A stretch of DNA of 64,000 nt, taken from Candidatus Bathyarchaeota archaeon (lineage in GTDB: Archaea; Thermoproteota; Bathyarchaeia; 40CM-2-53-6). The stretch covers positions 32,001 to 96,000 of the forward strand of contig CAWHWX010000019.1 in assembly GCA_963833125.1 (NCBI GenBank). The letters are read 5' to 3'. The number at the start of each line of letters is the position of its first letter. Positions within the stretch are counted from its first letter, which is position 1. The notes beneath the pieces were generated by a model. The model had not been told where the DNA came from and did not search any database. It saw only the letters and a program-made list of their open reading frames with translations. Of this stretch, positions 1 to 64,000 are shown in pieces. Both the position numbers and the translations under genes were made by a program.

Positions 1-886
1 AAGCTGAACGGGGGGCGGCCGTGGGGCTTGGACCTGAACTGGTTCAGGCCTAGACATTGGCCTGCCGACCTCGATGGGCACCTTTTCACGGAGGCACTTC
101 ATGATCTCCTTTGGAACTAGGTCTTCTACCTCTTTGCCCAAGGGCGCGCGAGCAACGTAGTCAACGGGGGCTACTTGCATTAGTTCCTTGAGAATTAGAT
201 CGCCTCCTCTGTCTCCGTCAAGGAATGCTGTTGTCTCCTTGTTCTTGCTTAGTTCGATTATGGTCTTAGGAATCTTGGTCCCTTCTATCGCAACCGCGTT
301 TCTAATTCCGCATCTCAGCAAGTTCACTATGTCCGCGCGACCTTCCACGAATATTACCGAAGCACTCGTGGCGACGTCAGGGCCCGCAGGGAGATGATCA
401 GGTCCGTATTCGGCGACGTCGGATGAGCGAATTACGCCGGAGACATCCTTCACCATCTCATCGGTGCTGGGCGATTCCTCCACCACCCAGGTCCTCAGGA
501 TGTCTTTGGCCTTGTCGAGGATTTGCTTTCGTTTGTCCTCTCTTATGTCAGCCACTTTTTCCAGAGTGACCTTGGCTAGGCATGGGCCGATTCGGTCAAC
601 GCTCTGGACGGCGGCTGCTATGATTGCCGTCGAGGTCTTGTCCAAGCTCGACGGAATCGTGATTACTCCGAACGTCTTGTCCTGTTTAGAGTCTAATTGA
701 ATTTCTATGCGTCCGATTCGACCGGATTTTTGAAGCTCGCAGTAGGTCCAGGTCCGGCCCAAACAATCCTTCCGTTTGACCGAAGATGGCGCCTATCACG
801 TCAGGCTTTTCTACTACGCCCTCCACTTCGAAGCGGGCAACAATCATATACTTTGTCGTAGCTGCATATTGAGAATTTGATCCCAA
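1..886 (-). CDS. dnaG: Archaeal DnaG-like primase/exosome-associated protein, 3' end outside the window, one apparent frameshift near 740
   Basis: N-terminus [32 protein letters not shown]; continues in another frame as [11 protein letters not shown], with TOPRIM motifs IFVEGRAD and AFLDGDRGG. Confidence 0.9.
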
Positions 887-1062
887 TTAGGAATGAACCT
901 CCTATTTTGCTCACGTTTGCATGATTTCGATACATGAGCATTCGACAAAGTACTTCAGAAGTTCCCAATATAAACTGTGTGCACTCAAATGATTCCAAAT
1001 CGAGACTAAGGAAACATCTTATTCTCACCTTGGTCCTCATCCAGGACCAGAGAGTCAAAATC

Positions 1063-2061
1063 ATGGCAAGAATCGGCATAAACGGGTTCGGCAGAATCGG
1101 CCGCTGTTTTTTCAGGGCCGCAACCGAAGCTGGCGTTGAAGTTGTCGCGGCAAACGATATAATGGATCCAAAGACCACCACGCACCTCCTGAAGTACGAC
1201 TCCGTCTTCGGAAAGTTCCAAAAAACCCTCACAGCACAGCCTGACGGATTCAAAGTTGATGGGAGGGAGGTCAAAATCCTCTCTGTGAAAGACCCCGGTG
1301 AGATCCCTTGGTCGAAGCACGGCGTAGACATCGTTGTCGAATCAACAGGACTATTTACCAACCGCGAAGCAGCGGCTAAACACATGAAAGGGGGAGCAAA
1401 GAAGGTCCTGATTTCTGCTCCTGCCAAGAGCCCCGACATTACTATCGTTCCAGGTGTGAACTTGGACAAATATGACTCGAAGAAACATGATGTCGTATCG
1501 TTGGCGTCTTGCACTACCAACTGCGTAACGCCCGTCGTCAAAGTTCTACATGATTCTTGTACCATCAAACACGGTTTCATGACGACTGCTCACGCATACA
1601 CTAGTGATCAACGCCTCCAAGACTCCCCGCACAGCGATCTTCGGAGGGCGAGAGCTGCTGCGCTCTCGATAATACCCACCTCTACTGGCGCAGCAATTGC
1701 AACTACCGAAGTAATCCCTGAACTGAAGGGAAAGGTGGACGGAGTCGCGCTGCGTGTCCCCGTCCCAGACGGTTCGATTGTCGATTTTGTGGCCGAAGTC
1801 GAACGTGACGTAACCGTTGACTATGTGAACAAAGCTTTCCAGACGGCTGCAAACGGGTCAATGCAGGCGATTCTCGAATACTCCGATGAACCCCTAGTCT
1901 CATCGGACATCGTAGGTAATCCACATTCCGCCGTATTCGACTCCCTCTCTACTATGGTGCTTGATAACAGGCTAGTCAAGGTATTCGCTTGGTATGACAA
2001 CGAGTGGGGATACTCAAACAGGTTAGTCGACATGGTTCGAACAATGGCTAAGTCTCTCTAA
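1063..2061 (+). CDS. gap: Type I (bacterial/eukaryotic-like) glyceraldehyde-3-phosphate dehydrogenase
   Basis: MARIGINGFGRIGR, catalytic ASCTTNC, C-terminal WYDNEWGYSNR; likely start is ATG 1063 inside ORF 934..2061. Confidence 0.95.
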   Translation: MARIGINGFGRIGRCFFRAATEAGVEVVAANDIMDPKTTTHLLKYDSVFGKFQKTLTAQPDGFKVDGREVKILSVKDPGEIPWSKHGVDIVVESTGLFTNREAAAKHMKGGAKKVLISAPAKSPDITIVPGVNLDKYDSKKHDVVSLASCTTNCVTPVVKVLHDSCTIKHGFMTTAHAYTSDQRLQDSPHSDLRRARAAALSIIPTSTGAAIATTEVIPELKGKVDGVALRVPVPDGSIVDFVAEVERDVTVDYVNKAFQTAANGSMQAILEYSDEPLVSSDIVGNPHSAVFDSLSTMVLDNRLVKVFAWYDNEWGYSNRLVDMVRTMAKSL

Positions 2062-2072
2062 CGACGCCTCAC

Positions 2073-2519
2073 CTACGAGTGTCGTCTCAGTTCTGGACCC
2101 GAGCGACGGTGGAATTGGACTTCAGCCTGGAGCCTTTCGTAAAGTCTCGGCAATTCCTCAATGCTTCTGAGTTCTGATCGAGTAAGGCCACGAAGTTCGC
2201 GCCACAACATTAGGTTTGCATGAATCTTTTGTGAGCTGAGGATGCGAGATAATCTGTTCGCTAAGAAGACTCCTTGGCGATCAAAGTCAGTCAAAACTAC
2301 TACGCGGTTCTCCCCGTAAAGTTGCTCGGCAAATCCGAGGGTGTTCTTCCGGCTGCTTTGTAGGCACAGAATCCTCCCCTCGATGCCCATCAGCCGAAGA
2401 GATTCTTTATCGCGAGGTCCCTCCACTACAATGATCGTGCCCCTCTCGGCTTCTTCCTGTACTCTTTCAATGAGTTTCTGAAGTCGTTCGAACCTAACTT
2501 CTGTTGGGGCACGCATCAC
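2073..2519 (-). CDS. Small TOPRIM-domain protein (RNase M5-like)
   Basis: IIVVEGPRDKESL and VVVLTDFDRQG TOPRIM motifs. Confidence 0.85.
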   Translation of the reverse strand: MMRAPTEVRFERLQKLIERVQEEAERGTIIVVEGPRDKESLRLMGIEGRILCLQSSRKNTLGFAEQLYGENRVVVLTDFDRQGVFLANRLSRILSSQKIHANLMLWRELRGLTRSELRSIEELPRLYERLQAEVQFHRRSGPELRRHS

Positions 2520-2525
2520 GTAATG

Positions 2526-3614
2526 TTACCTTGTTATTTCCATTTGTTCCATTTTTCGTAACAGTTCCGTGTGATCGTTGAACTCTTGTCTGACCGGTTC
2601 TAGGATCTTGATGAGGCCTTCAGCAACCGCGTTCTTGAGGTCCAGTGGATGAATTTTGCCCAGCCGGTACTCCTCTTCCAACTCTTTAGAATTAGCAAAA
2701 GAGAGTGGGCCACCGTATTTGCTCGGCCTGTCAACCATTACTGAGCCCGTCCAGGGGAAAATCACGTAACGGGTGATTTCGATGACTGGGTTGTTTTCAA
2801 CGTCTTTCTCAGGGCAGTAAGCAGAACGAACTTTCTTTCTGATAACGTCCGGCTCGTCGTGGACGATTACGCCACTTCCAGCAACGCTCTTTGACATTTT
2901 GGAGGTGATTTGGGCGTTGAGTTGCTTATCTTCGTCGAAGTTTGTTGTATCCATTCTCTTCATGCCCGCGAGGCCGGGTAGGAGGTGTGTGTGCAGGCTA
3001 GTTGGTTTATTCCATCCAAGCTTTTCACCGACATCCCTTGCCAGCGCGTGCGCCTTTCTCTGATCCATACCTGCGCAAGCAACATCTAACTTCATCTCGA
3101 AAATGTCCGCAACTTGCATGCAAGGGTAGAAGGCTGACGCAGCTTCTAGATCGGTAGCGTTCATTCCTCTGCCCATGATCGGGAGAGCTCGCCATATCCG
3201 GTTCACGCTCACCGACTTTCCAACCCTAATCACTCGTTCCCAGTACTCTTGCTTGGAGGTGAGCTCCGAGGCCCACAGGTACGTGGCTTTTGATGGTGGG
3301 ATGCCGAGGGCAGTGAAGCATTGCTTCAGATATTCCCCGCAGGTTTTGATGTTCTCCATACTGCCTCCGAGTTTGTTGTTAATCCATGAATGCCAGTCGG
3401 CTAGGAATACTATGTAGTCGAATCCGGCTTCGATCATGTCAATGATCTTTCTGCCACACACTAGGCCCATGCCAATGTGCATCATGCCGCTGGCTTCGAA
3501 CCCCCAGTATGCACGCGGTCGGGTCTTAGTCTCCAAGAGCGTTTTCATTTCTTCGCGCGTGATGACTTCTTCCGCGTTCCGGGTAACCAACTCGAGCCTT
3601 GATTCCGTATCCAC
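2526..3614 (-). CDS. tyrS: Tyrosine--tRNA ligase (archaeal type)
   Basis: AYWGFEASGMMHIG, YPCMQVAD, GMDQRK, KMSKS. Confidence 0.95.
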   Translation of the reverse strand: MDTESRLELVTRNAEEVITREEMKTLLETKTRPRAYWGFEASGMMHIGMGLVCGRKIIDMIEAGFDYIVFLADWHSWINNKLGGSMENIKTCGEYLKQCFTALGIPPSKATYLWASELTSKQEYWERVIRVGKSVSVNRIWRALPIMGRGMNATDLEAASAFYPCMQVADIFEMKLDVACAGMDQRKAHALARDVGEKLGWNKPTSLHTHLLPGLAGMKRMDTTNFDEDKQLNAQITSKMSKSVAGSGVIVHDEPDVIRKKVRSAYCPEKDVENNPVIEITRYVIFPWTGSVMVDRPSKYGGPLSFANSKELEEEYRLGKIHPLDLKNAVAEGLIKILEPVRQEFNDHTELLRKMEQMEITR

Positions 3615-3647
3615 TTTTCATTCTTCCTAGGAAAGGTACGCTTGTGT

Positions 3648-3845
3648 GAGCCTTCCTGTTTGCTTGTGTACTGATATTAGTTCGCTTGAGCGGATTCGCC
3701 GCAGGACTGAAATTTCGGACAAGCCGACTTTTCAGTCCTTGTCGCCCACGACACTAACACGCAAACTTCACTGGAGGGCTTCGCCCCACTCAGTTGGCTC
3801 TCTCGGAGGTGGGCAGGCTCTGGTGCCGCCGAGCGCTACTCAGTC
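3648..3845 (-). other. Strongly self-complementary element between pheT and tyrS (candidate structured RNA)
   Basis: Several helices found by eye, e.g. 10-bp AGGACTGAAA/TTTCAGTCCT (3739-3730/3712-3703), TGCCCAC/GTGGGCG, GAGCCT/AGGCTC; no family recognised. Confidence 0.4.
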
Positions 3846-5544
3846 GCAGCCTATACAAGCGGTCAATTTCAAGTTCCATGGCAGCTACGGGGTTCTGGAG
3901 TTTCCAGTTCTCGATGACTTGAGGGTGTACCTCTCCTATTATGCCAACCTCCTCGTCTCCGATATGAATGCTCCCGATTCTTCCCTCCAAGAAACTCGGG
4001 TGCTCGATCTGTGTAACTGTGAATTCCAACCCTAGATTTGTCATGAGGGGCTCGAGGTATGATTTCATCTCTGTGAAGTTAGCCTTTGAGTGTGCTGAGA
4101 CACAGACGATTTCTCGTATGTCCTTCGTTCGTGTCGGAAGCGTGGCGTCCCAGTCGACGTAGTCGCCTACCTCAAACAGTTTTTGTGGGTATTCGACGTG
4201 TGTGTTGTTCGATAGGAAGTCCATTAGGCTAGGCAGTAGCCAGGAGCGAAGGCAAGTTAAGGTTGTTACTTTCGGGTTCGCGATCTCCACGGCCATGCCA
4301 GGCTGTCGGTTCATCTTCTCAAACAGTTTCTCCGGACTCGTCATCATGAAGCTTAGCACTTCCTGAAAGCCAAGCCCTACAGCAAGCTCCCTGACGGTGT
4401 CTGAGAATTCTTCGAGCGGGGATAGGCCACCTATGGTGACATCAGATGGCCATCTAGGTTCGATCCTGTTAATTCCATAGGCAATCGCAATGTCCTCGAT
4501 CACGTCCACCGGATGCAGGATGTCAAGTCGATAACAGGGCACTCGAACATTCAAGCTCTTACCTGACCCCGCATTCACGTCGAATCTTGCTCGTCGAAGC
4601 AGCTTCACAATTTCCGTTCGGCCCAAATCCAACCCAATAATGCTCTTCACTTCCTCCTGAGGCAATCTAACATGTCGCTCGCTGAAATCAGGCGTAGTCA
4701 CGTGGCGAGTCTTGCCATAGGGATAATGTACAACAGCCGAGTTGATTTCGGCTCCACGGTCGGCAAGGCATGTTGTCAGGATGGTTAGGGCGCTCGATAC
4801 AGTTTCCTCGGATGTTCCAGTGATCTCGACAAGAATGTTCCTTGTATCTGGTGTTATTCGGCCGAGGTCGTTAGAGTTGATGATGGGTGGGAATGAGAGC
4901 ACTTTGTTCTTCGCTTCTAGAATTATGGGAACCTTAGGATACTGCTTGACTATTCCTCCGTACTCTATCCCTTTGGGATGCTGCTCTAGGATTTCGCGGA
5001 GTGAGAGAGGATGATCCCATTCAAGAGGAACGAACTTCACGTCGTCGAGTCCCACTGCGCCGTACCGGAGTGGTGGCGTGATTAGATCGAAGTCATAGAA
5101 ACCGATTGATGATCTCTTGCGGTTTCTACCGTACGTTTTGTCGAGTTTCTCTTGGATTTGTACGAGTCCGCGAATGATCGCATCGTTGATCTTGATGTTT
5201 CGGGCTACTGCGCAGCAGATGAACGGCCTTATCTTAGCAAGCTCCTTTTCCACAGAGATTTCAACTGCAGTTTTCCTGGCGGAGTATTTCTTGATCCCAA
5301 CCTCTAATCCCTGGTAGCCTCTCAATGCTCGGGCTATCCCTTCTGAGCTCCATGTGTCCGGCCGGTTGGTATCCTTGTTCTCCAACTGAAGTTCGGAATC
5401 ATCGGAGACTTGCTCAGTTTCGCTTGAGCCTGAGAGCTCGCATTTGACAGAGTAAAGTAATTCGTCCAGTTGACTTCGTTTCCGGGGGAGTTTCTGGCCA
5501 TAGAGTTGTTCTAGGTCATCTAGTCTTGTGAGAATTGTTACCAT
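3790..5544 (-). CDS. pheT: Phenylalanine--tRNA ligase beta subunit
   Basis: DTNRPDTWSSEGIARAL, VLSFPPIINS, YRLDILHPVDVIEDIAIAYG. Confidence 0.95.
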   Translation of the reverse strand: MVTILTRLDDLEQLYGQKLPRKRSQLDELLYSVKCELSGSSETEQVSDDSELQLENKDTNRPDTWSSEGIARALRGYQGLEVGIKKYSARKTAVEISVEKELAKIRPFICCAVARNIKINDAIIRGLVQIQEKLDKTYGRNRKRSSIGFYDFDLITPPLRYGAVGLDDVKFVPLEWDHPLSLREILEQHPKGIEYGGIVKQYPKVPIILEAKNKVLSFPPIINSNDLGRITPDTRNILVEITGTSEETVSSALTILTTCLADRGAEINSAVVHYPYGKTRHVTTPDFSERHVRLPQEEVKSIIGLDLGRTEIVKLLRRARFDVNAGSGKSLNVRVPCYRLDILHPVDVIEDIAIAYGINRIEPRWPSDVTIGGLSPLEEFSDTVRELAVGLGFQEVLSFMMTSPEKLFEKMNRQPGMAVEIANPKVTTLTCLRSWLLPSLMDFLSNNTHVEYPQKLFEVGDYVDWDATLPTRTKDIREIVCVSAHSKANFTEMKSYLEPLMTNLGLEFTVTQIEHPSFLEGRIGSIHIGDEEVGIIGEVHPQVIENWKLQNPVAAMELEIDRLYRLRLSSARRHQSLPTSERAN

Positions 5545-5545
5545 T

Positions 5546-7063
5546 TCATGGCACCTTCTGCTTTCGGAGCCAGTCGAGGTCTTGGGCGAATAGCAGGCGT
5601 ATGTCTTCGATTCCCTCCCGCATCATATACAGCCTGTCGGCTCCTATACCCCAAGCGAGTACTGGGACGTTAATGCCCAATGGCCGAGTGACTTCTGGTC
5701 GAAAGATTCCAGATCCACCGAACTCAAGCCATCCGTAGCCTTTCTTGTATGCCTGCAGTTCTATGCTGGGTTCGGTGAAGGGGAAGTAGTCGGGCCTGAA
5801 CCTAACCTTCTCGGCCCCAGCGATGTCGATCGCGAAGCGTTCGAGCACCCCAAGGAGGTCTCTGAGCGTGAGCCCAGCACCTACGACGATTCCTTCCACC
5901 TGGTTGAACTCTGTAAGGTGTGTCCGGTCCACTTGATCTGGCCTAAAGCACCTGGCCACGGAGAAGTATTTTCCGGGTATTTTCAATTCTTTACTTACTA
6001 GTGTGCGCACGCTCTCGGCGGTGCCTTGGCTTCTGAGAATGAGTTTCAGAGCTTCCTCTCGAGAGTAGGAATATCGCCACCCGGTTGAGCCTGTTTTCCA
6101 GCCGTTTTCGTGTGTCTTCGCGACTGGTTCCATGAACGCGGCGTCGTCAGCCAACTCGCCTTTTTGATCGGTTTTGATGAAGTATATGTCGTGGATTTCT
6201 CGTGCTGGATGATCTTGGGGCATGAAGAGTGCGTCGCAATTGAAGAACATGAGTTCAACTGTGGGCCCAATCATTTCCTTGAAGCCCAGGTTGACTAGTT
6301 TCTTTTTCAGATCGTCAAGGAACCGCCGATATGGCTGCCTCTTCCCTGGCCAAGATGGGGTTACGGGAGCGGCGATGTTGTACTTTCTGAATGTGACCTT
6401 CTTCCATTGTTGTGACGTGAGTAGATCGGGTGTAAGGTCGCTCACTTCCATCGGAACATCGACGCCTTCCTCGACCGCCCTCCAGCCCTGTGGAGAGAGC
6501 TCGATGTAACGCTTTGTGCGTTTTCTGGTTTCCAGAAGTTTACGTCGCTTGAGTGTTTCAACCTCTTTTCTTAAATTGGAAGGCAATTCTTCTAGTGACA
6601 TTTCAGTTTTCGCGGATAGGGCATCAAGCAGGCTTTCGGCATCGGTCTTATCCGGAATTCCTCTAGCGCGAAGTACAACCTTCTGGAGTTCGGAAGTAAC
6701 TTCGCACCACCTCGCCACCTTAATCCATCCCAGAGCGACGGACGCCATGGCTGGTTGAATTCCGGCGCGTCTTGAGGCCTGTTCAAGTGTAGCCTCGCCT
6801 CCTAACTCCAGCACTGCTTGGACGAGTCTCCGTTCGGGTAAGCCGAGTTTGGCATATTCTGCCCCTTCAGCAGTAAGTTTGAGTAGGATTTGTTCAGCCT
6901 CACGAACGTGTACGAGCTGCTTTTCCTGCAGCATTGAGAGAGCTCGAGTTGCCGCAGCACTTTCCTGGTGAGAGCTCATCACTAATTCTTCGAAGGAGCA
7001 ATTGCCTCCTGAGGACTGCAGAGCTTTCAGCACTGCCGCCTCGTTTTCACGCAGCTGAATCAA
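5546..7063 (-). CDS. pheS: Phenylalanine--tRNA ligase alpha subunit
   Basis: DALFMPQDHPAREIHD, THLTEFNQVEG, YFPFTEPS, GSGIFRPEV; probable TTG start at 7063 with a GGGGG SD-like run upstream. Confidence 0.95.
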   Translation of the reverse strand: MIQLRENEAAVLKALQSSGGNCSFEELVMSSHQESAAATRALSMLQEKQLVHVREAEQILLKLTAEGAEYAKLGLPERRLVQAVLELGGEATLEQASRRAGIQPAMASVALGWIKVARWCEVTSELQKVVLRARGIPDKTDAESLLDALSAKTEMSLEELPSNLRKEVETLKRRKLLETRKRTKRYIELSPQGWRAVEEGVDVPMEVSDLTPDLLTSQQWKKVTFRKYNIAAPVTPSWPGKRQPYRRFLDDLKKKLVNLGFKEMIGPTVELMFFNCDALFMPQDHPAREIHDIYFIKTDQKGELADDAAFMEPVAKTHENGWKTGSTGWRYSYSREEALKLILRSQGTAESVRTLVSKELKIPGKYFSVARCFRPDQVDRTHLTEFNQVEGIVVGAGLTLRDLLGVLERFAIDIAGAEKVRFRPDYFPFTEPSIELQAYKKGYGWLEFGGSGIFRPEVTRPLGINVPVLAWGIGADRLYMMREGIEDIRLLFAQDLDWLRKQKVP

Positions 7064-7241
7064 GAAAGGTCCCCCTTTCGGGATATTGCATCCGAGTGGG
7101 GTTGTACTTATCACTGATATGCTATAGGCCGCGATTTGGGATAGGCCGTTGCCTGAAAAGGTAGTCGCCTGCAATCATGGCTTCGACCTTGATGTTTGCT
7201 GGTAGCTTCGTGGGTGTATATTAGACTGCCTAGATTTTCTT

Positions 7242-8387
7242 CTAGACGTCCTTTGGATTGAACAGGTATTCCTCGAACCTATCCTTCGCTTTCTCGCGCT
7301 TCTCTTGATGCTCTACAAGGAATTTCTTCACACGGGGCGCTAGGGTTTGCTTGCATTCCCCGCACATGATATTTCCAGCTAGGCAATTGTATCGTAGATC
7401 CTCGATTTCCTTCTGATCCATGAAGAGGAAGTAGTCGTATGCGAAAACCGAGCAGATATCGGGATTCGCTCCTAGTCGACGTTGTTCCTCAATAGTGCTT
7501 CTCCCCCCAGTGAACGCTCCCATAATCTTCTTTTCTGCTACTTCGGGCGAATCTACGGTGAAGATCGATGTTTCCGGCTCGGATGCAGACATCTTGCCGC
7601 CCCTTCCTAGCCCAGGCATGAATCTGCAGTGGATTTGAGCTGGTTTATAGTAGCCTAGCTTTGGTGCGACATCGCGGGTTACTCGCCAGTATGGGTCTTG
7701 GTCTATTGCGGCGGGGATTAAGCAAGGGACATTTTTCCCGGTCAAGTAGGACTCGAGGAATGCGGGCACTGCTTGAATGGCGGGGTAAAAGAGCATGCCA
7801 ATGTTTGTGCTGTCCTGGAAGCCGAAAACTGCGCGGACCGTTGAGTAAGTCATGCGTTTGGCGATCTGGATTGCTAGGTGGTATAGGGAATCGATGTTCT
7901 TCGTATCCATGATGATCTTCGTTTTTTTGGGATCAAATCCCAGTGCGATGATGTCTAGTGAATTTTCGTAGGCCCATTTCTGGGGGTCCTCAATCGAGAA
8001 TTCGTCGTGGTAAAGGAATTTTTCGTCATCGGTCATTTGAAAGTACAATTTAGCGCCGAATTTGTCTTGCAGATACTTCGTGAAGATCCATGGAGCGAGA
8101 TGGCCAATGTGAACGGGCCCAGATGGACCTCTACCCGTGTAGAGGACGAACTTTTCGCCCGCCTCATATCGTTGAAGAATCCAATCCATGTCTCGATGCG
8201 AAAAGAATATGCGCCGTTCCAGTTGAGGGTGTAGTGTCCCTGTGAATTTCTTGATCCGGTCGAGTAATTCCGGCGTTAGAGGTTGTGTTCCGAAATCTCT
8301 GATGAGCTTGTCGTAATCGATTTTGCCTCGTACTTCCCAGGGCGTTACGACCATTTCTTCGTTGTTGGTTGACAAGATTTGATTCAC
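7242..8387 (-). CDS. trpS: Tryptophan--tRNA ligase
   Basis: VTPWEV, LYTGRGPSGPVHIGH, IDQDPYWR, KMSAS. Confidence 0.95.
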   Translation of the reverse strand: MNQILSTNNEEMVVTPWEVRGKIDYDKLIRDFGTQPLTPELLDRIKKFTGTLHPQLERRIFFSHRDMDWILQRYEAGEKFVLYTGRGPSGPVHIGHLAPWIFTKYLQDKFGAKLYFQMTDDEKFLYHDEFSIEDPQKWAYENSLDIIALGFDPKKTKIIMDTKNIDSLYHLAIQIAKRMTYSTVRAVFGFQDSTNIGMLFYPAIQAVPAFLESYLTGKNVPCLIPAAIDQDPYWRVTRDVAPKLGYYKPAQIHCRFMPGLGRGGKMSASEPETSIFTVDSPEVAEKKIMGAFTGGRSTIEEQRRLGANPDICSVFAYDYFLFMDQKEIEDLRYNCLAGNIMCGECKQTLAPRVKKFLVEHQEKREKAKDRFEEYLFNPKDV

Positions 8388-8494
8388 CGACTTGGGGGAT
8401 GGTTCCCAAGTGTTTTCTTGAGATTCATACTGGCTCTGAATCCTAAATAGATGGCTAGAGAAATGGTCGTTGTCTAAAGAAGGTTTAGCCCAAT

Positions 8495-9388
8495 TTGAGT
8501 CAAGAGCTGGAGAAATTCGTTGAATCAGGAAAGATTCTCGCCCGAGTTCGGGGTTATGTCAAGGGGATGGAGGTTCGGGGGAGAAGAGTTTTGGATGTTT
8601 GCGAGGAAGTTGAGGGAAAGATTAGAGAGTTTGGTGGTAGACCAGCTTTTCCGTGCAACGTTGGAATCAATGAGGTTGCCGCACATTATACCAGTCCCTG
8701 GGACGACGTAAGTGTTGTTCCTGACGGTTCTATTGTCAAGGTTGACTTCGGGGTCGAGCTAGACGGCTTCGCGACTGACACTGCGATTCCCATCTCGCTT
8801 AACCCCGCTTACGATTCCATGATCATTGCAGCAGAAGCCGCGTTGCAAGAAGCTGTGTCAGCCGTAGCGCCTGGCCGCAAGCTCTCGGATGTTGGCGGAG
8901 TAGTAGAACGTTGCATCGAACGATATGGCTTCAAGCCGATTAGGAATCTTACTGGACATAAAATAGACCGTTACAACTTGCACGCAGGTAAGTCTGTTCC
9001 GAATGTGTCGGGAATTGAGAGCGGACGATTTGAAGTTGGAGAGGTTTACGCAGTGGAGCCCTTCGTAACCCTTCGAAGTGCTGAGGGAGCGGTAACGGAT
9101 GGCGACGCAGCATACATTTACAGACTTGTCAAAACAAAAGGCGCCAAGTCGAAGGAAGCCATTCAACTTGCTGATTATGTTAAGCAGACGTACAAGACTC
9201 TGCCCTTCGCCTCTCGTTGGATTCACAATTCATGGCGTCAAGGCGAATTCGCTGCCTTCGGAGAGTTGGTTTCTCAGCGATGCGTTGTGGGGTACCCCGT
9301 CCTCGTGGAGGCGAGTGGTCAGCCAATCGCCCAAGCAGAACATACTATCGTAGTTACAGAAGGCGGCTGCAGAATTCTGACGGGTTAA
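8495..9388 (+). CDS. map: Type II methionine aminopeptidase
   Basis: AFPCNVGINEVAAHYT, KVDFG, NLTGH, YAVEPF, AQAEHT. Confidence 0.95.
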   Translation: MSQELEKFVESGKILARVRGYVKGMEVRGRRVLDVCEEVEGKIREFGGRPAFPCNVGINEVAAHYTSPWDDVSVVPDGSIVKVDFGVELDGFATDTAIPISLNPAYDSMIIAAEAALQEAVSAVAPGRKLSDVGGVVERCIERYGFKPIRNLTGHKIDRYNLHAGKSVPNVSGIESGRFEVGEVYAVEPFVTLRSAEGAVTDGDAAYIYRLVKTKGAKSKEAIQLADYVKQTYKTLPFASRWIHNSWRQGEFAAFGELVSQRCVVGYPVLVEASGQPIAQAEHTIVVTEGGCRILTG

Positions 9389-9777
9389 TCCTTCTTGTGC
9401 TTGATATCTTCTGCGTAGATTACGTCGACCTGCATCTTGCCCTTACATTGTTGGCATTGGCCAACTTCCTTGGAGACGTAGTCTCCTGTGCTGAAAGTTC
9501 GGATCACTTTGAATCCGCAGCCGGCGCAGATTACTTGACTGAGTACTTTCGCGGCTATGTGTTGTAGGTATACCATTCGTTGGCGCATTCGTGTGATGGA
9601 GGAGATTGCGAGTACTGTTCCCACCGATGCCATGAGGCCGTAGACTATGAACTGAGTGTATTGACCGGCTTGATAGTTGTTCAGTGCTTGAATCATTGCG
9701 AACATGGATATTGCTAGGATGACGAGCGAAAACGCGATCATGAGGTAACCCCAGATTGCTGGTGATTTCGTACTCAA
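9385..9777 (-). CDS. Two-TM membrane protein with C-terminal Zn ribbon
   Basis: Two hydrophobic helices, then CAGC and CQQC; 10 nt downstream of the DUF1512 gene. Confidence 0.7.
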   Translation of the reverse strand: MSTKSPAIWGYLMIAFSLVILAISMFAMIQALNNYQAGQYTQFIVYGLMASVGTVLAISSITRMRQRMVYLQHIAAKVLSQVICAGCGFKVIRTFSTGDYVSKEVGQCQQCKGKMQVDVIYAEDIKHKKD

Positions 9778-9787
9778 TTCTAATCGC

Positions 9788-10927
9788 CTATGGCGCTATT
9801 CCTGCGGTATTGCCAATACCTGCGATTATGACTAGTTCGCCCTCTTTGGTTGTTTCGAGGATTAGCTGTTTGATCTTCTCGATGACGGGGTCAACGGCGT
9901 CTGCGATCTCTTTCTTCATCGTGGTGACTGCTTCGAGGATGCTTTGTTTTATGACGATGGCGTAGACGGGTACGTTGAATTTCGTTGCTTCCTCTTCGAT
10001 CTTGAATCTTTCAGTTCCGATTCCGCCGATTGCGGCGCCGATTCCTTCGGCCACTTCGCCTGTCTTCTCTCCCTCAAGTTTGAGGGCTGCATCTACCATT
10101 ATTATCATGGAAGCCTTTCCGTTATTCTCTTCGAGTACTTGACGAATTGCGTCCCCTGGTTTGCCTACGTTGCCCCCCGGTCCCTCGGCTTTCAAGGTGA
10201 TTACTCTTCTTCCCTCCAATGTCGTCTCTGCGGCGACCATGTCCTTCGGAACTTTTCTGCTCTCGTGGCCGCGCATTAGTCTGTTAGCAACAAGTGGGCC
10301 GGCGCCGTCGCCTATGGGGTGGCCTTCAGCGAAAGCCTTCGATGCCCCCGTATAGGCTTCAGCCTCCTGCATGATTAGGGGAAGGAAGGCTTGAAGTTGA
10401 AATATGACCAGAATGCTGAAAGTTTTCTTACCGAGCAAGTACAAGTGCCGGACGATCTTGAACATGTAGTTTAGAGCCCAAGTGGCTTCGACAAGGTTCT
10501 CGAGATTGTTTACTTGGGTAGGGTTAGCCTCTGGCGCGATTCTCGCCACGTCTGACTTGAATTTCGCTTCCCTAACGTCAAGAAGATGGTCGAACTTGTT
10601 GACGATGCCTGCCGGGTCCATGCTGACGGGTTCAATGAGAAATTGTTCAAGTAACGTGTTTAACTTCGGCGTCGGATCATCCTTCGCTTTGCCTACGTCT
10701 CGAAGGGTCCTTACAGTAAGTGATTTGGCGTCGTTCTTCATGTTCTCAAGTTTTCTTACAGCGCCATCTATCTGCATGAGTGCCAATCGACTTTGAATTT
10801 GCTGTCCGAATAAGAACAGGGCAATGAACGAACCAACCCAAATTATGTTGATTAGGTTAGTGAATATGTTCTGGCCGAATAAGCCGGGACCGTTTTCTAG
10901 GACAATGCTGACAAGTGAAGGAAGCAA
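9788..10927 (-). CDS. DUF1512-family protein
   Basis: N-terminal TM; PIGDGAGPLVA, KAEGPGGNVG, VDAALKLEGE, GIGNTAGI. Confidence 0.8.
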   Translation of the reverse strand: MLPSLVSIVLENGPGLFGQNIFTNLINIIWVGSFIALFLFGQQIQSRLALMQIDGAVRKLENMKNDAKSLTVRTLRDVGKAKDDPTPKLNTLLEQFLIEPVSMDPAGIVNKFDHLLDVREAKFKSDVARIAPEANPTQVNNLENLVEATWALNYMFKIVRHLYLLGKKTFSILVIFQLQAFLPLIMQEAEAYTGASKAFAEGHPIGDGAGPLVANRLMRGHESRKVPKDMVAAETTLEGRRVITLKAEGPGGNVGKPGDAIRQVLEENNGKASMIIMVDAALKLEGEKTGEVAEGIGAAIGGIGTERFKIEEEATKFNVPVYAIVIKQSILEAVTTMKKEIADAVDPVIEKIKQLILETTKEGELVIIAGIGNTAGIAP

Positions 10928-11021
10928 TAAGATTCCTCTGAATTCCTTTTGATACCGCGGGCTGGCACGTTATAAACATTCATTCAATTGACTACACGTC
11001 AATCAACCAAGTCACAAAAAT

Positions 11022-11187
11022 GGAGTCGGCAGCGGTCCGGGACTCGCGTGGCCTTTCGGAACACACTACTACCCGAATCGCCTGAGAGATTCACTTCCGT
11101 GTTTCCGGTACGAGTCTGCGCCCATTTAGCTGCCCGCACTTTCGGAATGGGAACGGGTCCTAGCCCTCAGCTATGGCCGCCAACTCC
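11022..11187 (-). rRNA. rrf: 5S rRNA gene (166 nt) interrupted by a 39-nt BHB-type insert; about 127 nt if spliced
   Basis: Minus strand GGAGTTGGCGGCCATAGC...ACCCGTTCCCATTCCGAA[39 nt]CACGGAAGTGAA...TAGTA...GCTGCCGACTCC; terminal 12-bp helix; 5S signature motifs in order. Confidence 0.93.
11102..11140 (-). other. Putative BHB intron in 5S rRNA loop C
   Basis: TCCG AA^A GTGCGGG...CTCGTAC CGGA AA^C; ligation gives CCCATTCCGAACACGG. Confidence 0.8.
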
Positions 11188-11209
11188 AACAGACGCACTG
11201 TCCAGCGAA

Positions 11210-11217
11210 TAATTAAA
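11210..11217 (-). promoter_or_regulatory. TATA box of the 5S rRNA gene
   Basis: TTTAATTA starts 30 nt upstream of the 5S 5' end; a T5 run follows the 3' end (11016-11020). Confidence 0.6.
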
Positions 11218-11259
11218 CGTAGAGCCCGCCACAATTACTGCCTTCGTGTGGAATGTAGC

Positions 11260-12417
11260 TTGAGAGGGGCGGCCATAATTGGGGTTGGGACGACGTCAAT
11301 TACCGCAGGTTCTGGCAGAAGCCTAACGGAACTGTTCGTTGATGCCGCGAAGCAAGCTATCGACGAGGCAGGAATTGACAAAATTGACTCGATATACGTT
11401 GGAAATATGATGTCCGGTTTCTTACAGAACCAAGAACACCTCGGCGCATTGATGGCCACGGCGCTCGGCAGAGAGGGGGTGCCGACCTACAAGGTCGAAG
11501 GCGCTTGTGCCTCTGGCGGGGTCGCCACAAACGCAGCCGTAAAGGGATTACTTTCCGGACTAGAGGATGTCGTGCTAGTCGGTGCCGTTGAGAAGATGTC
11601 TGGTTATACTACCCCGGAGGTGACGGCAGGGTTGATGATGGCTGAGGATAGAGTCAAGGTTGCTTCAACTGGTGTCACGTTCGTTGGCCTCAACGCCATG
11701 ATCGCCAGACAATATATGCACAAGTACGAGGTCTCCCACGAGGCGATAGCTGAATTCCCGGTCTTATGTCACCAGAATGCATTGGACAACCCGAAAGCGC
11801 AATTTCGAAAGAAGATAGGCGTCCAGGATGTTTTGCAGTCTCCCTTAGTCGCAGATCCGCTCAGGCTTCTAGACTGCTCTGGCATAGGGGACGGGGCTGC
11901 AGCCCTTCTCCTAGCCCCAATGGAGGTGGCCAAGAAATACACGGATTCGCCCGTAGAGATAGCCGCGTCAGCAGTATCAAGTGATACGCTGAGCCTCTAC
12001 CAAAGGCCCGAGATTACCACTTTCGAAGCTTCCAGGAAAGCTTCAGATCGCGCATACAAAATGGCCGGTGTCCAACCCGAAGACGTTGACCTGCTTGAGG
12101 TTCACGATGCATTCTCCATCCTGGGTATTATGGCGCTGGAGGATCTCGGCTTCGCGGCGAAAGGTTCAGGGGCTAAGCTTCTGGAGGAAGGTGAATGTTT
12201 CCGAGACGCTCGGCTTCCAACAAACAGCTTCGGCGGACTCAAGGCCAGAGGCCACCCAGTCGGAGCAAGCGGGGTCTTCCAAGTTGCGGAGCTAGCCCTT
12301 CAACTCAAGAACGAGGCTGGGAAGTGTCAAGTGTCTGGCGCGGAAATCGGTCTTGCACAGAGTGTTGGTGGAATCGGCAGCACAGTCACAGCTCATATTC
12401 TTCGCAGGATGGATTAG
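11260..12417 (+). CDS. Archaeal thiolase (acetyl-CoA acetyltransferase family)
   Basis: VEGACASGG, EVHDAFS, GGLKARGHPVGASG; TTG start at 11260 avoids overlap with the 5S gene. Confidence 0.9.
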   Translation: MRGAAIIGVGTTSITAGSGRSLTELFVDAAKQAIDEAGIDKIDSIYVGNMMSGFLQNQEHLGALMATALGREGVPTYKVEGACASGGVATNAAVKGLLSGLEDVVLVGAVEKMSGYTTPEVTAGLMMAEDRVKVASTGVTFVGLNAMIARQYMHKYEVSHEAIAEFPVLCHQNALDNPKAQFRKKIGVQDVLQSPLVADPLRLLDCSGIGDGAAALLLAPMEVAKKYTDSPVEIAASAVSSDTLSLYQRPEITTFEASRKASDRAYKMAGVQPEDVDLLEVHDAFSILGIMALEDLGFAAKGSGAKLLEEGECFRDARLPTNSFGGLKARGHPVGASGVFQVAELALQLKNEAGKCQVSGAEIGLAQSVGGIGSTVTAHILRRMD

Positions 12418-12420
12418 TAA

Positions 12421-12753
12421 ATGTCGGCGCACCCATTACAGATCGTTTCATACGTTTGCCAGAAATGCGGCTGGGCAGATTTCTATCCCGCTGAAACTTG
12501 CCCACGTTGTTCTAATAACACAAACCAGACAGCATTTCCCGGCGTAGGGAAAGTCGTAACTTTTACCGCAATAAGATATCCTCCAAAAGGATTCGAGAAT
12601 CAAGCCCCTTACGTAGTGGCAATTATTGACATAGAGGGTGGACCAAGAGTTATCGGCCGCCTTTCTAACTCCAGTGACTCGGTTAAGATCGGTGCCGCCG
12701 TGGTATTGAAATCAAGAAAGGAAAGTGTTCTGGAATTCCAGCTTTCATCCTAA
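12421..12753 (+). CDS. DUF35-type Zn-ribbon/OB-fold protein (thiolase partner)
   Basis: CQKCG...YP...CPRC, GKVVTFT, PYVVAII; directly follows the thiolase. Confidence 0.85.
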   Translation: MSAHPLQIVSYVCQKCGWADFYPAETCPRCSNNTNQTAFPGVGKVVTFTAIRYPPKGFENQAPYVVAIIDIEGGPRVIGRLSNSSDSVKIGAAVVLKSRKESVLEFQLSS

Positions 12754-12763
12754 GCTGTAGTAC

Positions 12764-12817
12764 TATTAGTATTATCAGTATGATTAATGTTGTTAGTGGT
12801 GTTAGTATTGTTAGTAT
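12764..12817. repeat. Degenerate 9-bp tandem repeat (6 units, consensus TRTTAGTAT)
   Basis: TATTAGTAT TATCAGTAT GATTAATGT TGTTAGTGG TGTTAGTAT TGTTAGTAT. Confidence 0.6.
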
Positions 12818-12995
12818 TATATTCGAAGCGTAACGGTGGTCGACAGGACGCAAGACCTAGAAGGGTTGGTCAAGAAACTTGGTCAAACCTGAGTGATGCT
12901 TTGCTTATCGGTTGTCACCTCATTTGGGAGAGTTAATAGGGTTAGGAAACGGTTAAGGACGACCGAGGTTCGAGTTATTTCTCGGTGCCGCATCG

Positions 12996-13391
12996 ATGCC
13001 GAGAACAACACAAGACGAGCTGATTCGGATTGACCCAGAGGAAGTCTTCAAAATGAATCCGGCAATCAGGTGGGTTGGCCTCACATCTGAGTTTGGTGCA
13101 CCGATCTTTACGAAGATGCGTGAGGGCGTCATTAGCTTAACACCTGAAGAATTGGACAGAACCCAGCTAGCTCACACACCTTACTTGATGATGAGCATAC
13201 CACAAGAGCTGGAGCCATGGTACGGTAAGGTTAAGGGAGTTGTTACATATCACGACAAACTGGCGAACTTGTTTGTGCAGCTCAGGGACCGCACGTTTCT
13301 CGTTTTAGCATTTGAAGGGTCCACGCCCTCCGATACCATTAGGTCTGTGAATAATGCGATCCTTTCGAAGTGGGGACGCCAAGCCGACTGA
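12996..13391 (+). CDS. Hypothetical protein, possibly roadblock/longin-like fold
   Basis: 131-aa ORF with IRWVGL...KMREGV..L and YGKVKGVVTYHDKL pattern resembling small TACK proteins. Confidence 0.55.
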   Translation: MPRTTQDELIRIDPEEVFKMNPAIRWVGLTSEFGAPIFTKMREGVISLTPEELDRTQLAHTPYLMMSIPQELEPWYGKVKGVVTYHDKLANLFVQLRDRTFLVLAFEGSTPSDTIRSVNNAILSKWGRQAD

Positions 13392-13458
13392 GAAGAACCA
13401 GTCGCGCCACTTTTGCCACTGCCTCACTGAAGGTCTTGGGGAGTTGAGGGATAACTGA

Positions 13459-14979
13459 TTGGCAGAGACATCATTCGAGTTTAACGAAGCGACTATCGAT
13501 CAGCTTCAGGATGAGATGCGATCAGGACGTCAGACAGCTCGTTCCATCGCGGAGCACTATTTGGACCGAATCGAGCAGCTGAACCGGCAAGGGCCGTGTT
13601 TGAGGGCGGTGGTTGAACTCAACCCTGACGCCTTAACAATCGCCGACGAGCTCGACCGCGAAACGGAAGCAGAATGGGTTTCGTGGTCCGCTGCATGGCA
13701 TTCCAGTATTGCTCAAAGACAGTATTGATACCGCGGATCGAATGGCGACGACTGCCGGATCGTTGGCGTTAGAAGGATCGACCGCATCGAAAGATGCCTT
13801 CCTAGTGCAGCGTCTGCGAACTGCGGGAGCAGTTATTCTTGGAAAGGCGAATTTGAGCGAGTGGGCAAACTTTCGATCCACTCACTCTGTGAGCGGGTGG
13901 AGCGCCAGGGGCGGGCAAACCCGTAATCCTTACGCGTTGGATCGAAACCCATGCGGCTCCAGTTCAGGTTCGGCGGTTGCAGTGGCCGCTAACCTATGCG
14001 CTTTAGCGGTCGGTACAGAAACTGATGGGTCAATAACTTGTCCTTCTGCCGTTAACGGAATTGTTGGCATCAAGCCTACTCTAGGGTTGGTTAGCCGAAA
14101 TGGTGTCGTACCAATCGCCCACAGCCAAGATACGCCTGGACCAATGGCTCGAACAGTCCGCAACGCGACTTTGCTATTGAATGTGATCGCGGGAGCAGAC
14201 CCAGCTGACCCTTCGACAATGAATCACTCCGCCTTCGAGTTAGACTATACGAAATGTCTCAATCCTAATGGGCTTCGAGGAGCGCGGCTTGGGATTGCGA
14301 GACAGTACTTCGGTTCGAATGCTTCAGTTGATAGACTAATTGACAACTGCATTACGGAAATGAAGCGGCAGGGAGCCGAAATAATCGATCCCGTGGAATT
14401 TGCTTCGTTCAAGCAGTACGACGATTCTGAACTCGAAGTCCTCCTCTATGAGTTCAAGCACGATCTCAACCTGTACCTCAAAACACGCGGAAACTCAGTT
14501 GCTGTCAAGTCTCTCGCAGACATCATAGCATTCAACGAGGAACGGCGGAGTGAGGAGATGCCTTACTTCGAACAGGAAATCATGTTAAAAGCAGAGGCGA
14601 AAGGACCGCTAACAGACGAGCAATATAGAGAGGCATTGGCCAAGAACCATCGCCTCTCTCGTGCGGAAGGAATCGATGCGGTTATCGCCAAGGATAAGCT
14701 GGACGCCATAGTGGCCCCCACAACCGGCCCCGCTTGGTTACTGACTGGATAACCGGAGACCATGAAAGTGGAAGCTGTTCAACACCGGCTGCCGTAGCAG
14801 GGTACCCTCACATCTCGGTGCCAGCTGGTCTCGTTCACGGGTTACCCGTTGGAATTTCCTTCTTCGGTCCAGCATGGAGCGAACCAACCCTCCTTAGAAT
14901 CGCATACGCCTTCGAGCAAACTACCAAGGCGCGACGGCCACCAAATTTCTTGCCAACCACAGATCCCAACCTCCCGTAG
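13459..14979 (+). CDS. Amidase-signature family amidase (two apparent frameshifts)
   Basis: GKANLSEWAN, NPCGSSSGSAVAVAA, GTETDGSI; split over ORFs 13459, 13709, 14734. Confidence 0.85.
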
Positions 14980-15027
14980 CCCGGGAAGCACTTAGAAATT
15001 CTCGCTGAATAGCCACTCAATCGTGCC

Positions 15028-15888
15028 TTAGTTTGTTCCTTTTGCAGGTGCAATTTCGAACCTACAGAACGGCGCACCTTGTACAACGCATTGAGTTTCA
15101 ACGGCCTCTACCTTCTTGTCGAACACTTCTGAGAACAACCCCGCTATGTCTCCTCGGACGTATTGGCTGTACGGTTCTCCACCTTCGCCTCGATGCATTA
15201 TGCACTCAAAGTTCTCAAAAGCTTGAACAACTGCAAGTCCCGTGATCGAAATCTACCTCCATGAGTTTGAAGATTCCCCAACCTCCTGCGGCATACATGT
15301 TCATCATGTTAGGGAGCTGATCTCTGATGCTGTCCTTACCGATAGTTTCCAAGAAAGATTTGGTGGACGACTGACCACCTGCTCGACCCATCTGATGTAA
15401 CAGCACCTTCCCCAAGGAACCATCTACGCCGAAAATTTCACGAGGCCGAGAGAACACTGAGCCTATAGTGTCCAGTCTGAATATTATCGCACGATTCTTT
15501 CCCAACATGAGAGGATGGTGTAGAGTGTCTACAATCACGCCGTTCAGCCCATCTTGAGTTTGGACTTTCTTTACAACCGGGAGCGACTTCAATTCTTGAC
15601 CGAGTTGAGCCGTAGATGCATCCGATTGGCTTAGGTCCGCAAGAAACTCCAGCGTGCAAACTCGTGAAAGCCAGAGCGAATATTCGCCTTGTGTTTCGCA
15701 AGAATATCAGCCACTTCCCTAAGCATGCCTGGCTTGTCGCTTGTGAATTCAATGCTGAATTCCGCGAGACGAACATTAGCAGCCTCAACCTCAGCAACAA
15801 ACGCACGCTTAGGAGAGTATTCTGGGGTCTGGTCGGATTTAGGAGGATTTTCTTTAGTCTTGGCAGCGGTCATACCTTGCGCCAGCAT
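15028..15888 (-). CDS. ACT-domain plus V4R-domain protein (frameshifted)
   Basis: DKPGMLREVADILAKHKANI (ACT); GGWGIF and terminal CVVQGAPFCRFEI (V4R). Confidence 0.7.
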
Positions 15889-16243
15889 TTAGCGGAACTT
15901 GGCATTCAGCTCCCTTTCTTCACTACGTTTTGCTCTTTTCACGAGATAACCTGTGGTTTGCCTATTTACTATAACGTTGCGTTACGCGTCCCACCTTTCT
16001 GCCGTGATGGGAACAGCAAGTGGATCTATTTGAGCAACTTCATTTTGTGGGATAACTGTGGGGGTTCAAAATCTGAACTAATGTAACGGTGGGCGGCGGG
16101 GCCGCACACTCAAGAATTAGATGCATCGTAAACTAATGTCTTGACGAGACACTTTGAGTAAGTGGGCCCAATTCCTTGGGCAAGAAGATTGACCGATTCC
16201 AACCGAGTTCTTTGGTCAATGCTGGTTGACTGACAAAATGTTG

Positions 16244-17743
16244 TTACGGTCTGTGTGTACGCCGTCCAATTATGTAGGCTGGTACAATCGCCGCAATTGC
16301 AACCATTAGGGCGAGGATGAGGTATGTTTGGGTTGGATTGAGTTCGGACACTGCCGTCGTTGTTGTGGTCGTTTCTGGTGCTGGGCCAACGAAGTTTGCG
16401 GGTTCGATTAGGGTGGGTTGAGGTGCTTGGTTGAAGTCGAATGAGTTCATCATATCGTTCGCCTTCACGTCCCTCACGCCTAGGCTTGGGAGGTTGAAGT
16501 TATCCTCCGCGAGCCTCAGAAGCGAGGCGAATTCGTATTGCGTGTGGTCAATGTAGCCCTGTTTCGCCCATGGCGAGATGACTAGGGTTGGGACTCGGAA
16601 GCCTTCGCCGTAGGCATCGACCTGAGGTGGAGGAACATTGTCGTAGAACCCTCCGTAGTCGTCCCACGTTATGATGATCGCTGACGACTGCCAGTACTGG
16701 CTCTGCATTACCTGGTTCACCAAATAGGAGACATAGTCCATTCCACAGTCGCTCCGTGCTGGTGGGTGTTCGCTGGGCGATTGGCCTTTGCAGGCCGCCG
16801 GGTAAGTGGGGGGGACCCAGCCGCCGGGTATTATCCATGAAACAGCGGGCAACTGCCCGTTCGCTATGGCGGAGATGAAATTGGGTGTGTTCTTGACATG
16901 GTCGCTTAGCTGGCTTGGACTGTTCTGGAAGTATGTGAAAAGCGGTAGTACGTCCCAGATGTTCGGTTGTAATGGTCTACGGTTTCCGTCGTACCATGCC
17001 CAAGACACGTTTGCGTTGCTCATCTCTTGGGCAAGCGTCGACCAGTCCAACGAAACGCTTTGCCAGTTGAGGTTCGCGTTCGGGTTGTCGATTATTCCGC
17101 CGTTGAGAATCCATGGGTAGGTGAGGTTGGTGGGTCCGTTTGTACCTGAAGCGATGTATAGGTGGTTCGGGAAGCTCGGGCCCATTAGTGAGGAGAAGAA
17201 GTTATCGTCGATAACATACTGGTTCGCGTAATCCCAGTAGTATGGGATGTCGCTTCGATCATAATATCCCATTGTCAAAATACTTCCCTCCGCGGCGACG
17301 AACCCATCCATCTTGCCATCATCATATGCCTCGTGCGCCACATGCCACGCATGACTTAGATCCCCTCCAATCGACTCGTCGCTCAAATGGTATGGAGTCG
17401 TGTTTTGGACCTGTTGTAAATCGTCGGGGTCAGCGACACCCGGCGGGAGCTCATCACCTACAATCATGATGGGTCGGGAAACATCCAAGTGAAATGGTTT
17501 CACGTATCCTAAGCTAGTCTGGTTCGGGTTGAACGGAATACTCACGCCCATCGGCAGCCCGTTCACGCCGGGATACGTACCGAAGTAATTGTCAAAGGAA
17601 TGATTCTCCTGCACGATGAAGATGAGATGCTGGATCTTCGAACCCGATCCGTTAGCGGGACCGGGCGCTATAAGAGGCAGTGTCATTCCGCCAACAAGCA
17701 TGACGATCATCGCGAGCGGGATGATCGCGTAAACAAACTTCAT
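16244..17743 (-). CDS. Secreted, C-terminally anchored phosphoesterase (phospholipase C/acid phosphatase family)
   Basis: Signal peptide; [42 protein letters not shown]; C-terminal TM. Confidence 0.9.
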
Positions 17744-17852
17744 TTACGCTCACCAGATTTGGAGCAATCGATGATTTGAGCCGTAATTAAAGCATCGTGG
17801 ACGATTCGTCTAGCTTTCCGACAGAGCGTGCGTGTGAGACAGTCAAGCATAA

Positions 17853-19443
17853 ATGCGGAATAACTTTGTTTACATCGTGGCATCATTGGCGTCAGCTTCC
17901 TACGATGCAATCGTGATAGGCGCGGGCCATAACGGCCTCGTTGCTGCGAATTATCTTGCGAGAAACGGTTTCCGAGTCATCGTCCTAGAGAAGAGACACG
18001 TTCCAGGCGGAGCCTGTGTAACAGAAGAAGTTTGGCCTGGGTTCAAGATAAGCAGACTATCGTACGCTTACAGTCTCTTCAGAAGCGAGATTGTGAATGA
18101 TTTACAACTCGAACGGCATGGGTTCAGCATTGTCTCCCCAGCGATCGATGTCTTTGTCCCGTTCGGAGACGGAAGACATCTGAGTCTCTACAGTGACTCT
18201 GGGAAGACTAAGAAAGAGATCGAGAAATTCTCGGCAAAAGACGGGAAAGGGTACGAAAACTACGTCAAGTTCTGGAACGAGGTTCGGATGCTCTTTGGTG
18301 CAATTGGGATGAGTGCGCCACCCCCGCTGAAGGACATAGCGACGTTGCTCGAGGATCCATCGTCTACGGATTTCATCAAGAAAGTTATCTTCTACAGCGT
18401 CCGCGACCTTCTAGACGAATTCTTTGAAGATGATCACGTTAAGGCTGCATTCATGGCGAGAGGCCTCATCGGCACCTTCGCTAGCCCAAGCACGCCCGGA
18501 ACTGCATACGTACTCGGACATCACGTGATCGGGGAGGCGGCAGGAGAACAAGGGGTTTGGGGATATGTCCGTGGCGGTATGGGTGGTTTAGCTGAAGCAT
18601 TGGTCAAAGCGTTGAAGGAAGCGGGTGGCAACGTGATGCTTGGCGCTCCAGTCTCTAAAATTTCCGTAAAGGACTCTGCCGTAACCGGTGTAGTTCTCGG
18701 CGATGGAAAAGTCATTGAATCAAAAATCGTGCTTTCAAATGCGGACCCGAAACAGACAATGCTGAAGCTCTTGGGGAGAGAGCATCTAGAGAGTGGATTG
18801 GCGGAGCGACTATCTTCTCTCAAGGATGAAGGGTGCGTGTTGAAGTTGAACGCAATCCTAACCGGGTTACCGCGGTACAAGGACTACCCAACACCCACTG
18901 GACCGCACTTGGAGGGCATAACAGGGATAGGGCCGTCTCCGGATTACTTTGAGAGAGCATACTTCGACGCATTGATGGGAAGATATTCCGAGAAGCCATT
19001 GCTCAGATGTGTATACCACACTGTAACCGACCCGACGCTTGCCCCGAAGGGTTACCATACATTATCGGTTTTTGCACAATTCTTCCCGTATCACTTGCGT
19101 AGTGGCAATTGGGATGAGATGAAGGAAGGAGCCGCTAAGGTAGTCTTCGAGACAATGGAGGAATTCGCGCCAGGCTTTCGAAAACTCGTCTATAAGTACG
19201 AAGTGATAACGCCATTAGACATGGAGCGGGAGTTCTCGCTGCCAAAAGGGAACATCTTCCACGCCGGAAATAATTCCCTCCCAGATGCTGTCGTTCAGAC
19301 CAACTCCCGAACTCTCAGGGTATAAGACGCCGATCGGAGGTCTCTATTTGTGTGGCTCAGGAAGCCACCCAGGCGGTGGAGTTACGGGTGCGCCTGGCTA
19401 CAATGCGGCGCACTTAGTCATCAAACAGCATGAAAATGCTTGA
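17853..19443 (+). CDS. Phytoene-dehydrogenase-like FAD oxidoreductase (frameshift near 19265)
   Basis: [27 protein letters not shown]-terminal [24 protein letters not shown] in the shifted frame. Confidence 0.85.
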
Positions 19444-19553
19444 CGGTTTCCGGCGGTTCAGTTTCATCGGGTGGTAACGTCAACTTGTCGGTTGCTGCTG
19501 CAAACCGCTTCGTATGGGGGGATCGAGGCGTAGAATGAGGCGAGGGGTATCTT

Positions 19554-19599
19554 CGTTTGGCACCGTTTGGCACCACCCCTCGAGGGGTGGATCCACCCC
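19554..19599. repeat. Tandem 10-mer followed by two overlapping perfect palindromes
   Basis: CGTTTGGCAC x2 (19554-19573); CCACCCCTCGAGGGGTGG (19573-19590); GGGGTGGATCCACCCC (19584-19599). Confidence 0.75.
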
Positions 19600-19709
19600 A
19601 CCTAATTCCGCACAGAAAACAAGAGGAACCGCTTAACAACCGTTAACTGGACGTTACCCATCGGGTGGTTAGTGTTAAATACTAATGAGCCATCGTTACC
19701 TCCTTTTTC

Positions 19710-21308
19710 ATGGCCCAAAAAGTATTCCTGCGGGACGCTACTGGCCTTGTCCGAGAGTTCGGTTTCCTTGACACCGTTTGGATTAACCTAGCCCTCGTCG
19801 GCGTCTTCTTCTCGTTAGTTTATGTTGCATCAACCGCCCCATTGATCGGAGGCGACCCCCTTAGCGGCGGGTTGATCGCGCTCGTGGGAATGTTCTTCGT
19901 AGGCCTAGCATTCTCAATCGTCTCCATTCTCACACCACGTACAGCTGGTGACTACGTTTTCACAAGCCGATATTTCCACCCAGCTATCGGTTTCGTGGGG
20001 AATGCCGGGTATTTCGTCGCAACCGTTCCCCTCTTTATGGGAATCACGATTACGACGTTGGAGTCATTTGGATTAAGTGCATTGTTCGCTTATCTTGGAT
20101 TCGCCACGAATAACCCAGGATACCTGAGTCTTGCAACCACTCTAGGGCAACCATTTTACACTCTTGTCGTTGGCGGCGGGCTAACCGTCCTCGCTGGGCT
20201 TCTGCCCTTATTCGGATACCGCTTTTTCAAAGTTCTAGGAAAAATCATCGTACCGCTAATTCTCATCGCAGTCGCCGTAATGTTCATCGTGCTCGGTACG
20301 ACTCCGCAGGCAGTTGCGTTGAGTCGGCTCAACACATTTTCGGGAAACGCTACGCTAGTCCAGTCGGTTAACAGTTGGGGGGCCTCAAATAATAGTCCCG
20401 CGCCTGCCGCAAGCTGGGGCAATACACTGGCGCTTAACGCCGTGTACGTAGTCGGGTTTTCTTACATTATCTCCGCAATTTACGTTGCAGGTGAAGTTCG
20501 CCAAGTCAAGAAGACGATGCCTCTCGCAATAATTACAACTCTGATCATAACTTTCATCATCTTTGCTGGCGCCACCATTCTTAGCTATCAAGCATTCGGC
20601 TACAATTTTCTATCCAACCTTTACGACCTCTCGATAAACTTTGTAGCCCCACCGTTCCCAGTCATTCCTTACCTTGATTTCCTGGCAGCCGCTATTAGCA
20701 ACAATATTTGGCTCGGAAGTTTCATAATTATTGTAGCAACCATCCAGCTCTGGTGGTATCAAGTAAACGCTGTCTTCATCGGTGGCAGGCTCTTCCTCTC
20801 ATATTCTATGGACCGCATCTTGCCTGCAGAATTTGGTGAAGTGAGTTCTAGGTTCCACGCCCCAATCAAACCAATGATCGCGTCGTTAATCATCGGCTTA
20901 TTTGCGGGAGTTCTCTTCGTTCTACCCACGACAGCTGGTATCGCATTTCTCATGTCCGGAGCAGCCGTAGCGATCATACTTCTCTTCCCGATACTTGTCG
21001 TCGGGCTTGCTCTTCTTGTCTACAGGTTTAGGAGAGCTGCCGATTACAAAGCCTCTCCGATTGCAAAATCTTACCTCGGCGGCCCAGTGTATCTGTTAAC
21101 TGCGGTAGTTGTGGTCATTTACTCAATCTACACATTCTACCAGTACATCAGTGTCCCAGCTATCTTCGGGTTTGCAGGTAACCTTGGCTTAGAAGTCATA
21201 TTCGTCCCGATCATCTTACTTTTCGTAATCTACTACGCCTCGTACTTCATCAACAAGAGTAGAGGAGTCGATTTCGCGAACATCTTCCGCCAAATACCAC
21301 CGGAATAA
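19710..21308 (+). CDS. APC-family amino acid/polyamine permease
   Basis: FLRDATGLVREF N-terminus, PRTAGDYVF, YVAGEV, about 12 TM helices. Confidence 0.9.
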   Translation: MAQKVFLRDATGLVREFGFLDTVWINLALVGVFFSLVYVASTAPLIGGDPLSGGLIALVGMFFVGLAFSIVSILTPRTAGDYVFTSRYFHPAIGFVGNAGYFVATVPLFMGITITTLESFGLSALFAYLGFATNNPGYLSLATTLGQPFYTLVVGGGLTVLAGLLPLFGYRFFKVLGKIIVPLILIAVAVMFIVLGTTPQAVALSRLNTFSGNATLVQSVNSWGASNNSPAPAASWGNTLALNAVYVVGFSYIISAIYVAGEVRQVKKTMPLAIITTLIITFIIFAGATILSYQAFGYNFLSNLYDLSINFVAPPFPVIPYLDFLAAAISNNIWLGSFIIIVATIQLWWYQVNAVFIGGRLFLSYSMDRILPAEFGEVSSRFHAPIKPMIASLIIGLFAGVLFVLPTTAGIAFLMSGAAVAIILLFPILVVGLALLVYRFRRAADYKASPIAKSYLGGPVYLLTAVVVVIYSIYTFYQYISVPAIFGFAGNLGLEVIFVPIILLFVIYYASYFINKSRGVDFANIFRQIPPE

Positions 21309-21398
21309 ACCCCTCTAACCATTCAATCCCGCCAACCACATCGTCAGGCCGGCGTACGACCTAGCCTGTCAATTCGATCTTCTTCAACCGGTTTGAAG

Positions 21399-22219
21399 TC
21401 ATACGGAAACGGTTGATCGCTTCTCAGCGAGAGCTGAATAGAGCCTTGGGGCCCTATCTCGGAAGTAGGGTAGCTTAGTTCTCCTAAGATTCTTGAGGCT
21501 GGGAAGATCCAGCTCTGCCTGGACCAGACCCTCTGATTCACTCATCCTTGCAAGAGGCTGACAGGTCGGAGAGACGATCTGGCTCTGGCCGAAGAACACG
21601 AGCTTGCCCTCGCGTCCTACCCGGTTGGAATGGCAAGCAAAAACGGAGTTTTCTCCAGCGCGACTTCTAACATATGTGTCAACCATCACTTGCATGGGCT
21701 TCATCTGCGCGGAAGAATAGAAGAGGATATCCGCGCCCCCCAGCGCCATTATCCGTGCCGGCTCAGGAAACTCTAGGTCATAGCAAATTCCAAGACCTAT
21801 CCTACCAAACCTCGTCCGGAAGACCGGGAACGAATTTCCGGGCGTGAAGTACTTTTGCTCGTTGGCCCACAAGTGGACTTTTCTATAAACGCCGGCAACA
21901 TCGCCTTGCGGGTCGATAAGGACTGAGGAGTCGTAAATCCTATCGCTCATTGAGTCGAGTTCGTCAATTCCGCAGATTAAGTAGAAGCCATGCTCGCTCG
22001 CCATGCGCCCGAGCGCATCGGACGACGGTCCCGGGATCGTCTCCGCAAGTTTTCGCCACGAGCGGTTCAGTGCGTAACCTGTGGTGGCAAGCTCCGGAAA
22101 GCAAACCAGATCCGCTTCGCGCCGCCGGCGCGGTTTGCGAGAGATTTGATTTTGTTGAGATTGCGTTTGACGTTGCCTAACGTACAATTCATTTGCGCCA
22201 CGGCGACGGTAGGGTTCAT
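21399..22219 (-). CDS. Carbon-nitrogen hydrolase (nitrilase superfamily), N-terminal frameshift
   Basis: FPELATTGY, YRKVHL, GICYDLEFPE catalytic E-K-C; true N-terminus MNPTVAVAQM in another frame. Confidence 0.85.
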
Positions 22220-22255
22220 GAAATTTGCCCACGTGGATGATGATTTATTGGGGAA

Positions 22256-23196
22256 TTATTGTTTAGCTTTCGCGACGACGGATGAAAGTTCGTACAACAG
22301 GTTGGAGCCCAAGAGTGCAGTTACCTCAGCGTTGTCGTAAGGAGGAGAGATTTCTACCACATCAAATCCAATCAGGTTGATGCCGACAAGGCCCCGGACC
22401 AAGTCGAGGATCTCTCGGCTTGTGAAGCCACCAACTTCGGGTGTGCCGGTACCTGGGGCGAACGCTGGATCCACACCGTCTATGTCCAACGAAACATAGG
22501 AAACGCCACGTGCTAGTGCTTTGGTTCGCTTCAGGGTCTCTTCAACGCCGAGCCGGGTAAACTCCTTCATCGTTATGACCGAGAATCCCATCTTGCTCAA
22601 GTCAGTCAAATCTGAACTCTCATACACTGAGCCTCTTAATCCGATGTGGGCTGATCGTGCCGGATCGATCAGCTTCTCCTCTAACGCTCGCTTGAATGTC
22701 GTTCCGTGATTGTATTTTCGCCCAAAGTAACTGTCCCAGCAATCAGAGTGTGCGTCAAAGTGAATCAGCGACAGCCCTGGGCCGTGGACTTTGGCAGCTG
22801 CACGAAGGATTGCGGAGTGTTATCGAATGGTCGCCGCCGCAGACAGCTGGAATAACTCCTCCTGCGAAGAGCGTTCCTGTGGTATGTTCAATTTTCTCGA
22901 ATGTATCTTCGATATAGCCCGGTACGACGTTCACGTCTCCGAAATCTACCATGCCGAGAACCTGAAACGGCTTGATGTCCAAAACCGGATTGTAGGGACG
23001 CAACAACCGGGACGCCTCCCGCACGGCTCTTGGACCAAACCGGACCAGGTCGAAAAGTTGTCCCATCGTCGAAGGGTATTCCAAGGAAGGCTGCTTTCAC
23101 TCCATCCAGCAACTGTGTTGTTGGAAGGCGTGCGAAGGTAGTTACCTGAGAGAACCTCGGCGACTTAAGGGAGTCAATCTGTTCGCCCGGTTTCAA
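22256..23196 (-). CDS. speB: Agmatinase/ureohydrolase (several frameshifts)
   Basis: GIPFDDGTTFRPG, GGDHSIT, HFDAHSD, SLDIDGVDPAFAPGTGTPEVGG. Confidence 0.85.
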
Positions 23197-23446
23197 GGCA
23201 ATCGCCCTGCCCGGTTAAGCGGGAATTGCGCTTATGATTTTCGGTCCGATCAAACCCATCATGTAGAGGGTTTACGGGTCGTTCAATAGAAATCGGGGGC
23301 CTGATTCACAACGAGGGGAGAGTTTTGCTTATTCGAGTGACGGGGAGGTTCTAAGCGTTGACCAATGGACGTATCATCCATCTTCCTTTTATGCCAGTAA
23401 TCTCCGAGCGCCTTCTACGAATGGAGCGACTTCGTCAAGTAAGGAA

Positions 23447-24250
23447 TTGCGGTTGAACAATCGATCGAGGATACTCTTAGGCCTACTATTGGTTACAGTG
23501 TGCTTCATGGCGTTGAGTACGCTGGTCCAGTTTGGTAGGGCCCAAACTATCACTACCACTACTACAACTGAGACAGATACCAGTGTCGAAACGAGCATAG
23601 TCACGATTCCGGTAACAACAATCATACCTGTGACTTCGACGACCGTTGAAACCCAGACAGCGGAGAGCACAGCTACTACCGTCGAGACGACGGTTGTGAC
23701 GACTCTTGTGACCAACACGGCGGGCACCGTGACAGCGACGGTAACGAACACAGCAACTGACACGACAACCGTTCCCTCGACTACGACAATAACGAGTATT
23801 GTACTCGCAGTCGACGGGACTCAAACTGCAACCACCACCGTAACGTATCCGGTCTATCAGACCTACACGACGTATTACACGAGCCACTATCACAACGATT
23901 ATTCTAACTACTATTCTAACAATTGTTATACGAGCTATTACGCTTACAACTGTTATTCAAACTACTACAACCCTCCATACAATCCTCCCTATCAAAATCC
24001 GCCTTATCAGCCCCCTTACGCCGTTACAGTTCAAGTTACCCAAACAAACTATGTAGCGCAACCTCTTCAGACGTGGCAAACGCAGTTCTTGACTCAGACC
24101 CAGTATGTGACAGGGTATGTCACTTCGACCGTGAACCAGTTAGAAACACAACCGGTCACTGATCCGATCGCGGTTGTAGGCCTCATAGCTGTCGGCGTAG
24201 TGGCTGCGCTTGTAGCGGTTCTGGCCAGCCGGGTATTCAAGAGACCCTAG
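23447..24250 (+). CDS. Thr-rich, Tyr/Asn/Pro-rich membrane-anchored surface protein
   Basis: Signal peptide, Thr/Val stalk, YSNYY/NPPY repeats, C-terminal TM with basic tail. Confidence 0.75.
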   Translation: MRLNNRSRILLGLLLVTVCFMALSTLVQFGRAQTITTTTTTETDTSVETSIVTIPVTTIIPVTSTTVETQTAESTATTVETTVVTTLVTNTAGTVTATVTNTATDTTTVPSTTTITSIVLAVDGTQTATTTVTYPVYQTYTTYYTSHYHNDYSNYYSNNCYTSYYAYNCYSNYYNPPYNPPYQNPPYQPPYAVTVQVTQTNYVAQPLQTWQTQFLTQTQYVTGYVTSTVNQLETQPVTDPIAVVGLIAVGVVAALVAVLASRVFKRP

Positions 24251-24318
24251 CCAGTTACACGTACAATTTGTTCCTGGCCGTCTAGAAGACTACGTGGCTC
24301 ATTTGATTTCTTGAGAAA

Positions 24319-24960
24319 TCAATAGGCGCGCGGGACCTGATAATAGCCAGTTGGCCTTCGTGAATATACGATAAGTCCAACTGTGACAATAATGACCGTC
24401 GCCAGTATGGCAGCGATTGCAACATAGGCGAAGATGAAGCCACGCCGGCCGTATGTTCCCTGTGTTCCGGGGGCGAATTGATCGGACGGTGGTTGGGTGA
24501 GTGTTGTCGTAATCACTTCTACTGTTCCGCTGTTTACTTGGAAGGCTTCGCCAGCGGTGGTTAGCTGGTTGTTGGCTTGGTTGCTGAAGATTGTTACGGC
24601 GATTTGTACCCAATGACCTTGGATTGAAGCTGGTAAGTTGAAACCTAATTGTCCTGTGAACGTGTATCCTCCATTGACGGATGTGAGGATCGTATTCACT
24701 GAATCGGCGGCAGTATTCGTGTTCAGGTCATAGGCGTTAGCGCTGGCGTAGAGTTGGTTGCCGTAGGGAGTTGAGCAGGTTGCAGAGAGGGGCACGATAA
24801 CGGTTACGATTGTGTTAGCGTAAACCGAAGGTATGATCGGATATCCCAGCTGCGCCGAACATGTATCGGCGTAAACAAAACTGGATCCGACCATTGCAAC
24901 TGCTAACGAGAGCGTTAGAAACGTTAGCAAATATCCACGCATATTCACAGAGATCCGCAC
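24319..24960 (-). CDS. Secreted/membrane-anchored hypothetical protein
   Basis: Signal peptide, beta-rich S/T/N domain, C-terminal TM. Confidence 0.7.
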   Translation of the reverse strand: MRISVNMRGYLLTFLTLSLAVAMVGSSFVYADTCSAQLGYPIIPSVYANTIVTVIVPLSATCSTPYGNQLYASANAYDLNTNTAADSVNTILTSVNGGYTFTGQLGFNLPASIQGHWVQIAVTIFSNQANNQLTTAGEAFQVNSGTVEVITTTLTQPPSDQFAPGTQGTYGRRGFIFAYVAIAAILATVIIVTVGLIVYSRRPTGYYQVPRAY

Positions 24961-25174
24961 GCAATACCTTAGCGGACATATTCGGCGTAGGGCCCGTTAT
25001 TAACAGATTGAATGATTCGTCTATTTAAGAAGACCAAACTACGCGTCGTACACTTGGAGTTTTCACACGTTCACCCATGGTGTACGGAGAATTCTACTTC
25101 CCAGTCGAAGTTTCTACCGGGTGTAAATAGACTTAACAACCCTTCTCGGAAACGAGACGGTAGGCGATTAAATA

Positions 25175-25936
25175 TTGAGTGAAAACGATCAGCCGAACGA
25201 GTCCAATCCAAAACAATCCAAGCAACCCAACCAACAAAATCAACCTGGGCAAACAACTAAGGGAGGACGTAGTTCCGCCGGGACTGCAGGCATCATCGGT
25301 CTAGTGTTAGTTGCAATCCTGGCCTTAGGATTTGCAGGATACACAGCGATGAACCCGCACGTAAACACTGTAACCCAACAGCAATTCCTTACGAACACCC
25401 AGAGCGTTTACAGCACCCAAATCCAAACCGTAACCAGCGTAATGCAAGTCACCCAAGCAGTTACGGTCACAAACGCTGCGACTTCCCCAAACGGTCAAGG
25501 GGTAAGTTCAGGGTACTACCAGTACTGCTCGTCGTATGGATGCATGTACTCTCCAGGGCCAGGCTACAACACCTATAACCCGAATAATCCGCCTAACCCG
25601 TGGTACCCGGGCTACTACAACGGCGCGTACTACGGTTACTGGAATGGCAACTTCGTTCCACCATGCCAGGCTGGTGGTTCCAATAATACGGTCACGTGCT
25701 CTGGATATCTATTCCAAGCACAGAACGGATGCACGGTGCTAGTGATCCCCGTAGCCAACGCCTACTACGCGGAAAGTTACACCTACCAGTACTATACTCT
25801 GCACAATCTGCCATCAAGTGCTCCAAGCAACGGGTCATGGATCAGCGTGACCGGCCAGCTATACCAAGGCTCCAACACGAGTTCCAGCGGCGCCTCATGT
25901 CCGGGTAATTACATCAACGTCAGCTCAATTTCCTAG
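25175..25936 (+). CDS. Membrane-anchored Tyr/Cys-rich surface protein
   Basis: N-terminal TM, Thr-rich linker, Y/G/N/P-rich block, Cys-containing C-terminal domain. Confidence 0.7.
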   Translation: MSENDQPNESNPKQSKQPNQQNQPGQTTKGGRSSAGTAGIIGLVLVAILALGFAGYTAMNPHVNTVTQQQFLTNTQSVYSTQIQTVTSVMQVTQAVTVTNAATSPNGQGVSSGYYQYCSSYGCMYSPGPGYNTYNPNNPPNPWYPGYYNGAYYGYWNGNFVPPCQAGGSNNTVTCSGYLFQAQNGCTVLVIPVANAYYAESYTYQYYTLHNLPSSAPSNGSWISVTGQLYQGSNTSSSGASCPGNYINVSSIS

Positions 25937-26022
25937 ACAAAACGCGAAAGTCCCAACCTGTTCTCAGGGGTTGTAAGACCCTTGAACAGTTCTTTTTCCT
26001 TCTTCCATGAGAATGGGTTCAT

Positions 26023-26805
26023 CTAAAGTAGCCTGACTAAGAACCACGCAGCTATGATTAGTCCCACGGCAATTATGAACACCTGAAGGTAGCTCTGCTC
26101 GATGTGCTTAGCTGAACGCGCACCCACAAAGCCGCCAATTATCGCACCGGCAGCCATGAGGAGGGCGAGCGGCCAAACAACCAACCCCTTCAACGCAAAG
26201 AAGACGAATGCTGTTACATTAGTAATGGCCGCAAGAGTTGTCTTCATTGCGTTCATCACATGAACGTCGCGCAGCCCCATCACGCTAAGTGAACCTAACA
26301 TCAGTATTCCGATTCCGGCCCCGAAATACCCGCCGTAAACTGCTACGAAAAATTGGAAGAAGAATCCCCAAACTCTGCCCGACCTTGTAACGGTATCCTC
26401 AGTGGTCTTCATTGCTAATTTTCGTGAAATGAAATTGCGGGCGGCGAACAGAAATGTGGCGAATAAAATGAGGAATGGAACGACCAGTTTGAAAAGACTT
26501 TCAGGCGTGACCACTAAGACTACTGCACCCAGGAGACCGCCGATGAAGCTGGGGACGATCAAAAGAGTGAGCAGAGTTCGGTTTACGTGTGTAAACTTTC
26601 TATAACCTATCGCACTGCTCAGCGAGCCCGGCCAGAGGGCAGCAGTACTCGTGGCATTGGAGATAATCTCAGGTTCCCCGAACGCGACGAGAGAAGGAAA
26701 TGAGATTAAAGTGCCTCCGCCAGCCACAGAGTTAATCGCTCCAGCTACCAGCGCCGAAAGAAACAGGCCGGCTAACCCGAATATGTCGATCATAGAGTGA
26801 CCCAC
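26023..26805 (-). CDS. TauE/SafE (sulfite exporter) family membrane protein
   Basis: AGAINSVAGGGTLISFP, YGGYFGAGIGI. Confidence 0.9.
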   Translation of the reverse strand: MGHSMIDIFGLAGLFLSALVAGAINSVAGGGTLISFPSLVAFGEPEIISNATSTAALWPGSLSSAIGYRKFTHVNRTLLTLLIVPSFIGGLLGAVVLVVTPESLFKLVVPFLILFATFLFAARNFISRKLAMKTTEDTVTRSGRVWGFFFQFFVAVYGGYFGAGIGILMLGSLSVMGLRDVHVMNAMKTTLAAITNVTAFVFFALKGLVVWPLALLMAAGAIIGGFVGARSAKHIEQSYLQVFIIAVGLIIAAWFLVRLL

Positions 26806-26916
26806 TCAAGAATGCAAATAAGTTTGACAGGTGGGTATCTGTCCTAGAACTTACCTTTCTTATCATGACTAGCATGCCGAGAAACTAATTTAGACCAGTA
26901 TCACTGAAGCGCTCAC

Positions 26917-27738
26917 GTGCGAGCGAATAATAGGACTGGATGTGTGACTTTCGATCTTTGGGAGACGCTAATTTTCGATGAACCGGACCGAGACGAGGCC
27001 CGAGGACGAGAGAGATACGAAGGTCTTCAACGTGAACTCGCGAATCGCGGAATTGATTTACCTATGGAGGGATTCAAGCGAGGGTACGACGAGAGTGCAA
27101 CTAAACTGCAAGATGTCTGGATACGAAACGAAGAGGTACCGATTCCAGACCAGATCCGCATGATAATCGAATTAGCCGCAGGACAGCCAGTTAATGTGAA
27201 TTCTGAATGGATGCCGCTTCTCGAGAAAGCGTATGTTGACCCAATTCTTGTGACTCCGCCAAAATTGAACGCTGAGGCACCAAGCGTTCTCGGTGAGCTG
27301 CGAAGCCGAGGTTACAAGATTGGGCTTATCAGCAATACGGGTCGAAGCCCAGGAGAAGCACTCCGCAAACTACTGCAAACTTATGGCGTCCTGAAATTCT
27401 TCGATGCTACTGTTTTCTCGAATGAGTTAAACTGGCGCAAGCCGGACCAAAGGATCTTCAATGAAGCCGCTAGGTTGCTAGGTACGTACCTGGGAAACAT
27501 CGTTCATGTTGGGGACGATCCCACAACTGACGTTGCAGGAGCTAAGCATGCGGGAATGCATGCAATTCTCTTAGACCAAGATACAGAGGATGTTTCGATG
27601 TGGAAGCCTGACTCATTATTCGCCTTAGCGAGGAAGGCTAGACGGTATGGCGATTCAAATGTGAAACCCGATTTTCGCATCAAGTCGTTAACTGAGTCGG
27701 TTGGCTTCATCGACTCATTGTTTATGAGAACAGGATAG
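26917..27738 (+). CDS. HAD-superfamily hydrolase
   Basis: FDLWETL, LISNTG, KPD, HVGDDPTTDVAGA. Confidence 0.9.
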   Translation: MRANNRTGCVTFDLWETLIFDEPDRDEARGRERYEGLQRELANRGIDLPMEGFKRGYDESATKLQDVWIRNEEVPIPDQIRMIIELAAGQPVNVNSEWMPLLEKAYVDPILVTPPKLNAEAPSVLGELRSRGYKIGLISNTGRSPGEALRKLLQTYGVLKFFDATVFSNELNWRKPDQRIFNEAARLLGTYLGNIVHVGDDPTTDVAGAKHAGMHAILLDQDTEDVSMWKPDSLFALARKARRYGDSNVKPDFRIKSLTESVGFIDSLFMRTG

Positions 27739-27751
27739 ATTTTCGATACTA

Positions 27752-28802
27752 TCAGTTGGAAAGAGTTTCGGGAGGTGAGGGGACTGCCGGGTAATTCGGC
27801 GGCCAAGTATGCGCGTTTCCAGCATCAAGTTCTTTGAGTGCTCCCTCAATTTCATTCCTCCTCGGCTCCAACCATGGCGCAAGCCGGGGATTCGTCGGCG
27901 CTATATCCGGGACCCTTGGTTGCGATTTCAAGAAGATTTCCATCCGGATCACGGAAGTATAGGGATTTGAACTAGAAGCGGTCAATTACGCTGGAGTTAT
28001 GAACGTTCAACGTATTCATTCGTCGAAGTATTCTCTGCTGGGCTGCCTCGTCCTCCACACACATCGCTATGTGATGTACACTGCCGATTCCCACCCCACC
28101 CAGCGGGGCCTTGGGGATGCGAGGTAGCGAAGAAAAATCAGGTCGATTCTCGTTATCAACGCCGATTATGGCTGTATCCTTCTGGTCTGGGTTAGGACGT
28201 TCGAAGGAACTCTGCAGGCCTAGCAATCGGTCGAGGATCCGAACTGTTCCCTCCGAGTTTAATGTTACGGGACTGACGTGATCAAATGAGATCAGCTTCA
28301 TGTCAGATCCGATATCTCGCCAGCAATTGGGGCTTCCCGGTTTAGTTCATGCATGTAGTCGGGAGTGACGTGTTCATCATTTGGTTTCTAATTTCAACCA
28401 TAACTCCATCCGGATCCTTCAGATAGAGGGAGATGCGCCTATCTCAATGAACGGGCCGGTAACAGACAACCTTGTGAAAGTAGTCACCAGGCCCTCCATT
28501 TCGGCAGCACCTCCAATGTCGCAACGGCGTAGGAGAGGTGATGTGGAGAAGTGAGGCCTGGAACGCCCTTCGGCAAGCCAGGCCATTCGAAGAATGTTAT
28601 CGCACTGCCCGTCTCAGCCCTATCGTTCGCGTAGAATAGATGCCTATGGAAAATGTCGTCTTGGTTTACAGTAAGCTTTACTCGTCGTAAGCCGAGAATC
28701 TTCGGTGTAGAACCTACGGTTGATTTCTTCGTTTGAGGTTACGAGGGTAATGTGGTGAAGACCTTGAACGACACCTTCGAGGTCAGATTGTATCGCCGTC
28801 AT
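27752..28802 (-). CDS. VOC/glyoxalase-family ring-cleaving dioxygenase-like protein (multiple frameshifts)
   Basis: VQGLHHITLVTSN, TVNQDD, GSVHHIA, VIDRF fragments in several frames. Confidence 0.7.
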
Positions 28803-29008
28803 TTCAGTTGCTTATAATTTGTTTCCAGACTAGTTACGGATAGCTTTGAAGGCTTCAACGGCGAGTCGTTTTCTATAAGTCCACTGCGCTCGTCACATGA
28901 AGATTGTAGGTTCGGAAATGCCGCCGTCCATCGAACTGTCTCTGTACTATTCGCGACGGGGCCAACGTAGATTTATGTTCCCATAGCAACGTATTCCGCC
29001 GACGAGTT

Positions 29009-29495
29009 TTGTCTGCAACTTCGGAACCGGAATTTCCACCTGGACCCTTCACGATCGGTGTGGGTGGCGTCATAATCGATGGCGACAAGGTCCTTCTGGT
29101 TAAGCTAACGTACGGTCATATGGGATGGATTCTTCCGGGCGGCTACGTGAAATCGACCGAGACCATAGGCCAGGCGGTTAAGCGGGAGGTGCGAGAAGAA
29201 ACGGGGCTTGACGTTGAACCCCTCAAACTGATATCAGTTAGGAGTAGGGCGGAGGGCGGAAAGTGTGACGTTTACATGCCATTTCTTGTGAGGGTTTTGG
29301 GTGGGAAAATGAAGCCGGATAAGGCGGAGATCTCAGATCTTAGATACTTCACATTAGAAGAGATGGAAGCAAGATCAGACGTACCAAAGCTCAACACCTG
29401 GATTGTCAGACAGCGCGTTGAAGCCAAATATGTCTGGATTCTCACTTTCAAACGACAGGCCGAACCCCTCACAGCCCTACGAACTATGGCTCTAA
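29009..29495 (+). CDS. NUDIX hydrolase (probable C-terminal frameshift)
   Basis: Nudix box GGYVKSTETIGQAVKREVREETGL. Confidence 0.9.
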
Positions 29496-29507
29496 CTCAA
29501 AGGAATC

Positions 29508-30480
29508 GTGGCTCGAATGAAGAAAATAGCCGTTGTTACAACCGGTGGAGATGCGCCGGGTATGAATGCTGCCATTAGAGGCGTTGTCCGTCTCGCCTGC
29601 TCACAGAAGTATCAAGTCCTAGGTTTCAGGAGAGGCTGGGAAGGCTTGATTACAAATACGTTCATCCAATTGACGCCGCGCACCGTTAGCGGAGTTCTGC
29701 AGTTAGGTGGAACAATGCTGTATACGTCCAGATCGTTGGAATTCCAGAAAGAAGAAGGGATCACGAAGGCAGCGGAAACTCTTGCGTCGAGTAACATCGA
29801 TGGACTCGTTGTGATCGGTGGGAACGGGTCTTTCAACGGCGCCCTTGAGCTTAGCGCACACACTGATGCAATGATCGTTGGAATCCCAGCCTCAATCGAC
29901 AACGACGTCTTTGGAACAGAGGAAACCATAGGTTTTGACACGGCCGCAAACACGGCAGTCGCCGAAATCGATAAGATCCGAGATACGGCGGTTTCCCTTG
30001 AGAGAGTTTTCATGATTGAAGTGATGGGGCGAAAAAGTGGTTTTCTCGCCGTTGGAGATCGGCCTCACTGTTGGCGCTGAGATAATTTTAGTTCCAGAAG
30101 TGAAATATCAAAACGAGAAACTTTTCGAGACCGTAAGAGAAAGCGTGGCCAAAGGAAAGAAGTCAGGTTTGATAGTGGCGGCGGAAGGAATAGGAGACAC
30201 TCGTCTTCTCACGGAAGAGATTCAGCGAAACACAAAGGCAGTTGTCAGATTGAGCATTATAGGCTATGCCCAAAGAGGCGGCAGTCCCACGGCGAGGAGC
30301 AGACTCTTGGCGAGCTTGTTCGCACATAAGGCGATCCAGCTATTGTCACAGGACGAAGGTAGCAGAGTAGTCGGATTGCAAGATGGCAAGATTGGAAGTA
30401 TCGAGCTTCAGAAATCTTGTAATACGCAGAAGGTTTTGGATCTAGATCTACTTAGACTGGCTAATCTACTTGCGACATGA
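29508..30480 (+). CDS. pfkA: ATP-dependent 6-phosphofructokinase, PfkA family (frameshift near 30045)
   Basis: TTGGDAPGMNAAIR, VIGGNGS, PASIDND, IEVMGR, GYAQRGGSPT. Confidence 0.9.
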
Positions 30481-30553
30481 AAACACTACAACGTCTGCGC
30501 GTGGGGATCATGATACGAAAGCGAAGCTATGTCAAGCATGGAGACAATGAACC

Positions 30554-31490
30554 TTGGATATGAGCGTCAAGCTGGTCCGAAGTTCCAAGAATCCCGTCAT
30601 TGAACCAAGACCCCAGATAGCATGGGAAGTCGGGGGCACCTTCAACCCCGGAGCCGCAAAAAACGGTGAGGTCATTCACATACTGTACAGGGCGGTCAAC
30701 GAACACAACATTTCATCGCTTGGCCACGCAACAACGGCAGATGGCGAAACGATCGTGGACCGATCTCCGGGACCTGTCCTCGCTCCGGTTGGCTCTTGGG
30801 AAGTACTGGGTTGTGAAGACCCGCGTATAACGGCATTCCATGGTGGGTTCTACGTTTTCTATACGGCGTACTCCCCGCGGGGTCCACGAGTCGCTCTGGC
30901 CTCGACTACTGATTTCATGAATTATGAACGCTACGGAGTAGTAGGACCGGATTACGACGACAAGGACGCCGCCCTCTTTCCTGAGCTCATTGGCGGAAAA
31001 TTCGCCGTCGTGCACAGAATAGCGCCAAACATCGAAGTGGCTTTTTTTCATAGTATAAAGCGGATGGAGAAGGTATCGCAGAACCCATACTCGAAGAACT
31101 ATCTCAAACGCATAGAAACAAACATTATCATGAAACCAAAGTGGAAATGGGAAGAACAGAAGGTTGGAATAGGCCCACCCCCGATCCGAACCAGCGTCGG
31201 ATGGGTAGTCATCTATCACGGTGTTGATTCCAATACTGTATATCGTGCAGGTGCAGCCCTCCTTGATCTTGAAAACCCGCGACGAGTGATCGCACGAATT
31301 TCCAGAACCCATCCTTGAACCGGAAGAAACCTTCGAAAAGGTCGGGGTGGTACCTAATGTTGTGTTCCCAGAAGGAGCAGTCTTGGTAAAGGATGAACTC
31401 AAGATACTCTACGGCGGAGCAGACAGAGTCTGTTGTGTCGCGAGCATGCCGATGAAATTGCTGATAGAAGCCTTAGAAAGCTGCAGTTAG
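30554..31490 (+). CDS. GH130-family glycosidase/beta-mannoside phosphorylase (frameshift near 31300)
   Basis: FNPGA, ILYRA, GCEDPRIT, DKDAALFPE, IYHGV, VPNVVFP, YGGAD. Confidence 0.85.
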
Positions 31491-31503
31491 GATTAGTCAC
31501 ACC

Positions 31504-32301
31504 ATGAGTCGGATGAATTCCTTATCACGAAAGAGAATCATCATCTTTGACCTTGACGGTACTCTGACGAAGAGCAAGTCAGACATCGATCATGAAATGG
31601 CTTCGTTGATTTGCGAACTGCTCGGGCTAAAGTACGTTGCAATTACCTCAGGGTGTTCTTTTCAACAGTTCAAAAGCCAATTCCTGAGTGGATTGCCAAA
31701 GAAAACGAACTTACGCAACTTACTTCTGTTTCCGACCTCTTCGTCCAGCGGTTACTATTATGACAGCAAACGACGTCGTTTCTTTCAGGCCTACACCAAT
31801 CTCCTTTCCGAACGGGATGGTCAAGAAAATACTGCGAGCTTTCACAAAGGTCTTCGAGGAAATCGGCTATTCACAACCGGTAAAGACGTACGGACCAGTT
31901 TTCGAGAACAGGGGAAGCCAAGTTACTTTTTCCGCCTTGGGTCAGAAGGCTCCTTTGCGGCTGAAACGCAAATGGGATCCAAATCAACAGAAGCGGCTGC
32001 GGTTAAGAAGACTCTTGAGGGCTCAATTGCTTAACTTCGAGATTTCGATCGGTGGAACCACTTCAATTGACATTACGAGAAAGGGGGTAAACAAGACGCT
32101 ATGCGTAAAGAAGCTGAAAGAGCGATTAGGTCTGAAACACAAAGACATGCTATTCGTCGGGGATGCCCTGTTCAGAGGCGGAAACGACTACATCATGAAG
32201 AGCACAGGTATCCAGGTGCATACTCGGTCCCTGGCCCGAGGCAAACAAAGGAACTGATAACAAGAATAATTCATGGCCGCAATTCCGTACATCCTGTCTA
32301 A
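31504..32301 (+). CDS. HAD-IIB phosphomannomutase-like hydrolase (frameshifts)
   Basis: FDLDGTLTKSKS, ENRGSQVTFSALG, IGGTTSIDIT, FVGDALFRGGND. Confidence 0.8.
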
Positions 32302-32346
32302 GATACGACGTTCGATAGGATGGAGAACGATGTTATGTGACAGCAG

Positions 32347-33615
32347 TTGCCCCAAACATTGAATCTTGGGGACTGTACTATGAAGTACCAATTTGCAGAC
32401 AGATCTGACCTGTTCTCTAGAATCCGACCACGTGTTGGTCCGCTAGGTGCGAGGGTTTTCTCTCCAGAGCCGACCGTTCGTACCCTGATCGTCTACAATC
32501 TGCTGCAGGGCTTGTATCTTGGATACATCAGGGTCTTTTGGCAGCCGTGGTTGGTTTCCCTTGGAATCTCTATTGTGACAATCGGCGTCTTGGAGAGTGG
32601 TGCGGGGAGATACGGGGCGATATCCGGTTTAATGCAAGTGGTGGGAGGGAGGTTCTCGGACCGCCGGGGACGCAGGAGGCTAATTCTTGTGGGGAGTGGT
32701 TTTCTCATCGCGTGCTGGTTGACATCCGCGAGTGCGTTCTTCATCGGTTCCCGTTGGCTCGTATATCTCGCCTATCTCCTCTGGGGTCTCAGCCTTCTCT
32801 CACTCCCCGTTATCGACGCGACGATGGCCGACTACATCAAGACGCCTGACCGCGCACGAGTGTACAGCACCATGCTCGTTGCGAACTTCATACCGGGCTC
32901 AGTAACCGGATTCCTTGCGGGACAGTACGGAGCTTCCCTGAGTCCGCAGCTTCTCCTTGTGCTCGCGGCTGGCCTCGAGACGGTAGGCTTTGCTCTGATC
33001 TTCGCCAAAGTTCGCAACAAAGGGGGAGCGAATGGGATTCAAAGAGCTTCGCTCACTCTTAGGGCCACGTGGGATGGTATCCGTCAGTTTCGTGGGTTCT
33101 TCAGTATCTTCATGATGGACGCGATAGCTTGGTCGCTCGGAACTGGAATCTTGTATGCTCTTCTCTCAACTCGGGGCTTCACCCAGTTTGAATTCGGAGC
33201 TGTAGCTCTCACGCAGCCCATCGGCGTTGTGTTGGGCACCGTTCCTGGGGGGTGGTTGACGCATCGCATAGGTGCGAAAAGGTTGCTCCTGACATCGGAA
33301 ATCCTGGGAGGGGTAATGGTATTGGGATGGGCCTTCTACCTGGTTGAGCCTATGGTTCCTCTATACGGGATCGTGTGGGGTTTCACGATTTCAACTTGGG
33401 TGCCCGCACAGTTCCACTTGTCGGCGGCCATGTTCCCAGAAGAGAGGAGGGGAGAAATGCTCGGCGCCCTAGCAACCTCAGTTTACCTCGTCCGTATCGC
33501 AGGGCCCATCGCGGCGGCCGGGTTGTATCTCGCCTTCGGCTATCCAGCCCCGATGATCGTGGGCGGCATCGCAATATTTGCTAACATCGTTTTGATCAGG
33601 AAGTTCCTGCCTTAG
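32347..33615 (+). CDS. MFS transporter
   Basis: Motif A GGRFSDRRGRRRL; about 12 TM. Confidence 0.85.
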   Translation: MPQTLNLGDCTMKYQFADRSDLFSRIRPRVGPLGARVFSPEPTVRTLIVYNLLQGLYLGYIRVFWQPWLVSLGISIVTIGVLESGAGRYGAISGLMQVVGGRFSDRRGRRRLILVGSGFLIACWLTSASAFFIGSRWLVYLAYLLWGLSLLSLPVIDATMADYIKTPDRARVYSTMLVANFIPGSVTGFLAGQYGASLSPQLLLVLAAGLETVGFALIFAKVRNKGGANGIQRASLTLRATWDGIRQFRGFFSIFMMDAIAWSLGTGILYALLSTRGFTQFEFGAVALTQPIGVVLGTVPGGWLTHRIGAKRLLLTSEILGGVMVLGWAFYLVEPMVPLYGIVWGFTISTWVPAQFHLSAAMFPEERRGEMLGALATSVYLVRIAGPIAAAGLYLAFGYPAPMIVGGIAIFANIVLIRKFLP

Positions 33616-33704
33616 AACGAAGTTCGTATTCCCAAGAGCCCTTCCTTCGATCAAACACGAAAACCAGAAATCTGCACCTTATTGTACGTACGAACGTGTG
33701 AATC

Positions 33705-34601
33705 ATGCTACATCGGTATGAGGACGGGTATGCGACTGTTTCAGGGTACAAACTGTACTACAAGATCTTCGGTCCCGATAACCCCGAGACGCTTCTATGC
33801 ATTCACGGCGGACCAGGACTAACGCACGACTACATTCTATCCATGGCAGACTTGGCTAAAGATGGTTTCAAGGTTGTATTTTATGATCAGTTAGGTTGCG
33901 GAAAGTCAGATGTGCCCAAGAACCTGAACATGTTCACTATCGAGAGGGCTGTTGAGGATCTAGAAGGGTTCAGAAGCGAGATGAACCTTGGGAAGGTGCA
34001 CTTGTTCGGCTCAAGCTACGGCGGACTCCTAGCTATTGCATACGCTCTGAAATATCAAAAGAATTTGAAATCGCTGATTAGCGCCGGCGGGCTTGCCAGT
34101 GTGCCTCATGCGACATTGTGCATGGAGGAGCTCAAGGCTCAGCTACCACGAGAGGTTCGCGAGGTCATGAGGAAGTATGAGGACGCGGGCGATTATGCGA
34201 ACCCGGAATATGTGAAGGCTGTGGATGTTTTCTACAAGAACTACTTTTGCCGACTTCCCGAATGGCCGAAGGAGGTCGTGTATTCCCTCGAACACGTAAG
34301 TCTACCCGTTTATGGGACTATGAATGGCCCAAACGAGTTCACGATAGTTGGAAACATTCGACACTGGGACGTAAGCGCTCAGCTTGGGAAGATTCGAGTT
34401 CCGACGCTGGTCACCGCGGGAAAGTTTGACGAGGTCTCTCCGAAAGAAGCGAGAAGCATACACAACGGAATAAAGGGCTCAAGGCTGGTTATCTTCCAGA
34501 AAAGCGCACACCTCACCATGTGGGAAGAACGCGACAAATACATGGAAGTCATGCGAGACTTCCTAAACAGCGTAACGAAGAAAAATCGACGGAAACCCTG
34601 A
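33705..34601 (+). CDS. Proline iminopeptidase (tricorn-interacting factor F1-like)
   Basis: HGGPG, YDQLGCGKS, GSSYGG, MNGPNEF. Confidence 0.9.
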   Translation: MLHRYEDGYATVSGYKLYYKIFGPDNPETLLCIHGGPGLTHDYILSMADLAKDGFKVVFYDQLGCGKSDVPKNLNMFTIERAVEDLEGFRSEMNLGKVHLFGSSYGGLLAIAYALKYQKNLKSLISAGGLASVPHATLCMEELKAQLPREVREVMRKYEDAGDYANPEYVKAVDVFYKNYFCRLPEWPKEVVYSLEHVSLPVYGTMNGPNEFTIVGNIRHWDVSAQLGKIRVPTLVTAGKFDEVSPKEARSIHNGIKGSRLVIFQKSAHLTMWEERDKYMEVMRDFLNSVTKKNRRKP

Positions 34602-34899
34602 GATTTCGAAGACAGCGGATAAGGGATGCTCAGGCGTGGAGTTCAGATGAGTACCTTTTGACGCGAACGAATGGATTAGGGTAACGACTTTGAGCGGAAG
34701 GCCTTACTCAGATAGAATATCGAGAGAATATTCAGCTAACCTCTGATTATTTTCGTTAAGAGAGCCTTAATAGACACGGCTGCGTGGTTACTGGTGAGTT
34801 AGGTATACGGGCTGAAGCGAACGTCCTACCGTAATCATCCGTGTCGGCGTCCTATTTCTCCCGAGAAACTAGCTGAACCAAACTAACGAGGTGAAACGC

Positions 34900-35106
34900 A
34901 TGAGCTTTGAACGTTCGATGAACAAGCCAGTTGAGGAAGGCAAGGAATACGAACTCGAGATCAAAGAGACTAGCCGTCGCGGTGACGGAGTCGCAAGGAT
35001 CGAGGGTTTCGTAGTTTTCGTCCCCCAATCCAAACCTGGCGATAAGGTTAAGGTCAAAATTAATTCTGTTGGACCAAGATTCGCAACCGGCGAAATAGTC
35101 CCATAG
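34900..35106 (+). CDS. Single-TRAM-domain RNA-binding protein
   Basis: KPVEEGKEYELEI, GDGVARIEGFVVFVP; SD GAGGTGA before ATG 34900. Confidence 0.9.
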   Translation: MSFERSMNKPVEEGKEYELEIKETSRRGDGVARIEGFVVFVPQSKPGDKVKVKINSVGPRFATGEIVP

Positions 35107-35112
35107 AAACCT

Positions 35113-35130
35113 GGGAGTTTTTTTTCTCCC
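35113..35130 (+). terminator. T8 tract within a GGGAG/CTCCC hairpin after the TRAM gene
   Basis: GGGAG TTTTTTTT CTCCC just downstream of the stop codon. Confidence 0.5.
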
Positions 35131-35219
35131 ATACCCTATTTCTCTAAACCTGAGTATTACTGCTGACTAACGACAGAAACGTTAGAATTGTTTGATTCAG
35201 ATTTCGAAGAGAATGCCAG

Positions 35220-35915
35220 TCAGTTCATTTCAGTGGCCGCCAAAAACCTACTCAAGTATTCGCTGAGCAAACTTCGGTACTCCTCTGGGGTTATGTCTTC
35301 CTTCAAATTGATCATCGTGTTCAGAAAGTACTCGTACTGTGTCGAAATTTCTGGCGGTGCGAGGTGGAGGAATTTTTCATTCAGCGTCTCAGCTCTTCCA
35401 TCTATATCTTCTATCTCGTGCCTCGTCATTTGGCTGATTGCGCGGGCGTTGTTTGCCATTATCGAAGCGTTAAGCCACCGGTCTTTGATCGGATCACCGG
35501 TTTCGACGAGTTCGTCCTTGATCCAATCCTGAAGGAAACGGGTGAGTTGATCTTCGGAAACCAACCCATCCCGGATTACATTCACGGCAATGTCGTCCGC
35601 GTACAGGTCTTCAATATTGTTCACGAGCTCCCCAACGATTTTCTGCTGATAGTCGTAGCGTATCGCGTCTCCGAGACTGCCGATTACGGAATCAATGATG
35701 AGCGCATCATGTGACGGATGGTTTGTTCGCATACGGTAAATGTGCGACATTTCATGAACTAGCAACCCTTCCAGCATGCCAGAATCTATAGCGTTCCCGG
35801 AAACGGTTATCCTAAATTTCTTGCCTTGAGGTTTTGTATAACCCATGAACGGGAGCGTCGGATCTATGGTAACGTCCACTCCGTCTCCTATCTCAAAACC
35901 GTGTTGGGCCATCAT
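35220..35915 (-). CDS. HEXXH-motif hypothetical protein (DUF5781-like)
   Basis: LPFMGYT, LLVHEMSHIYRM. Confidence 0.7.
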   Translation of the reverse strand: MMAQHGFEIGDGVDVTIDPTLPFMGYTKPQGKKFRITVSGNAIDSGMLEGLLVHEMSHIYRMRTNHPSHDALIIDSVIGSLGDAIRYDYQQKIVGELVNNIEDLYADDIAVNVIRDGLVSEDQLTRFLQDWIKDELVETGDPIKDRWLNASIMANNARAISQMTRHEIEDIDGRAETLNEKFLHLAPPEISTQYEYFLNTMINLKEDITPEEYRSLLSEYLSRFLAATEMN

Positions 35916-36005
35916 CTCGAGGCTTCGCCGAACGCTTCCGCGACCTGTTGCTTCGCAGTTTCGCTAATTGTCCGTTTTTGAGAGTCCACTTTCATTTATG
36001 ACGGT

Positions 36006-36725
36006 TCACTGATCTTGGTTTGTGAATTCCATTAGTCCGTCTCTGAACTTGATGCTTGCGTGACTGCCGTTGCAAAACGGCATGTTGCTTGAGGCCCCAC
36101 AGCGGCAGAGCGTTACTCGGTTCCTCACTTCATAGGGTGTGCCGTTCTCTGATTCGATCCTTATGCCTCCTCGAACCCAAAGCGGGCCGCTGCAACCGAG
36201 TGCTGGATCTTCAACCACGCCGATGGAAGGGGGCAGCTTATGCTCAATCTCCTTACCTGTCTTCTTATCGTGTAAGACCAGTCGTCCCGCTGGGCAATGA
36301 TTCGCCTCCCTTATGACTAGCTCACGTGCCTCCGGATTGTCAGTTTGTCCAATCAGGCCCCAAATCTTGCCTCCAGGATCGCAGAATCGCGCGAAGGCAC
36401 AGAGTTGTTCAGCGTCGTCTAGAGTCATTGTTGGCCCGTCAAAAGTTTCTGATTGTCTTGCCAGGGGCGTTCGACTCGCTGTCTCTTTTCCGTGGAATCT
36501 AATTTTCTTATGAGTGCCATCACAGAACGGTTTGGTTTTTGAGCGCCCGCAACGACAGAGGCTGTATTCGGATTTTGTTTCGAAGGTCTTACCCTGCTTC
36601 CAGTCCCACGAGAAATCCTCCTCATTCGGTGTAATTATCTGTGTAGAGAGGGGAATGTTCCCTGAGACGAGATAGGGTCCATCCTCGGACACCAATATCT
36701 TTTTTCCGTCAGACAAACCGTTCAT
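36006..36725 (-). CDS. CDGSH iron-sulfur domain protein (two CDGSH plus a central domain)
   Basis: LCRCGRSKTKPFCDGTH and LCRCGASSNMPFCNGSH. Confidence 0.9.
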   Translation of the reverse strand: MNGLSDGKKILVSEDGPYLVSGNIPLSTQIITPNEEDFSWDWKQGKTFETKSEYSLCRCGRSKTKPFCDGTHKKIRFHGKETASRTPLARQSETFDGPTMTLDDAEQLCAFARFCDPGGKIWGLIGQTDNPEARELVIREANHCPAGRLVLHDKKTGKEIEHKLPPSIGVVEDPALGCSGPLWVRGGIRIESENGTPYEVRNRVTLCRCGASSNMPFCNGSHASIKFRDGLMEFTNQDQ

Positions 36726-36931
36726 CTATTCTCCGGAAATGATCGCGTTTTAAGAAGTTGCCGCCTGCATACAGATATGCTGTCAACACAGATGAAAACC
36801 GCGTTCAGGCTGGAAGAATGGGTGGTTCAGAATGCGAAGACTCGCACAGTTTCCATCGATCCGATCAACGCCACAACCAGTGAAAGCCTGAGTCAGGTCA
36901 GGAAATTGAGTCGAGTTGGTTCAGTTAGTGT

Positions 36932-37282
36932 CTAATGGAGACTCTGAAGGATTTGAGGTGCAAAGATAATGAGCGCAAGTAAACCTACCGCGAGTCCCGT
37001 GAAAAATCCGGCTATGTGACGAAACGGTTGATGTGCCACGAAACCAATAACGGTCGCAGGCAAACCTGTGGATACAAAGTAGTCAGCTAAAGGTACAAGC
37101 AAAGACAACAGCACGATCCATAGCATGTACTGATGAATCTTCGACGCAACATTCGCTAGGTCGGGGCTAACGCTGTTAGCTCGACCGAGCCCGATTATGC
37201 CGATGACAAAACCGACAACTAAACCAATCACCGTTGCCGTAGAGACCTTCATTACCACAACATTTCCTCTCCGTCTCGCCAC
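36932..37282 (-). CDS. Small membrane protein
   Basis: 116 aa with three or more hydrophobic helices. Confidence 0.6.
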   Translation of the reverse strand: MARRRGNVVVMKVSTATVIGLVVGFVIGIIGLGRANSVSPDLANVASKIHQYMLWIVLLSLLVPLADYFVSTGLPATVIGFVAHQPFRHIAGFFTGLAVGLLALIIFAPQILQSLH

Positions 37283-37499
37283 GTAGTCCTCTTGTTATCT
37301 TAAGGCTTGTTCTACCAATTCGACTCGACCGGCTAGATGTTTCGAAACAACACTCAGGTGATGTGACCTCTCTCTGAAGCAACGGCATACGAATGTTAAA
37401 GATCGATTCGACGATCAGTTTCGCAGGATTCCTGGGTCGCTCACACTTTAATGGCCGTTCATCGTTAAAGGGGATGGATTACGGGAAGCAACCGGACAA

Positions 37500-37778
37500 T
37501 CACTCGGTGCGACGCCTAGCCCAGCGGGCGATGCCGATGATCGCTGCCACTATGCCAATCAATAGTAGTACACCTATGGCAGCTGACCCGACTATCGCGA
37601 TGATAGCCGGTACGATGACACCAAACATCCAGAATGGAATTATGACCCCCAGACCAATACGCCTGAACAAAGCTATCCCAATACCTACGCCAGGTACGAT
37701 AGAGTCCGATCCAATCATTATCAAAGGCGCAAGGTACAAACCAAATTTGTCTACAACAAGGTCGAAGCCGAATATCAA
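37500..37778 (-). CDS. Small membrane protein (start uncertain)
   Basis: Hydrophobic G/I-rich ORF with basic C-terminal tail. Confidence 0.45.
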   Translation of the reverse strand: MIFGFDLVVDKFGLYLAPLIMIGSDSIVPGVGIGIALFRRIGLGVIIPFWMFGVIVPAIIAIVGSAAIGVLLLIGIVAAIIGIARWARRRTE

Positions 37779-38198
37779 CCCGATAACAAAGTACCAGTCA
37801 AGGCCAGCAAAGTTCCATCCGCCAACCCCTTGTGTTCATTATCTCTGCCTGGAGCACCCTGGCCAGAAATGCCGTCCGCGGCTACACCAACAGTAACCGA
37901 AACCCATCCTCTATCGCCAAACTCCCACATGTCAGACGCCCTCCATTACTAATCCGAACGGTATGACATGAGGAGCAATTAAGCCCCACGTACTCTTTGT
38001 AGCCACATGCGCCTGTTCATCTACTTGATTTTCTTAAACCCGAAAATGCTCTGGCTATTCTAGTTAAGAAAGAGGCAACAAACGATAGAACCCAAAGGGC
38101 TAGTCCGAAGATCAGATCGGAAAGTGATTCGACACTGATCTTGATTCTCGGCGTCTCGTTGTTTTCCACTTAAGGCAACTCGTTGTATTCTACGCTTT

Positions 38199-38882
38199 TC
38201 AGTCAGGTATCACGACAGGTTTTCGGTGTTGCGCTTTGTAAGAGATTATCCTTGCCGAGGCGGAGAAGATGACTATCGTAATTGCTGTTATGACCAGGGG
38301 ATTTGGGATCCATCGCACAAGTCCTTCGTATGAAGCCCAGAATACCAATGCTCCTACTAGGAGCCCTACCCCAGTACCTACCATAGCTGTGGAGACTTTC
38401 ACGTCGAGCAAGTAGGCTATCACGATCGTGACCCACCAGCCAATGAGGAAAGTGGAGACAGCGATGACGCCGATTATTCCAAATGCACCCGCGTGGGTGA
38501 CTAGGTAGGTGGATATGGGACCGTACTGTTTCCTTATCCGCGCTAGATGGGGCGCTACACGCTCATATTGATCAATTGAATGTAAGATTCTTAGGCCGGC
38601 GTAAGTCGTGAAGGCGAGAATCGGTACGACGAGTCCGATTGATACGTAGCTTGGAAGTCCTAATCTTGTTCCGAGGGCGATGGCGAAACCAAAACCGCCT
38701 AACAGTGCTAGGATTATGAATTGGGAAGGCCATGCGCTCAGGAGACCTCCAACAATAGCCCCGATTAAGAAGGTGAGTCCAATCGTGAGTAACGGATAGG
38801 CGTTCAGGAATCTGCGCAACGAACTGATTTCAGTAAAAAACGTCGAGTAAAACTGTTGCCTAGCGCTTCTAGCTCTCTCCAT
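38199..38882 (-). CDS. Multi-pass membrane protein
   Basis: 227 aa, six or more TM helices. Confidence 0.65.
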   Translation of the reverse strand: MERARSARQQFYSTFFTEISSLRRFLNAYPLLTIGLTFLIGAIVGGLLSAWPSQFIILALLGGFGFAIALGTRLGLPSYVSIGLVVPILAFTTYAGLRILHSIDQYERVAPHLARIRKQYGPISTYLVTHAGAFGIIGVIAVSTFLIGWWVTIVIAYLLDVKVSTAMVGTGVGLLVGALVFWASYEGLVRWIPNPLVITAITIVIFSASARIISYKAQHRKPVVIPD

Positions 38883-39164
38883 GACACAGAGGCCTCTTTC
38901 ATCTCGCTTATGGCGATTCTTGATTTAAGTCACTACTTACAATTCTTCTTGATTTTCTCCCTCCTTTCCAATTACAATTAACTACAAACGACACGGCGCT
39001 TTTTAATAGAAGAAGGAATTGACGGTACACTGATGATCTTCCCGCTTGGGTTAAAATTCGTTTGAGATTAACGTAACCACCTTATGTCGGTCATTGGTCT
39101 GATAGTGATTGGAGCAGGTGTAATGTCAGTTGACTCTTTCCTTGAATTCTAGGGAGCGAAACAA

Positions 39165-39587
39165 TTGAGCCACGTTGCTATGAATGATTTGGAGCTTCGA
39201 GAGTTCCTCTCTCAACCCTTGATCGCTGATATCGTAACCCTGAAAAAGGATGGTTCTCCGCAGATCACGCCAGTCGATTATTATTTCGACGGTACCTACC
39301 TCTATTTCTCAACCACTACTGACCGGGCGAAAGGTAGGAATGTAAAACGTGACAACAGAATCGCCGTCTCCATCCGAAACGAGAACGCTCACAAAGTGGT
39401 ACTCTTCGCAGGCACCGCCGACATTTTGGATGACAAGGACCATGCTCTGATTCGTAGTATCGTTGCTAGATACTGGCCGTCAGACAAGGTCGACGGAATT
39501 CTAAGCGGTCTGGAGGCCAACCGAATCATACTCCGAATGAAGCCAACCAAGACGATTAGCTGGGACTACAGCAAGTCAGGGAACTAG
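39165..39587 (+). CDS. PPOX-class (F420/FMN-binding split barrel) protein
   Basis: TLKKDGSPQITPV, RAKGRNVKRDNRIAV, ISWDY. Confidence 0.85.
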   Translation: MSHVAMNDLELREFLSQPLIADIVTLKKDGSPQITPVDYYFDGTYLYFSTTTDRAKGRNVKRDNRIAVSIRNENAHKVVLFAGTADILDDKDHALIRSIVARYWPSDKVDGILSGLEANRIILRMKPTKTISWDYSKSGN

Positions 39588-39677
39588 CAGATCATGGTCT
39601 CCGACGGATAGCTCGCGAGCAAGCTTCTTCTTGAAAGGGACGGATTAACAGCAATCTTCCTGATTCACAATCTGTGA

Positions 39678-40112
39678 TTGGGTGAATTTGATTTGCCAAA
39701 GAAATTTAGTCTCAAGCGTGACATTCCGGAGGAGCATTCTTGGGTGCTGCAGCAGCTCTCAAGCAACGCGCTGACACTTGCGGGGTTTTCATTCGCCTCT
39801 TTAGTGTTCATGATTGGTCTTCTTGGAAACTCCTTTCCGGTGTCGGCGGAGGTCGGTCTCCTGCTTTGCACAATCACTTTCGCTACTGCGGGAGAAATGG
39901 CGAGGACCTCATATAGTTTAGAGGAGTATATCGTTTCGGAAAGCGTATATTTCATCTCACTGATCTTGCTCTTTTACAACTTCATAACGCTAACCTACGA
40001 GTCGCTTCACGGCTGGGGAGTCATTCCCATCGTCGCCGCAATTGTCGGTCTTGTCTATGTTATCTGGAGAACGTTCGCTAACTTCAGGCTACTGAGAAGA
40101 ACTGGACCTTGA
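39678..40112 (+). CDS. Four-TM hypothetical membrane protein
   Basis: Four hydrophobic segments. Confidence 0.55.
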   Translation: MGEFDLPKKFSLKRDIPEEHSWVLQQLSSNALTLAGFSFASLVFMIGLLGNSFPVSAEVGLLLCTITFATAGEMARTSYSLEEYIVSESVYFISLILLFYNFITLTYESLHGWGVIPIVAAIVGLVYVIWRTFANFRLLRRTGP

Positions 40113-40245
40113 TAAGAATTGCAAACGCTAATGTGATAGCCGGCAGAAGTCCAATCAACAGTTCACATAATGCTGCCATCGCGCAGCACCAGCTATACAC
40201 ACGCTTTCTTGACCGCGACCGACGACGAGGCGCCACGAACCGAAA

Positions 40246-40668
40246 TTAAGGGGAAGACGGTTGTTTGGATGGGAGTTGTGTGAATTGCCAGAGCCCGACT
40301 AAGTTGCCTTCTGTATCCCGGAAGTAGGCGGCGAAGCCGAAGTTTCCCACGGGCGTTCTTGGTTGGATGATTTTGCCTCCGTTCTGCTCGATAGTTGTCG
40401 CTGCTTCGTCAATGTTCTTCACGCTGATGTAGATGACGGGGGACTTGACTGTGTCATGTCGCTCCACCATGCCACCGTTTATGGCGCCTGGTTCCTTTGG
40501 GGTTCCTAGTACTCCGAGCTTATCAGCCTCAACGGTTCCGATTTGTGTGTAATGCATCGATGGAATCTCGTTCATCTTCCAGTCAAAGACTGTACCGTAG
40601 AATTTCCTTGCTCGCGCGAGGTTGTCGGCGGGTATTTCGAAGAATATTACCTTGTCCAAATTCCTCAC
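40246..40668 (-). CDS. VOC-family (glyoxalase/bleomycin resistance) protein
   Basis: FFEIPADNLARARKFY, GAINGG, YFRDTEGNLVGLW. Confidence 0.9.
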   Translation of the reverse strand: MRNLDKVIFFEIPADNLARARKFYGTVFDWKMNEIPSMHYTQIGTVEADKLGVLGTPKEPGAINGGMVERHDTVKSPVIYISVKNIDEAATTIEQNGGKIIQPRTPVGNFGFAAYFRDTEGNLVGLWQFTQLPSKQPSSP

Positions 40669-40918
40669 CTCCGACCGCTCTACTCAGATTAGTACAAAAG
40701 TGTTAGTCGCTCCGAAGCCGGAGGGAAGAGGATAAGGCCTCCGATGGGCTCTCGGCAAAAGAACGTAAGGTAGGGCCATCGATTTCTCCATGGTCAGGGT
40801 TCAACTCTGTAATCGTTAGGCTCACCCAATTTCGCGCCTGCAGGAACACTCGAAGACTTGCCATGAACTGATCGAATCGAAGGCCCCTGTTGCGACGGCG
40901 GTTGTGGGTGGACGGGGT

Positions 40919-41383
40919 TTAGTGTTGTTTGGTTTCCTCCAGTCTGAAGTTGCGTATTGCGAGGCGAACTAGATCGCTTCTCCTTACAGAGTAGGTTTTC
41001 GCCATTTCATTCAACTTGATGATGAGGGAGTCGTTGATGGCAAGTTTGACCTTATGTTTCTTGCATGTCCCGAAAACTGATGGGTTGGGAGAACCGAACA
41101 GGTGCTCCAATGCTATGTTGACGATGCTGCTTAAGGGGAAACCGCCGTAAGACTGGGTCAGGTCCCGCAATTCACCGAGCTCATATTCGCAGAACCGCAA
41201 GGCAACTCTCGGTTTAGGCGGATTAGTCAACCCGAACCAAACACCCCCGGTGCCCTTCCTGAAGCGTTCTGACAATACCCTGACGTGTTCAGTCAGGATG
41301 GGGGAGTCCGAAGTGAATTCAATCCGCCTAACAACGAGCCCTACAAGGCTACCACGAACGCCCGATGGCACAAAAGTACCCAC
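40919..41383 (-). CDS. Tandem ribbon-helix-helix-like DNA-binding protein
   Basis: LSSIVNIALE and RRSDLVRLAIR helices each preceded by a beta-like segment. Confidence 0.5.
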   Translation of the reverse strand: MGTFVPSGVRGSLVGLVVRRIEFTSDSPILTEHVRVLSERFRKGTGGVWFGLTNPPKPRVALRFCEYELGELRDLTQSYGGFPLSSIVNIALEHLFGSPNPSVFGTCKKHKVKLAINDSLIIKLNEMAKTYSVRRSDLVRLAIRNFRLEETKQH

Positions 41384-41416
41384 CCCCAGGGGGTATCCGC
41401 ATCAAGCATGTGCATT

Positions 41417-41649
41417 TGGTGGGGCCGAAGGGACTCTCATGGTTCGGGCCTCGAACCATTTTGAACCCTCGACTTCCGCCATACCGTCATGTCTACGGGT
41501 TTCTTCGCTCCTGAAGTTCGTCATTCCGTTCAGGTCCGCAAACCCGTTAAGGTTTGGTCTTCTGGAGCCCTTGGCGGGTCCGTATCCCTGTCGTCATCCC
41601 TGGCTAGACACCGCCACCCCTTCGGAATTCTCGGAGTGACTACGGCCCC
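41417..41649 (-). tRNA. trnW: tRNA-Trp(CCA) with five introns (233-nt gene, 77-nt mature, encoded CCA)
   Basis: Spliced product GGGGCCG TA GTC TAGCCAGGGAT GAC G ACGGG CTCCAGA CCCGT AGGTC GAGGG TTCAAAT CCCTT CGGCCCC A CCA; introns 41639-41609, 41589-41571, 41561-41501, 41492-41474, 41459-41434. Confidence 0.88.
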
Positions 41650-41769
41650 ACATGGGTTGGACAGGGTCGGCCCCAGCACCCCACCCTCAGAGAGTTGCTA
41701 TAACGATTATGGCTGGCTCCAGGTCAACGCATATAATACTACGAACAGACGGAATCCTATCGAAGGTTC

Positions 41770-42995
41770 TTGCTCAAGATAGGCTTAATCGGTAAGACAA
41801 ACGCTGGCAAAACCACATTCTTCAACGCCGCAACCCTACTAACCGCCGAAGTCTCCAACTACCCCCTTCACCACCAAGAAACCAAACGTAGGCCAGGCCA
41901 ACGCCAAAACAATCTGCGTGTGTAAGGAACTGGGCGTCAAGGATAATCCGCGCAACTCTACCTGCATCGACGGCTCCCGCTTCATACCAGTACAACTAAT
42001 CGACCTCCCCGGCCTCATCAAAGGATCATGGGAGGGGAAAGGCTTGGGAACCCAGTTCCTGAGCGTCGCTTCCCAAGCAGACGCTCTCATACACATCGCA
42101 GACGCCTCAGGCAGCGTAGATGCTGAGGGAAAAATCACCAAACCAGGCATGGGAAACCCAGTCGCAGACGTCTACGACATCGAGGAGGAGATTGTGCGAT
42201 GGTTCTGAAAATCGATCGAGAAGACACTCCAAAAAGTGAAAAAACATTCAAAAAAAGGTTCGTCAGTGGACCACTTGTTCGCGCAGGATCTGGCGGGCAT
42301 GAAAATCACCGCAGCTCACATTGCACAAGCCCTCAACGCTACAGACCTAACGGACAAGGAGTTAGGCGAATGGACGCGGCAGGACATTTGGAAATTCTCA
42401 AAGAACGTGCGCAAATCTCGAAGCCCACATTGATCGTGGCAAATAAGATGGATATCGCACTCGGCGAGAAGAACTATGAGAAGTTGATCAAGGAGTTTGG
42501 ACAGGCGTTCGTGATCGCCGCGTCAAGCGATGCCGAGCTTGCTCTGCGGAGGGCTGAACAGACTGGATACGTTGAGTACGTTCCCGGCGAGGAAATTTTC
42601 AAGGTAAGGATAGAAGCAAGCTTACTCCCGAGCAGCGAGACGCACTCACCTACGTTGAACAACGTGTTTTCTCAAAATGGATACGGACGGGTGTGCAGTT
42701 CGCTCTGAACACCTGCATCTTCAAACTGCTCGGCATGAATGTTGTCTATCCGGTGAGATGCAACAAGTTCTCGGATAGGAAGGGGAGTGTGCTTCCGGAC
42801 GCTTTCCTAGTTCCATACAACGCCTCCGTCTCGGACCTGGCTGGTCAGATCCATAGTGAGTTGGCTAGGACGATGATTTATGCCGTTGACGCACGAACAA
42901 AAATTCGCCTACCAACCGATTACAAACTGAAAGACCGAGACGTCGTCAATATCGTCTCGGCCTCAAAAGGAAAATCCCAAGCTAAGGCCCGATAA
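41770..42995 (+). CDS. ychF: YchF/OLA1-family translation-associated NTPase (multiple frameshifts)
   Basis: IGLIGKTNAGKTTFFNA, NYPFTT, IDLPGLIKG, ANKMD, C-terminal TGS domain. Confidence 0.85.
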
Positions 42996-43549
42996 CTTTC
43001 AGCAAATCCGCCTTGGTTATGATTCCCAGCACGTGCCCACGCCGGACCACGAGCACTGCAGGCTCATACTGAAGCAACGCAGAAACCATCGACACTGGCG
43101 CAACCTCATTCACCAGTGGAAACGCCTCATCCATTATCGTCTCTATCTCTCCTCGACACAAGGTCGGGTTTCGGAGATAACACGAGCTTCGGAACAATCG
43201 TTTTCTCCGTTAAGCTTCCTACAACTTGATTTCCGTTGAAAACAGGGAACTGGGAGAAGCCGGTTTCCCGCATCAAATGCACCCCCCTCGAGATCGGTTC
43301 ATCAGACTGTACACTCACGACTTTGCCGTGGCAAATCTCCTTCGCCTTCATCTCGTCTCTTCGTTCCAAAGTCTCGAGGGTATCAAAGATGGCTTTGGTT
43401 TTCAGGTATGATGGACTAATGTTCTTGCTCTCAATCTTCGAGATCATTGATTGGCTTATGCCGGCGAGGTTAGCCAGCTTTTTCTGGCTTATCGCTAGGA
43501 GCCGACGCCGTCTTCCAATCTCCTCTAATCCTGGTAGCATGGGATCCAA
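42982..43549 (-). CDS. HTH plus CBS-pair transcriptional regulator (frameshift)
   Basis: ISQKKLANLAGISQSMISKIE, FSQFPV, GIITKADLL. Confidence 0.85.
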
Positions 43550-43647
43550 ACCCGTCTACGAAGGGTATTCTCCGGGGAATTTTTTCTTATCGCAAGGTTA
43601 TATTATAGGAATATCGGAATTTCGCCAATAAGTTTCAGTGAAATTAC

Positions 43648-44835
43648 TTGAGCAAACTCTCCAGCGGATCAACCAATGTAGCGGTGGCTTTGAGCCAAAA
43701 GCCTCGAACTTACATGTTCACCTCCGAAAGCGTCACCGAAGGTCACCCCGACAAGGTAGCAGATCAAATCTCAGATACGATCCTCGACGCCATCATGCAG
43801 AAGGATCCGAAATCACACATAGACATCGAAACTCTCATAATGAAAGGAACCATCATTGTTACGGGTCAAATCTCCACAGCAGCCTGGTCCAGGTTCGCCA
43901 AATAGTCCGCAACGTACTTCAGATATCGGCTTCGACAATGCGAAGGTAGGCTTGGATTGGGAAGCCTGCGGAGTCCTCGTCTCATCGAAGGAGTCGCCAG
44001 ATATCGCCATGGGGGTCGATAAGGAAGACGTCGGCGCCGGCGATCAGGGAATCGTATTCGGATACACGACGAATGAAACTCCTGAACTAATGCCCCTACC
44101 GATCGTCCTAGCCCACAAACTTGTCAGACGTCTCGCAGAGGTAAGAAAACAGGAATTCTACCCTATCTGCGGCCTGATGGAAAGTCGCAAGTGACCGTTG
44201 AATATTCGGACGGCAAACCCAACCGTTAACGCAGTAGTCATCGCAGCCCAACACAACGAAGACGTGCCAAGGGAGCAAATGAGGAGGGATATCATCGAGA
44301 AGGTAATCGAAAACGTCATCCCCAAGAACATGCTCAACAAGAACCCTAAATTCTTCATAAACGAAACCGGCCGCTTCACAGTCGGGGGCACGCTCGCTGA
44401 TTCCGGCTTGACTGGAAGAAAGATAATCGTTGACACGTACGGCGGGATTGGAAGCCATGGCGGCGGTTGTTTTTCCGGGAAGGATCCGACGAAGGTCGAT
44501 CGATCCGGGAGTTACATGGCGAGGTACATTGCGAAGAACGTGTCACGGCAAGCCTCGCCGACAAGTGCGACGTGCAGATCGCCTATGCCATAGGCGTTTC
44601 AAAGCCGGTTTCGGTCATGGTCTACACCTACGGGACTGGTAAGGTGTCGGATGAGAGAATTACGGATGCAGTGAAAGCGGTTTTCGACATGACCCCCAAG
44701 GGAATAATCGAACGCCTAAATCTCCGAAGGCCTATTTACAGAAAGACAGCAACCTACGGACACTTCGGACGGGACGATCCCGACTTCACATGGGAACGCA
44801 CTGACAAAGTAGACGAACTGAAGAAACACGCATAG
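43648..44835 (+). CDS. metK: S-adenosylmethionine synthetase, bacterial/eukaryotic type (multiple frameshifts)
   Basis: [62 protein letters not shown]. Confidence 0.92.
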
Positions 44836-44921
44836 TCAGTGTTGAAATGGGAACACGGTATCAATCGTAGATCCTTGAATGTCGTCCAATCAAGTCCATT
44901 GCGAGGATTAGCACCAGTATA

Positions 44922-46054
44922 TTGATTCGGCCCATTCGAGCGGTTTCGTGGCTTAACGCTGGGCGGTTGTCAATGGATGTAGGAAAGTCACTACAGCGCG
45001 TAGTTACAACGGGTAGAATGCTTGCCCTAATTCTCGCCATCTTCTCGGCCTTCACTTACGTAATTACCCTCATCTTAGGCCCAGTACTTTACTTCTCTAC
45101 CTCCGATGGCCTGAAGGACGCCGGGCACGTGATTCACCAGCTCCCATTGGACATTTTCATGCTGTACATAGTTACCTACTGGCGGAATGAGCCACGGAAC
45201 CTTATTAGCGATAATTTGGATCATTTTCGTGGTTTGCATCGTGGCAGCATTTCTTAGCGCTGGAGGTTTTCTGAAATCAGTAAAGGATGCCCTCTCTAAG
45301 CCGATTTCAGTCGCGAAAACAAACTTCCTTTACCTCATGCCGCTAGTGGCCACGGGTCTGCGTTACACGACAATTCTCATTTCAGAATTCCAAACGACGC
45401 AGGGCATTCAGACAGGCAGCTTGAACTTTCCCGCTCAAACAAGCCCATACTTAATCCTCCTCAATCTTGCCTACACTACCGATAAACGGAAGTCGCCTTC
45501 CGGATAACAACGATCGGAATCCCGTTCGCCGCATTCATTCTCATCATTTACCGATCGGATGCACGGATGAAGGGGGTGAAGAAACGCATGGGTTTATTTC
45601 TGCTCGCCCTATTCAGTCCCGAACTCGCCAAATCTAAGCTGGGTTACAGGACCGTGGCTGCAAACGGTTTCATCCCTGGCATTAGTCCCATGAAGTGGGC
45701 GCTTATACTGGTAAGCTCGGCGGTGTTCGGGATAGCCGCTACATTGGTGGAGGTGGCTGGGAGATCGGGAAGGTTTCGACGGCGGCCTTGGCAGGTTTCG
45801 TATTTGCTATCATGTACGTCAGCTACGGAGCCTACGCAGATATACTCATGCACTGGTTCTTCAACTATTATTTCACGGTCCTCGATATGGCGAGCACCGA
45901 CGTACGGTGGCATGTTTACGGGATTCGACCAGTTGAAATCAGGAACATTTTCGCAGGCCGAGTCGGACTTATCGTCATTATCCTAATCTCCGCCCTAAGG
46001 CTAGGCGACTATCTCGCGGTACGGGCCACGGGAATTCCCACGAAGACCACCTAA
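44922..46054 (+). CDS. CPBP/Abi-like intramembrane protease (multiple frameshifts)
   Basis: Hydrophobic fragments with SSAVFG, GGWEIGK, ILMHWFFNY. Confidence 0.55.
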
Positions 46055-46187
46055 CCCATTCAACAATCTTATACGGCAAAACAACCCAACTCAGGCTGGT
46101 GCAGGGGCCTGTATCACCGCCAAGTCCACTAAGACCTGAAACAAGCCTCTCTTGGGCCTCAATGCATTTTCTAGCAAGTGACAACAC

Positions 46188-48565
46188 TTGGCAACTTCGG
46201 AGAAAACTGAAACCGCGAAGAAATTCCTGCCCAGATCACCGAGAAGAGATGGGACCATAATGTTGAGAGGACAATTTTCGATCAATGGCAGCAGGAAGGG
46301 ACATTTAGGTTCAAGACCGGTAACGCAAAGAAGCCTCCATCATCGATACTCCGCCGCCAACCACCTCAGGAACTTGGCACATAGGTGCAGTGGCAGCCTA
46401 CTCACAAATCGATATGATTGCCCGATCCCAACGGATGCAGGGAAAATCCGTTCTATTCCCAATAGGGGTCGACCGAAACGGAATCAATGTCGAGATCTAC
46501 GTAGAGAAGCAATCAAAGGTGCGGATGCGGGACACACCGAGGCAACAATTCATCGACCTATGCTCACACACACTAGACGAGCTCGAGGCTCAAATGTTGA
46601 ACATGATGAAGCGGGTCGGGTTGGGTGGGGAGTCCGATGGCAGATATCATACCGATCACGAAGACTACCGGAAGCGGACGCAGGCCACATTTATCGAACT
46701 CTGGAAAAGAGGGCTCATCTACGAAACAACACGCCCCAACAACTACTGCCACGTGTGCTGAACAACAATCGCCGACGCAGAAGTAAAATACGAAGATCTT
46801 CCCTCGAACCTGACGTATCTCAACTTCAAAATTGAAGAGACAGGCGAAACGCTAGTGATCGCAACAACCCGGCCTGAACTTGTTTGCGCATGTCAGTTGG
46901 TAATCGTGAACCCCACGGACGAGAGATACACGAAGTTTCATGGAATGCCGCCACCAATTGTACCCATCTACGGCCGTAAAGTCGAAGTTAAACCCCATCC
47001 GAGCGCAAAAGCCGAGTTCAGGATACTGGGGTCGTCATGATTGTGCAGCTACGGAGACTACACGGACGTACTACTCTTCAGGGAGTTGAGTCTCGAAAGA
47101 GGTCTTAGCCGTAGGGCCGGATGGCAGACTTACCGCTGCCGCAGGAGCATACCAAGGTTCTACGATGTTAGAGGGACGCTCGCGAATCCTAGAAGACTTG
47201 CGCTCTCAGGGCCTACTCGTCAAAACTCAAAAGATTAGGCACCGCACACCAGTATGCTCACGCAGCAACACCCCAATTGAAATCATACCGATGAAGGAAT
47301 ACTACCTAAAGCAAATAGACTTCATCCCGAAGCTCAAACAACTCGCTAAGCAAATCACCTTTCACCCCGAGGCGGGTAGGCAGATATTGCTCGACTGGAT
47401 AAACTCGATAACGATTGACTGGCCGATCTCCGGACAAGCACGTATACGCCACTGAGATTCCCCGTTTGGTACTGCAAGAGCTAGGGGACTACATTCCTCC
47501 CCTCCCCGGGCGAATATTACAGGCCATGGAGAAATCGACCCACCATCTGCAATATGTTCCAAATGCGGTCACGCTGAATTTGACGGGGAGACTGCGCACA
47601 TTCGACACCTGGATGGACTCAAGCATTTCCTGCGCTTTACATTTCCAAATACCAACTAGACCCCAAGTTCTTCAAGCGAGCATACCCTGCAAGCATTACG
47701 GCCTCAGGGCAAGGACATAGTGAGAACTTGGCTCCACTACTCCGTCCTGAGGTGCTACCAATTAACAGGCCGAGCGCCATTTACAGATGCGTGGATAAAC
47801 GGGCTTGGGATGGATGAACAAGGTCAGGCGATGCACAAGAGCAAGGGGAATGTTGTAGAGCCTGAGCCGGTTCTTGAAAAGTTCGGAGCAGACTCATTCA
47901 GGTTCTGGAACGCTTCCGAAGCCACCCTTGGGTTCCGATTTCCGTTGCTCCGAAATGAGAATCGCCGCAGCCCACAAGATTCATGACGAAACTCTGGAAT
48001 CTCTCCCGTTTCATCTCATCCTTCCCACAAGTCAAGACTGCCAAACTCCAGCCCAGCGACAAATGGATTCTCTCCGAACTCACCCTACTAATACAAAAAT
48101 CCATGAAGGGCTATCGCGATTACAATTTCTTTGTTCCCTCAACAGCAATTAGAGACTTCGTCTGGGAGACATTTGCCTCACATTACCTAGAGATGGTGAA
48201 ACCTCGCGCCTACGGCGAGGGCTTCACAAAGAGCTCAGCAGAAAGCTGCATGGTACACGCTCCACACGGTCTTGAAGAGCATACTCCTTCTACTTGCACC
48301 CATCGCCCCGTTCATGCCAGAGCACGTCTGGAAGCAATTGTACTCGAAAAGAAGCATCCACGCCCAGCAATTCCCAAAGCCGGCGTGGTCGAAAGCATCG
48401 AAACGCTATACCCAGAAGATGTTAGACTTCAACCGAGAAGTCTGGAAGATTAAGAAAGAGAAGAGCTTGGCTCTACGTGACCCAGTCGAGGTAAAGGTCC
48501 CGAAGGCTCTAGCGCCCTTCACAGACGACTTGGTTAGGATGCACTCATTGATCACGAAGCCATAA
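46188..48565 (+). CDS. valS: Valine--tRNA ligase (many frameshifts)
   Basis: IDTPPP..SG.WHIG, IATTRPE, CSYGD, DWPIS, FDTWMDSS, MHKSKGN, KLWN fragments. Confidence 0.88.
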
Positions 48566-48608
48566 TCGAAGTGCAATAGTTTAATATCGCAAGACTCGCT
48601 CTAGCGCC

Positions 48609-48911
48609 TTGATTTCGATGAAGGTATCCGAACTCAAGCCTGGAATGCGGCGTGTGGACACGATAACCGCCAAGATTCAAGAAATCTCCCCAGCAAGGGA
48701 AGTAACGACAAGAAGGGGCGAACAATCCAGGGTTGCTACAGCAGTTGTCGCGGATGATTCTGGCACCGTCAAACTCAACCTCTGGAATGAACAAATCGAC
48801 CAGGTAAAGGCAAACGATACAGTGACGATTGAGAATGGATATGTGGATAGTTTCCGTGGCGAGACCCAGCTGAACGTAGGCCGATACGGTAAGCTCACTG
48901 TGCAGCCATAA
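48609..48911 (+). CDS. ssb: Single OB-fold single-stranded DNA-binding protein (crenarchaeal type)
   Basis: MKVSELKPG, VADDSGTVKLNLW, IENGY, LNVGRYG. Confidence 0.85.
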   Translation: MISMKVSELKPGMRRVDTITAKIQEISPAREVTTRRGEQSRVATAVVADDSGTVKLNLWNEQIDQVKANDTVTIENGYVDSFRGETQLNVGRYGKLTVQP

Positions 48912-48952
48912 CTGAAATCTTCGTTCCCCTTTCGCCGGTTAAGGCCCAAAAT

Positions 48953-49837
48953 TTGAGCACAGACGATCGCTTCGAAGAAATAAAACATCTACTTGACTCA
49001 ACGATAAACGAATTTCAAACACTCTTCGAATCGGCGGGTGGGTTCGAAGACTCAAGAGTCGGAAATGGTTGGGCTCCGGATAAGTTAACGCCTGAGGTCT
49101 ACTGCCTCGAGCCAAAACCCCTACCAGAACTGCTCAAGACGGCTGAGGACCGTAAGGCATCCTTGTTCAAAAACCGAGTCCTGTCTCTGCTCAAACCGAA
49201 GGACCAAGACGTTCACGCCGCGGAACCACCTAAACTAAAACTAATTCCATTCTGGAGAATTCATGGATACCATGAATGCTTCTACTTTAGGGGAAACACG
49301 TACAAAATCGATCTTCCCCCGGACGTCGTCGCTGTGGAAGTTGAGGGAAAGATCAGGGATCTCGTTGAACTGGGCTCTGCTGAAGGACAGGGAATATCGA
49401 ATTTAGCAAAACGGTTACTGGGGAGAAGGGAGGGGTCAGAATCAAAATCGTTTCGACTAAACGAAATCACGGAGCTAGCGCACATGTACGACGAGAATTC
49501 CCTCTTTCTCAATGCGCATGGAAGGGAAGACCTCGAGGCCGAGGCGTTCTTCGACCGTCCCCTACCTCTCAAGAAGACAACCTACGAAGAACTACTCCTA
49601 CAATACCCTGCCGTAGAATTCGAGACAAATTCGATGACCAAAGAGGAATTGGTCGCGAAGCTCCATGCTATGGTCGTTAAGCCACCCGCGGCATTCTCAA
49701 AGATACTTAGTAACCGATTCCAAGTGACTGGGTCCGCCCAATACCTAATGCCGGTCTACTCTTTCATCTTTGAATGGCACGGACAAAAAAGAGCGCTATC
49801 CGTGCATGGATACACCGGCGGAATTTTTCAACCCTGA
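48953..49837 (+). CDS. Hypothetical protein
   Basis: Intact 294-aa ORF, no motif recognised. Confidence 0.65.
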   Translation: MSTDDRFEEIKHLLDSTINEFQTLFESAGGFEDSRVGNGWAPDKLTPEVYCLEPKPLPELLKTAEDRKASLFKNRVLSLLKPKDQDVHAAEPPKLKLIPFWRIHGYHECFYFRGNTYKIDLPPDVVAVEVEGKIRDLVELGSAEGQGISNLAKRLLGRREGSESKSFRLNEITELAHMYDENSLFLNAHGREDLEAEAFFDRPLPLKKTTYEELLLQYPAVEFETNSMTKEELVAKLHAMVVKPPAAFSKILSNRFQVTGSAQYLMPVYSFIFEWHGQKRALSVHGYTGGIFQP

Positions 49838-51283
49838 GAGAACTTGCGGTACCTCGGCCGCTTGAGAAGTCTCCTTAACCGGAAAATCGTAACTTTCCTT
49901 CCATAACGGGACACCGACCAACGAACAACAAACAGGACCCGCAACGACACCTACAATAACACTGATGAACAAATACGGCTGAGCTACCACCTCGTAAGTG
50001 GCCTTGCCCGAGTTCCCTAACGTGTCTCCTGCGCTAACATTCAACGTCCACGTCCCGCCACGAATCAAATCAAAGAGTGTGCTTGAGTACGAAGCCCGCC
50101 ATTCGCCAATGGAGGGGTCGTAGGTTGCCATCAACGGTGTGATCGATGATCCGGTGGAGACGACAAGGTTCACCGAGCCCGACGGTCAAAGGTGTTCCGT
50201 CCGGATATGTCACCTTTGATACTGTGCTGACTCGGGCCGAACGGAATTTGGATTCGTGTTCCGTTCAATTGACTGCTGATGATCAGGCTGGCATTCGTAA
50301 CTGTGAAGTAATTAGAGGCCGTGTCAACTGCCGCACCCTTGTTCCCGAATCCATCGTCAAAGGCCATTGCGGGCATGTCGAAGCGATATTTCCCGCTGGG
50401 CGTCGCAGTGGCGAAGAGTTTGACCCCAGCCGCCCAGATGCCGTTTGCGGGATCAACAAGGGTAAGATTGGCGGGGCCAAGTGTGGTCTGGTCTCGCATC
50501 AGGATGACGGGTTGTGAGGTAGGGTTTGAGGATTGACTACGGGGCTGCCGTCTGGGTATTGAATTGCCATCGTTACATTGGCAACTTGTGTCCTCTGGTA
50601 GGTTGAGTTTGGTTGGTTTACGATTCTGGTCGATAGTACTGCCTGCGTCACAGTAAATTTCGCCGTAGAGGAAAAGTCCTGTTGCGGATTATCGAATGTC
50701 CCCGTGCCATAGATCACGGCTGTAAATACATCTGTAATCGCGTCTGGCGGAATTCTCCAGGTATGATTGAAATCTCCCTCGGTCGTCGAAGCGAGTGTGG
50801 AGTGTACGATGTTGCCCGCCGGATCTTGAATAGTCAAACTGATGCTTGTGCCCGGAAAAATGCCCCCGCCTATGATGTTCACAGACTGAGTTCTTTGATA
50901 TACGGGCGCCGCTGAACCCCAGACACCGAAATGTGCGATCGCCTGCGCCAGTTATCGGTGGTTGATGACGTAGATAGGCTGATGAGGTACGTACCCAATT
51001 CTGCATTGGCTGAGAGAGGATAGGTTGTATCAGGAGGGATGAGTCCTCCAGAAACGGGCGTGAAGCTAACTCCGGTGTATCGTGTCTTGTTGGTGGCAGG
51101 TCCCCTTACCCAGAGGTAGTATTGTTGACTGGGCGTTAGCCCGGATCCGGCTAGGGTTACTTGCTTGTCTCTGATGGTGTACAAGTAATTGTCTGTGCTT
51201 AGCGAAGGTGATGCTTTGGCTGGAAGCGGGAGGGCTAGCAGGATCATTGCCAGGGCAAGAAGTATGATTTTGGTTTGCTTCAT
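49834..51283 (-). CDS. Secreted beta-rich surface protein with C-terminal TM (several frameshifts)
   Basis: Signal peptide MKQTKIILLALAMILLALPLPAKA; consecutive S/T/G-rich fragments in different frames. Confidence 0.6.
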
Positions 51284-51330
51284 TCGGTTTTTCCCTCCGC
51301 TTTCGCACTTCTTACTAGTATGGTGTCATT

Positions 51331-51457
51331 TGGCGCCCAGGGAGAGGGATTCGAACCCCCGAGGCCCATAAGGGCCACGGGCTTGCATTGAAGTTGACAC
51401 TCAAGCCCGCGCCTTTGGACCATTTTCCATGATGTTAATCCACTCGGCCATACCGGC
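51331..51457 (-). tRNA. Probable tRNA-Ser(TGA) with D-loop intron (51435-51415) and anticodon-loop intron (about 51399-51384)
   Basis: GCCGG.ATGGCCGAGTGG start, long variable arm GGCCC TTAT GGGCC, GGGGG TTCGAAT CCCTC, G discriminator and CCA; acceptor stem and loop are imperfect as sequenced. Confidence 0.75.
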
Positions 51458-51481
51458 TAAAGTATCCCTGAAGCCGATTCC

Positions 51482-51488
51482 TATTTAA
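51482..51488 (-). promoter_or_regulatory. TATA box for the tRNA-Ser gene
   Basis: TTAAATA starts 31 nt upstream of G51457. Confidence 0.5.
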
Positions 51489-51495
51489 GTTCCCG

Positions 51496-51969
51496 TTGGC
51501 TTGCGGGCGCGAAAATTCAGATAGGTCTTCGCTTTGGCAGCCCCCACGTTATGAGTTTCTTCCACATACAACAGACGCATACATTCAATCTGTTGGTCCC
51601 ACTTTTGAAGAGGCGCTTGAAAATGCGGGGCTAGCGCTGTTCGATACGATGTGTAACTTAGATTCAATTTCGAATAAAGAGGTCGACGATGTTGAGGCTG
51701 ACGGCGGTGACGAAGTAGAGCTTCTCTATGATTGGCTCGAAACGCTGCTGCTGAAGTTCGAGCTCGACAGTAAGGTCTACTCGAAATTTCATGTCACTCT
51801 CTTGAAGACAGCTCCCAACATCCTACAACTCAGAGCCAAGGCCTACGGCGAGACCTACAATCGTCAGCTTCATGGCTCTAAGGTTGAGGTAAAGGCGGTG
51901 ACCTTTCACAGAATGGAAGTCGTGAGAGAAGGAAATTTAGTCATTCTGAGGTTCATACTTGACCTCTAG
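51496..51969 (+). CDS. Archease (RtcB RNA-ligase cofactor); start uncertain
   Basis: YEFLPHTTD, LLYDWL, VEVKAVTFH, terminal FILDL. Confidence 0.92.
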   Translation: MACGRENSDRSSLWQPPRYEFLPHTTDAYIQSVGPTFEEALENAGLALFDTMCNLDSISNKEVDDVEADGGDEVELLYDWLETLLLKFELDSKVYSKFHVTLLKTAPNILQLRAKAYGETYNRQLHGSKVEVKAVTFHRMEVVREGNLVILRFILDL

Positions 51970-51987
51970 CCGCCTTGAAGCTTGGTA

Positions 51988-52995
51988 TTAGGAAAAGTTT
52001 CCAGGGTCAACATCCCTCAGCACTGAAAGGTAAGTCGAAACATAATCACCGAAAGTTATAGCGCTAAGTAACCACCCCAATCTATTGTCGCCTGCCACTT
52101 CGAAACTAATGGCCCGCGCAAATCCGAGCTGCGAAAGCAACTCAACCAACCTTTTCTCCGTTCTTTCATCCCCTCCTGTTTGGTTTTGGTTACAAAGAAT
52201 AATTGGTTGAGTTCGAGACAGCTCCGTGAGCGTCTTCAACCCTTCAATGTCATTATGGTATGCTTCTGGGAGGGCGAGGTAGAATGCTGGAACTTTGCTG
52301 TTCTCGTTAAGCTCATTTTTGAATCGGCGAAGCACACTAATGTTGTCCTCGCTCCCTAACAGGACGGGGAGATGATCCTTGAGTGCGACAGCCATCTGCT
52401 TCGCCTGATTCTTGGTCAGCGGGACTGATGGCTTTACCGAAGTGATTATTTGCCGGACCGACCGTGAAGCCGTATCAAGCAGTTTCTGAGTATCCTTGAG
52501 AACGCCTCCTTGACCCAAGACATAGGCCAGTGCCGCTACGAGTTCAGGTAACGCCAATCTTGGAGGCATGCCTCCATCGACCTTCACGTAAGGGATTCCT
52601 TGGGATTGCGCAGTGGCGAGAAGTTTCCCACCGGAGCAAACTACAGCAACGTTTGCTCCGTTACGCTTTGCTTGCTCGAACAATCCAAGTGTTTCGGCGG
52701 TATCTCCGGAGTAACTAATCGCAATGAATAGGGTATTCTTTCCCACATAACGCGGCATTCCAACAGATCTACAAACCGCCACAGGAATACCGACTTCACT
52801 CCGCAAGTAGTCTGTGAGGATATCCCCAACAATTCCGGAACCTCCCACGCCCCCAAAGACGATGTTCATAGGGCTTTGAAAGCGAATTCGGCAGGTGGAA
52901 TCGGCATTTGATGGTGGAACCAGACGATCTGGAGTCCTCTCAATCGCCGCCAGCATATCCGATTGGTCCACCCCTTCGAATTTCAGTCGGCTCAT
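51988..52995 (-). CDS. Bifunctional phosphoglucose/phosphomannose isomerase
   Basis: GVGGSGIVGD, ISYSGDTAET, RFKNELNENSK, PEAYHNDIEG. Confidence 0.9.
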   Translation of the reverse strand: MSRLKFEGVDQSDMLAAIERTPDRLVPPSNADSTCRIRFQSPMNIVFGGVGGSGIVGDILTDYLRSEVGIPVAVCRSVGMPRYVGKNTLFIAISYSGDTAETLGLFEQAKRNGANVAVVCSGGKLLATAQSQGIPYVKVDGGMPPRLALPELVAALAYVLGQGGVLKDTQKLLDTASRSVRQIITSVKPSVPLTKNQAKQMAVALKDHLPVLLGSEDNISVLRRFKNELNENSKVPAFYLALPEAYHNDIEGLKTLTELSRTQPIILCNQNQTGGDERTEKRLVELLSQLGFARAISFEVAGDNRLGWLLSAITFGDYVSTYLSVLRDVDPGNFS

Positions 52996-53041
52996 CTAGG
53001 CTCATTTTCTCTCCCCTTGAGACCAACCTTCCCCAATAGAT

Positions 53042-53526
53042 TCATTCTTTCTTTGTAGTCTTTGGGGTGTCTCGTTCCTCGGCGTCCAATTCTTTGAATC
53101 GTGTTTCCACGAATTCAGCCACTCGTTCCTGACCATATTTCTTCAATTCGCTTTGTTTCTTCAATTGTTGTTCGATTGTGCGAAGCAGTTCAGTCATGTT
53201 GATTGGCTTGACCAAATAGCCGTTGGCGCCCTTGTTTACCGCGTCGATTGCATTCTGTAGTGCGGGGTATCCTGTGAGGATGATCTTGACCATCTCTGGG
53301 GTTGTTTGTTTCATGGAGGTTAGGACTTTCGTGCCTTCCATGTCTGGGAGGCGAATGTCTACGAGCGCAAGGTTATAGAAGTTGGTTTGAGATTTCGCAC
53401 GGCATCCTTGCCGTTGCTCGCGGTATCGACCACGTATCCTTCAGTCTTCAGAGCTTCAGCGACAACTTTGCGAATACCTTCATCGTCGTCTACGACGAGT
53501 ATTCTGCCTTCCGTGCCTTCACTCAT
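53042..53526 (-). CDS. Stand-alone response regulator receiver (frameshift near 53390)
   Basis: RILVVDDD, ALVDIRLPDMEG, ILTGYP, YLVKP. Confidence 0.85.
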
Positions 53527-56500
53527 AATTGTTCACCTCCAGCCTGGTCTGTTGGATTGGAAGTTTCATCGTGAATGTCGTCCCCTTTCCGACTGTGCTC
53601 TGAAAGGAAATAGAGCCGCCATGGGCTTCTGTAATGCGTCTGCAGATTGGCAGCCCCAGCCCAATTCCCTTCGCCTTCGTCGTGTGTAATGGTGTCCAAA
53701 TCTTCTCGACCATGTCCTGGGAGATTCCAACCCCTGTGTCGCGAATGGATATCGATACCTCTTTTTGTGGTTTATGCTGGAGATGGACAGTTTTCCTCCT
53801 TCCGGCATTGCGTCAATAGCGTTTTGAATAAGGTTGGCAAGTACACGTTCAATCTTGGGAACGTCGACAAGAATCTCTGGGGTGTCCGTCGTCGTATCCT
53901 CTATCATAACGTTCTGTGGAACCTTGATGCCCTTGAACGTCTGTGCTACGATCGATTTCGGTGTGGCGGGTAGTAGTTGGAGTTGCATTTCTCTTGAAAA
54001 CTCCAACAGGTCGTTGACGATTCCATTTGCGTACTGAACTCCGTTGTCTATTACCTCTAGCATCTCGTTCGTGGAAGGATCGATGGAATCGCGGAAGTGC
54101 CTTCTTATGTTGTAAGCGGCTCCGGCTATACCTTGGAGAGGGTTACGTAGGTCATGACCAACCATACCCGCGGTTTCTCCAATCGCCGCGAACCGCTGCG
54201 ATTTAACAAGCTGCGCTTCCAACCGTTTCTGGGGAGTCAAATCGACTAGGCAGAACAGAACTTTACCGAGCGATTGCTCGTAACCCGGAACCACAGCAGA
54301 AATCAGGTTGCAATGCTTCGTTTCGCCGAGCAGCGTTCTGATTTCGACTTCTGCTTCAAAATACTGCTTGCCTTTGGCCAACGAAACTATATCGCCCAAA
54401 AATTCTTGATTCGAGCCTGGTGTGAAGATGCGGCTTACCCGTTCGCCTCCGATAATTTCATCGGCCGACTTCGCGCCGTAGAGATCTAGCGTAGCTTTGT
54501 TCACGTTGACAACTCGGATGAGTGTAGAGCATTTGGCGAGGTCCTTCGGATGGTTAGCGAAGTGATCGTCAAAATCGGAAACGCCTCTTTGTCGTAATTC
54601 ATCTAAGAATTGTTTGACTTCAGTGAGGTCGTCCTCCCACAGCGATACCGGAGAGGCTTCGAACAACTCACGGTACCTCTCCTCACTTCCTCGTAGTTCG
54701 GCCTCCAATCGTTTCTGGGGAGTCAAATCGACTATACAGATCAGGACCTTAGCGAGTGACTGCTCGTAACCAGGAATGACACAGCATATCACGTCACAAT
54801 GCTTCGTCTCGCCTTGCAGCGTTCTGTTGTCCATTTCTGCCTCATAGTACGTCTTGCCTTGAGCCAACGCAACAAGTTCGCCTGAGAATTGTTTCCGATT
54901 TGATTCCTCTGTCAAGACTCCGCTTAAACCTCCGACAATCTCATCTATTGACTTCGCCCCGTAGAGGTTTAAAGTAGCTTTATTCACGTTGACAACATTC
55001 ACCATTGCAAGACATTTGTCAACGTCGCCAGGGTTATTAGAGAAGTGGTCGCCAAAATCTGAAACTCCCTTTTGCCGTAATTCATTTAGGAATTGTCTCA
55101 CTGCCGAGAAGTCTTCCTCCCAGAGTGATATCGGGCAGGCATCAAACAGTTCACGATATTTTTCCTCGCTTTCCTGTAGTTTCCTGGTTCTCTCTGCAAT
55201 CAGATCCTCTAGATGCAGCGATTGTTGCCTCAACTTCTGTTCCAACCGTCACGTTCGGTGACATCAGGAGTATTCCTTCATGGTAAATGATGTTTCCTTG
55301 TTCGTCGTGAACATAACGGCCGTGGTCTTCTACCCAAATCTCTGAACCATCCTTCCGGCGCATACGGTATGCCTCCACTTCTTCTTGACCAGTATCCAGA
55401 ATGTGGCTTCCACGTTCTTCGGCCGAGAAATACAGTTCCTTCCTGATGTCCATAATGGACAACACTTCCTGTTTACTCGCGTACCCGAACATCTTCACAA
55501 AAGCAGGGTTGACGTCGACAAATCGCCCCTCGTGTGTGCTAAGATATACTCCATCCAGCATCTGATCAAAGAGAGAACGGTATCGTTCTTCCGATTGACG
55601 AAGCTTCTCTTCATTACCCTTGCGTTCAGTGATGTCAACAAAAGAAAATTGAATTGCCGGCTTTTCTTCGTAGGTGATTTTCGTAGCTCTAGTCAAGACT
55701 GGTATTTCCGAACCGTCCTTCCTGGTCAGGCTTATCTCATAAGGAGGGAGGTCCTCGCCACGCTGCCTCTTGACAGCGTTTTCCTTGAGCAAACTCCTAG
55801 ATTTCTGCGACACTACCTTCTCTATTGGGTCAATAGACGATACTAATTCTTCGTAAGTCCAACCCAACTTGAGGATTGCCGCACTGTTGATGTACCTCAG
55901 AACTCCATCCTGGAAAATACCGATTAGGTTGGGAGAATTCTCAACCATCGCACGATACTTCTCCTCACTCTCCTGCAGCGCCTTATCCATGCGTGCGCGT
56001 TCCGCTATGCCTTGATCGATCTCTGCGCCGATCCCAATGCTCAATCTCCCAGTAACCAAGATCACTACTGCGAGCCATCCCAACAGCTCCAACGACGTTA
56101 CGAGTGATTCAGGGTAGATACTTCCCAGCATTTCATCAATGACGAGAGAAGTCACCAATGTCAGTGCTGAGGCTGGAAGAAAAGCTCGCAGCAGCCTAGC
56201 CTGTACCGAATCCCCCGTTAAAGTCCGCATTGGCCAACATTCTCGCCCAGCTGCAGCCCAGATCTCTGTTCCCAAGAATAGGAAGGCGATCGCCGCTAGA
56301 ATTGAGACTGGTATTATTGGGCTGCCATAAAGCAGCGGGGCCTGGTACAAGTAGCCGATACTCGTCACGACTCCGCATGATAGGATAACTATCCCAAGCA
56401 AAGCGACACTAGCTCTCGTCCGCGTCCCTGAAGACGAGACGAGTAAGATCAGCGAAAGGCCCCCAAGGAGGAACATAACGCTCGTGACGATGGATATCCT

Positions 56501-56965
56501 GGCTAGCGGATATCCCTGAAGGGTAGCAGGATGAGGAAATATCACTGCCTCGATACTGAAACTTCCCGGAATCAGGGCGTCATAGATGGTTAATGAGGTC
56601 AACATTACAACGAGAACACCCACAAATCCGACTGGTATTCTAAACCGGGAATATTCAGGTCCCACACCGTACAGAAAGCACGATGCCCCCAGCAACACGA
56701 CGAGGACAATGGTCAATGGAGCAATTGGAACAAACAACGGGTTAATTTGTGCAATGTTAAGCTGGCCGGTCACCCAGGCTAGAGTTCCAAACGCACCAAT
56801 TGCTGCTAATGCGGTAAAGCATATTGAGATTATGAGCGGAAGTCTTGATCTATCCTCAGATATCGATGAGACCAATCCACTCTTCCTAAGCTTGAGTTTC
56901 TTTTCTTTTTTTCTTTCTTTTTCGATCAACATATGCCTATGTAACTTTACTGACGGATTCTGCAT
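53519..56965 (-). CDS. Membrane-bound multi-PAS sensor histidine kinase (frameshifts near 55250 and 53760)
   Basis: TM region, four PAS domains, H-box GHDLRNPLQ, NLIQNAIDAM, TTKAKGIGLGL. Confidence 0.9.
54224..55170 (-). repeat. Internal tandem duplication of a PAS module (period 486 nt)
   Basis: CGTTTCTGGGGAGTCAAATCGACTA at 54224 and 54710; repeated YRELF..SLWE.D...VDLTPQKRLEA. Confidence 0.85.
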
Positions 56966-57274
56966 TTCTTCTTCGCCTCATCAACATATTCCAGGAGAGT
57001 GCGATTAGGATTGAGTGTGAACTCGAGCCCCAATTTGAGGTAGAATGTTTTGGCGATAGCTTTAGTTATAGTTTCTGTGCCGAGCGCCAAAAATCTGCTC
57101 TAGCGCAGTTAGTAGACTGTCAAGACTGTCAGGGAGTTGATCTCTCGAAATAGCGTGAAATGTCTGGAGATGGACATATAGCGCATCAACCACAGCTCGG
57201 CTAAGAAGATCAGTGATGGTTTCGTCTATGGATTCGACCAATGCATCATTGAACTCCCGTTGTGGTTGTCGCAA
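56947..57274 (-). CDS. Small helical protein of the type found beside archaeal two-component genes (frameshifted)
   Basis: FNDALVESIDETITDLL...LEQIFG then LGLEF...LLEYVDEAK. Confidence 0.55.
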
Positions 57275-57321
57275 TTCAATTCAATTTTGAAGGTGCCCGA
57301 ACATTGTTGCGCCCTATCGAT

Positions 57322-57483
57322 TTACTCTTCGATCTTCACCGTGCCTCGCTTTACCAGAATCCTGTCGTGGTCTTTGACGAACACTATTAGATCGCCGTTG
57401 TCAGCCCTGAGGAATTCTCTTACGAATTTCGGGAGGGTTAATTGATATTTCCCCGTAATAGTCGACTTGCCTACGACTTCCAT
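57322..57483 (-). CDS. AbrB/MazE/SpoVT-family DNA-binding protein
   Basis: STITGKYQLTLPKFVREFL...GDLIVF. Confidence 0.85.
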   Translation of the reverse strand: MEVVGKSTITGKYQLTLPKFVREFLRADNGDLIVFVKDHDRILVKRGTVKIEE

Positions 57484-57628
57484 GGAATCACACCTTAATG
57501 GAAGCATGGAATCCATGATCATAGACGTTCTGTCACCGTCGACAGTACCGTTGGGTGACACCCTGAAATCCTTCTATCTGCTGGTTAGATTCATCTTTTA
57601 AGAACCGAATCGATGCCTGGAGTCGGTC

Positions 57629-58498
57629 TTGATGACAAGAGGGGGGTATATGGGGAGGCGGTTCTCGGTTGCTATTCCAGGCTCAGTGGTCTCGGATACA
57701 CCACATCTACGTGAAAAAACTGCTAAGCTTGGAGCAATCGCAAGGGCGTGCTCAATCTTCGGAGTGACCGAGATCATTCTCTATCCCGATGATCCCAATC
57801 GCGATCAAGGAGCGGACCTGCAATTCTGTACCGACATTCTAACCTACATTGAGACGCCACAATATCTCCGCCGGAAATTGTTCAAGCTGAGCCCCACGTT
57901 CGAATTCACGGGCATCTTACCCCCACTACAGATCCCTCCACATAATGTACCAAGCTCTCTGTCGGAAGTCCAAGTGGGGGATTTTAGAGATGGCGTGGTT
58001 GCTGCGCGTAGCGGCTCAGATGTGGAGGTTGATGCTGGACTAAAGGAAACTGTCGAATGTCAAGGAAATTATCAGGTCGGCGAAAGAGTTACGCTTCAAC
58101 TCACTCAAGCGGGGATGGAGTTGCGTGGGAAAATCGTAGAAGCATCGAGTACGAACCTATATTGGGGCTACGGAGTAACCCGCTCAAAATTCAAGCTTGC
58201 ATGCCTGCTTGAGAGTGAACAATTCAATCTAAAGATCGGTACGTCACGATATGGGACGCCTGTAGAAGAGGTTTGGGCGGAGATCAGTCAATCGCTGAGT
58301 GATGTTGAATCAGTTCTAATCGCTTTCGGCTCACCTAAAAGGGGATTACTGGATATTCTCGGTCAAGAAGGCAAGAAACCAAAGGATCTCTTTCACTTCT
58401 TCGTAAACACGGTCCCCTCTCAGCAAGTCGCGACCGTTCGAACAGAAGAGGCTTTATTCATCACGTTGGGCATGCTTAACGAAATGAAACTTAAGTGA
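57629..58498 (+). CDS. SPOUT-family RNA methyltransferase (DUF171-like)
   Basis: LREKTAKLGAIARA, ETPQYLRR, VNTVPSQQVATVRTEEA. Confidence 0.9.
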   Translation: MMTRGGYMGRRFSVAIPGSVVSDTPHLREKTAKLGAIARACSIFGVTEIILYPDDPNRDQGADLQFCTDILTYIETPQYLRRKLFKLSPTFEFTGILPPLQIPPHNVPSSLSEVQVGDFRDGVVAARSGSDVEVDAGLKETVECQGNYQVGERVTLQLTQAGMELRGKIVEASSTNLYWGYGVTRSKFKLACLLESEQFNLKIGTSRYGTPVEEVWAEISQSLSDVESVLIAFGSPKRGLLDILGQEGKKPKDLFHFFVNTVPSQQVATVRTEEALFITLGMLNEMKLK

Positions 58499-58504
58499 CT
58501 ACCC

Positions 58505-59299
58505 TTGGCAAAAACGATTCCGCTTTATGGCGCAGATGGGAAATCTGCCGGAACGGTGTCTCTTCCACGATTTTTCGAAGCCCCCGTGCGCGCTGATCTC
58601 ATCAGACGCGCGGTCGTGGCCATACAAAGTCATTCCTTCCAACCCCAGGGCCGGAATCCGATGGCCGGCAAAAGAACGACGGCCGCATCTTTGGGAGTCG
58701 GGCACGGAATGTCTCGAATCCCACGGGTTAAAGGTGAACGATATGCGAGGGGTGGACTGGCCGGGTTTGCGCCGAGTACCGTTAAGGGGCGGTTAACGTT
58801 TCCACCTACATCAGCAAAGCGCTCTGGTAAGAAGATAAATCGAAAGGAGCTTAGGCTCGCAATGCTCTCCGCGGTTGCAGCCACTTCCTCCAATCCCTTG
58901 GTTCAAGCTCGTGGGCATAGAATCGCAGACGACTTAGAACTGCCCCTCGTCGTTTCGGACGATGCAGAGAAACTAACGAAGAGCTCTGAAGCGGAGAAGA
59001 TACTCAAGAACATTGGAGTGTGGGAGGATGTTGAGAGAGCCTCTGAGCGAAAGATTCGCAGCGGAAAAGGCAGCGTACGCGGACGTCCTCACAAAACACG
59101 CGTGAGCGCATTGATTGTTGTCTCGAAACGCCAAGGCGCGGAAAGAGCCTTTGGCAATTTCAGTGGTGTCGGCGTTGTAGACGTATCCAGCCTAAACGTT
59201 AGTGACCTAGCCCCCGGAACTCAACCAGGTCGACTAACTATATGGACCGAGTCAGCTATCAAAGGGCTTGAGACCCGCATGGGAGGAACTCCGGCTTGA
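58505..59299 (+). CDS. rpl4: 50S ribosomal protein uL4
   Basis: [36 protein letters not shown]. Confidence 0.95.
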
Positions 59300-59566
59300 C
59301 AAAGCTAGCAACAAACGACGTAGTCAGGTACCCCTTGCTCTCCGAAGACGCCGTGACGCTGCTCGAAGCGGAGAATAAAATCACGTTCATTGTCGATAGA
59401 CGCTCAGACAAACACGACATCAAACGGGCGGTTCAAGAACTCTACGAAGTCAAGGTTCTAGACGTAAGAACCCTAATCACACCAGAGGGCGACAAGAAGG
59501 CCTTCGTCAGACTCACGCACGGACTTCAAAGCTTCTGATCTAGCGGTCAGGTTAGGCATACTATAG
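59296..59566 (+). CDS. rpl23: 50S ribosomal protein uL23 (C-terminal frameshift)
   Basis: [26 protein letters not shown], shifted-frame [11 protein letters not shown]. Confidence 0.92.
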
Positions 59567-59645
59567 AAAATTGTGCTCATCATACGCACCTCGAAGCGGC
59601 AACATTATTTAGAACAGAACCGAACGATCGCTGATGTGCTAAGTC

Positions 59646-60047
59646 TTGCCTCGTGAATTCCTATACAGAGGTCATACCTTCGAAGCGTTGCAACAGATGT
59701 CTATGGACGAATTCATCAGAATACTCCCCTCGAGGCAAAGACGGTCCCTTACTCGGGGATTGACTGCTGAGCAACGAACATTGATGGAGCTCATCCGAAA
59801 TTACCGCAGGACCAAGTCGAAGGATGCTAAGCCGATTAAGACACATTGCAGGGACATGGTGGTTATCCCCGAAATGGTAGGGTTGAATCTCCTGATCCAC
59901 AGCGGTAAGGAATTTACCGCGCTCGACATCAAACCCGAAATGTTAGGCCACTACGTCGGAGAATTCGTAATCACAAACAAGAAAGTACAACACGGAACAC
60001 CAGGCATCGGAGCATCAAGAAGCTCAATGTACGTGCCACTTAAGTAG
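59646..60047 (+). CDS. rps19: 30S ribosomal protein uS19
   Basis: FLYRG, IKTHCRDM, EMLGHYVGEF, GASRSSMYVPLK. Confidence 0.95.
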   Translation: MPREFLYRGHTFEALQQMSMDEFIRILPSRQRRSLTRGLTAEQRTLMELIRNYRRTKSKDAKPIKTHCRDMVVIPEMVGLNLLIHSGKEFTALDIKPEMLGHYVGEFVITNKKVQHGTPGIGASRSSMYVPLK

Positions 60048-60102
60048 GCATCATTCTGACCGGGGCTCCTCAACTCAAATAGCCTGACCTTCTCTGGTCC
60101 GG

Positions 60103-60381
60103 CTAGTGAACTCTACTAGATTCTAACTGCTCCGTCTTTTCGCGAACACAGAAACCTGGGATAGCGATTACTACGCCCAACACTAGTGCGATGAGAATTG
60201 ATAGAGCATCGCTTGAGGGCTGCGGGCTGGCTTGCGTTACGTTCGGCTGGGCAGTCTGTTGCATCAAGAGCTGCGCTCGCGGGGCGGTAGTTGGTGAAAC
60301 ATATGGAACGTATCCTACTGCTACGCCAATAAGAATGCCCAGCAGGGCGGCTAACCAGATTCTCTTCTCCATCTTCTTCAA
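60103..60381 (-). CDS. Small two-TM membrane protein
   Basis: Two hydrophobic helices with a Q/P/S-rich linker; abuts the wHTH gene. Confidence 0.55.
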   Translation of the reverse strand: MKKMEKRIWLAALLGILIGVAVGYVPYVSPTTAPRAQLLMQQTAQPNVTQASPQPSSDALSILIALVLGVVIAIPGFCVREKTEQLESSRVH

Positions 60382-60882
60382 TTAGACTTCAGCCTCAATT
60401 TGGATAACTCTACGTTTTCGAACAACGATTTCCCCTAAAGAACGCTGGTCCTTCCACATACGCAGGCATTCATACCAAGAGATACCCGCGCCAGCAGCCC
60501 CCAGCACAATGCCAGCCGGCTCTACCGTGCCGGTTTGAAGGATTGCTTCAATGGAATACGCCAGTACGGCCGTCGTAAGGAAGATTGCGTAGAACAGGTA
60601 TCGGGGTAGTATAAGGTGGCCAACTTTGAGAAACGACTTCAAGGACCCTATCTGAACCTGCTGCTTCAGAAAATAGTCACCGCCAGAATCCTTGTCAACC
60701 ACCCCTAGCTCACGAAGCTTCTCGAGATGGTACAAGGCGATGCTCGGACTTGACATAGAAAGCGCCCTCTGGGTTTCGCGAACACCCACGGATCCGGAAC
60801 TCTTGAACAGGTACCAATACACCCTAAGTGTTGTACCATGAATCTCGCTTTCTCTCGTTGGTGGAGACTTGGTGGATTCCAA
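60382..60882 (-). CDS. Winged-helix DNA-binding protein with two C-terminal TM helices
   Basis: GVRETQRALSMSSPSIALYHLEKL, LPRYLFYA. Confidence 0.8.
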   Translation of the reverse strand: MESTKSPPTRESEIHGTTLRVYWYLFKSSGSVGVRETQRALSMSSPSIALYHLEKLRELGVVDKDSGGDYFLKQQVQIGSLKSFLKVGHLILPRYLFYAIFLTTAVLAYSIEAILQTGTVEPAGIVLGAAGAGISWYECLRMWKDQRSLGEIVVRKRRVIQIEAEV

Positions 60883-60994
60883 TGTTAGGTCAGTAAGAAA
60901 GTATGCTTGAGACTAGATAGAACTTACTTCAGGACGAAAAGCCGAGTCGGCATTGGAAAAGTTCTATTCACGCGTCAAGTCATTACAATTAGGG

Positions 60995-61252
60995 TCTGTC
61001 TTGGCTAGACGTGAATGGCAGAGGAGTCGGCGCAGAATGGTTCCCGGAAGGAGAATGGAATCTGAGAAGATTTCGGACTTGAGTGAAGCTACTAGGCGTG
61101 CGGAGGTATTCGCTAGAACCGCGTGGCATCAGGCAGCGGTTACCGACAAGTACGAAGATGCGGAGTTCTATGTTGTCAAGGGCGTATCTCCCAGGGGCGA
61201 GTGGACAGTTATGTTCGATAAGAAAAGTGGCAAGAGAGTAATCCCTCCATAA
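60995..61252 (+). CDS. Small hypothetical protein (start uncertain)
   Basis: C-terminal part of ORF 60953..61252; ATG at 61054 preceded by GGAG. Confidence 0.4.
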   Translation, partial: SVLARREWQRSRRRMVPGRRMESEKISDLSEATRRAEVFARTAWHQAAVTDKYEDAEFYVVKGVSPRGEWTVMFDKKSGKRVIPP

Positions 61253-61384
61253 TACGGGTGACCTTAGGTCTGATGGTGCCGCACACAGATTCAAAGTTGC
61301 TCGGTGCACTCACATAGCCTGTCGGTGACAACCCCGCTAGTCCAGATAGGCTCTCCCTGTCTAGGAAAGCAAGCAGGGACTGAT

Positions 61385-62300
61385 TTAGAGCATTTTGCGG
61401 ATTTCTTCCATGTTCCGGAGGAAGTCCTTCTCGGTTTGCGTATCTGGTGAGAATGTAGGGTCTAGAATCAGCTCGTCAGGTCCGTGTGCTTTGATTGCTG
61501 CCACATCCTCCTTGATCTGTGCTAGCGTCCCCGAAAAGAACGCTCTATCTTTTCCTTGTGATTGTGGAGTAACGGCGAAGTTGTATCGAGCGATAACTCT
61601 TCAAATTGGCTGGATCGCGTCCCACCTCTTTCACCAGGCTTTTGAGTTGCGTTGTAGTCGATTTGAGTTGCTCGACTGTCATGCCTACCGGCATCCATCC
61701 GTCAGCCAGCTTGGCTGTTCGTTTCATTGCGGCTGGGGAGAATGCGGCTAGGTAAATCGGAGGGTGAGGTTTCTGGACTGGTTTCGGTTGGATTATGGAT
61801 TTTGGAAGTTGGAAGTATTTGCCGTGAAACTCTGCGGGGTCGGTGGTCCATATTGCACGAAGTACGCCTATGAACTCATCTGCGCGTTTGCCACGTGTTT
61901 TCACATTCGCTCCGGTGGCGTCATATTCATCTTTCGACCAACCGAGCCCGAAACCAACTCTTAGCCTGCCTCGGGATAAAACATCCAGCGTGGTTAAGCG
62001 ACGTGCTAGGGTCACTGGATTATAGAAGGGAATATCCAGTACGCTCGTTCCTAATGCTACCCGGCTGGTATGTGCAGCGGCGAACGTCAGCGTCTCCAAC
62101 GGGTCGAAAACACGTTTGTAAGGGTCAGGTAGGGGACCACCGAAGTATGGTGTCTGAGGATTCGTGGGGTAAAGTAATCGATCCGTCACCCAAACGCTAT
62201 CATACTTCAACTCCTCAGCCCGTTTCGCAACCGTAACAATCGAATCAGCGTTAGCAGCAGGGCCTATCTGCGGAAGGAAAAATCCGATTTTCATGAGCAA
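61385..62300 (-). CDS. LLM-class (luciferase-like) probably F420-dependent oxidoreductase (C-terminal frameshift)
   Basis: YDSVWVTDR, DPLETLTFAAAHTSRVALGTSV, LDVLSRGRL, PKPVQKPHPPI. Confidence 0.9.
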
Positions 62301-62508
62301 TCCCGCGTGTGGAAGTAGCCGCGCTATAAATCGGTTGGCATTGTGGATTCAAATTGGTCATGCATGGCTCACGCTTCTACGACGAACATCGCAATAACAT
62401 CGCGGGAGTGACCTGAGAGACAATTCTTGCTATTTGTTTACACTATTCAGTTAACTCAACGTTTTTTAGGGGTACTGCGCACATGCGGCTGCGCACGGTG
62501 CAATCAGA

Positions 62509-62976
62509 ATGCCAAAGTGGGGATACTCGGTTAAGGAGTTCGATCCTGACCGAGCAGTCAAGTGTTCAGGAAGGGAGTTGAAAATATCCCCAAAGCACGC
62601 AACCGAAATCTGTCGAAAGCTCCGAGGAATGAGATTAGATTCCGCGAAAGATCTTCTGGAAGGAGTAACACTCAAGAAACGGGCGATAGCCTTCCGACGC
62701 TACCATAAGGAAGTACCGCACCGAAGTCTGGATGAGGGCTGGTATGCTGGCCGTTATCCAGTGAAAGCTGCGAAGACATTCCTCTTTCTGCTCGAGGAAC
62801 TCGAATCCAACGCAGAGTACAAAGGGTTGGATGTTGACCGATTAAGAATTGTCCACGCGGCTTCCCAGAGGGGAATGAAAACGCAACGTGTCATTTCGAG
62901 GGCGTATGGCAGAGCATCGCCGTACCGAAACACTCTCGTTCACATTGAGCTAATGGGCTATGAGGTAGCTGAGTGA
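62509..62976 (+). CDS. rpl22: 50S ribosomal protein uL22
   Basis: ISPKHATEIC, GRYPVKAA, RAYGRASP. Confidence 0.95.
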   Translation: MPKWGYSVKEFDPDRAVKCSGRELKISPKHATEICRKLRGMRLDSAKDLLEGVTLKKRAIAFRRYHKEVPHRSLDEGWYAGRYPVKAAKTFLFLLEELESNAEYKGLDVDRLRIVHAASQRGMKTQRVISRAYGRASPYRNTLVHIELMGYEVAE

Positions 62977-62977
62977 C

Positions 62978-63634
62978 TTGCCCCTTCACAATTATTTCGT
63001 AAAGGAAAACGCCCGTAGGGCTGAGATCGACGAATTCCTATCTCAGGAACTGAAACGGGCGGGTTACAGTAAGGTTGAGATGAGCAAGACACCTCTGGGA
63101 ACGAGAGTTGTAGTGTACGCGGCGAAACCAGGCCTAGTAATAGGCAGACGGGGCCAAAGTATTCGGGACTTAACCGCCGTCCTTGAGCAACAGTTCGGCG
63201 TTCAGAACCCGCAGATTTCGGTGGCGACACTGGAAGCGCCAGAACTTGATCCCAAGGTGGTGGCGTCTCAAATCGCAATGGCGCTTCAACGTGGAATTCA
63301 TTTTAGGCGTGCGTGCTATTGGGCCCTCCAGAGAACGATCGAGGCCGGAGCGCTAGGGGTTGAGATCTCAATTCGCGGGAAACTTACTACTGACAGAGCT
63401 CGTTATGAGAAATACAAAGCCGGTTACCTGCCTTCCGTCGGAGAGGCAATTGACAGGATCGTCCGGGTTGCAGTTGTTGACACGCAACTGAAACAGGGGC
63501 TTTTCGGGATTAGGGTTCGCCTTATGCCGCCGAATGTAAGTTTACCAGACAGACCCGTCATTCGGGATGTCCCAATGGGACCAGCTCCGTCGCCGAAGCC
63601 AGTGGTTGCTCAAGTCGCCGCGGAAGGCGGGTAG
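62978..63634 (+). CDS. rps3: 30S ribosomal protein uS3
   Basis: KTPLGT, KPGLVIGRRG, RGIHFRRA, GALGVEI. Confidence 0.95.
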   Translation: MPLHNYFVKENARRAEIDEFLSQELKRAGYSKVEMSKTPLGTRVVVYAAKPGLVIGRRGQSIRDLTAVLEQQFGVQNPQISVATLEAPELDPKVVASQIAMALQRGIHFRRACYWALQRTIEAGALGVEISIRGKLTTDRARYEKYKAGYLPSVGEAIDRIVRVAVVDTQLKQGLFGIRVRLMPPNVSLPDRPVIRDVPMGPAPSPKPVVAQVAAEGG

Positions 63635-63643
63635 TACAGGAGG

Positions 63644-63871
63644 TTGCTGAAGTTGCCGATACTTCGGAAACGTGAAATTAGGCAGCTCCTTCCTGAGGAG
63701 AGGGAGAAGAGGCTAGCCGAGATGAGGACTGAATTGGTGAAGTTGCGTACGACCGTCAAGTCCGGTGGCAATATTGATAATGTCGGAAGGATTCGAGAAC
63801 TCAAACGGACCGTGGCAAGGTTGCTTACAATCGAACATGAGAAACCCATACCTGAGGCAACTCAATCATGA
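63644..63871 (+). CDS. rpl29: 50S ribosomal protein uL29
   Basis: ILRKREIR, NVGRIRELKRTVARLLTI. Confidence 0.93.
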   Translation: MLKLPILRKREIRQLLPEEREKRLAEMRTELVKLRTTVKSGGNIDNVGRIRELKRTVARLLTIEHEKPIPEATQS

Positions 63872-64000
63872 TGCGCATTACGCCGCAGAATATTCTTAGG
63901 CACGAGTTAATTGGACTGACTGTCCGCGTGACCCAAGCGACAGACCCTTCCTTCAAGGGTATTCGAGGAACAGTTGTGGACGAGACCAAGAACATGCTCA
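63868..64000 (+). CDS. rnp1: RNase P protein component Rpp29, 3' end outside the window
   Basis: MRITPQNILRHELIGL..V...GIRGTVVDETKNML read manually; overlaps the rpl29 stop (ATGA). Confidence 0.9.
   Translation, partial: MMRITPQNILRHELIGLTVRVTQATDPSFKGIRGTVVDETKNML

Follow-up and report, generated by a model that had tools for sequence, protein, structure and literature searches.

The only 5S rRNA gene found in this genome is interrupted by 39 nucleotides that probably constitute a bulge-helix-bulge (BHB) intron, a reading drawn from sequence comparison without RNA evidence. The original prediction had treated the insert as a single curiosity; it proves instead to belong to a family that is widespread and occupies at least two sites in the gene. 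With splicing inferred, the inserts are probably a family of BHB introns in 5S rRNA that has apparently not been described.

An Rfam scan of the window, that is, of the whole 64,000-nucleotide stretch of DNA under analysis, returned a single match, to the 5S_rRNA family (RF00001), at 62.3 bits (Table 1). The gathering score is 38 and the gene spans positions 1 to 120 of the 120-position model, so that membership in the family is met. Within the match, Rfam leaves an insertion of 40 nucleotides unaligned in the helix III/loop C region, and match and sequence together confirm the claim of a minus-strand 5S gene with 39 extra nucleotides. We found one 5S gene in the genome (3.07 Mb, 88% complete). 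Deletion of the insert yields a 122-nucleotide sequence that agrees letter for letter with the 5S gene of G016, a genus-mate without the intron. That gene has an Rfam score of 82.2 bits, and exon 1, which ends in ...UUCCGAA, is both colinear and identical with it. The proposed cuts thus restore the conserved 5S sequence exactly, as had been claimed. The product had been put at about 127 nucleotides because slightly wider coordinates were used; within the Rfam boundaries its length is 122.

Table 1. Elements of the interrupted 5S rRNA gene and of the proposed BHB motif, in window coordinates
Feature	Positions	Strand	Remarks
Complete 5S rRNA gene, 161 nt including the insert	11024–11184	−	Rfam RF00001
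Exon 1, 44 nt: helix I 5′ strand, helix II, helix III 5′ strand, loop C	11141–11184	−	
Exon 2, 78 nt, starts CACGGAAGU...	11024–11101	−	
39-nt insert, proposed BHB intron	11102–11140	−	
TATA-like box TTTAATTATT	11208–11217	−	−33 to −24 from the 5S 5′ end
T-run directly 3′ of the 5S end (...GACUCCA-UUUUU)	11016–11020	−	
Central helix H, 5′ strand, exon UCCG	11143–11146	−	pairs with 11104–11107
Central helix H, 3′ strand, intron CGGA	11104–11107	−	
5′ bulge AA/A, proposed cut (/) after second base	11140–11142	−	
3′ bulge AA/C, proposed cut (/) after second base	11101–11103	−	
Intron stem h′, 5′ strand GUGCGGG	11133–11139	−	7 pairs
Intron stem h′, 3′ strand CUCGUAC	11108–11114	−	
Outer helix h, exon-2 strand ACGG	11097–11100	−	

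The TATA-like box upstream of the gene, which we infer to be an archaeal promoter, recurs at an unchanged distance in each of 15 genus-mates, intron-bearing and intron-less, with one variant, TTTATTTATT. The T-run is likely a terminator, its function being inferred; genus-mates have a T-rich tract after CCA or CCG at the 5S 3′ end. Both elements had been noted, and both are present and conserved in the genus. We take the interrupted gene to be functional, its transcription being inferred, given that each of the order's 21 intron-bearing genomes (completeness 77–98%) has such a gene as its only 5S match and that the promoter box is conserved.

Both boundaries of the insert can be moved by up to 2 nucleotides with an identical product, because A-runs lie at both edges, and it is the BHB register that singles out 11102 and 11140 among the possible shifts. 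In that register the UCCG/CGGA helix, the AAA bulge, the GUGCGGG/CUCGUAC stem, and the AAC bulge are all where the original prediction had placed them. The 5′ bulge is an unpaired 3-nucleotide bulge in both the local and the full-length minimum-energy folds, while the full-length fold puts the 3′ cut site in a small asymmetric internal loop instead of a clean 3-nucleotide bulge. The ACGG strand of the outer helix can pair either with CCAU (11147–11150), with one A·C mismatch, or with CCGU, its partner in native helix III, and the full-length fold adopts the native pairing. Outer helix h is accordingly paired at three of four positions in the window gene; it is complete in 6 of the 21 intron-bearing genes of the order and carries the A·C mismatch in the other 15, in keeping with the weak exon-side helix that had been noted. 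Since the 3′ cut falls in an internal loop and the exon helix is imperfect, we class the motif as relaxed: the window gene meets the relaxed form (HBh′) and does not meet the strict one (hBHBh′). The A-to-G change in loop C that perfects helix h (CCCAUU to CCCGUU), found in 6 of the 21 intron-bearing genes, was considered as an intron-specific feature and set aside, as no fewer than 9 of the 66 intron-less genes have it too.

The Rfam structure line and the intron-less relatives place the junction between the two bases of the conserved 2-nucleotide bulge in the 3′ strand of helix III. The insert had been assigned to loop C; it is directly beside loop C but in this bulge, not in the loop proper. 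As expected of a BHB intron, its 3′ end pairs with exon bases of loop C and not with the 5′ end of the insert; in a retained insert this pairing would disrupt loop C. Fold energies were no better than those of shuffled sequence (z from −0.67 to −1.88), and thermodynamic support for the fold of the insert was dropped as not significant.

We surveyed all 105 genomes of the order, with 87 5S genes, and found inserts of 17–66 nucleotides at the identical site in 21 of these genes (19 distinct inserts), which represent 5 of the 10 families and 9 of the 25 genera. Lineages in which every sampled member carries the insert, with exon bases specific to the lineage, are f7/g9 (4 of 4 genomes) and f38/g92 (12 of 15 genomes with a 5S match). 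Helix H is paired at four of four positions in all 21. The combination of a complete helix H with an intron stem of at least 3 contiguous base pairs occurs in 12 of the 21 in the proposed register and in none of them when the boundaries are shifted by 1–4 nucleotides either way; shuffled inserts met it 17 times in 21,000. In the remaining nine genes the stem needs a mismatch or a bulge to reach 3 pairs or more. The BHB geometry of the inserts is therefore beyond chance, with the qualification that the inserts share ancestry, so that the counts overstate their independence. Loop sequence and length vary freely among the inserts, and the BHB elements alone are conserved.

At the 5S locus all 14 genus-mates with flanking sequence are syntenic with the source genome. 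The two closest (about 83% identity) lack the insert, and a more distant one (74%) has a homologous insert of 39 nucleotides that agrees at 33 of 39 positions by our own count. We propose vertical inheritance of this family of inserts within the order, together with frequent precise loss.

Covariation provided a further line of evidence. In alignment A1, 91.5% of cells are paired, as against 19–49% in slid controls, and for helix H alone the figure is 98.8%. Within the intron family to which the insert itself belongs, with 18 distinct sequences, 100% of cells in H and in the 7-bp stem are paired, compared with 28–39% in slid controls, even as the pairs vary among UA, UG, and CG and among GU, AU, and GC. 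In G070 and G074 a change of the exon UCCG to UUCG is matched by a change of the intron CGGA to CGAA; the intron-less genus-mates of these two genomes already have UUCG. Independent compensatory events in helix H are few: C-G gave way to U-A once, and U-A to U-G several times. As judged from these alignments, helix H and the intron stem are maintained through compensatory changes.

We also scanned metagenomes by a criterion that involved the exon edges only and demanded no pairing. The 75 contigs that it yielded carry 51 distinct inserts, and 44 of these are new. Every one of the 51 has helix H paired at four of four positions, A as its first base, and the end CGGRRN; the first position of the intron stem is unpaired in five.

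A second insertion site with like geometry lies 9 nucleotides upstream in the 5S genes of other lineages of the phylum. Among 15 genes with an insert there, helix H has all four pairs in 13 and three of four in 2, and the stem reaches at least 3 base pairs in every case. The geometry is met in none of the 15 at shifts of 1–3 nucleotides and in 8 of 15,000 shuffles. Three of the genes (G163, G233, and G310) were assigned to this site by an explicit pattern; the best solution of the boundary scan for them, a spurious hairpin elsewhere in the gene, was rejected.

Does the host have the means to remove such an intron? The genome contains two EndA-family genes (PF01974; 84.1 and 52.3 bits), at C34:61053–61622 and C14:18721–19326, and one gene for the RtcB ligase (PF01139; 574 bits), so that one criterion for a BHB intron, that its host encode EndA and RtcB, is met. 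One of the EndA sequences matches chain B of PDB entries 3p1z, 3ajv, and 2zyz from end to end (E values of 5e-40 to 5e-28), and the second is divergent. The genome is thus predicted to encode an α/β splicing-endonuclease pair, with the catalytic residues judged by eye from the alignment. ARAGORN reported 7 tRNAs without its intron option and 31 with it, 27 of them intron-bearing. The 16S match measures 1550 nucleotides against 1478 model positions and the 23S match 3054 against 2987. No discrete BHB insert was seen in either, the 16S alignment having been examined in part and the 23S alignment not base by base; the examined part of the 16S alignment has small helix-tip expansions only. As to taxonomy, archaeal amoA had no match, which carries no weight because the control matched nowhere either and the genome is 88% complete. 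The most frequent taxon for PheRS-α in a protein atlas was Candidatus Bathyarchaeota, and for TrpRS it was Nitrososphaerota, with Bathyarchaeota next; we treat these as mere leads and go no further than an archaeon of the TACK/Thermoproteota type.

From these observations we envisage the following pathway. Transcription from the gene's own TATA-type promoter would give a 161-nucleotide pre-5S RNA, in which UCCG of loop C and CGGA, close to the insert's 3′ end, would form a 4-bp helix between two 3-nucleotide bulges on opposite strands. Sequence and comparison suggest that this motif would be bordered by the 7-bp intron stem on one side and by a weaker exon-exon helix on the other. By inference from the known pathway, the heteromeric α/β endonuclease would cut after the second base of each bulge, RtcB would ligate the exons into the canonical 122-nucleotide 5S rRNA, and the excised intron would probably be circularized, also by RtcB. 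The insert would accordingly be one member of a family of short (17–66 nucleotides), ORF-less 5S introns at the first site.

Every prediction of the spliceable-BHB reading that could be tested at the level of sequence was met; splicing itself remains unshown because no RNA data cover the locus. Of four metatranscriptome runs with small shares (0.11–0.16), three were compared with positions 10950–11260, and no contig fell on the locus, so that the runs are uninformative about expression, splicing, and habitat; a small share by itself is no evidence either. In a DNA run (X1), a contig of 735 nucleotides joins position 11101 to 11141, omitting exactly the 39 nucleotides. It has only 25 letters on the exon-2 side, below our bridging limit of 31, and was excluded from the evidence. 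Its upstream flank is near-identical to that of the window (2 differences in 120 nucleotides), a weak hint of an intron-less allele.

Could the 39 nucleotides instead remain in the mature RNA as an expansion segment, an extra hairpin on helix III/loop C like the one in Halococcus morrhuae and those in some Firmicutes? The insert is largely self-paired, and no RNA data exclude its retention. We nevertheless see only a small chance of this. The 3′ end of the insert pairs with exon bases of loop C (in 21 of 21 genes of the order and 51 of 51 metagenome inserts) and covaries with them, whereas retained segments are described as lacking noticeable complementarity to the core (PMC7812874). The same source describes expansion segments as self-contained modules, at least two of which have been shown to be retained in the mature RNA, and the helix III/loop C region as a known hotspot of 5S insertion (PMC7812874). 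The insert does not qualify as a self-contained module. Also against retention are the lack of constraint on length (17–66 nucleotides) and loop sequence, with conservation confined to the BHB elements; the restoration of the canonical sequence by precise loss in the closest relatives; and the like geometry at the second site. A different possibility is that the insert is cut out but the exons are not rejoined, leaving a 5S rRNA in two pieces (44 and 78 nucleotides) in the manner of the intervening sequences of bacterial 23S rRNA. Fragmented rRNAs do occur in bacteria, and our comparative evidence bears on recognition and cleavage and is silent on ligation. Yet the genome encodes RtcB, nothing but helices I and II and the base of helix III would keep the fragments associated, and to our knowledge ligation follows cleavage in all characterized archaeal BHB substrates. 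For these reasons we regard the absence of religation as no more than a slim possibility.

Finally, the insert might be the footprint of a mobile element with a target-site duplication, in a gene that is decaying or that tolerates it, or it might be an artefact of assembly. The patchy distribution of the inserts would suit a mobile element, and UCCGGA is palindromic at the first site, so that pairing and direct repetition are partly confounded there. In register, however, the exon end and the insert end share only 1–3 of 6 letters, as against a mean of 3.96 of 4 pairs in helix H, and the second site is non-palindromic and yet pairs in the same way. Decay is at odds with exons that are as conserved in intron-bearing genes as in intron-less ones and with the fact that 21 of 21 genomes have no 5S copy other than the interrupted gene. 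An artefact is excluded, because the insert recurs across 21 genome assemblies, all independent, and across 75 metagenome contigs. We consider this set of explanations largely refuted and scarcely credible.

Archaeal BHB introns are known from tRNA, from 16S and 23S rRNA, and from a few mRNAs. In the literature searched, from which most subscription journals were absent, we found no published 5S intron, in agreement with the suggestion that the insert is possibly undescribed. In endonuclease-dependent processing of archaeal rRNA, 5S rRNA has been stated to be uninvolved. As far as the accessible part of a systematic survey of 5S insertions goes, its archaeal cases are in Halobacteriales only; its supplementary tables may add others (Stepanov and Fox 2021).

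As BHB introns, the 5S inserts most resemble those of archaeal tRNAs, including the introns at non-canonical positions in Crenarchaeota/TACK. These are likewise tens of nucleotides long and ORF-less, with a 4-bp helix, two 3-nucleotide bulges, and cuts after the second bulge base. They too come in relaxed forms, which go with a heteromeric α/β endonuclease, and undergo patchy gain and loss as do the 5S inserts, and they are abundant in the source genome as well. The 5S insert differs in that its host is an rRNA and its central helix is built from loop-C bases. The BHB introns of 16S and 23S rRNA in Thermoproteales and relatives are also rRNA introns that the tRNA-splicing endonuclease removes at BHB motifs; they are usually hundreds of nucleotides long and often contain homing-endonuclease ORFs, whereas the 5S inserts measure 17–66 nucleotides, have no ORF, and lie in an independently transcribed gene. 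The BHB processing stems of pre-16S and pre-23S rRNA show EndA and RtcB acting on rRNA precursors, which ties tRNA splicing to ribosome biogenesis. Those stems serve to excise whole rRNAs by way of circular intermediates, whereas the 5S motif lies inside the rRNA, which would itself be spliced. The retained expansion segments of H. morrhuae and of Thermoanaerobacterales, Halanaerobiales, and Clostridiales likewise add sequence to 5S rRNA; the present inserts, in contrast, pair with the core in BHB geometry and are absent from the 5S-insertion survey, insofar as its contents were accessible.

Taking the two sites together, we lean toward the view that these inserts make up a family of tRNA-type BHB mini-introns, widespread and ancient, in the 5S rRNA of uncultured TACK archaea. 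The family would occupy at least two sites flanking loop C, both of them in two classes, and would be present in about one-quarter of the 5S genes of one order and about two-thirds of those of another. If the introns are spliced, maturation of 5S rRNA would need the splicing endonuclease and RtcB, and the substrates of the endonuclease would extend to the last class of rRNA. The making of 5S rRNA in abundant archaea of soil, peat, and sediment would then be tied to the tRNA-splicing pathway, and assembly of the central protuberance of the large subunit would depend on both enzymes. Because loop C is masked as long as an insert is in place, the inserts could serve as a built-in checkpoint in assembly.

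If they are spliced, the two fixed sites, with over 60 distinct mini-introns between them, would also offer a compact natural system in which to study relaxed BHB recognition, intron gain, and precise loss. The presence of the insert costs about 20 bits of covariance-model score, so that such genes may be under-called, or given a wrong size, by annotation pipelines and in 5S databases.

The only RNA gene that Rfam models recognized in the window was a 5S rRNA gene (11024-11184, minus strand), which matched the full model at 62.3 bits and contained a 40-nucleotide block in the helix III/loop C region that did not align to the model. The original prediction had interpreted the extra bases as a 39-nucleotide, spliceable bulge-helix-bulge (BHB) intron, and all of the insert and junction elements that it listed are present in the sequence (see the table). 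When nucleotides 11102-11140 were removed by script, the remaining 122 nucleotides proved identical to the intron-less 5S gene of G016, a member of the same genus, which scores 82.2 bits. This in effect accomplished the proposed covariance-model comparison before and after removal (62.3 versus 82.2 bits, the latter for the identical G016 sequence). The Rfam structure line places the exon junction within the conserved two-base bulge in the 3' strand of helix III, one base on either side, adjoining loop C.

Positions of junction elements, flanking signals and related features (G000 is the window's genome and C19 its contig; L, f and g denote loci, families and genera)
Feature	Position	Strand	Basis or remark
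Exon UCCG	11146-11143	-	sequence
Three-base bulge AAA	11142-11140	-	sequence
7-bp stem, GUGCGGG with CUCGUAC	11139-11133 with 11114-11108	-	sequence
CGGA	11107-11104	-	sequence
Second three-base bulge AAC	11103-11101	-	sequence
TATA-like box TTTAATTATT	11208-11217	-	24-33 nt upstream of 5S
T-run past 5S 3' end	11016-11020	-	
tRNA-Val(AAC), 40-nt intron	51335-51471 (G000 C19:83335-83471)	-	ARAGORN intron option
Upstream-site inserts, 17-33 nt	~positions 35-67 of 5S gene		L224-L233 (f38/g92), L221 and L223 (f45), L212-L214 (f29/g57)

The insert is a member of a family and not a single curiosity. The recommended survey of related 5S genes was extended to all 105 genomes of the order, from which all 87 5S genes were retrieved; 21 of these were over-length (139-188 nt), and all 21 carried their extra bases at one position, between ...CGAA and CACGG.... 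The inserts are 17, 18, 19, 20, 26, 28, 35, 36, 39, 56 or 66 nucleotides long and comprise 19 distinct sequences. They are found in five of 10 families and nine of 25 genera and are patchy inside genera, with carriers among four of the 16 genomes with a 5S match in the window's genus, five of 16 in genus g2 and four of four in g9.

The ends of these inserts are conserved as pairs. In each of the 21 genes, the four exon bases preceding the last two (UCCG or UUCG) pair at all four positions with bases -6 to -3 of the insert (CGGA, CGGG or CGAA), and the next element inward from this central helix is a stem within the insert. Requiring a fully paired central helix and at least three contiguous stem pairs, we found that 12 of the 21 genes passed in the proposed register, none passed at shifts of 1-4 nt in either direction, and 17 of 21,000 shuffled inserts passed; the remaining nine genes have a stem with one mismatch or bulge. 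In G070 and G074, exon UUCG faces insert CGAA, a double change from C-G to U-A; UUCG is already present in five of six intron-less members of their genus. Over 23 same-site genes, 91.5% of cells were paired (98.8% for the central helix alone) versus 19-49% when the partners were slid by 1-3 columns.

We also scanned metagenome contigs, requiring only the two exon edges with any 10-40 nucleotides between them. The scan yielded 75 contigs with 51 distinct inserts, 44 of them new relative to the genomes. All 51 had four of four pairs in the central helix, A as the first base and the end CGGRRN; no motif-less insert was present among the 51 recovered by exon edges alone. Eighteen belonged to the window's own 38-39-nt family and, when aligned with the window, had the central helix and 7-bp stem paired in 100% of cells (28-39% in slid controls), with two stem positions varying (UA/UG/CG and GU/AU/GC) and the loop varying freely. 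The stem of this family may continue past a bulged A for four extra pairs (window 11132-11129 with 11119-11116; columns 22-25 with 35-38 of this alignment, A2). There the usual A.A mismatch becomes C-G or U-A in three variants, but only 73.6% of cells are paired.

Inserts were also found beyond the order and at a second site. Even sampling of the class (151 genomes, of which 116 belong to other orders) yielded four further over-length 5S genes. G115 has its insert at the window's site; in the three members of f29/g57 an insert of 33 nt follows CCCGUAC, at the 5' edge of loop C and 9 nt upstream of that site. Even sampling of the phylum (151 genomes, of which 131 represent other classes) gave 13 over-length genes, all from one order. 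Among the 26 genomes of that order, 24 have a 5S match and 16 of these carry an over-length gene; of 13 such genes retrieved, 12 are interrupted at the upstream site and one at the window's. Upstream-site inserts occur in two classes, and in one order over-length 5S is the majority state. At this site exon CCGU pairs with insert GCGG (four of four pairs in 13 of 15 genes, three of four in two), the bulges read AC|A and AR|C, and all 15 have a stem of 3-7 bp. When the register was shifted by 1-3 nt none of the 15 passed, and among 15,000 shuffles 8 passed. Removal restores ACCCGUACCCRUUCCGAAC, as in intron-less relatives. Helix and bulge geometry are alike at the two sites, but the exon-exon helix is essentially absent upstream (1-2 of 4 pairs).

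In register, the exon end and the insert end have only 1-3 of 6 letters in common. A target-site duplication as the source of the ends at the window's site was largely ruled out, since the upstream site is not palindromic. Separately, two 126-nt 5S genes of family f23 (L216 in G120 and L217 in G125) have six extra bases (...AAAUAG...) in helix II/loop B. Because the site is different and no BHB-like ends were found at these six-base insertions, they are probably a small retained expansion. G159 has a third 126-nt 5S gene, noted by length only.

All 14 genus-mates with flanking sequence were syntenic with the window locus on both sides of the gene. The closest two, G016 and G019 (~83% identity over the locus), lack the insert, and G015 (74% identity) has a homologous 39-nt insert, identical at 33 of 39 positions by our own count. 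The 3' part of the insert (...CUCGUACCGGAA) is common to the 26-56-nt inserts of g2. Most simply read, the intron is old and has been passed on vertically with many precise losses, which fits the behavior of spliced introns but is no proof of splicing. A contig from sediment-metagenome DNA run X1 (record 5), with two differences in 120 nt of upstream flank and only 25 letters on one side of the joint, has the exons joined directly at 11101/11141, a hint that a near-identical strain has an intron-less allele. Of the runs aligned to the locus, X1 alone contained it; three metatranscriptome runs gave no contig there. Two protein-atlas leads on taxonomy point to Bathyarchaeota and Nitrososphaerota.

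The genome encodes two EndA-family proteins and one RtcB. The 189-aa EndA aligned over its full length with chain B of PDB entries 3p1z, 3ajv and 2zyz and with 2cv8 (E 5e-40 to 5e-28), which we take to be crenarchaeal endonucleases, three of them heterotetramers; inspection of the alignment by eye indicated a conserved Tyr...His...Lys pattern, presumably the catalytic triad. The second paralogue, of 201 aa, diverges much more strongly (best E 1e-13), and by eye it is missing that His and Lys, which would suit a structural subunit. Relaxed BHB motifs at non-canonical positions are known substrates of heteromeric endonucleases. ARAGORN found seven tRNA genes in the genome without its intron option (none in the window by this default run) and 31 with it, 27 of them interrupted; some calls are doubtful, several predicted introns exceeding 500 nt (545-1218 nt). 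Even so, interruption seems to affect most of the tRNA genes, and the genome's dependence on this splicing pathway is clear.

The minimum-energy fold of the full-length RNA retains the normal 5S helices I, II, IV and V and the base of helix III, topped by the UUCCG/CGGAA helix, AAA bulge and intron stem. The 3' site occupies a small internal loop in this fold; an alternative fold places it in a 3-nt bulge, which is closed by CCAU paired to ACGG with an A.C mismatch. CCGU replaces CCAU in six of the 21 genes, giving the textbook hBHBh' (h, exon-exon helix; h', stem inside the insert). Given the internal loop and the mismatch, we agree with the earlier view that the window's motif is of the relaxed kind. 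Observed here are the sequence elements with their conservation and covariation, exact recovery of a canonical 5S, and the genes for the enzymes; the pathway is inferred. A 161-nt precursor would be transcribed, its loop-C region would fold into the BHB, cleavage would follow the second base of each bulge, RtcB would ligate the exons, and the 39-nt intron would be released, probably as a circle.

The spliceable-intron interpretation met every sequence-level test that was run, and, in the absence of RNA evidence, we consider it likely that the insert is excised and the two exons are joined. That the insert is instead retained in mature 5S as an expansion appears improbable. The main argument against retention is that the insert's 3' end sequesters loop-C bases, such that loop C would be disrupted in an unspliced molecule, and that neither insert length nor loop sequence shows any constraint. 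Cleavage without ligation seems a shade less probable still, and what little remains falls to a non-functional footprint or some other explanation. In mixed communities, a spliced read from the window's organism would be indistinguishable from an intron-less genus-mate's gene.

Excision and joining being our preferred reading, the insert in all likelihood belongs to a widespread family of mini-introns of the tRNA type that occupy at least two sites in 5S rRNA genes and are apparently undescribed. The intron mechanism is a known one, and the host RNA is new. No description of a 5S rRNA intron was found in the literature searched, which excluded most subscription journals. In the portions available, a review of archaeal ribosome biogenesis and an endonuclease-substrate study treat 5S solely as a separate transcript or a loading control (PMC8339473, PMC7714728); a study of rRNA circularization in uncultured archaea (2026) assigns the excision-circularization pathway to 16S and 23S "but not 5S rRNAs" (PMC12918454); and a Sulfolobus circular-RNA survey has weak 5S circles of the whole molecule and no intron (PMC3326292). 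The systematic survey of 5S insertions by Stepanov and Fox (2021), in its accessible text, places archaeal cases only in Halobacteriales and warns that some inserts might be excised like introns; that text, supplements excluded, does not mention "bulge-helix-bulge," "Crenarchae," "Thaumarchae" or "Bathyarchae" (PMC7812874).

Besides the interrupted gene, no other 5S match occurs in the genome (3.07 Mb, 88% complete), and the same is true of all 21 intron-bearing genomes of the order. Its own TATA-like box and T-run, claimed from the start, are both present, and the box recurs at equal distance in 15 of 15 genus-mates, with or without insert, a single change being present in one. Two genus-mates, G012 (L010, L033) and G021 (L013, L211), each carry a pair of intron-less 5S genes on short contigs, with one copy cut by a contig end, and all other genomes of the order have one; the pairs could be real duplications or mixed strains in bins. 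The 5S gene is unlinked to the 16S and 23S genes, which are linked on a different contig (L157; G000 C12:52720-54269 and 54445-57498, spacer ~175 nt). These measure 1550 and 3054 nt versus models of 1478 and 2987; the displayed part of the 16S alignment contained no discrete insert, only helix-tip expansions of ~8 and ~17 nt. Just upstream of the 5S gene, on the opposite strand, is a thiolase-family gene (Thiolase_N and Thiolase_C_1) whose longest open reading frame (11173-12417, plus strand) spans that region and overlaps the 5S 5' end by 12 nt; its true start is probably further downstream. The gene on the downstream side of the 5S gene (9788-10927, minus strand) encodes a DUF1512 protein with both domains (E 1e-51 and 3e-67), and this side of the locus was included in the genus synteny alignments.

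Follow-up and report, generated by a model that had tools for sequence, protein, structure and literature searches.

Bulge-helix-bulge (BHB) introns of archaeal rRNA have been described for 16S and 23S rRNA, and to our knowledge 5S rRNA genes are generally regarded as intron-free. The 5S rRNA of Halococcus carries a large insertion that lies elsewhere in the molecule, stays in the mature RNA and is not known to have a BHB motif. Literature searches naming 5S, including one on CPR bacteria, revealed no report of an intron in 5S rRNA, and according to the available part of a study on these bacteria, in which insertions abound in the 16S and 23S genes, none of 645 5S genes had an insertion of at least 100 bp (PMC11270868). 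The available part of a 2014 review (PMC4033280) covers BHB motifs in rRNA, gives three as the maximum number of introns per archaeal tRNA, describes the multi-intron and non-canonical tRNA introns of the Thermoproteales, for which a two-subunit EndA type is linked to relaxed motifs, and cites the already known BHB intron in the cbf5 pre-mRNA of Crenarchaeota (Yokobori et al. 2009).

The genome analyzed here resembles the Thermoproteales in its BHB or relaxed BHB introns, with several introns per gene at many positions including 59/60, and in its predicted two-subunit type of EndA. However, the host belongs to the mesophilic peat and soil Bathyarchaeia, its tRNA-Trp gene contains five introns and the 5S rRNA gene is also a host. 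The 5S inserts share with 16S and 23S introns, and with the BHB processing stems of pre-rRNA, the features of EndA substrates within rRNA, but they are tiny (17-66 nt across genomes) and carry no ORF; the 16S intron of the same genome has 50 nt. The cbf5 intron is likewise a BHB element outside tRNA, although in a protein-coding host, and the Halococcus insertion is also extra sequence inside an archaeal 5S gene, whereas the insert described here shows the anatomy of a spliced intron.

The genome (G000) is a metagenome-assembled genome (MAG) of a peat-soil Bathyarchaeia, 87.8% complete and with 7% contamination. Three stable RNA genes were found in the window, that is, the whole stretch of 64,000 nucleotides analyzed, and all of them are interrupted, with eight introns in total (one in 5S, five in tRNA-Trp and two in tRNA-Ser), as stated in the preliminary description, which had also correctly recognized the gene of archease, the cofactor of the RtcB ligase (Table 1). 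ARAGORN and Rfam called no tRNA in the window, and in the whole genome they called 7 and 18 (above the Rfam cut-off) tRNA genes, respectively. The tRNA-Trp gene was located by an anticodon-arm search combined with a BHB scan and an alignment of 25 relatives.

Table 1. Position and description of the RNA genes, their introns and associated features in the window.
Feature	Position	Strand	Description and basis
5S rRNA gene	11024..11184	-	161 nt including intron; Rfam RF00001, 62.3 bits, E 1.1e-10
5S exon 1	11141..11184	-	44 nt, 3' end UCCG.AA, in which UCCG forms the exon side of the central 4-bp helix; alignment with intron-less 5S of relatives
5S intron (putative)	11102..11140	-	39 nt, in loop C: first A, 7-bp hairpin stem, CGGA (pairs with exon UCCG), AA; comparison with intron-less relatives
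5S exon 2	11024..11101	-	78 nt; alignment with relatives
TATA-like box	11208..11217	-	A/T-rich, about 29 nt before the 5' end of 5S; kept in 8/8 relatives aligned
tRNA-Trp(CCA)	41417..41649	-	233 nt in total, with five introns; the six exons sum to 77 nt, encoded CCA included; anticodon-arm search, BHB scan, alignment
Trp intron 1	41609..41639	-	10/11, 31 nt; absent in 4/25 relatives aligned, D-loop intron instead in 3 others
Trp intron 2	41571..41589	-	28/29, 19 nt; relaxed BHB, A.C mismatch here is A-U in other families
Trp intron 3	41501..41561	-	37/38, 61 nt; sequence conserved
Trp intron 4	41474..41492	-	45/46, 19 nt; BHB scan, alignment
Trp intron 5	41434..41459	-	59/60 (T-loop), 26 nt; full BHB
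tRNA-Ser(UGA)	51331..51457	-	Two introns, three lesions; alignment with relatives
Ser D-loop intron	51415..51435	-	21 nt; alignment
Ser anticodon-loop intron	51384..51399	-	37/38, 16 nt; variable block between conserved exons in 29/29 sequences aligned
Archease gene	51550..51966	+	PF01951, 120.8 bits, E 1.1e-34

The Rfam alignment of the 5S gene left 40 nt of loop C unaligned as one block, and comparison with intron-less relatives fixed the length of the insert at 39 nt, with a start that agrees with the coordinate proposed in the preliminary description. The joined exons (122 nt) are identical at all 122 positions to the uninterrupted 5S gene of the relative G016, and a peat DNA contig that is 95-99% alike skips exactly the insert, which is present in another relative (G015) with the same 39-nt length and five differences. 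The A/T-rich box upstream of the gene is a putative promoter element. The whole genome gave no 5S match other than the interrupted gene; since the MAG is incomplete and contaminated, a second, intron-less copy may exist. The interrupted gene was also the only 5S match in every genome with a long 5S gene, among both the relatives and the class samples, and several of these genomes are 93-98% complete.

The sampling covered about 308 genomes in three sets that overlap (41 relatives, 151 genomes of the class and 151 of the phylum), and 34 of these genomes contained a long 5S gene (at least 137 nt). Among the 29 long genes that were read, the insert was located after the same loop-C base (site 1) in 19 and 11 nt upstream (site 2) in 10. 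In the 18 site-1 genes tabulated, the 4-bp helix between exon and intron was fully paired in 17 and three of its four positions were paired in the other one. The intron strand of this helix occurs as CGGA, CGGG or CGAA, the last one in the relative G161, where it is accompanied by a compensatory change of the exon strand from UCCG to UUCG. Over 17 distinct aligned sequences, 93.3% of 119 cells were paired, a value reached in none of 500 shuffles (82.1% paired) and above that of slid partners (24-57%); the central 4-bp helix alone was paired in 98.5% of cells, and four of the seven pairs changed on both sides within this alignment. Presence or absence of the intron does not follow flank similarity among relatives. 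The presence of homologous copies in two genera of the family shows that the intron is old, and its absence from the closest relatives that it is often lost or exchanged.

The inserts at the same site with variable sequence, the covariation of the helix, the exact intron-less alleles, the single copy of the gene, the fold, the enzymes encoded and the similar T-loop introns together make it probable that the 39-nt insert is an archaeal BHB intron spliced by the tRNA machinery, and we infer that the 5S exons are cut and joined in vivo. In the precursor, the last four exon-1 bases before the cut, UCCG, and the CGGA located shortly before the insert's 3' end would form a 4-bp helix flanked by two 3-nt bulges, AA^A and, on the other strand, AA^C. 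The 5' bulge is closed by the 7-bp intron helix and the 3' bulge by an exon-exon helix of 1 bp (0-4 bp in relatives), so the 5S motif is relaxed (HBh'-like). In the canonical case of tRNA BHB motifs the cut falls after the second bulge base, and cut positions of this type on the 5S precursor give the exact junction of the intron-less alleles. In the minimum-energy fold of the 161-nt transcript the 5S helices persist, and the intron hairpin, the AAA bulge and the UUCCG/CGGAA helix are all present; the central helix is drawn as 5 bp and the 3' bulge as 2 nt, and the energy of this fold is no better than that of shuffles (z -0.67). The cuts would be made by an endonuclease built from two distinct EndA subunits, a type that tolerates relaxed motifs, and RtcB together with archease would join the exons to yield a normal 122-nt 5S rRNA, the excised intron being probably circularized. 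The same machinery would remove the five tRNA-Trp, two tRNA-Ser, 16S and cbf5 mRNA introns. Two EndA paralogs (PF01974) and RtcB are encoded in the genome; one paralog has the Tyr/His motif, which we take to be the catalytic residues, and the other lacks the His. The two paralogs are predicted to form a heterotetramer.

BHB-type introns are widely spread through the stable RNAs of this lineage, as the preliminary description had proposed from the window. A T-arm/acceptor scan of the genome, in which genes at least 16 nt too long were considered interrupted, revealed that 41 of 44 tRNA genes are interrupted, the three uninterrupted ones being all on a single contig (C28). In 22 non-redundant tRNA genes resolved with a heuristic solver, 53 introns were found. 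The 16S rRNA gene also contains a BHB intron, and a 19-nt one interrupts the cbf5 mRNA at the catalytic-site codon. SRP RNA (323 nt versus a model of 317 positions) and RNase P RNA (296 versus 288), also named as possible targets in the preliminary description, leave no room for an intron.

In the tRNA-Trp gene, four of the five introns are kept in all 25 relatives aligned. Intron 3 appears to resemble a C/D-box guide RNA, on the basis of motifs in the alignment, and in the BHB motif of intron 5 the central helix (UUCA/UGAG) has 4 bp, the exon helix 5 bp and the intron helix 7 bp. The anticodon-loop intron of tRNA-Ser shows an irregular BHB motif in the register used. Three lesions were recognized in this tRNA-Ser by comparison with 28/28 aligned relatives and with the second Ser copy of the genome (contig C21): G6 is changed to T, the anticodon stem has lost 1 nt and the 3' acceptor strand has gained 2 nt. 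This copy may be a pseudogene or contain assembly errors. The lesions and a frameshift in cbf5 are small defects of the contig that carries the window (C19), so single-base details of its 5S copy deserve caution.

Concerning the origin of the 5S intron, the preliminary description proposed that a circular intron from the tRNA T-loop (59/60, UUCG.AA^) was reverse-spliced into the near-identical site of 5S loop C (UCCG.AA^), and that any RNA offering a matching helix could be invaded. The one-base difference between the two sites stands for three other non-redundant loci with UUCG.AA^, but the tRNA-Trp of the window has UUCA.AA^, two bases away. Six non-redundant tRNA loci have T-loop introns with the same build as that of 5S, three of the UUCG type (UUCG.AA^A, hairpin, CGAA, 2 nt, ^U) and three of the UUCA type; CGGA can pair with UUCG through one G-U, as claimed, and the 5S gene of G161 carries exactly UUCG/CGAA. 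Such a jump is also favored by the adjacency of 5S and tRNA-Trp in many relatives, by the independence of intron presence from flank similarity and by the existence of two 5S sites, the second of which (..ACCCGUAC^A .. GCGG.AA^C) resembles the 45/46 site of tRNA-Trp in the order (..ACCCGUAG^A .. GCGG.AA^G). However, this second site is not T-loop-like, and the four site-2 genomes with a readable tRNA-Trp (G132, G102, G082 and G266) have no 45/46 intron in it. At 25 of 116 positions of the intron-less 5S the upstream 6-mer matches a tRNA intron site of the genome at five or more of six bases, so the resemblance between the 5S site and the T-loop is at chance level, about one position in five; moreover, a second UCCGAA in the same 5S gene is uninterrupted in every 5S sequence read. 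Comparison of the 5S intron with the rest of its own genome yielded shared 13-mers only (E about 1), and the longest word shared with any of the 53 resolved tRNA introns had 8 nt, a length that 115 of 300 shuffles also attained; of 12 tests, the best (8/300) is not significant once corrected for this number. As regards intron transposition of the kind proposed for the Thermoproteales, neither this genome nor its 53 resolved tRNA introns contain a sequence that resembles the 5S intron beyond chance. Of the two findings that the preliminary description had named as counting against its proposal, tRNA genes mostly free of introns and no tRNA intron resembling that of 5S, only the second was observed. 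The T-loop jump is not supported by these comparisons and is unlikely. The same low probability is given to the broader scheme in which BHB introns would be mobile in Bathyarchaeia and neighboring lineages, with a 4-nt guide near the intron 3' end pairing with the exon, reverse splicing by EndA and RtcB, and a DNA copy, so that any structured RNA could be colonized (a tRNA by as many as five introns, 5S at either of two sites, and also 16S and cbf5 mRNA) and the 5S sites would be copies of the T-loop 59/60 and Trp 45/46 sites.

It is very unlikely that the insert is an expansion segment retained in the mature 5S rRNA, as in Halococcus, rather than an intron. Extra RNA might be tolerated in a loop, and three peat metatranscriptome runs gave no contig at the locus. 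Nevertheless, four conserved loop-C bases are always paired, with covariation, to the insert's 3' end, which would hide loop C in a mature particle; the insert varies freely in length and sequence outside the BHB parts, very close relatives have alleles that lack exactly the intron, and tRNA introns of the same genomes show the same anatomy. The defects elsewhere on the contig and the incomplete, 7% contaminated MAG might suggest that the interrupted 5S is a dead copy or was created by misassembly, but this can practically be dismissed, given the intact exons, the sole 5S match, the insert shared with G015 and the same-site inserts in 18 further genomes, these independent assemblies already contradicting an artefact.

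The BHB type of intron is therefore spread further than could be found described, with a 5S rRNA host and a tRNA-Trp gene with five introns that is conserved over an order and exceeds the maximum of three given in the available part of the 2014 review (PMC4033280). Standard tRNA finders overlook nearly all tRNAs of such genomes, so quality scores of MAGs based on counts of tRNAs and 5S are too low. If splicing of the 5S inserts does take place, BHB introns gain a fourth class of RNA among their known hosts, and the tRNA splicing endonuclease and RtcB would be essential for all three rRNAs of these archaea, which are abundant in soil and sediment. Very close relatives frequently differ in the presence of the 5S intron, and this polymorphism constitutes a natural system for the study of intron gain and loss.

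The 5S rRNA gene, the only stable RNA that an Rfam search (E up to 1) revealed in the window, carries an insert in loop C that is probably a spliced intron of the bulge-helix-bulge (BHB) type, the archaeal tRNA-type motif cut by EndA and joined by RtcB with archease. Without the insert, the 5S sequence agrees at 122 of 122 bases with that of the related genome G016, whose gene is uninterrupted, and a DNA contig from a peat metagenome (95-99% alike) lacks precisely the inserted segment. In three of the five RNA sequencing runs that contained 5-8% of the sampled sequence words, no contig covered window positions 10900-11320.

Features of the window and of related loci (window coordinates unless a contig or fetched locus is named; G000 is the source genome, C numbers are contigs and L141 is a fetched locus)
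Feature	Coordinates	Strand	Description
5S rRNA gene	11024-11184	minus	Rfam 62.3 bits; 40-nt block of loop C unaligned by the model
5S insert	11102-11140	minus	39 nt, in loop C after exon ...UCCGAA
tRNA-Trp	41417-41649		six exons, five introns; BHB scan and alignment of 25 relatives
Trp anticodon-loop intron	41501-41561	minus	61 nt
Second GGGGCCG	41655-41680	minus	about 20 nt upstream of tRNA-Trp
tRNA-Ser	51331-51457	minus	two introns: D-loop 21 nt, anticodon-loop 16 nt
Second tRNA-Ser copy	G000:C21:14763-14922		intact, 98% identical
Archease	51550-51966		in the window
ORF-poor stretches	28302-29008; 46836-47414		no ORF of at least 100 aa; coding-like by eye
16S rRNA	G000 C12:52720-54269		outside the window; 50-nt BHB mini-intron
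cbf5 intron	L141:1440-1520		beyond the window, at ~108.2 kb of G000 C19; 19-nt BHB intron in the codon of the catalytic site

In a BHB motif, a 4-bp helix separates two 3-nt bulges that lie on opposite strands, and in the canonical tRNA case the cut falls after the second base of each bulge. All 5S inserts at this position (site 1) begin directly after UCCG.AA, their last six bases being a 4-nt strand that pairs with the exon UCCG and two further bases, and most of them show a hairpin between the insert ends; the predicted layout is that of a BHB motif. The helix between exon and intron is fully paired in 17 of the 18 site-1 genes tabulated and paired at 3/4 positions in one, the intron strand being CGGA (11 genes), CGGG (5), CGGU (1) or CGAA (genome G161). 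In G161 the exon has changed to UUCG, a compensatory double change. Among 17 distinct site-1 sequences, 93.3% of 119 cells pair, compared with 82.1% in shuffles; the observed value was reached by 0 of 500 shuffles, slid partners gave 24-57%, and both sides have changed in four of the seven pairs. In the predicted fold of the 161-nt transcript the 5S helices were kept, and the pairing between exon and intron appeared together with the AAA bulge and the hairpin of the intron; the fold energy was no better than that of shuffles. The 5S motif is of the relaxed kind, because its 3' bulge was poorly closed on the exon side in this fold.

A search for 5S genes carried out in 40 relatives revealed the usual 122-nt gene at 21 places and longer genes in ten genomes, G000 included. 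In the eight site-1 genes fetched from these, the extra bases (17, 19, 20, 20, 26, 39, 39 and 66 nt) follow an identical loop-C base, at the end of exon ...UCCGAA. In a class sample of 151 genomes, of which 135 gave a 5S match, there were 17 long genes, and in a phylum sample of 151 genomes (145 with a match) there were 14, G000 being counted in both. The interruption of the 5S, Trp and Ser genes observed in the preliminary description is real and more general than was noted there. Long 5S genes were found in 34 of about 308 genomes over the three overlapping samples. Among the 29 of these 34 that were read, the insert is located at site 1 in 19, including G051 and G307 from other families, and 11 nt farther upstream, at a second position (site 2), in 10, namely three of family f29, five of g87 and two of family f45. 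The site-2 exon ends in ...CCGU.AC^ and the intron in GCGG or GCGA plus 2 nt; the arrangement exon ..ACCCGUAC^ and intron A-hairpin-GCGG-AA was noted at the fetched loci L142-L148 (g87 and f45) and L105, L107 and L111 (f29). Long 5S genes were present in 10 of the 12 g87 genomes with a 5S match in the phylum sample. Neither G000 nor any long-5S genome from the relatives sample or the class sample has a 5S match other than the interrupted gene, and several of these long-5S genomes are 93-98% complete.

The same 39-nt intron is found in G015 with five differences, and the 5S introns of genus g2 (26-56 nt) have their last 12 bases in common with that of G000. Because these copies share sequence, the 5S intron is as old as the family or older. 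The genomes G016 and G019 are without the intron, yet their flanks are closer to G000 (81-85% identity) than those of G015 (70-74%), which points to a recent precise loss or exchange of the intron.

The tRNA-Trp gene was located through an anticodon-arm search. Its introns are placed at 10/11, 28/29, 37/38, 45/46 and 59/60, and a constrained cloverleaf solver independently yielded the same five. Introns 2 to 5 were present in 25 of 25 genomes aligned, from several families; intron 1 was absent from four of them and three others had a different D-loop intron. The central helix of intron 2 contains an A.C mismatch here and an A-U pair in other families. The maximum number of introns per archaeal tRNA is three in the portion consulted of a 2014 review (PMC4033280), and no archaeal case was present among the titles listed by a literature search for tRNA genes with four introns. 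The anticodon-loop intron is conserved far beyond the other introns, being recognisable even in f29 and f45. It bears an AUGA(N)GA box and two complementary stretches, one of 10 nt to the anticodon loop and one of 8 nt to the 3' intron/exon junction. These elements suggest a C/D-box methylation guide, as is known for the Trp intron of Haloferax. The GGGGCCG upstream of the gene repeats the 5' strand of the Trp acceptor and is kept in most relatives aligned. The 5S and tRNA-Trp genes are separated by 30 kb in G000 and by 0.1-2 kb in many relatives (G161 C13, G038 C2, G036 C15, G029 C15, G002 C7, G132 C1 and G082 C14).

Both tRNA-Ser introns correspond to variable blocks in 29 of 29 sequences aligned. 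The window copy shows three stem-breaking lesions when compared to all others aligned and to the copy on C21 of the same genome. The G000 metagenome-assembled genome has 3.07 Mb in 39 contigs, with 87.8% completeness and 7% contamination, and some 10 kb of C19, the contig of the window (C19:32001-96000), recurs on C21 at 95-98% identity, which is probably strain heterogeneity. The two ORF-poor stretches, the Ser lesions and a separate 1-nt frameshift of cbf5 near L141:2000 suggest indel errors or gene decay on C19.

ARAGORN without intron mode found seven tRNAs in G000, three of them on contig C28, and Rfam gave 29 tRNA matches at E up to 1, with 18 above the cut-off. In the window, ARAGORN by default detected no tRNA, and scans of the ORF-free gaps with a T-loop pattern and TTCGAA missed tRNA-Trp. 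A strict BHB scan combined with chain enumeration and ARAGORN yielded no matches, since many of the real introns here have relaxed motifs. Scoring of the top 70 BHB candidates with ARAGORN after enumeration produced many false cloverleaves, missed the true Trp solution and was dropped. A scan for T-arm, acceptor and encoded CCA revealed 44 tRNA genes, 41 spanning 93-233 nt and three of normal length. The solver resolved 32 of them and left 12 unsolved; several of the resolved genes had many alternatives (212 for Lys), intron counts per gene being approximate, and the results for the C21 Trp copy and a C29 gene look wrong. After exclusion of the duplicates (contigs C17, C21 and C3 and a single C16 gene), of C28 as a possible other organism and of C29 as doubtful, 22 tRNA genes contained 53 introns, 1 to 5 each, as approximate counts. 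The three uninterrupted genes found by the scan are all on C28, which may belong to another organism because its GC content is 0.521 versus about 0.50 elsewhere in G000.

The preliminary description proposed that introns could also invade mRNAs and the SRP and RNase P RNAs. In G000 the cbf5 mRNA carries a BHB intron, and the SRP and RNase P RNAs agree in length with their models, leaving no room for one. In the 16S rRNA mini-intron, the 4-bp central helix is paired throughout and the intron helix measures 7 bp. Its site is unoccupied in G033 and G036 and contains 232 nt in G039; inserts at other 16S sites measure 159 nt in G038 and 234 nt in G025. The 23S rRNA measures 3054 nt versus a model of 2987 positions. 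G000 encodes one RtcB and two EndA paralogs, and archease is located in the window as previously noted. One EndA paralog has the Tyr/His motif, which we take to hold the catalytic residues, and the other is without the His, which suggests a pair of catalytic and structural subunits.

With respect to its origin, the 5S intron had been proposed to derive from a tRNA T-loop intron by reverse splicing, on the grounds that the two sites differ by one base. The T-loop site was then given as UUCG.AA^; the Trp gene of the window has UUCA.AA^, and the 59/60 introns at six non-redundant loci are divided between UUCG.AA^ (n=3) and UUCA.AA^ (n=3). The shared build of site-1 5S introns and T-loop introns, and the frequent proximity of the 5S and Trp genes, are suggestive points in favor of the proposal, both post hoc. 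The same can be said of the resemblance of site 2 to the Trp 45/46 site of the order of G000, which has the exon 7-mer, the opening base of the intron and its final six bases in common with site 2; among site-2 genomes, the Trp gene was located in f29 and G266 and not in the three g87 genomes tried, and the 45/46 intron was missing from those whose Trp gene was read. Against the proposal, 25 of 116 positions of the intron-less 5S match some G000 tRNA intron site at 5/6 bases or better, so that the likeness may be due to chance, and site 2 is unlike the T-loop. A second UCCGAA within the same 5S is intact. The 5S intron showed nothing past 13-mers (E about 1) against G000 with blastn-short, and its best word shared with the 53 tRNA introns, of 8 nt, was reached by 115 of 300 shuffles; over 12 shared-word tests the best result was reached by 8 of 300 shuffles, with no similarity beyond chance. 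An origin from a T-loop intron by reverse splicing is therefore unsupported and quite improbable.

Full-text searches of the openly accessible literature returned no report of an archaeal 5S rRNA intron. On the best reading of these sequences, an intron of a known kind would occupy a new host RNA, 5S rRNA, in a lineage whose tRNA genes are extremely fragmented.
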